Part shown: positions 1 to 14,613 of the stretch, piece by piece
Layout: each line of letters opens with the position of its first letter
Position numbering within the stretch: the stretch's first letter is position 1
Assembly (NCBI GenBank): GCA_046761065.1
Contig: JBHIFL010000090.1
Coordinates: 1 to 14,613 of the forward strand
Source of the DNA: Candidatus Heimdallarchaeota archaeon
GTDB lineage: Archaea; Asgardarchaeota; Wukongarchaeia; Wukongarchaeales; JBHIFL01
Direction of reading: 5' to 3'
DNA length: 14,613 nucleotides
Notes under the pieces: generated by a model
Seen by the model: the letters and a program-made list of their open reading frames with translations, nothing else
Database searches by the model: none
Told to the model about the DNA's origin: nothing
Position numbers and translations under genes: made by a program

Positions 1-339
1 CATGTAAAGGGTGCCCGCGAAGTACTTTGGCACCCTCGATTTCGTTTCGATTAAAGAGTGGGCGGAGACGCCGGAGAGGAAGAAGATCAGCACCAAGATC
101 GCCTTTTGAACGACCCAAGTCTGGACGATTGACGAGCAGAGTTGGATCAACGATGAGAGCCATGCCCCTCCTCCCCAGACTGGAGGACCGAAAAGTCCAT
201 AAAGGTTTGACTCTAGGCTTGGGCCAAAGACCATATCAAGGGTAAGTATGTAACCTGATTTAAGTAAGGTGCTAAGCACGGCGAGAGAGAGGGCCAAGTA
301 AAAGATGGGGTAAATAAGCTTCTCGAGCTCAATCTTCAT
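1..339 (-). CDS. 5' part (113 aa, truncated by the window edge) of a GT-C-type polytopic membrane glycosyltransferase, paralogous to the N-terminus of the 1394-aa protein
   Basis: Translated by hand from ATG at 339: MKIELEKLIYPIFYLALSLAVLSTLLKSGYILTLDMVFGPS...VVQKAILVLIFFLSGVSAHSLIETKSRVPKYFAGTLYM, with no stop before base 1. It aligns with the big protein: GYILTLDMVF / GLVMYGDLIF, QKAILVLIFFLSGVS / AKAYLLGCLILIGLS, AGTLYM / AALVYM(LNP). It overlaps the upstream gene by 11 nt. Confidence 0.85.
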   Translation of the reverse strand, partial: MKIELEKLIYPIFYLALSLAVLSTLLKSGYILTLDMVFGPSLESNLYGLFGPPVWGGGAWLSSLIQLCSSIVQTWVVQKAILVLIFFLSGVSAHSLIETKSRVPKYFAGTLYM

Positions 340-646
340 GTCTTTCCCTCAGGTACTCGATGAAGAGACCCAGAATTCCGACGGCAAGGAAGTAATACAT
401 CCAAATCGCAACCTCGTTCGAGTATCGTTCGCTACCTGTTGCAAGCAATGTAGCACATACAACTAAGAAAAAAAGAGCTGTTCCGACGAGTATTCTTGCA
501 TCGTATCTTCTCCATGCGAAGATGGCTAGAGTTAAGATAAACACAGCCAGAACCTGAACTTCTGAGCCAAGAAACCTTGCAGAGGCGACGCAAATTATAA
601 CTAGAATGAAAGGAAGAAAATCGTCGATCGATTTCAGTTTGGCCAT
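329..646 (-). CDS. Small integral membrane protein (105 aa, about 4 TM helices), function unknown
   Basis: Four hydrophobic segments and a C-terminal NEVAIWMYYFLAVGILGLFIEY motif. ATG start. Its stop overlaps the start of the downstream GT-C gene. Confidence 0.8.
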   Translation of the reverse strand: MAKLKSIDDFLPFILVIICVASARFLGSEVQVLAVFILTLAIFAWRRYDARILVGTALFFLVVCATLLATGSERYSNEVAIWMYYFLAVGILGLFIEYLRERHED

Positions 647-664
647 TATCCCAGCCCACTTATC

Positions 665-682
665 GCTCTTTAAGCCTTAAGA
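665..682 (-). promoter_or_regulatory. Possible archaeal TATA box for the 646 gene
   Basis: The minus strand reads CTTAAGGCTTAAAG, with CTTAAA about 23-28 nt upstream of the ATG at 646. This spacing would fit a leaderless archaeal transcript. It lies in a 72-bp intergenic gap after a T-rich stretch. Confidence 0.3.
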
Positions 683-718
683 CCAATAATAGATGATAAT
701 GATATGATAAAGAGAAAA

Positions 719-1441
719 TTATTTCTTTATCATTTCTGCCTCTTTTAAATCCTCGTCCGTGTTTATGTTAGTGTACTTATCGCAGACAGGAAAGATCTTT
801 ACTATGTGTCCATCGTCAACAGCGCATTGAACCAAATCTGGAAGTTCCTTTTCCTTTCTTTCGTGATGTATTGGCGTTCTTTCTATGTAGGAAAGAATAT
901 CGTTTTTAAAAATGCAGTGCCCAGTACCTTGAAAATCGTTTAACGCCTTCCTCGGCTTTTCTATTAGTCTGAAAACTCTGCCACCATTATCTACTATTAC
1001 TGAGTACGTCTTGGTTATTTTGTACCCATCCTTTGCAATACAAACTCCACACACACCAAACAAATTTTCTTCTTTAAACTTTTTCAGCATCTCTTTATGC
1101 CTGCTATTTATAAGAACTTCATCACCAAGCAAAAGGAAGAAATCATCGTTACCAATAGCGTGTTTACTGCACTCTATAGCATGAACCAAACCCCTTTGTT
1201 CTAATTGTATCGCGTATTTTATCCTTTTTCCATTGTAGCACGTTCCGTATCTATTTATTATGTCCTCTGCCCCGTAGCCAACAATGATTATGATCTCATC
1301 CACGTCTTCTAATTCAGCGGCGCGTTGGATGTTGTATTCCAATATAGGTTTTCCTCCAAGCTCCAACATGCATTTATTCGTGGGACCCTGTACCTCGCCT
1401 AATCTTTTCCCCCTTCCAGCCGCAAGAATCAACGCTTTCAT
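719..1441 (-). CDS. Sugar-1-phosphate nucleotidyltransferase (RmlA / glucose-1-phosphate thymidylyltransferase-like, NTP_transferase family), without a left-handed beta-helix domain
   Basis: Motifs ILAAGRGKRL, KCMLELGGKPILEY, QLEQRGLVHAI, LLLGD, LIEKP, ELPD and NINT. 240 aa. Confidence 0.9.
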   Translation of the reverse strand: MKALILAAGRGKRLGEVQGPTNKCMLELGGKPILEYNIQRAAELEDVDEIIIIVGYGAEDIINRYGTCYNGKRIKYAIQLEQRGLVHAIECSKHAIGNDDFFLLLGDEVLINSRHKEMLKKFKEENLFGVCGVCIAKDGYKITKTYSVIVDNGGRVFRLIEKPRKALNDFQGTGHCIFKNDILSYIERTPIHHERKEKELPDLVQCAVDDGHIVKIFPVCDKYTNINTDEDLKEAEMIKK

Positions 1442-1444
1442 ACT

Positions 1445-2473
1445 TCAGCCCCCAAACACATGTATATTTTCTCTTACCCATTCGACAAGCTTTCTAATCC
1501 CCTCCTCATTAGAGACCCTCGGCTCCCAACCGAGCTTTTCCTTAGCTTTGGTTATGTCGCAGACAAAGTACCATAAATCCCCCGGCCTTGTTTCCTTGAA
1601 TTCTATGTTTGGTTCCATGCCAGTTATTTCCCGTATCAAATTCAAACATTCTATCAATGAGATGGTGCGCTTGATTCCGCCACCAATATTGTAAATCCCT
1701 GACTTTTTATTTTTGTAAAACGCGTTGAATGCTGTTGCTGCATCGCTCGCATAAAGAATGTCTCTAACTTGTTTGCCTGTTCCAAAGACTTTTATAGGTG
1801 TTTTTAACATCGTTTTTATAACAAAATTTGCAACCCATCCGTGATCCTCCCCACCGAATTGTCTTGGCCCGTACATCCCAGTTAGACGGAACGTCGCAGC
1901 CTCCAAACCATAAGTATCTACATATGCCTGCACATACAATTCAGCTGCTCTTTTCGATGTGTGTAACGGTGTTATCTTACCTTGCATTGTGGGGTAATCC
2001 TCGTCTATTGCTGGTGGATCTCGAACGTACCGAGTTTCACTTCCCCTCAGCGTTTCATTTATCCCATTCCCGTAAACATGGATGGTGGAGCAGTTGACTA
2101 TGGGTACATCAAATTTTCTTGCCGCCTCTAAAACATTAAAGGTCCCTAGCACGTTTGTTGTAAAATCCAATTCTGACTGTTCTATGCTTATCGTCATTGC
2201 GGGTTGGGCAGCCGTATGGATTATGTAATCGCAGTCTTTACTAAGTTTGATTAAGTTATCTTTATTGCGTATATCTCCTTTAACCGATTGGGCACCGATA
2301 TTTTTCAAGAAATTCCAGTTGTATAACCTCGCACCTTCTACTTCGTACCCTGTTCTCATAAGCTCATGTTTGGTCAGGTTGTCTAAGGATACCACTTCCT
2401 CTCCTTGATTTTTGTAATACTCACATATGTGAGAGCCGAGAAATCCACATCCACCAGTTATAAGCACTTTCAT
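1445..2473 (-). CDS. NAD-dependent NDP-sugar epimerase/dehydratase (extended SDR), CDP-paratose 2-epimerase (RfbE)-like
   Basis: Motifs VLITGGCGFLGS, GDIRN, HTAAQPAMTISI, TRY, MYGPRQFGGEDHGWV, GTGKQVRDIL and RPGD. The ATG at 2473 follows an SD-like AAGGGGG; an alternative start lies at 2500. The catalytic YxxxK is replaced by LHTSK. Confidence 0.9.
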   Translation of the reverse strand: MKVLITGGCGFLGSHICEYYKNQGEEVVSLDNLTKHELMRTGYEVEGARLYNWNFLKNIGAQSVKGDIRNKDNLIKLSKDCDYIIHTAAQPAMTISIEQSELDFTTNVLGTFNVLEAARKFDVPIVNCSTIHVYGNGINETLRGSETRYVRDPPAIDEDYPTMQGKITPLHTSKRAAELYVQAYVDTYGLEAATFRLTGMYGPRQFGGEDHGWVANFVIKTMLKTPIKVFGTGKQVRDILYASDAATAFNAFYKNKKSGIYNIGGGIKRTISLIECLNLIREITGMEPNIEFKETRPGDLWYFVCDITKAKEKLGWEPRVSNEEGIRKLVEWVRENIHVFGG

Positions 2474-2500
2474 CAAGTTCGCCCCCTTGCTATCAATCAT

Positions 2501-2565
2501 GGGTAGATTTTTTACACGTATTTTTATACTTTATGGTTAAAAAATATTGCCGAGCGGGTGCGGGC
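2501..2565. promoter_or_regulatory. Short AT-rich divergent promoter region between the SDR gene (minus) and the DUF362 gene (plus)
   Basis: The gene starts diverge here. TTTTTATA at 2521-2528 reads TATAAAAA on the minus strand, and TTAAAAAATA lies at 2537-2546. Confidence 0.4.
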
Positions 2566-3501
2566 ATGAATAAAAATTTGAATCTCGTTTCGATAGCGAA
2601 GTTCGATGGCGATATCGCAAAAACTCTAAAAAACGCGGTAGACCTTATCGGCGGGTTAAGCCTTTCAAATATTCTAATTCTTATTAAGCCGAACCTTTGC
2701 GCGGAGATCGACATCTCAGGCGGCGCCACAACCGACCTTCGACTCATTCGAGCACTCGTGGACGAAATTTTGAGGGAAAAAGGAAATTCTGGAATTAGAA
2801 TAGTTGAATCGAATAGCGAGGCAAAATACATTGAGAAGGCTTTCAATAACTTAGGATACCGCCAACTTGAAGAGGGATATCAGGCTAATGGCTATGATGT
2901 TTCCCTTGTTAATCTGAGTAAGGTACCAACTAAGGCCGTTTCATTGGATGGGCTCTATTTCAAAAAGGTTAAGTTGCCAAAAATCTTGCTTGGTCCGAGG
3001 CTTTTTATATCAGTTGCCAAGGCGAAGACCCATGAGTTAACCCAAATTACCGGAGTTTTGAAGAATCAATTCGGGTGCCTGCCAGAGAAGGATAAAACCG
3101 TGTATCATAGGCATATCGACAAAGTAATCGTGGATCTCAACAGGATCATTAGGCCCGACCTCAACATCGTTGATGGGGTGGTCGGAATGGAAGGGGTATA
3201 CAAAGGAAGATTAAAAAAACTTGGGGTGCTCATGTGTGGGCATGATCCAGTTTCCGTGGATGCAACCTTAGCAAAGGTTATGGGTTTTAATCCTTTGAAG
3301 ATCAAGCACATAGTCCTAGCAGAAAGATATAAATTGGGATCGACGCGCCCGACGATAACTGGAGAAAAAATCGAGTCGGTTGCTATAAAATTTCGAAAGC
3401 CAAAATTGGGAACGGCTTATAAGATTTATCTACGTTTGCCGGAGCCTATTTCCCAAGTTATAAAGGGCGCATATAGAAAATTCGTCAGAGGATATAGCTA
3501 A
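2566..3501 (+). CDS. DUF362 family protein (putative Fe-S-associated), without a C-terminal ferredoxin domain
   Basis: Motifs LIKPNL, GATTD, KAKTH..TQITGVLKNQFGC, IVDGVVGMEG and DPVSVDA. Alternative start at 2533. It is the only convincing plus-strand gene. Confidence 0.88.
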   Translation: MNKNLNLVSIAKFDGDIAKTLKNAVDLIGGLSLSNILILIKPNLCAEIDISGGATTDLRLIRALVDEILREKGNSGIRIVESNSEAKYIEKAFNNLGYRQLEEGYQANGYDVSLVNLSKVPTKAVSLDGLYFKKVKLPKILLGPRLFISVAKAKTHELTQITGVLKNQFGCLPEKDKTVYHRHIDKVIVDLNRIIRPDLNIVDGVVGMEGVYKGRLKKLGVLMCGHDPVSVDATLAKVMGFNPLKIKHIVLAERYKLGSTRPTITGEKIESVAIKFRKPKLGTAYKIYLRLPEPISQVIKGAYRKFVRGYS

Positions 3502-4661
3502 CAACGGTTCTTTTTGCTTAGTGCGTTTTCGAATACAGTTAACATTTTTTGACAAAACTTATCCCAAGTTAGATTTTCAGCGGCGAAACGTCTCCCCCTT
3601 TTCGCCATATTCCAATAAGGCTTTGGATTATTGTATATGTCCAAAACGGCCTTAACAATATCATCTGTGACTATACCTATACCTTTTCTCGTTATGATGT
3701 CAGAGGCTGTCATCTCGGTGGACACGATTATTGGTTTAGAAGCACATAACGCTTCGAAAGGAGATAGCCACCCTCCTTGCGACTTAATGGGGAATAGGGC
3801 AATATCACATACATGATATAAATCTTTAAGCATTTGTTTGGGAATGTGTCCTGTAAAGACTATATGTTTTTTTAAGCCTTTTCTGTAGATATATTTTTTA
3901 ATCATTTCCTCGTAGGGGCCATTGCCTAACCCAGCCAAAACTAACTTGATATTCGGGATATAATTTCTTAACTTTTCAACGGCCTTTACGCTTTCAAACT
4001 GATTCTTCGAGGGGGTTATCATCCCCACTTGAAGTAAAATGAAATTATTGTAAAGGTTAAACTTACGCATAGCTTTTTTCTTATCACCGCTTGAAAAGAG
4101 CTCGTACTCTATACCGTAATGGATAATTTCAGCTTGCTTGTCGTATCTTGTAAAAGCTCGTTTAGCATTAAATTCATCTGCAACACAAATAACGTCTATA
4201 CATTTGTTAACAAAGAACTTGTCTAATGACGTAAGCGCATTTCTCATTATTTTCATCGGAACTGAATGGTCATTGGAATCGTACCATAAATCTGGAGGTT
4301 CATTACACATCCAAACACAGGGGGCGCGCTTAGGGAAAATAGACCATGTTGCCGGAAAATTATGAACATTTACCAAGTCAAAGCCATTAATGTTTTCGCG
4401 GAATAACTTTTGCATAGCAATGATTTCGCGAGCCAATCTTGTAGCACCAGAAAAATCGACACCCCACATTTTATATGGAATTGTTTTACGGGGAGTAATC
4501 ATATGAAGTCCTCTGTGTTCCTCAATAGTTTCGCGAGGCTTCGAAAGCGTTAATATGGCATTCTCAATCCCTTTTTTTGTCAGATAAGTGGCAAGTTTTG
4601 ACACCACGGTTTCGGCTCCGCCATACCAATCCATATGAGGATGTACGAACGCTACCCTCAA
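3498..4661 (-). CDS. Glycosyltransferase family 4 (GT-B fold)
   Basis: Motifs RVAFVHP..YGGAE, HNFPA, IIHYGI, VGMITPSKNQ, VFTGHIP, LYHVCDIALFP and EALCASKPII. TTG start. Confidence 0.9.
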   Translation of the reverse strand: MRVAFVHPHMDWYGGAETVVSKLATYLTKKGIENAILTLSKPRETIEEHRGLHMITPRKTIPYKMWGVDFSGATRLAREIIAMQKLFRENINGFDLVNVHNFPATWSIFPKRAPCVWMCNEPPDLWYDSNDHSVPMKIMRNALTSLDKFFVNKCIDVICVADEFNAKRAFTRYDKQAEIIHYGIEYELFSSGDKKKAMRKFNLYNNFILLQVGMITPSKNQFESVKAVEKLRNYIPNIKLVLAGLGNGPYEEMIKKYIYRKGLKKHIVFTGHIPKQMLKDLYHVCDIALFPIKSQGGWLSPFEALCASKPIIVSTEMTASDIITRKGIGIVTDDIVKAVLDIYNNPKPYWNMAKRGRRFAAENLTWDKFCQKMLTVFENALSKKNRC

Positions 4662-4684
4662 AAAAAATCCCGACTTATTTTTTG

Positions 4685-5962
4685 TTATAGTGTCGGGTCT
4701 ATCCCGTATTTTTTTTCTCTTTCCATGGCATCATAAGCCCTACACCCCCTGCAAAGTAATGGAACCTTAGCATCGGGCTTATTTACTGTGTATCTGAATC
4801 TTCGATATCTTTCAGAGTTCCATATTTCCTTGAACGGTTTTTCAAGCAAATTTCCGAAAGCATACTTTCTAAGAGAATCGCGATTGTTGGACATCAGCAC
4901 GGCACAGCAGGGCAACACATAGCCTGGTTTTCCCCCAGCTGTCATTACATAAGGCTCCATCCAGGCCAGGCAACGATTAATAGAGGGTAACCTCTTGGGT
5001 TCTGTATGAGCAAATATCACATCGGCGCCATCGACGATCTCTTTCTTTTTCTTTGCGGCCGCTATCTGAATTTTTTCCGGAACATTTAGTAAATAGTATT
5101 GCTTGATCTCAGGATACACAAGTAACCCAACAAAGTGAATTTTGCTTCCATCTCCAAGATCGTCCCTATTGCCAAATGTTCTTACTAGTTCAACAAATTT
5201 GGGCATCTCGTGATAATTTAGAGTCGTGATCACGTAGCGGAAGCAGAGTTCTGGTATCGGAGAATCTTTTGCTTTTTTTAGCTCAATAAGCTTTTTAATG
5301 TTTTTCGTCACTTTCTCGAAATCGCAACCCACTTTTATTCGTTCGTAGGTTTCCTTTGTTGCCCCATCCATAGACACATAAATACCATCCACATCCATAT
5401 CTACCAATTTCTTGGCTATTCTTTCGTCAATCAAATCAAAGCTGTCAACGAGATAAACCATCACGTCTTTCTTTTTTAAATACTCAATCATTTTCAGATA
5501 GTCTTTGTTTAGGAAAGCGTCCCCCTCGCCTGTAAGATTAACCCATTTTAAATTAGGAAATTGATCCACAATTTTTTTGAAATCCTCAAATGATAAATCT
5601 ATTGACGGTTCTTTCCAGTAGGTGTGCTCGCAAAGTACACACCTCTTGTTACATCTTGTCGTAATTTCTATTTCTAAATAAGACGGATAGGGTGCAATCT
5701 GAGGAAAACGACGGATTAAGGGGCCTATAAAATAGTATGCCAATTCCCCAGATCCCTCTCCTGTAGGTACAAAGGTTTTTGTGTAAAGGAAATTAATAAA
5801 AGCTTTAATCCCCCTTCTCTGCAATAAATATTTCATAGTCCGCCTATAACGCCATGCCGCCCTCGTTATCATAGAAAATACTTCACGCGTGCCGAGTACT
5901 TCTGCAGAAATACTGTGATCGGCAGGGACAATGGCTCTCGATATCCTACTAAGGATGCCCAT
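4685..5962 (-). CDS. Radical SAM protein with a SPASM/twitch auxiliary Fe-S domain (paralog 2)
   Basis: CNKRCVLC at 5630-5653, VSMDGATKETYERI, and a C-terminal C...PCC...FGNLLEKPFKEIWNS...CRGC. The start directly abuts the upstream stop (TAAATG). Confidence 0.93.
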   Translation of the reverse strand: MGILSRISRAIVPADHSISAEVLGTREVFSMITRAAWRYRRTMKYLLQRRGIKAFINFLYTKTFVPTGEGSGELAYYFIGPLIRRFPQIAPYPSYLEIEITTRCNKRCVLCEHTYWKEPSIDLSFEDFKKIVDQFPNLKWVNLTGEGDAFLNKDYLKMIEYLKKKDVMVYLVDSFDLIDERIAKKLVDMDVDGIYVSMDGATKETYERIKVGCDFEKVTKNIKKLIELKKAKDSPIPELCFRYVITTLNYHEMPKFVELVRTFGNRDDLGDGSKIHFVGLLVYPEIKQYYLLNVPEKIQIAAAKKKKEIVDGADVIFAHTEPKRLPSINRCLAWMEPYVMTAGGKPGYVLPCCAVLMSNNRDSLRKYAFGNLLEKPFKEIWNSERYRRFRYTVNKPDAKVPLLCRGCRAYDAMEREKKYGIDPTL

Positions 5963-8900
5963 TTATTGTTCCCTCTCTCTGCCAGCGAAACTTGTTGGGA
6001 AATATTTCCCTAGAGTTTTTACAGAACCTATTATTTTACACAGCTCCTTTTTGGATACATAAACCAATATCCCAAGTAAGCCTATTACTGAAATCGGAGC
6101 ACCGTAATAAAACCACCTCTGCGGTTTATACTCTATGGTAATTTCGAGTTCCCCCGTGTCCTCTATCCAAAATCCATTTATCACCGAGTAAAGAGGTAAA
6201 CTTTTGTACTCCTTTCCATTTACGCTTGCCGTCCAAAGTGGGTCATAAGCCTCAGCAAATGCCAACATGAAAGGTCTTTGGATATCAACACTAACAACAT
6301 ATTTCGTTGAATCTATTTCCTTCCACGAAATATCGACTGGGCTCCCCCCCAACCTGAAAATATCATCTAAATTTTCGTCATCGTTTACAGAGTAAACTAC
6401 AATACTGTCGATTTCGGTCTTTCCTTTAGGCAATATCTGCAAAACGTGTTTCCCTGTTTGAAGAAACACTACCCCCGAATAAACCCATTTGAGGTTTTCT
6501 TCCTCTCCCATTAGATTTACGTCAACCCTTTCACCGTCTATCCCTATTTCCATCGATTTATGGCTTGGACCTGTAAGAGCCCTCACCCCAATTTTGTAAA
6601 AGGAGTCTCTCAAAATATGAATGCTCGTATTTGCCCATGAAGGGTTTTCTAGCGAAAGTTTTATGTCTTTAATCCTAATTTGATGTGAATCCAGGCCTTG
6701 TTGGGACCTATTCTTGTTCCAATTTACGATTAGCTGAAACCAAATGACTTTACTTCTCGGACCTGCAGGAAAGGTGAATGAAAGCTCCTTCCATCCGGTC
6801 CAGTCCAAATTGTAATGTCCTATGCTCCAGCTTCTAAGTTCACCGTGATTCGTCCGATACCAGAACTCGAGCTGATTTCCGCTCCCATCACCATATGCCC
6901 AGAGGGAGAGGGTGTCGTAGTTTGACCAGTCCTCAAGCTCAAACCCCGTTTGGGCGACAACTTGGATAGAGTTTTCATTGTCGAAGGTGTAATTTATGAT
7001 CAAGTTCTCGCCATCGGAACTCACTTCAACATGATCTTGAGGGGTCCAAGGGCCTGCTTCCCAAACCCCAACATTGTCTGTATTTATTAAACGAGAGGTG
7101 ACAAAACTGCTATGAGATTTATTCAGCACAAGAACCTCCCCTCTACTCGCCTTTCCTCCAAGAAAGTTTGAAATTATCCCATTTCCGTATTCAAAATCAC
7201 TCTCCATTTCCAAGATGTAGATGAGTCTTTTCCCCTCTACAAAATGCCAAGCGTTACCAAAGTACTCTCTCGCTACTTCCTGGGGCATCAATGCTAAGAG
7301 ATTGACCGCGTTAAAGCCATAGGTATTTATCAAGGTGATATAATGTTCTCCTTTACTCAAATTAAATACGCCTACTTTTTTCCAAACGAAGTTGCTTGTT
7401 TTTGCACTTGTGACTATGCTACTCGCCTTTTCCCCATCAATTAATATCGTTAGTTTGCCGCCTTGGGGGTTCTCAAGCACTCGAGCATATAATTCATGAT
7501 AACCGCTCTTTTCAATCTCAATCGGAATAATAAGCGCGTGTCGAGGCCGTGAATCACTTTTGCTTGAAAGAACAATATCTTTGATTTTAATTTGATGTGG
7601 ACCCAAGCCCTGCTGGGACCAGTTCTTGTTCCAATTTACGATTATTTGGAACCAAAGGACCTTATTTCTCGGGCCGGCAGGAAAGGTGAATGAAAGTTCC
7701 TTCCACCCAGTCCAGCCCAAAGTGCAATGTCCAATGCTCCAGCTTCTAAGTTCACCGTGATTCGTCCGATACCAGAACTCGAGCTGATTTCCGCTCCCAT
7801 CACCATATGCCCAGAGGGAGAGGGTGTCGTAGTTTGACCAGTCCTCAAGCTCAAACCCCGTTTGGGCGACAACTTGGATAGAGTTTTCATTGTCAAAGCT
7901 ATAATCCACAACCAAACTCTCGCCATCAGAGCTCACCTTAACATGATCTTGAGGAGTCCAAGGGCCCGCTTCCCAGACCCCAACATCGTCTGTGTTTATT
8001 AAATGGGGAGGTACCGGTCCTAAACTTGGCCTGAAATCATATGTTAGTACTATTCCTTCGCCATAGTCAAAGTTCCAAGGGTTGGGCGAGGGAGAAGTGT
8101 GCCTTAAAAAATAAGTCCAAACGTCGTTCAAAGCAGTTCTGGACCAAGCTTCAGCGGGGTTAAAGCGAGTTGTATAAGCAAATGGAGCTATGAGATACTG
8201 ATTACTTACTTGTGCTAAAGCAATATCGCTTATGTTATTTTTTGAGCCGAGAATCACCCCTTGTGCATCGAAATAGCGGTTTAGCCTAACTTGGTCTAAG
8301 TAAAGCAAACCGAAAGAATCTGGGTCGAATGCTTCGATGGCATTTAGCGAAGTAAGCGTGTCCAAGCCTCCACTAACGAGGAGGTTTTGAGGAGGGATAA
8401 AGATAAATGGCGCATAATCATTATCTTCAAAAATATAATAGAAACCCTCTTGTTTAACGAATTTTAAATCTTTTTGTTCATTGAAATTAGCAATGGCTAT
8501 ATCTGCTTCCTCCTCGGCTCCGACGATGTCATCATGAAATAACACGTAGCGCGTGTTTGTAGGATTGAGATATTTCCCAAAATAAACCGTTTTGTTACCC
8601 AGCAGAGATTCGGAATAAATATACTCGTAATAATAGGCCGTAGAAGGGGTAGAAGGTTCGATATGTCCAAGGTTTGGTCTATTGGATGACCAGATTTCAA
8701 AAGGACCCGTGATACTACTTCCCCAAGTAGTTCCCCGTCCCCGGTATTCCGGTAACCAAGAAACTTTAAAATCGCCGCTTTGATTTGCTAGCCAATTGTT
8801 TACAATATAATATTCTTCGGGGATTTTAATCGGAATGTAGTTACTACCAAACCAACCTTTAACTGATGGTGCAATAAAAAAGGCGAAAGAGAAAAAGATA

Positions 8901-10147
8901 AGCAATACCGCTATTATTTTTTTCCAATTGAAGTTAGGATTTTTCCACCCTCTTTGTAATAGTCCTTGGATAGTGAAGCTCATCATAAAGCAGAAGGCAA
9001 GAGCTAACAGCCCTTCCCACTTATTTGGGTCGCGAAATACCTCAAAAAAAGGGACATTAAAGGTTAGCCATCTATAGCTTGAAGGAAGTGGGCCCTGAAC
9101 TCCCTTAGCCAAAAAGATGAAAAGAAATCCTATCAATGAAAAATACAAGGCATACTTATTCTTGGGGTTCAACAACAGGGAAGCGAAGGCAAATAGTGGT
9201 AGCATAAAGCTTGCAAATAACCAAGGATAAAATAATGCTTGAAATGAGGGGCTATAGTTTACATTTACAGCCCAGTATCCCATAAGTCTAATAACGTTCA
9301 ACACATTGCTATTTCTGCTGAAAAGATTGAGGCTTTCATCAGTTATGTAGGTTTCAGAATATACATGCTCTGGTGTAGCAGAACTAAACACGTACGGGAC
9401 GATCCAAAAAGCGCTAAAGATACAATAAAAGAGTATTATTAGAAGCGTCGATCTGAAATTATTTAATACTTCCGACTTACTTATAGTTTTGATACGAAAG
9501 AGGATTGAAAATGCAAGCCAGCTCAGTATTAACATTCCGGCAAAGATAGCATAAGCTGGGCTAGCGGAAATAAGGACCCATAGCAAAGCAACAGCAATAA
9601 AGTCCTTTATTCTGTGGTTTTTTAATGCCTTTATAAAGCACACTAAAAGCAAAGGAGTAAGAGCATAACCCAACAATAGCCAGATATGACTAAAGCGAGC
9701 TAATGACCAAGGATTTAGCATGTAGACTAAAGCAGCAATGATGGCAGCGATAAATGCCGTCTTTTTGTCCTTTCCATACTCCTTTAACAAAGTGTTGGTG
9801 GCATAATACATTGATAAGCCTATTAAAATCAGACACCCCAGTAGGTACGCTTTGGCAAAGGTTTCCATGGAGATGTTTAGTACTGAGGCAGTGCCAACTG
9901 TAAATGCTACTGTAGGGAGGCGAGGAAGTGCGAATAGCGCTGAAAAACTGCCATAGGGGCTCCATAGAGGGTAGGTGTAGTAGGAAAGGAATCTTTCCAC
10001 GGGAGATGGAAAAATGAGATCACCATACATTACCAAACCATTCGTGAACAGGACTCTATGCAAGACTGCCACTGAAATCGCTGAAATAAGCAGGAGGGGA
10101 AAGATTTTGATAAGTAATTTCTTAAAAGATTTATTGTGATGCAGCAC
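5963..10147 (-). CDS. Large GT-C membrane glycosyltransferase (AftD/DUF3367- and YfhO-like) with extracellular carbohydrate-binding-type beta-sandwich domains and a C-terminal TM anchor
   Basis: About 430 aa of polytopic N-terminus with an Asp after TM1 (YGDLIFP), YMLNPW, GYALTP and FRDPNKW. This is followed by YYIVNNWL..DFKVSWLP, two CBM11/CIA30-like modules (DWSNYDTLSLWAYGDGSG...WTGWKELSF), two CBM6/35-like segments, a YfhO-type end (EAYDPLWTASVNG...INGF...YKPQ) and a final TM helix. GTG start. Confidence 0.8.
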   Translation of the reverse strand: MLHHNKSFKKLLIKIFPLLLISAISVAVLHRVLFTNGLVMYGDLIFPSPVERFLSYYTYPLWSPYGSFSALFALPRLPTVAFTVGTASVLNISMETFAKAYLLGCLILIGLSMYYATNTLLKEYGKDKKTAFIAAIIAALVYMLNPWSLARFSHIWLLLGYALTPLLLVCFIKALKNHRIKDFIAVALLWVLISASPAYAIFAGMLILSWLAFSILFRIKTISKSEVLNNFRSTLLIILFYCIFSAFWIVPYVFSSATPEHVYSETYITDESLNLFSRNSNVLNVIRLMGYWAVNVNYSPSFQALFYPWLFASFMLPLFAFASLLLNPKNKYALYFSLIGFLFIFLAKGVQGPLPSSYRWLTFNVPFFEVFRDPNKWEGLLALAFCFMMSFTIQGLLQRGWKNPNFNWKKIIAVLLIFFSFAFFIAPSVKGWFGSNYIPIKIPEEYYIVNNWLANQSGDFKVSWLPEYRGRGTTWGSSITGPFEIWSSNRPNLGHIEPSTPSTAYYYEYIYSESLLGNKTVYFGKYLNPTNTRYVLFHDDIVGAEEEADIAIANFNEQKDLKFVKQEGFYYIFEDNDYAPFIFIPPQNLLVSGGLDTLTSLNAIEAFDPDSFGLLYLDQVRLNRYFDAQGVILGSKNNISDIALAQVSNQYLIAPFAYTTRFNPAEAWSRTALNDVWTYFLRHTSPSPNPWNFDYGEGIVLTYDFRPSLGPVPPHLINTDDVGVWEAGPWTPQDHVKVSSDGESLVVDYSFDNENSIQVVAQTGFELEDWSNYDTLSLWAYGDGSGNQLEFWYRTNHGELRSWSIGHCTLGWTGWKELSFTFPAGPRNKVLWFQIIVNWNKNWSQQGLGPHQIKIKDIVLSSKSDSRPRHALIIPIEIEKSGYHELYARVLENPQGGKLTILIDGEKASSIVTSAKTSNFVWKKVGVFNLSKGEHYITLINTYGFNAVNLLALMPQEVAREYFGNAWHFVEGKRLIYILEMESDFEYGNGIISNFLGGKASRGEVLVLNKSHSSFVTSRLINTDNVGVWEAGPWTPQDHVEVSSDGENLIINYTFDNENSIQVVAQTGFELEDWSNYDTLSLWAYGDGSGNQLEFWYRTNHGELRSWSIGHYNLDWTGWKELSFTFPAGPRSKVIWFQLIVNWNKNRSQQGLDSHQIRIKDIKLSLENPSWANTSIHILRDSFYKIGVRALTGPSHKSMEIGIDGERVDVNLMGEEENLKWVYSGVVFLQTGKHVLQILPKGKTEIDSIVVYSVNDDENLDDIFRLGGSPVDISWKEIDSTKYVVSVDIQRPFMLAFAEAYDPLWTASVNGKEYKSLPLYSVINGFWIEDTGELEITIEYKPQRWFYYGAPISVIGLLGILVYVSKKELCKIIGSVKTLGKYFPTSFAGREREQ
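6654..7091. repeat. Intragenic direct repeat, copy 2 (438 bp, about 146 aa CBM11-like module)
   Basis: Ungapped match to 7566-8003 at an offset of 912 bp. Bases 6822-6982 are identical to 7734-7894; the flanks are about 83% identical by hand count. Confidence 0.95.
7566..8003. repeat. Intragenic direct repeat, copy 1 (438 bp, about 146 aa CBM11-like module)
   Basis: Encodes LINTDDVGVWEAGPW...IKDIVLS and matches 6654-7091. Confidence 0.95.
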
Positions 10148-10191
10148 TTTTTTTACCTACAATATTGTCGTCTACATCATGCTCACACGCT

Positions 10192-11313
10192 TTACCCGTG
10201 CGCATGTGGCATCTTGAAAACCCTACAATATTTACAAATTTCGGGCACTTTTCCCTGACGTATCATCTGCCGAAGTTTTTTGTATTCGTTGTTCCATATT
10301 TCTGAGAAAGGTTTTTCAAACAAATTTCCTACTGCATTTTTTTTCTGAAAATCACGTTGATTCGCTTCATTTATTACGCAGCAGGGTTGTACATGCCCGG
10401 TGACAAGTATGAAAGGTTCAGTCCAACCGACACATTTAGTTATGGGTTCGGAAGGGGCCACGTTTGGATTCCACCACATCTCGATCCCTAACTCCCTCGA
10501 TTTTTTTACTAATGTACATTTAACCTCTTCAGGAATCTTTACGACTAAATCTCTAACTTCTTTAAAAGCGAGTAAATCAGACCAGTACACCAAAGTACCG
10601 CCAGTTTCATCAGCTTTTAGAGAGTGCACCAGTTCCAAGAATTTAGGCATTTCATAAACATTCATTTTAGTGACAATATAATGGAACCATAGCTCGGGTA
10701 CAGGTGAGCCTAGCTCTTTTTTCGCACGAAGAAGCGCTCTAACATTGTTTAAAACTTTGTCAAAATTTGCACCGACTCTTATTTTTTCATAGGTTTCTTT
10801 AGTTGCTGCATCTATTGATAAATAAATTTTATCTATCCCTATTTCGACCAACTCTCTCGCCATGTTTTCATCTATTTGAGTAAAGGTATCAAAAAATTCA
10901 ACGTATATTGATTTTGATTTTAAATATCTAAGCATTTTCATGTAATCTTTATTTAGAAATCCTGAGCCAATCCCTGTGATACCTATCCACTTAAGATTAA
11001 GAAATTGATCTATAATCTTCTTAAATTCTTCAAAAGACATGTCTCTGGGCGGTTCTTTCCAATAGGTATGTTCGCAAATCGTGCATTTAAGATGGCATTT
11101 TGTGGTGATCTCGACCTCAATAGTTTTTGGATATGGCACAAAATCCGGAAATATTCTATATAGTGGATCTAGGAGATTAAGACCTGAATTACTCGTAAAC
11201 AGCGAAACCCAGACGTAGTTGTACGCCATCTTGAACTTCCTTTTTCTCAACAGGTAAAAAATCTCTTTAACCCTCCATTTCACCAGTTTAAACAGTTTGA
11301 ATTTACTTGCCAT
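10192..11313 (-). CDS. Radical SAM protein with a SPASM/twitch auxiliary Fe-S domain (paralog 1)
   Basis: CHLKCTIC at 11074-11097, LSIDAATKETYEKIR, and a C-terminal C-x16-CC-x47-CxxC with GNLFEKPFSEIWN. ATG at 11313 (alternative TTG at 11322). Confidence 0.93.
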   Translation of the reverse strand: MASKFKLFKLVKWRVKEIFYLLRKRKFKMAYNYVWVSLFTSNSGLNLLDPLYRIFPDFVPYPKTIEVEITTKCHLKCTICEHTYWKEPPRDMSFEEFKKIIDQFLNLKWIGITGIGSGFLNKDYMKMLRYLKSKSIYVEFFDTFTQIDENMARELVEIGIDKIYLSIDAATKETYEKIRVGANFDKVLNNVRALLRAKKELGSPVPELWFHYIVTKMNVYEMPKFLELVHSLKADETGGTLVYWSDLLAFKEVRDLVVKIPEEVKCTLVKKSRELGIEMWWNPNVAPSEPITKCVGWTEPFILVTGHVQPCCVINEANQRDFQKKNAVGNLFEKPFSEIWNNEYKKLRQMIRQGKVPEICKYCRVFKMPHAHG

Positions 11314-11366
11314 AAAATTCAATATCAGTTTTTATCAGCGAACTAGTGAGCAAATACTCTTTAAAC

Positions 11367-12494
11367 TTAATTACCCAATTTTTTTTGCAATATTTCCATA
11401 AATTCTCTAGCACTTCTATCCCAGCTGAAATTTGAAGCCCATCTCAGAGCATTTCTTCTCAGCTTTCTTCTCAATTTTTCGTCTCCTAGAACTCTAATAG
11501 TTGCTAGCGCTAGCTTCTCTATGTCTCCATATGGAACAAGTAAACCTGTCTCTTCATTCTTTATGGAATCCCTATAACCTGGAACATCATAAGCGATGCA
11601 GGGGGTTCCACATAAATTTGCCTCTAATACTATTATCCCCCACCCCTCGAGCATGGATGTAGCAATAAGTACCCATGCTCTCCTCAGAATCTCGATTTTT
11701 TCTTCTTCGGATGTTGGTCCAGTTAGCTTGACAGAATGACTCAGACCCAATTTTTGCACGAGCTCATAAAGCTCTTTATATTCGCCTCTCCCCGCTATTA
11801 TTAGTTCAGCCTCTGGCACTTTTCTTTTAACAATTTCAAATGCTCGAACCACGTGATCGACTCGTTTATAATTTTTTATTCTGCCAAAGTATACCACTAG
11901 GAATCTGTTGGTTGAACTGAACTTCGGTCTGTATAAGTTTCTATCAATACCCATTGGGATGGCATTAACTAAGTGTTCACGAAACCCTAACGATATTAAT
12001 CCTTCCCTCAAAGAAAGACCATCAGAAGCTGTTATGATTGTGATATTCTTATAAATAAATGGCGTAAAAATATCCAAAATATGTACAAAAATAGCCAACG
12101 GCAAGGGCAACTCCTTATACAGTAATCTTCCGTGAATACCGCGGAATGCTTTATCCGCTCCATGTATTATCGCCATGAGCGGTTTTCCCTTAATGTAGAG
12201 AGGGGTGAAAAGGGGCACCTTAGTGATATCATCGATAACAACATCAAAATGTTCATGCCTTAGTTTTTTTACATAACACCAGAATGCGGCGAGACTAAAA
12301 GTATAGTCGTTCCCAACTCTGAACACCTTGATTCCGTCTATGACCTCAACATTCTTACAACCACTAAATTTGGATGAAACCAAGAAAACCTCGTGCTCTT
12401 TGGCAATTCTTTTAAAAATTTCATGTAAATGGACCTCAGATCCCCCAGCTTTAGGGTTCCTTATGTCCCTACAGTTTAAAACTAGGATTTTCAT
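11367..12494 (-). CDS. Glycosyltransferase family 4 (GT-B fold), RDxxxPxAGGxE subfamily
   Basis: Motifs MKILVLNCRDIRNPKAGGSEVHLHE, YFGRIKNYKRVD and the canonical EGWGIIVLEANLCGTP..AYDVPG. ATG at 12494 (alternative TTG at 12509). Confidence 0.92.
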   Translation of the reverse strand: MKILVLNCRDIRNPKAGGSEVHLHEIFKRIAKEHEVFLVSSKFSGCKNVEVIDGIKVFRVGNDYTFSLAAFWCYVKKLRHEHFDVVIDDITKVPLFTPLYIKGKPLMAIIHGADKAFRGIHGRLLYKELPLPLAIFVHILDIFTPFIYKNITIITASDGLSLREGLISLGFREHLVNAIPMGIDRNLYRPKFSSTNRFLVVYFGRIKNYKRVDHVVRAFEIVKRKVPEAELIIAGRGEYKELYELVQKLGLSHSVKLTGPTSEEEKIEILRRAWVLIATSMLEGWGIIVLEANLCGTPCIAYDVPGYRDSIKNEETGLLVPYGDIEKLALATIRVLGDEKLRRKLRRNALRWASNFSWDRSAREFMEILQKKLGN

Positions 12495-12514
12495 GCGAAT
12501 ACAGGTCAAAAACT

Positions 12515-13252
12515 TTAATTTTTATAAGCTATACCAAATTTTAACTTAAAACAAGTCTTGATGAATTCCATAAGATCTTTATTTCTGAGTTTCGACTCCC
12601 CACGTTTCCTTTCTCTGAAAATGATTGGGGTCTCAACGATTCTTGCACGTTTTTGAATAGCAAAATAAAGCAGACTGAGTTGAAATGCGTAGCCATCAGT
12701 TTCAAGGCGTTTCGGTAAACCTTCTAACATCGAAGCACGAATTGCCCTAAAGCCGCTCGTGCAATCCTTAAATTTAAAGCCTGTGGCAAACTTTCCGAGA
12801 AAATTTCCGGCCCAGCTTATCGAGCTCCTTCTCCAAGGCCAACCCTCTATTCTCCCGCCCTTAACATATCTCGAGCCTATCACAAAGTCATAACCTTCCT
12901 CTATTTTATCCAAAAGGCGCGGGAGATCGCTAGGGTCGTGCGATAGGTCTGCATCCATTTCCACGAGTGTGTCTGTTTTCAGCTCCTCTATTGAGTGTCT
13001 AAATCCTGCCTTGTACGCGTCTCCAAGGCCCTTTTTTTCAATTCTTTCGAGCAGGAATATTTTGCCGGGATTCTCTTTCGCTAGTCTTTTTACCTCAGAT
13101 GCAGTCCCATCCGGGCTTCCGTCATCAACAATTAAGACGATGATATCCCACTTTTCAATCGCCTTTTGTGAAACTTTCATGAGTTCCGAGAGCAAGCGCT
13201 TGATGTTCTCCCGCTCGTTATACGTGGGCACGATCACGCAGCATCTCTTCAT
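12515..13252 (-). CDS. Glycosyltransferase family 2, DPM1/Ppm1-like polyprenyl(dolichyl)-phosphate sugar synthase
   Basis: Motifs VIVPTYNERENI, VDDGSPDGT, GLGDAY, EMDADLSHDP, GSRYVKGG, DCTSGFRA, GYAFQ and PIIFRERKRGESK. It has an ATGA overlap with the flippase stop. Confidence 0.93.
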   Translation of the reverse strand: MKRCCVIVPTYNERENIKRLLSELMKVSQKAIEKWDIIVLIVDDGSPDGTASEVKRLAKENPGKIFLLERIEKKGLGDAYKAGFRHSIEELKTDTLVEMDADLSHDPSDLPRLLDKIEEGYDFVIGSRYVKGGRIEGWPWRRSSISWAGNFLGKFATGFKFKDCTSGFRAIRASMLEGLPKRLETDGYAFQLSLLYFAIQKRARIVETPIIFRERKRGESKLRNKDLMEFIKTCFKLKFGIAYKN

Positions 13253-14388
13253 TTTATCCCCCTAAAAAGGATCAGCGAAGCTGCCAAAGTTGTTTGAAGT
13301 AACAGCATGCTCGTCGCTAGCCCTATCGCCCCGAAGCAAGATCCTAGAACCAAGATCCCGGCAATCCCCGCGGCGAGTGCAACTGCATACGAAACTAGCA
13401 CCACGCCCGGCCTCTCATGCGCGTAGAGCTCGGACATCTTTGTCGCCGCGATGGTGAATGGTACTACCCCCAAGCTCATGACTTGAATTAAGCCAACGCT
13501 TTCAGAGAAGCTCGGGAAGACCCAGGGGATGATTATGGGGGAAAGCACAATGACCGAGGCGGCGAGCGCGACCGAGACGAGGATGCCAAGAGTTTCAACC
13601 TGCATAGTTTTGGTTCCAGCCGACTTCTCAGGCAGGAGGTAAGAGAATAAAACCATAGGCAGGACGCTTAAAGCCATGAATATCTGGTAGGCCAGCTGGT
13701 AAAGGCCAAGAGTAACCATGCCAAAGAGGGGCCCTATCAATATCTTGTCCAGCATGCTTGTAGAACCAGTTGTGACATCAGCGCCGAATGCCTTCAGGGC
13801 GAAACCTGCTTTTTCCTTCGCCTCTTTTATGCCCGGGTTGCTCTTACGCATGTATTTCAGGGATAAAAGACCAAATATAAGGTGAGGGATCGCGTAACCA
13901 AGGAGCACCCCAAGCAACCCCTGCCAGAAATACATTGCTATGGCAAGAGGGAGGGAGATGAGTTTTATCCCTATCCAAGTCCACATGTAACGCTTGTACC
14001 TGCGCTTCCCTAGTTCAAAGGATACGGTCATCGAGAAGAGCGAGAGGCCGACTATCAGCAGGCCAACCAAAGGCTCAACAAGCAGTCCCATGGCAACCCC
14101 GCCCGCAAGGCTGGTAACAAGAACGATCGTCACAGCACCCCCAAGGAGATCATCCATCCCCCCCTTCGGGTAATATGTGACTACGGTCTTTCCCCAACCA
14201 AGCACGCAAGAGGTGGAAACGAACATCGCTATCGATATTAGCCAGTTAATCTGGCCGTATGCGCCAGGCTCGAGCAACTTGGCCATGACGAACCAAAATA
14301 TCGCGCCTAAGGCCACGGCTCCTGTCTGCCCTATGGCCACATAAAGGACGCCGGGATGGCCTCTAAGAACCCTGTGAACGGTTTCCAC
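13249..14388 (-). CDS. Wzx/RfbX-like oligosaccharide flippase (polysaccharide biosynthesis / MOP superfamily)
   Basis: About 12 TM segments. Motifs AKLLEPGAYG, DKILIGPLFGMVTLGLYQLA, LLPEKS and FGAIGLA. GTG start, translationally coupled to the GT2. Confidence 0.88.
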   Translation of the reverse strand: METVHRVLRGHPGVLYVAIGQTGAVALGAIFWFVMAKLLEPGAYGQINWLISIAMFVSTSCVLGWGKTVVTYYPKGGMDDLLGGAVTIVLVTSLAGGVAMGLLVEPLVGLLIVGLSLFSMTVSFELGKRRYKRYMWTWIGIKLISLPLAIAMYFWQGLLGVLLGYAIPHLIFGLLSLKYMRKSNPGIKEAKEKAGFALKAFGADVTTGSTSMLDKILIGPLFGMVTLGLYQLAYQIFMALSVLPMVLFSYLLPEKSAGTKTMQVETLGILVSVALAASVIVLSPIIIPWVFPSFSESVGLIQVMSLGVVPFTIAATKMSELYAHERPGVVLVSYAVALAAGIAGILVLGSCFGAIGLATSMLLLQTTLAASLILFRGIK

Positions 14389-14613
14389 TAAACTTTCTCA
14401 ATGACTAAGCCAATCTAGACGAGATACTAAGGGTCCCTCTTTTGATGGGCTCGTTTGTTTGGCTTATTCCAAGGCAAGTCACGAACGTTGTTTCCCCTAA
14501 ATCGCTCACTCATAAATATCGTTGTCCATGAGAAGCTTCGGATTGACAGGCCGGCCATTTTTCCGCTCCATCAGCCAACTGCTAAAGCCTGAGCAACCTC
14601 TTCAGGAATTTGT

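Follow-up and report, generated by a model that had tools for sequence, protein, structure and literature searches.

A probable envelope-glycan locus assembled from mobile modules, with two BtrN-type radical SAM enzymes, on a contig from a hydrothermal-vent archaeon

The stretch of DNA analyzed here (the window, 14,613 nucleotides) lies on a contig whose source is a hydrothermal-vent archaeon. In this report, we found that it combines, as a mosaic, two or more mobile modules with a large GT-C membrane protein, and we give a probability of roughly 0.6 that it is an envelope-glycan locus operating by the pathway proposed below. A first-pass annotation had read it as one new surface-glycosylation system in which a radical-SAM-tailored sugar is passed to GT-C transferases. 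That interpretation is partly supported: the gene types that it listed are all present (Table 1), and we found neither a curated family nor a paper describing the combination, nor a paper describing the four-gene cassette within it, but the notion of a single conserved system is excluded by the mosaic structure.

Table 1. Features of the window, listed from its distal end
Position	Strand	Feature	Basis
13249-14388	-	MOP/Wzx-like putative lipid-linked-glycan flippase, 379 aa	Pfam Polysacc_synt_3
12515-13252	-	GT2, polyprenyl (dolichyl)-phosphate sugar synthase type, 245 aa, catalytic domain only	PDB 5mlz
11367-12509	-	GT4 glycosyltransferase (GT4a), 380 aa	Pfam Glycos_transf_1, E 7.8e-42
10192-11322	-	Twitch radical SAM enzyme A (rSAM_A), 376 aa (363 aa as called in the database)	Pfam Radical_SAM and SPASM
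5963-10147	-	AftD-like GT-C, 1394 aa	Fold and profile
4685-5962	-	Twitch radical SAM enzyme B (rSAM_B), 425 aa	Pfam Radical_SAM and SPASM
3498-4661	-	GT4 glycosyltransferase (GT4b), 387 aa, conserved-cassette GT4 next to the radical SAM gene	Pfam Glycos_transf_1
2533-3501	+	DUF362 protein, 322 aa, inverted	Pfam DUF362, E 5e-40
1445-2500	-	Extended SDR, CDP-tyvelose 2-epimerase lineage (LH-SDR)	PDB 9rl0, 1orr
719-1441	-	Sugar-1-phosphate nucleotidyltransferase (NTP), 240 aa	Pfam NTP_transferase, E 1.5e-25
329-646	-	Small membrane protein, 105 aa, 3-4 hydrophobic segments, without family	
1-339	-	Second GT-C-like membrane protein, N-terminal 113 aa, the rest truncated by the contig end	

All of the genes except that for the DUF362 protein occupy the minus strand, and the tight packing noted earlier is real. 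The flippase and GT2 genes overlap by 4 nt (13249-13252), the 105-aa ORF overlaps the start of the GT-C-like fragment by 11 nt (329-339), the SDR and NTP genes are 3 nt apart (1441/1445), and the stop codon of the GT-C gene abuts the start of rSAM_B (5962/5963). The entire window is covered at even depth by Logan contigs from four vent metagenomic samples, none of them differing from it by more than one base, and the only break in their graph is a 161-nt internal repeat in the GT-C gene; thus, the two halves do not owe their junction to a chimeric assembly. One such contig, from run X4, extends 1.7 kb beyond the contig end at the GT-C-like fragment. As a point against the pathway proposed below, the window contains no priming phosphoglycosyltransferase, polymerase or oligosaccharyltransferase, and in particular no STT3 gene, as the first-pass annotation had stated; AglB and an AglH-like gene are instead found together on contig C56.

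The two radical SAM proteins are 42% identical and fall in different clades of their family tree. From their sequences, both are assigned to one uncharacterized family of BtrN-type twitch enzymes. The family signature comprises a CxxxCxxC motif and five invariant C-terminal cysteines (in rSAM_A, C76/C80/C83 and C297/C314/C315/C363/C366), and BtrN is the sole sequence match in the PDB. An AF2 model of rSAM_A has a pLDDT of 88, and the N-terminal extension is helical. At the level of the fold, DesII, SkfB and SuiB tie at Z 22-23, such that the search gives no preference for sugar enzymes (DesII, BlsE, BtrN) over peptide maturases (SkfB, SuiB). These structural matches, together with best NCBIfam matches to the tungsten-cofactor maturase TIGR04317 and other SPASM maturases, could suggest that both proteins mature peptides (RiPPs) or metallocofactors and have glycan genes as neighbors only by coincidence. 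We consider this highly improbable. Every NCBIfam match is far under its cut-off (about 140 bits against 380); there are only five C-terminal cysteines; no RRE or PqqD domain was found in the proteins; and the intergenic gaps, at most 72 nt, are too short for a precursor-peptide gene. The conserved genomic company of the family, described next, likewise argues against it. The low NCBIfam scores also weigh against our own reading, in that neither a solved nor a curated family fixes the reaction.

We surveyed 80 loci that encode the family, drawn from more than 20 phyla. The first-pass annotation had made its reading depend on a conserved link between these enzymes and glycan genes, and this link is present: 70 of the 80 loci hold a match to the nucleotidyltransferase, SDR, GT4 or GT2, as do 43 of the 46 that are flanked by 5 kb or more on each side. 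Applied to the rest of the host genome (4.4 Mb, without this contig), the same queries yield about 32 HSPs in total. The recurrent core consists of a twitch radical SAM enzyme, a GT4, a nucleotidyltransferase and a CDP-tyvelose-2-epimerase-like SDR, in set orders, for example rSAM-GT4b-SDR-NTP or SDR-NTP-GT4-rSAM. Orthologs of the LH-SDR occur in 30/80 loci and are distributed across all three major clades of the radical SAM family; NTP orthologs (at least 45% identity) adjoin them in 26 loci. The tightest adjacency is that of the radical SAM gene with a GT4: GT4b orthologs (at least 35% identity) are present in 20/80 loci, most often directly downstream of it, and GT4a orthologs (44-57% identity) adjoin it in loci L003, L042 and L043. 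In the reverse direction, a twitch radical SAM gene lies near two of five long LH-SDR metagenome contigs versus none of 56 Tyr-type SDR loci. The remaining three contigs carry the LH-SDR/NTP/GT4b trio with no such gene nearby, and ten of the 80 loci (four of them shorter than 8 kb) have no glycan gene; the genes are thus often, but not always, partners.

Other members of the window do not share this linkage. At BLAST sensitivity, the flippase and the 105-aa ORF have homologs in none of the 80 loci and the DUF362 protein in one, so that the flippase and DUF362 protein, which had been counted as parts of the system, do not travel with the radical SAM family. The DUF362 protein is not a conserved cassette member; it has no solved relative, and five further HSPs to it occur in the rest of the genome.

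The SDR of the cassette departs from its solved relatives (9rl0, E 1.7e-59; 1orr, E 1.1e-52) at the active site, where the alignment shows a Y-to-L change. The catalytic Tyr is replaced by Leu-His (PLHTSK in the window protein, PLHxSK in orthologs) and STNK by STIH, whereas the NAD motif is invariant and the Lys is retained. PLHxSK is found in 30/30 cassette orthologs, 24/24 metagenome orthologs and 115 of the 120 top database homologs. The nucleotidyltransferase has sub-threshold matches to AglF, archaeal GlmU and RmlA.

The 1394-aa protein is, by fold and profile, a homolog of mycobacterial AftD, in agreement with the earlier proposal. Its N-terminal membrane domain (about residues 1-440, with approximately 11 TM helices) is followed by an extensive extracytoplasmic part and then by a single C-terminal TM helix. 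The extracytoplasmic part carries two CBM11-like modules (CBM_11, E 1.4e-10), corresponding to a 912-nt internal duplication in the gene (repeat 6654-6953/7566-7865). Foldseek, given an AF2 model of residues 1-560 (pLDDT 86), returns AftD (6w98) first and then STT3/PglB/AglB, the family profile matches AftD at E 1.7e-21, and D43 is nearly invariant. Of the two GT-C proteins claimed initially, only this one is complete. The other is represented by the 113-aa fragment, and its sequence hints weakly at a second GT-C: it is 30% identical to the N-terminus of the large protein over 69 aa (E 0.003), matches NCBIfam MmpA at E 3e-9 (under the cut-off) and aligns by tblastn, at 46%, with the Methanoperedens locus L012.

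The GT2 is, as had been thought, of the Dol-P-sugar-synthase type. Its best solved relative is the P. furiosus Dol-P-Man synthase (5mlz, E 5e-42), ArnC follows at E about 1e-17 to 1e-18, and sub-threshold NCBIfam matches are to ArnC, AglJ, Dol-P-hexose transferase and PpgS; it has no membrane segment. The putative flippase is short, with about 10 hydrophobic segments. It scores 27.1 bits against Polysacc_synt_3 (cut-off 23), and its Atlas structure resembles Polysacc_synt and MurJ clusters (TM 0.86-0.88). At the syntenic position, L003 has a MOP-type gene that falls just under the Pfam cut-off for Polysacc_synt (26.2 versus 28.2 bits).

The two halves of the window have different closest relatives. 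The Wzx-GT2-GT4-rSAM_A module has its counterpart in a Dehalococcoidia MAG, whose radical SAM protein is the closest to rSAM_A (71% identical); the rSAM_B-GT4-SDR-NTP module, with the GT-C, has its counterpart in Methanoperedenaceae, of which GB37 provides the closest relative of rSAM_B (73% by tblastn, 76% over the tree alignment). Synteny follows the same division, with L003 for one half and L042 and L043 for the other. In a search of 300 further genomes from the host phylum, the radical SAM family was not found and relatives of the GT-C occurred in four, all at 28% identity or less; the locus was thus either horizontally acquired or mis-binned. In the latter case, the contig would come from another vent organism, such as a Methanoperedenaceae-like archaeon or a Chloroflexota bacterium; these missing relatives, the identity of the closest ones, a bin contamination of 8.2% and a tetranucleotide distance ranking 109th of 127 contigs speak for this. 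We judge mis-binning somewhat unlikely: that distance is under the 95th percentile, glycan islands are commonly both horizontally acquired and compositionally odd, the GC content (41.8%) is close to the genome mean (42.0%), and depth is even along the contig in four samples. Mis-binning would change the host, not the function.

From the identities, folds, gene linkage and mosaic synteny observed, we infer a type of reaction, its substrate and an order of steps. The first module (719-5962, minus the inserted DUF362 gene) is the widely distributed four-gene cassette. In it, the nucleotidyltransferase would activate a sugar-1-phosphate, the LH-SDR, with its NAD site kept and Leu-His in place of the catalytic Tyr, would reshape the NDP-sugar, and the GT4 would transfer the sugar. 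The BtrN-type enzyme would perform an oxygen-independent abstraction of a hydrogen atom on the sugar, which could act on either the NDP-sugar or the GT4 product and could amount to oxidation to a keto sugar, epimerization or dehydration. The second module (10192-14388) contributes a second rSAM/GT4 pair, of a different clade, plus the dolichyl-phosphate sugar synthase and the MOP flippase. The AftD-like GT-C between them would draw, at the outer face, on a sugar linked to lipid phosphate and attach it to a surface glycan, with the CBM modules holding this acceptor. This role resembles that in three-component extracytoplasmic glycosylation systems, which, like CBM-bearing GT-Cs, are of an established kind (PMC11127046; AftD preprint 10.1101/2019.12.22.885152).

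The tailored sugar may be the one used by the GT-C, a tentative link that derives from the window and four further loci. Methanoperedenaceae (L042) and Chloroflexota (L043) have orthologous CBM-bearing GT-Cs (48-63% identity) within the rSAM/LH-SDR cassette, more distant relatives (23-25%) are located close to the cassette in L012 and L082, and in the window the GT-C and rSAM_B genes abut on one strand. L042 and L043 represent two unrelated lineages, in addition to the window's own. Yet the cassette is without any GT-C in 76/80 loci and without a GT2 match in 61/80 (19 have one), the GT2 is closest to a plain Dol-P-Man synthase, and the window is itself a mosaic. These points favor an alternative that we consider rather unlikely, namely that the modules are functionally separate: the GT2, flippase and GT-C would work as an ordinary three-component system and attach a plain hexose outside the cell, while the cassettes make some other cytoplasmic product and the tailored sugar bypasses the GT-C.

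The carbohydrate radical SAM enzymes characterized so far act mostly on glycosides, not NDP-sugars. This preference, the close rSAM-GT4 adjacency and the presence, beside the family in other phyla, of HpnJ-like or AprD4-like B12-rSAM enzymes and a DegT aminotransferase raise another scenario, in which the product is a glycolipid head group or small glycoside remodeled after glycosyl transfer rather than a protein- or polymer-linked surface glycan. Analogies would be HpnI/HpnK/HpnJ in the synthesis of bacteriohopanetetrol cyclitol ether, the calditol synthase of Sulfolobus, and the BtrM/BtrN steps of aminoglycosides. We find it quite unlikely, given that the flippase, Dol-P-sugar synthase and CBM-bearing GT-C point to an extracytoplasmic glycan, that many related loci have several GT4/GT2 genes and a GDP-mannose dehydratase, as polysaccharide loci do, and that no cyclitol synthase was seen.

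The envelope-glycan pathway remains our preferred reading of the window. For the radical SAM family, which is unstudied and sits beside sugar-activating and sugar-transferring genes in more than 20 phyla of anaerobes, the product is probably a sugar that has yet to be described.

The locus is best read as one for an envelope glycan: it has a lipid-carrier/GT-C branch, and an uncharacterized and widely shared radical SAM/SDR cassette would supply the tailoring. Listing of the ORFs of the 14.6-kb contig (JBHIFL010000090.1), together with Pfam and NCBIfam scans, yielded twelve genes; the DUF362 gene lies on the plus strand and the other eleven on the minus strand. All of the gene types listed in the first-pass annotation are present, with the qualification that the second GT-C is a contig-end fragment whose GT-C identity is weakly supported by its sequence. 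The genes are tightly packed: they overlap, or stops abut starts, at four junctions (13249-13252, 5962/5963, 1441/1445 and 329-339).

Features of the window, in order of transcription
Feature	Position	Strand	Remarks
Short MOP-type flippase	13249-14388	-	379 aa
GT2	12515-13252	-	245 aa
GT4 (GT4a)	11367-12509	-	
Radical SAM A (rSAM_A)	10192-11322	-	
AftD-like GT-C membrane protein	5963-10147	-	1394 aa
Radical SAM B (rSAM_B)	4685-5962	-	
Second GT4 (GT4b)	3498-4661	-	
DUF362 gene	2533-3501	+	inverted
Extended SDR (LH-SDR)	1445-2500	-	
Nucleotidyltransferase (NTP)	719-1441	-	
Membrane protein without family	329-646	-	105 aa
Second GT-C-like protein	1-339	-	contig-end fragment; first 113 codons

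The assembly is sound. Across four vent metagenome samples from a single study, Logan contigs tile the whole window at even depth, none of them differing from it by more than one base, and reach 1.7 kb and 2.4 kb past its two ends. The only break in the tiling is a 161-nt repeat inside the GT-C gene, where depth is raised, in keeping with its presence in two copies. Since the bin may itself stem from all four samples, they lend the assembly no independent support.

The two radical SAM proteins, which are 42% identical to each other, fall within the radical SAM superfamily: both score 56 bits against PF04055 (cut-off 29.5), and the cysteines C76, C80 and C83 of the CxxxCxxC motif are invariant in 20 sequences. 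Twitch domains are shortened SPASM domains with about four cysteines and a single auxiliary [4Fe-4S] cluster, whereas full SPASM maturases (anSME, PqqE, TIGR04317) have seven or eight cysteines and two auxiliary clusters. Only five C-terminal cysteines are invariant in the rSAM family (C297, C314, C315, C363 and C366). These suffice for one auxiliary cluster, which argues for twitch rather than SPASM enzymes; the position of the CxxC, about 10 residues from the end, also led us to reject assignment as full SPASM maturases. BtrN is the sole sequence match in the PDB (E 2.5e-6), with the C-terminal 63 residues aligned within the twitch domain. From their sequences, then, rSAM_A and rSAM_B appear to belong to the twitch subclass, of BtrN type. 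Every NCBIfam match of the two proteins is far under its cut-off, the best being the tungsten-cofactor maturase family TIGR04317 (139-143 bits against 380). The rSAM family comprises at least 579 homologs. One of the ESM Atlas clusters nearest to rSAM_A has phages (Uroviricota) as its commonest recorded phylum, the phylum being known for 12 of its 56 members.

The fold of rSAM_A cannot choose the substrate class, since the structural matches of its model (pLDDT 88) mix sugar-acting enzymes (DesII, Z 23.2; BlsE, 20.8; BtrN, 15.7) with peptide-acting ones (SkfB, 22.8; SuiB, 22.4). A role for the pair in RiPP maturation was rejected on other grounds: neither protein has a PqqD/RRE match in Pfam, their neighbors are glycan genes, and the intergenic gaps of at most 72 nt are too short to hold a precursor-peptide gene. 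In its model, the first 60 residues of rSAM_A form three helices.

Radical SAM enzymes are paired with other sugar-remodeling enzymes elsewhere. AprD4/AprD3, a radical SAM diol dehydratase with an SDR-type reductase, carries out the C3' deoxygenation of apramycin, and HpnI/HpnK/HpnJ form the hopanoid cyclitol ether pathway. The likeness to the window lies in the joining of a radical SAM enzyme to an NAD(P) oxidoreductase or a glycosyltransferase for O2-free sugar remodeling. AprD4 and HpnJ differ in being of a B12-domain-like class rather than twitch, and sequence-level membership is lacking; B12-type enzymes of this kind accompany the rSAM family in other phyla, but not in the window. Another parallel is offered by BtrN (4m7t), DesII (8hzv) and NeoN (PMC10991966), which oxidize, epimerize or deaminate sugars in antibiotic pathways. 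With these the rSAM family shares a radical SAM core, a C-terminal single-cluster (twitch) domain and a genomic context of sugar genes, and DesII is the top structural match of rSAM_A, tied with others. The rSAM family differs from them in its low identity (13-20%), in about 60 additional conserved residues at the N-terminus (helical in the rSAM_A model), in an invariant Cys-Cys pair, and in residing in envelope glycan loci of anaerobes rather than antibiotic clusters.

The decisive test, suggested in the first-pass annotation, was that of gene neighborhoods. When a single genome was searched for each species, 80 loci encoding the rSAM family were found, spanning Elusimicrobiota, Omnitrophota, Patescibacteria, Planctomycetota (anammox genera included), Nitrospirota, Thermodesulfobacteriota, Chloroflexota and others, with archaeal representatives in Methanoperedenaceae, Syntrophoarchaeum, Bathyarchaeota, Hadarchaeota and Nanoarchaeia. 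By tblastn with the window's proteins, the nucleotidyltransferase was found in 50 of these loci, the SDR in 42, the two GT4s in 48 and 36, and GT2 in 19. At least one of these was present in 70 of the 80, and in 43 of the 46 loci having at least 5 kb on both sides; outside the contig, the 4.4-Mb host genome yielded only some 32 HSPs with the same queries. At the level of orthologs, 30 loci carry the SDR (55-72% identical), 26 the nucleotidyltransferase and 20 GT4b, in fixed orders. With glycan genes in so large a share of the homologous loci, the rSAM family is linked to them in a conserved way; the lack of any such link, which would have refuted the reading of the first-pass annotation, was not observed. 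The DUF362 protein, the flippase and the 105-aa ORF were not conserved companions in the tblastn searches of the 80 loci.

Clustering of all 1,114 ORFs of these loci revealed two recurrent arrangements. In type 1, the order is rSAM-GT4b-SDR-NTP or SDR-NTP-GT4-rSAM; in type 2, it is B12-rSAM(s)-twitch rSAM-second rSAM-GT4-NTP-GT4-GDP-mannose dehydratase. In many bacteria, among them the anammox genera Brocadia, Kuenenia and Scalindua, the twitch protein belongs to another conserved block (around position 10000 in each of loci L004, L013, L026, L029, L037, L051-L054, L063-L066, L069-L071 and L075), in which one to three B12-binding radical SAM proteins stand beside it, along with a second, non-B12 radical SAM protein (24 loci), a GT4 (40 loci), a nucleotidyltransferase and a GDP-mannose dehydratase. 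None of the accompanying radical SAM proteins and GT4s of the 80 loci is in a curated family.

The SDR of the cassette is unconventional. Its best solved relatives are the CDP-tyvelose 2-epimerases 1orr and 9rl0 (RfbE/TyvE; E 1e-52 to 1e-59), but the alignment places Leu at the position of the catalytic Tyr, with His one position later (PLHTSK, encoded at 1952-1969). The GxxGxxG (NAD) motif, the Thr and the Lys are kept, and the NAD motif and Lys are invariant; the canonical Ser/Thr-Tyr-Lys (YxxxK) triad is incomplete. Because the Tyr is replaced, we regard the protein as a relative of the extended SDR/CDP-tyvelose 2-epimerase family and not as a canonical member. The PLHxSK motif is present in all 30 cassette orthologs, all 24 metagenome orthologs and 115 of the best 120 database homologs, whereas SDRs of at most 38% identity in those searches mostly have PYxxSK. 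LH-SDR retains the extended-SDR fold motifs of the epimerases. It differs from them in that STNK becomes [AS]T[IV]H and YDQGW becomes EDHGW, with three new invariant His in all, for which a metal site is one conceivable role, and in being always paired with a specific nucleotidyltransferase rather than with 3,6-dideoxyhexose genes. The subfamily is very large, with more than 2,600 database clusters at E 1e-60 or better, and its members are automatically annotated as "CDP-paratose 2-epimerase" or "GDP-fucose synthase"; one that is 72% identical occurs in the cultured methanogen Methermicoccus shengliensis. In the reverse direction, a twitch rSAM was near the SDR in two of five long LH-SDR metagenome contigs and in none of 56 Tyr-type SDR loci. 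The link between the two proteins is specific, but not obligate.

The large GT-C membrane protein had been described as AftD-like, a reading upheld by both fold and profile. Foldseek with an AlphaFold model of residues 1-560 (23 homologs; pLDDT 86) gave AftD (6w98) as the top match (E 7.8e-7, TM 0.62), followed by STT3/PglB/AglB. With the family profile, AftD was matched at E 1.7e-21 along some 530 residues, and a second, weak match fell in the C-terminal domain. Further, D43 in the loop after TM1 is nearly invariant in the family and aligns within 2 residues of AftD Asp41, which is essential (10.1101/2019.12.22.885152). The window protein has no match to PF11847 (GT-C_AftD) at E 0.01 or better, and a 28%-identical relative barely passes that profile (26.5 bits against 26).

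The protein resembles AftD in its homologous GT-C membrane domain, in the conserved Asp of the first outer loop, in its very large extracytoplasmic region with CBMs and in the return of the chain to the membrane at the C-terminus. Several features set it apart: identity is about 14%, the C-terminus has a single hydrophobic segment (1346-1364) in place of AftD's four-helix ACP-binding bundle, its CBMs are of a CBM11-like type and occur in duplicate, it comes from an archaeon or an anaerobe, and genes for decaprenyl-phospho-arabinose (DPA) synthesis are lacking in the window. The missing bundle and DPA genes led us to reject AftD proper. Judged by sequence and model, the protein is an AftD homolog, with the GT-C fold and the first-loop acidic residue, and not an AftD. 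The two CBM11-like modules derive from a 912-nt in-frame duplication (6654-6953 and 7566-7865). A 161-nt tract (6822-6982, identical to 7734-7894) assembles as a single graph node, whose depth in the three samples listed is 32-40, compared with about 17-31, in keeping with two identical copies and, possibly, recent gene conversion.

The donor side of this branch would be supplied by the GT2 and the putative flippase. The catalytic domain of GT2 has Pyrococcus dolichyl-phosphate-mannose synthase (5mlz) as its closest solved relative (E 5e-42), then ArnC, in agreement with the Dol-P sugar synthase type first assigned to it, although all its NCBIfam matches are under cut-off. Polyprenyl-phosphate sugar synthases usually have C-terminal membrane helices, which the soluble Dpm1/PpgS-type enzymes do not; none is predicted for this GT2. 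MOP flippases (Wzx/MurJ) have a Polysacc_synt-type fold and 12-14 TM helices. The window's candidate flippase, at 379 aa with about 10 hydrophobic segments, matches Polysacc_synt_3 in Pfam (27.1 bits against a cut-off of 23), and its Atlas model superposes on clusters of Polysacc_synt and MurJ with TM 0.86-0.88. The putative lipid-phosphate sugar synthase, the candidate flippase and the GT-C all lie on one strand within 8.4 kb, and by sequence and model these would constitute a three-component extracytoplasmic glycosylation set. Such systems include GtrA/B/C, ArnC/ArnEF/ArnT, CsbB/GtcA/YfhO and the Citrobacter ORF15/14/12 pentofuranose system (PMC11127046). The window resembles them in having a GT2, a flippase candidate and a CBM-bearing GT-C together on one strand. 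It departs from them in that its flippase is MOP-type and not of the small GtrA/ArnEF type, its GT2 has no membrane helices, and its system is archaeal or dolichol-type by nearest relative and is interspersed with two radical SAM/GT4 pairs and an NDP-sugar module.

Pfam and NCBIfam scans found in the window no priming phosphoglycosyltransferase, no Wzy polymerase and no STT3 oligosaccharyltransferase, the last having been reported as missing from the outset; its genes do not make up a Wzx/Wzy- or AglB-dependent pathway. Elsewhere in the bin, contig C56 encodes AglB (STT3, a 717-aa frame) and an AglH-like phosphoglycosyltransferase, about 11 kb apart (2243-3433 and 14427-14894), indicating a canonical N-glycosylation locus separate from the window; a second AglH-like gene is on contig C123.

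Lying in inverted orientation between GT4b and the SDR, the DUF362 gene has a stop that overlaps the convergent stop of GT4b, and its product has no solved relative. In most other genomes the cassette that it interrupts is contiguous, and so the gene looks like a lineage-specific insertion. The 105-aa protein has three to four hydrophobic segments, and its gene runs 11 nt into the start of the second GT-C-like gene; the protein may serve that enzyme as a small membrane partner. It has no homolog among the 80 related loci, and we rejected a GtrA-like small flippase for want of any Pfam or NCBIfam match in favor.

In a quick tree of the rSAM family, which ignores organismal phylogeny, the two radical SAM proteins fall in different clades: rSAM_A groups with a protein of a Dehalococcoidia MAG (71% identical), and rSAM_B with one of Methanoperedenaceae GB37 (76% identical over the tree alignment, 73% by tblastn). 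Synteny links the right half of the window to the Dehalococcoidia locus (flippase-GT2-GT4a-rSAM) and its left half, together with the GT-C, to the Methanoperedenaceae locus (SDR-NTP-rSAM-GT4b-GT4a-B12 rSAM-GT-C); in a Chloroflexota locus there is a full-length GT-C of 48% identity. By these comparisons the window is a mosaic.

The bin (4.4 Mb, 91% complete, 8% contamination) is archaeal; archaeal SRP RNA scored above threshold and bacterial SRP RNA was not found. A VPS28 match, seen in none of 14 control genomes by the same search, fits its Asgard label. mcrA was not found, so that, to the extent that a 91%-complete bin can tell, the host is neither a methanogen nor an ANME archaeon. No member of the rSAM family turned up in 300 further genomes sampled from the host phylum, and the GT-C occurred in four of the 300 at no more than 28% identity; the nearest relatives of the locus are in Methanoperedenaceae, Dehalococcoidia and Chloroflexota. 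The contig's GC content is 41.8% against 42.0% for the bin, and its tetranucleotide distance is in the outer 15%. This distance and the relatives outside the host phylum indicate that the contig is either a recent horizontal acquisition or mis-binned.

How might the cassette work? The nucleotidyltransferase would activate a sugar-1-phosphate, and LH-SDR, NAD-dependent and with His as the likely base, would reshape the NDP-sugar, whose sugar the GT4 would transfer. Before or after transfer, the twitch rSAM may abstract a hydrogen atom from the sugar, leading to oxidation, epimerization or dehydration. Radical SAM epimerases use a hydrogen-donor thiol, a part that the invariant Cys-Cys pair could play. 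A complex prediction for rSAM_B with GT4b returned no answer (score 0.00), and counts neither for nor against binding. GT2 would then load sugar onto dolichyl phosphate, the MOP protein would flip it, and the AftD-like GT-C would add the lipid-borne sugar to a CBM-bound glycan, as in three-component systems.

A more novel reading, to which we give a probability of roughly 40%, is that twitch rSAM, GT4, NTP and LH-SDR form an undescribed O2-independent pathway to a new activated sugar (perhaps a keto, epimerized or deoxygenated hexose), exchanged horizontally among anaerobes of more than 20 phyla for their envelopes and exported here via a dolichyl-phosphate carrier and the AftD-like GT-C. The first-pass annotation knew of no described pathway with this combination, and none emerged among curated families or in the searched literature. 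No curated family was found for the cassette, nor any paper on it in a search confined largely to open-access literature; a comparative genomics study of ladderane genes (PMC2649909) was rejected as a prior description, as it concerns other clusters.

One uncharacterized twitch family is tied by conserved gene order, across more than 20 phyla, to genes for envelope nucleotide sugars and glycosyltransferases, and is accompanied by a large uncharacterized SDR subfamily that has lost the textbook catalytic tyrosine. To our knowledge, radical SAM chemistry on sugars is familiar almost only from antibiotic and lipid head-group pathways, and the AftD family has been studied only in Actinobacteria; AftD-like GT-Cs in archaea and Chloroflexota extend that family. 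The question posed by the cassette is directly testable with four soluble proteins. Should the cassette indeed make a new sugar, it would commonly feature in the surface chemistry of uncultured anaerobes, including CPR bacteria, Omnitrophota, anammox bacteria, ANME-related archaea and DPANN.
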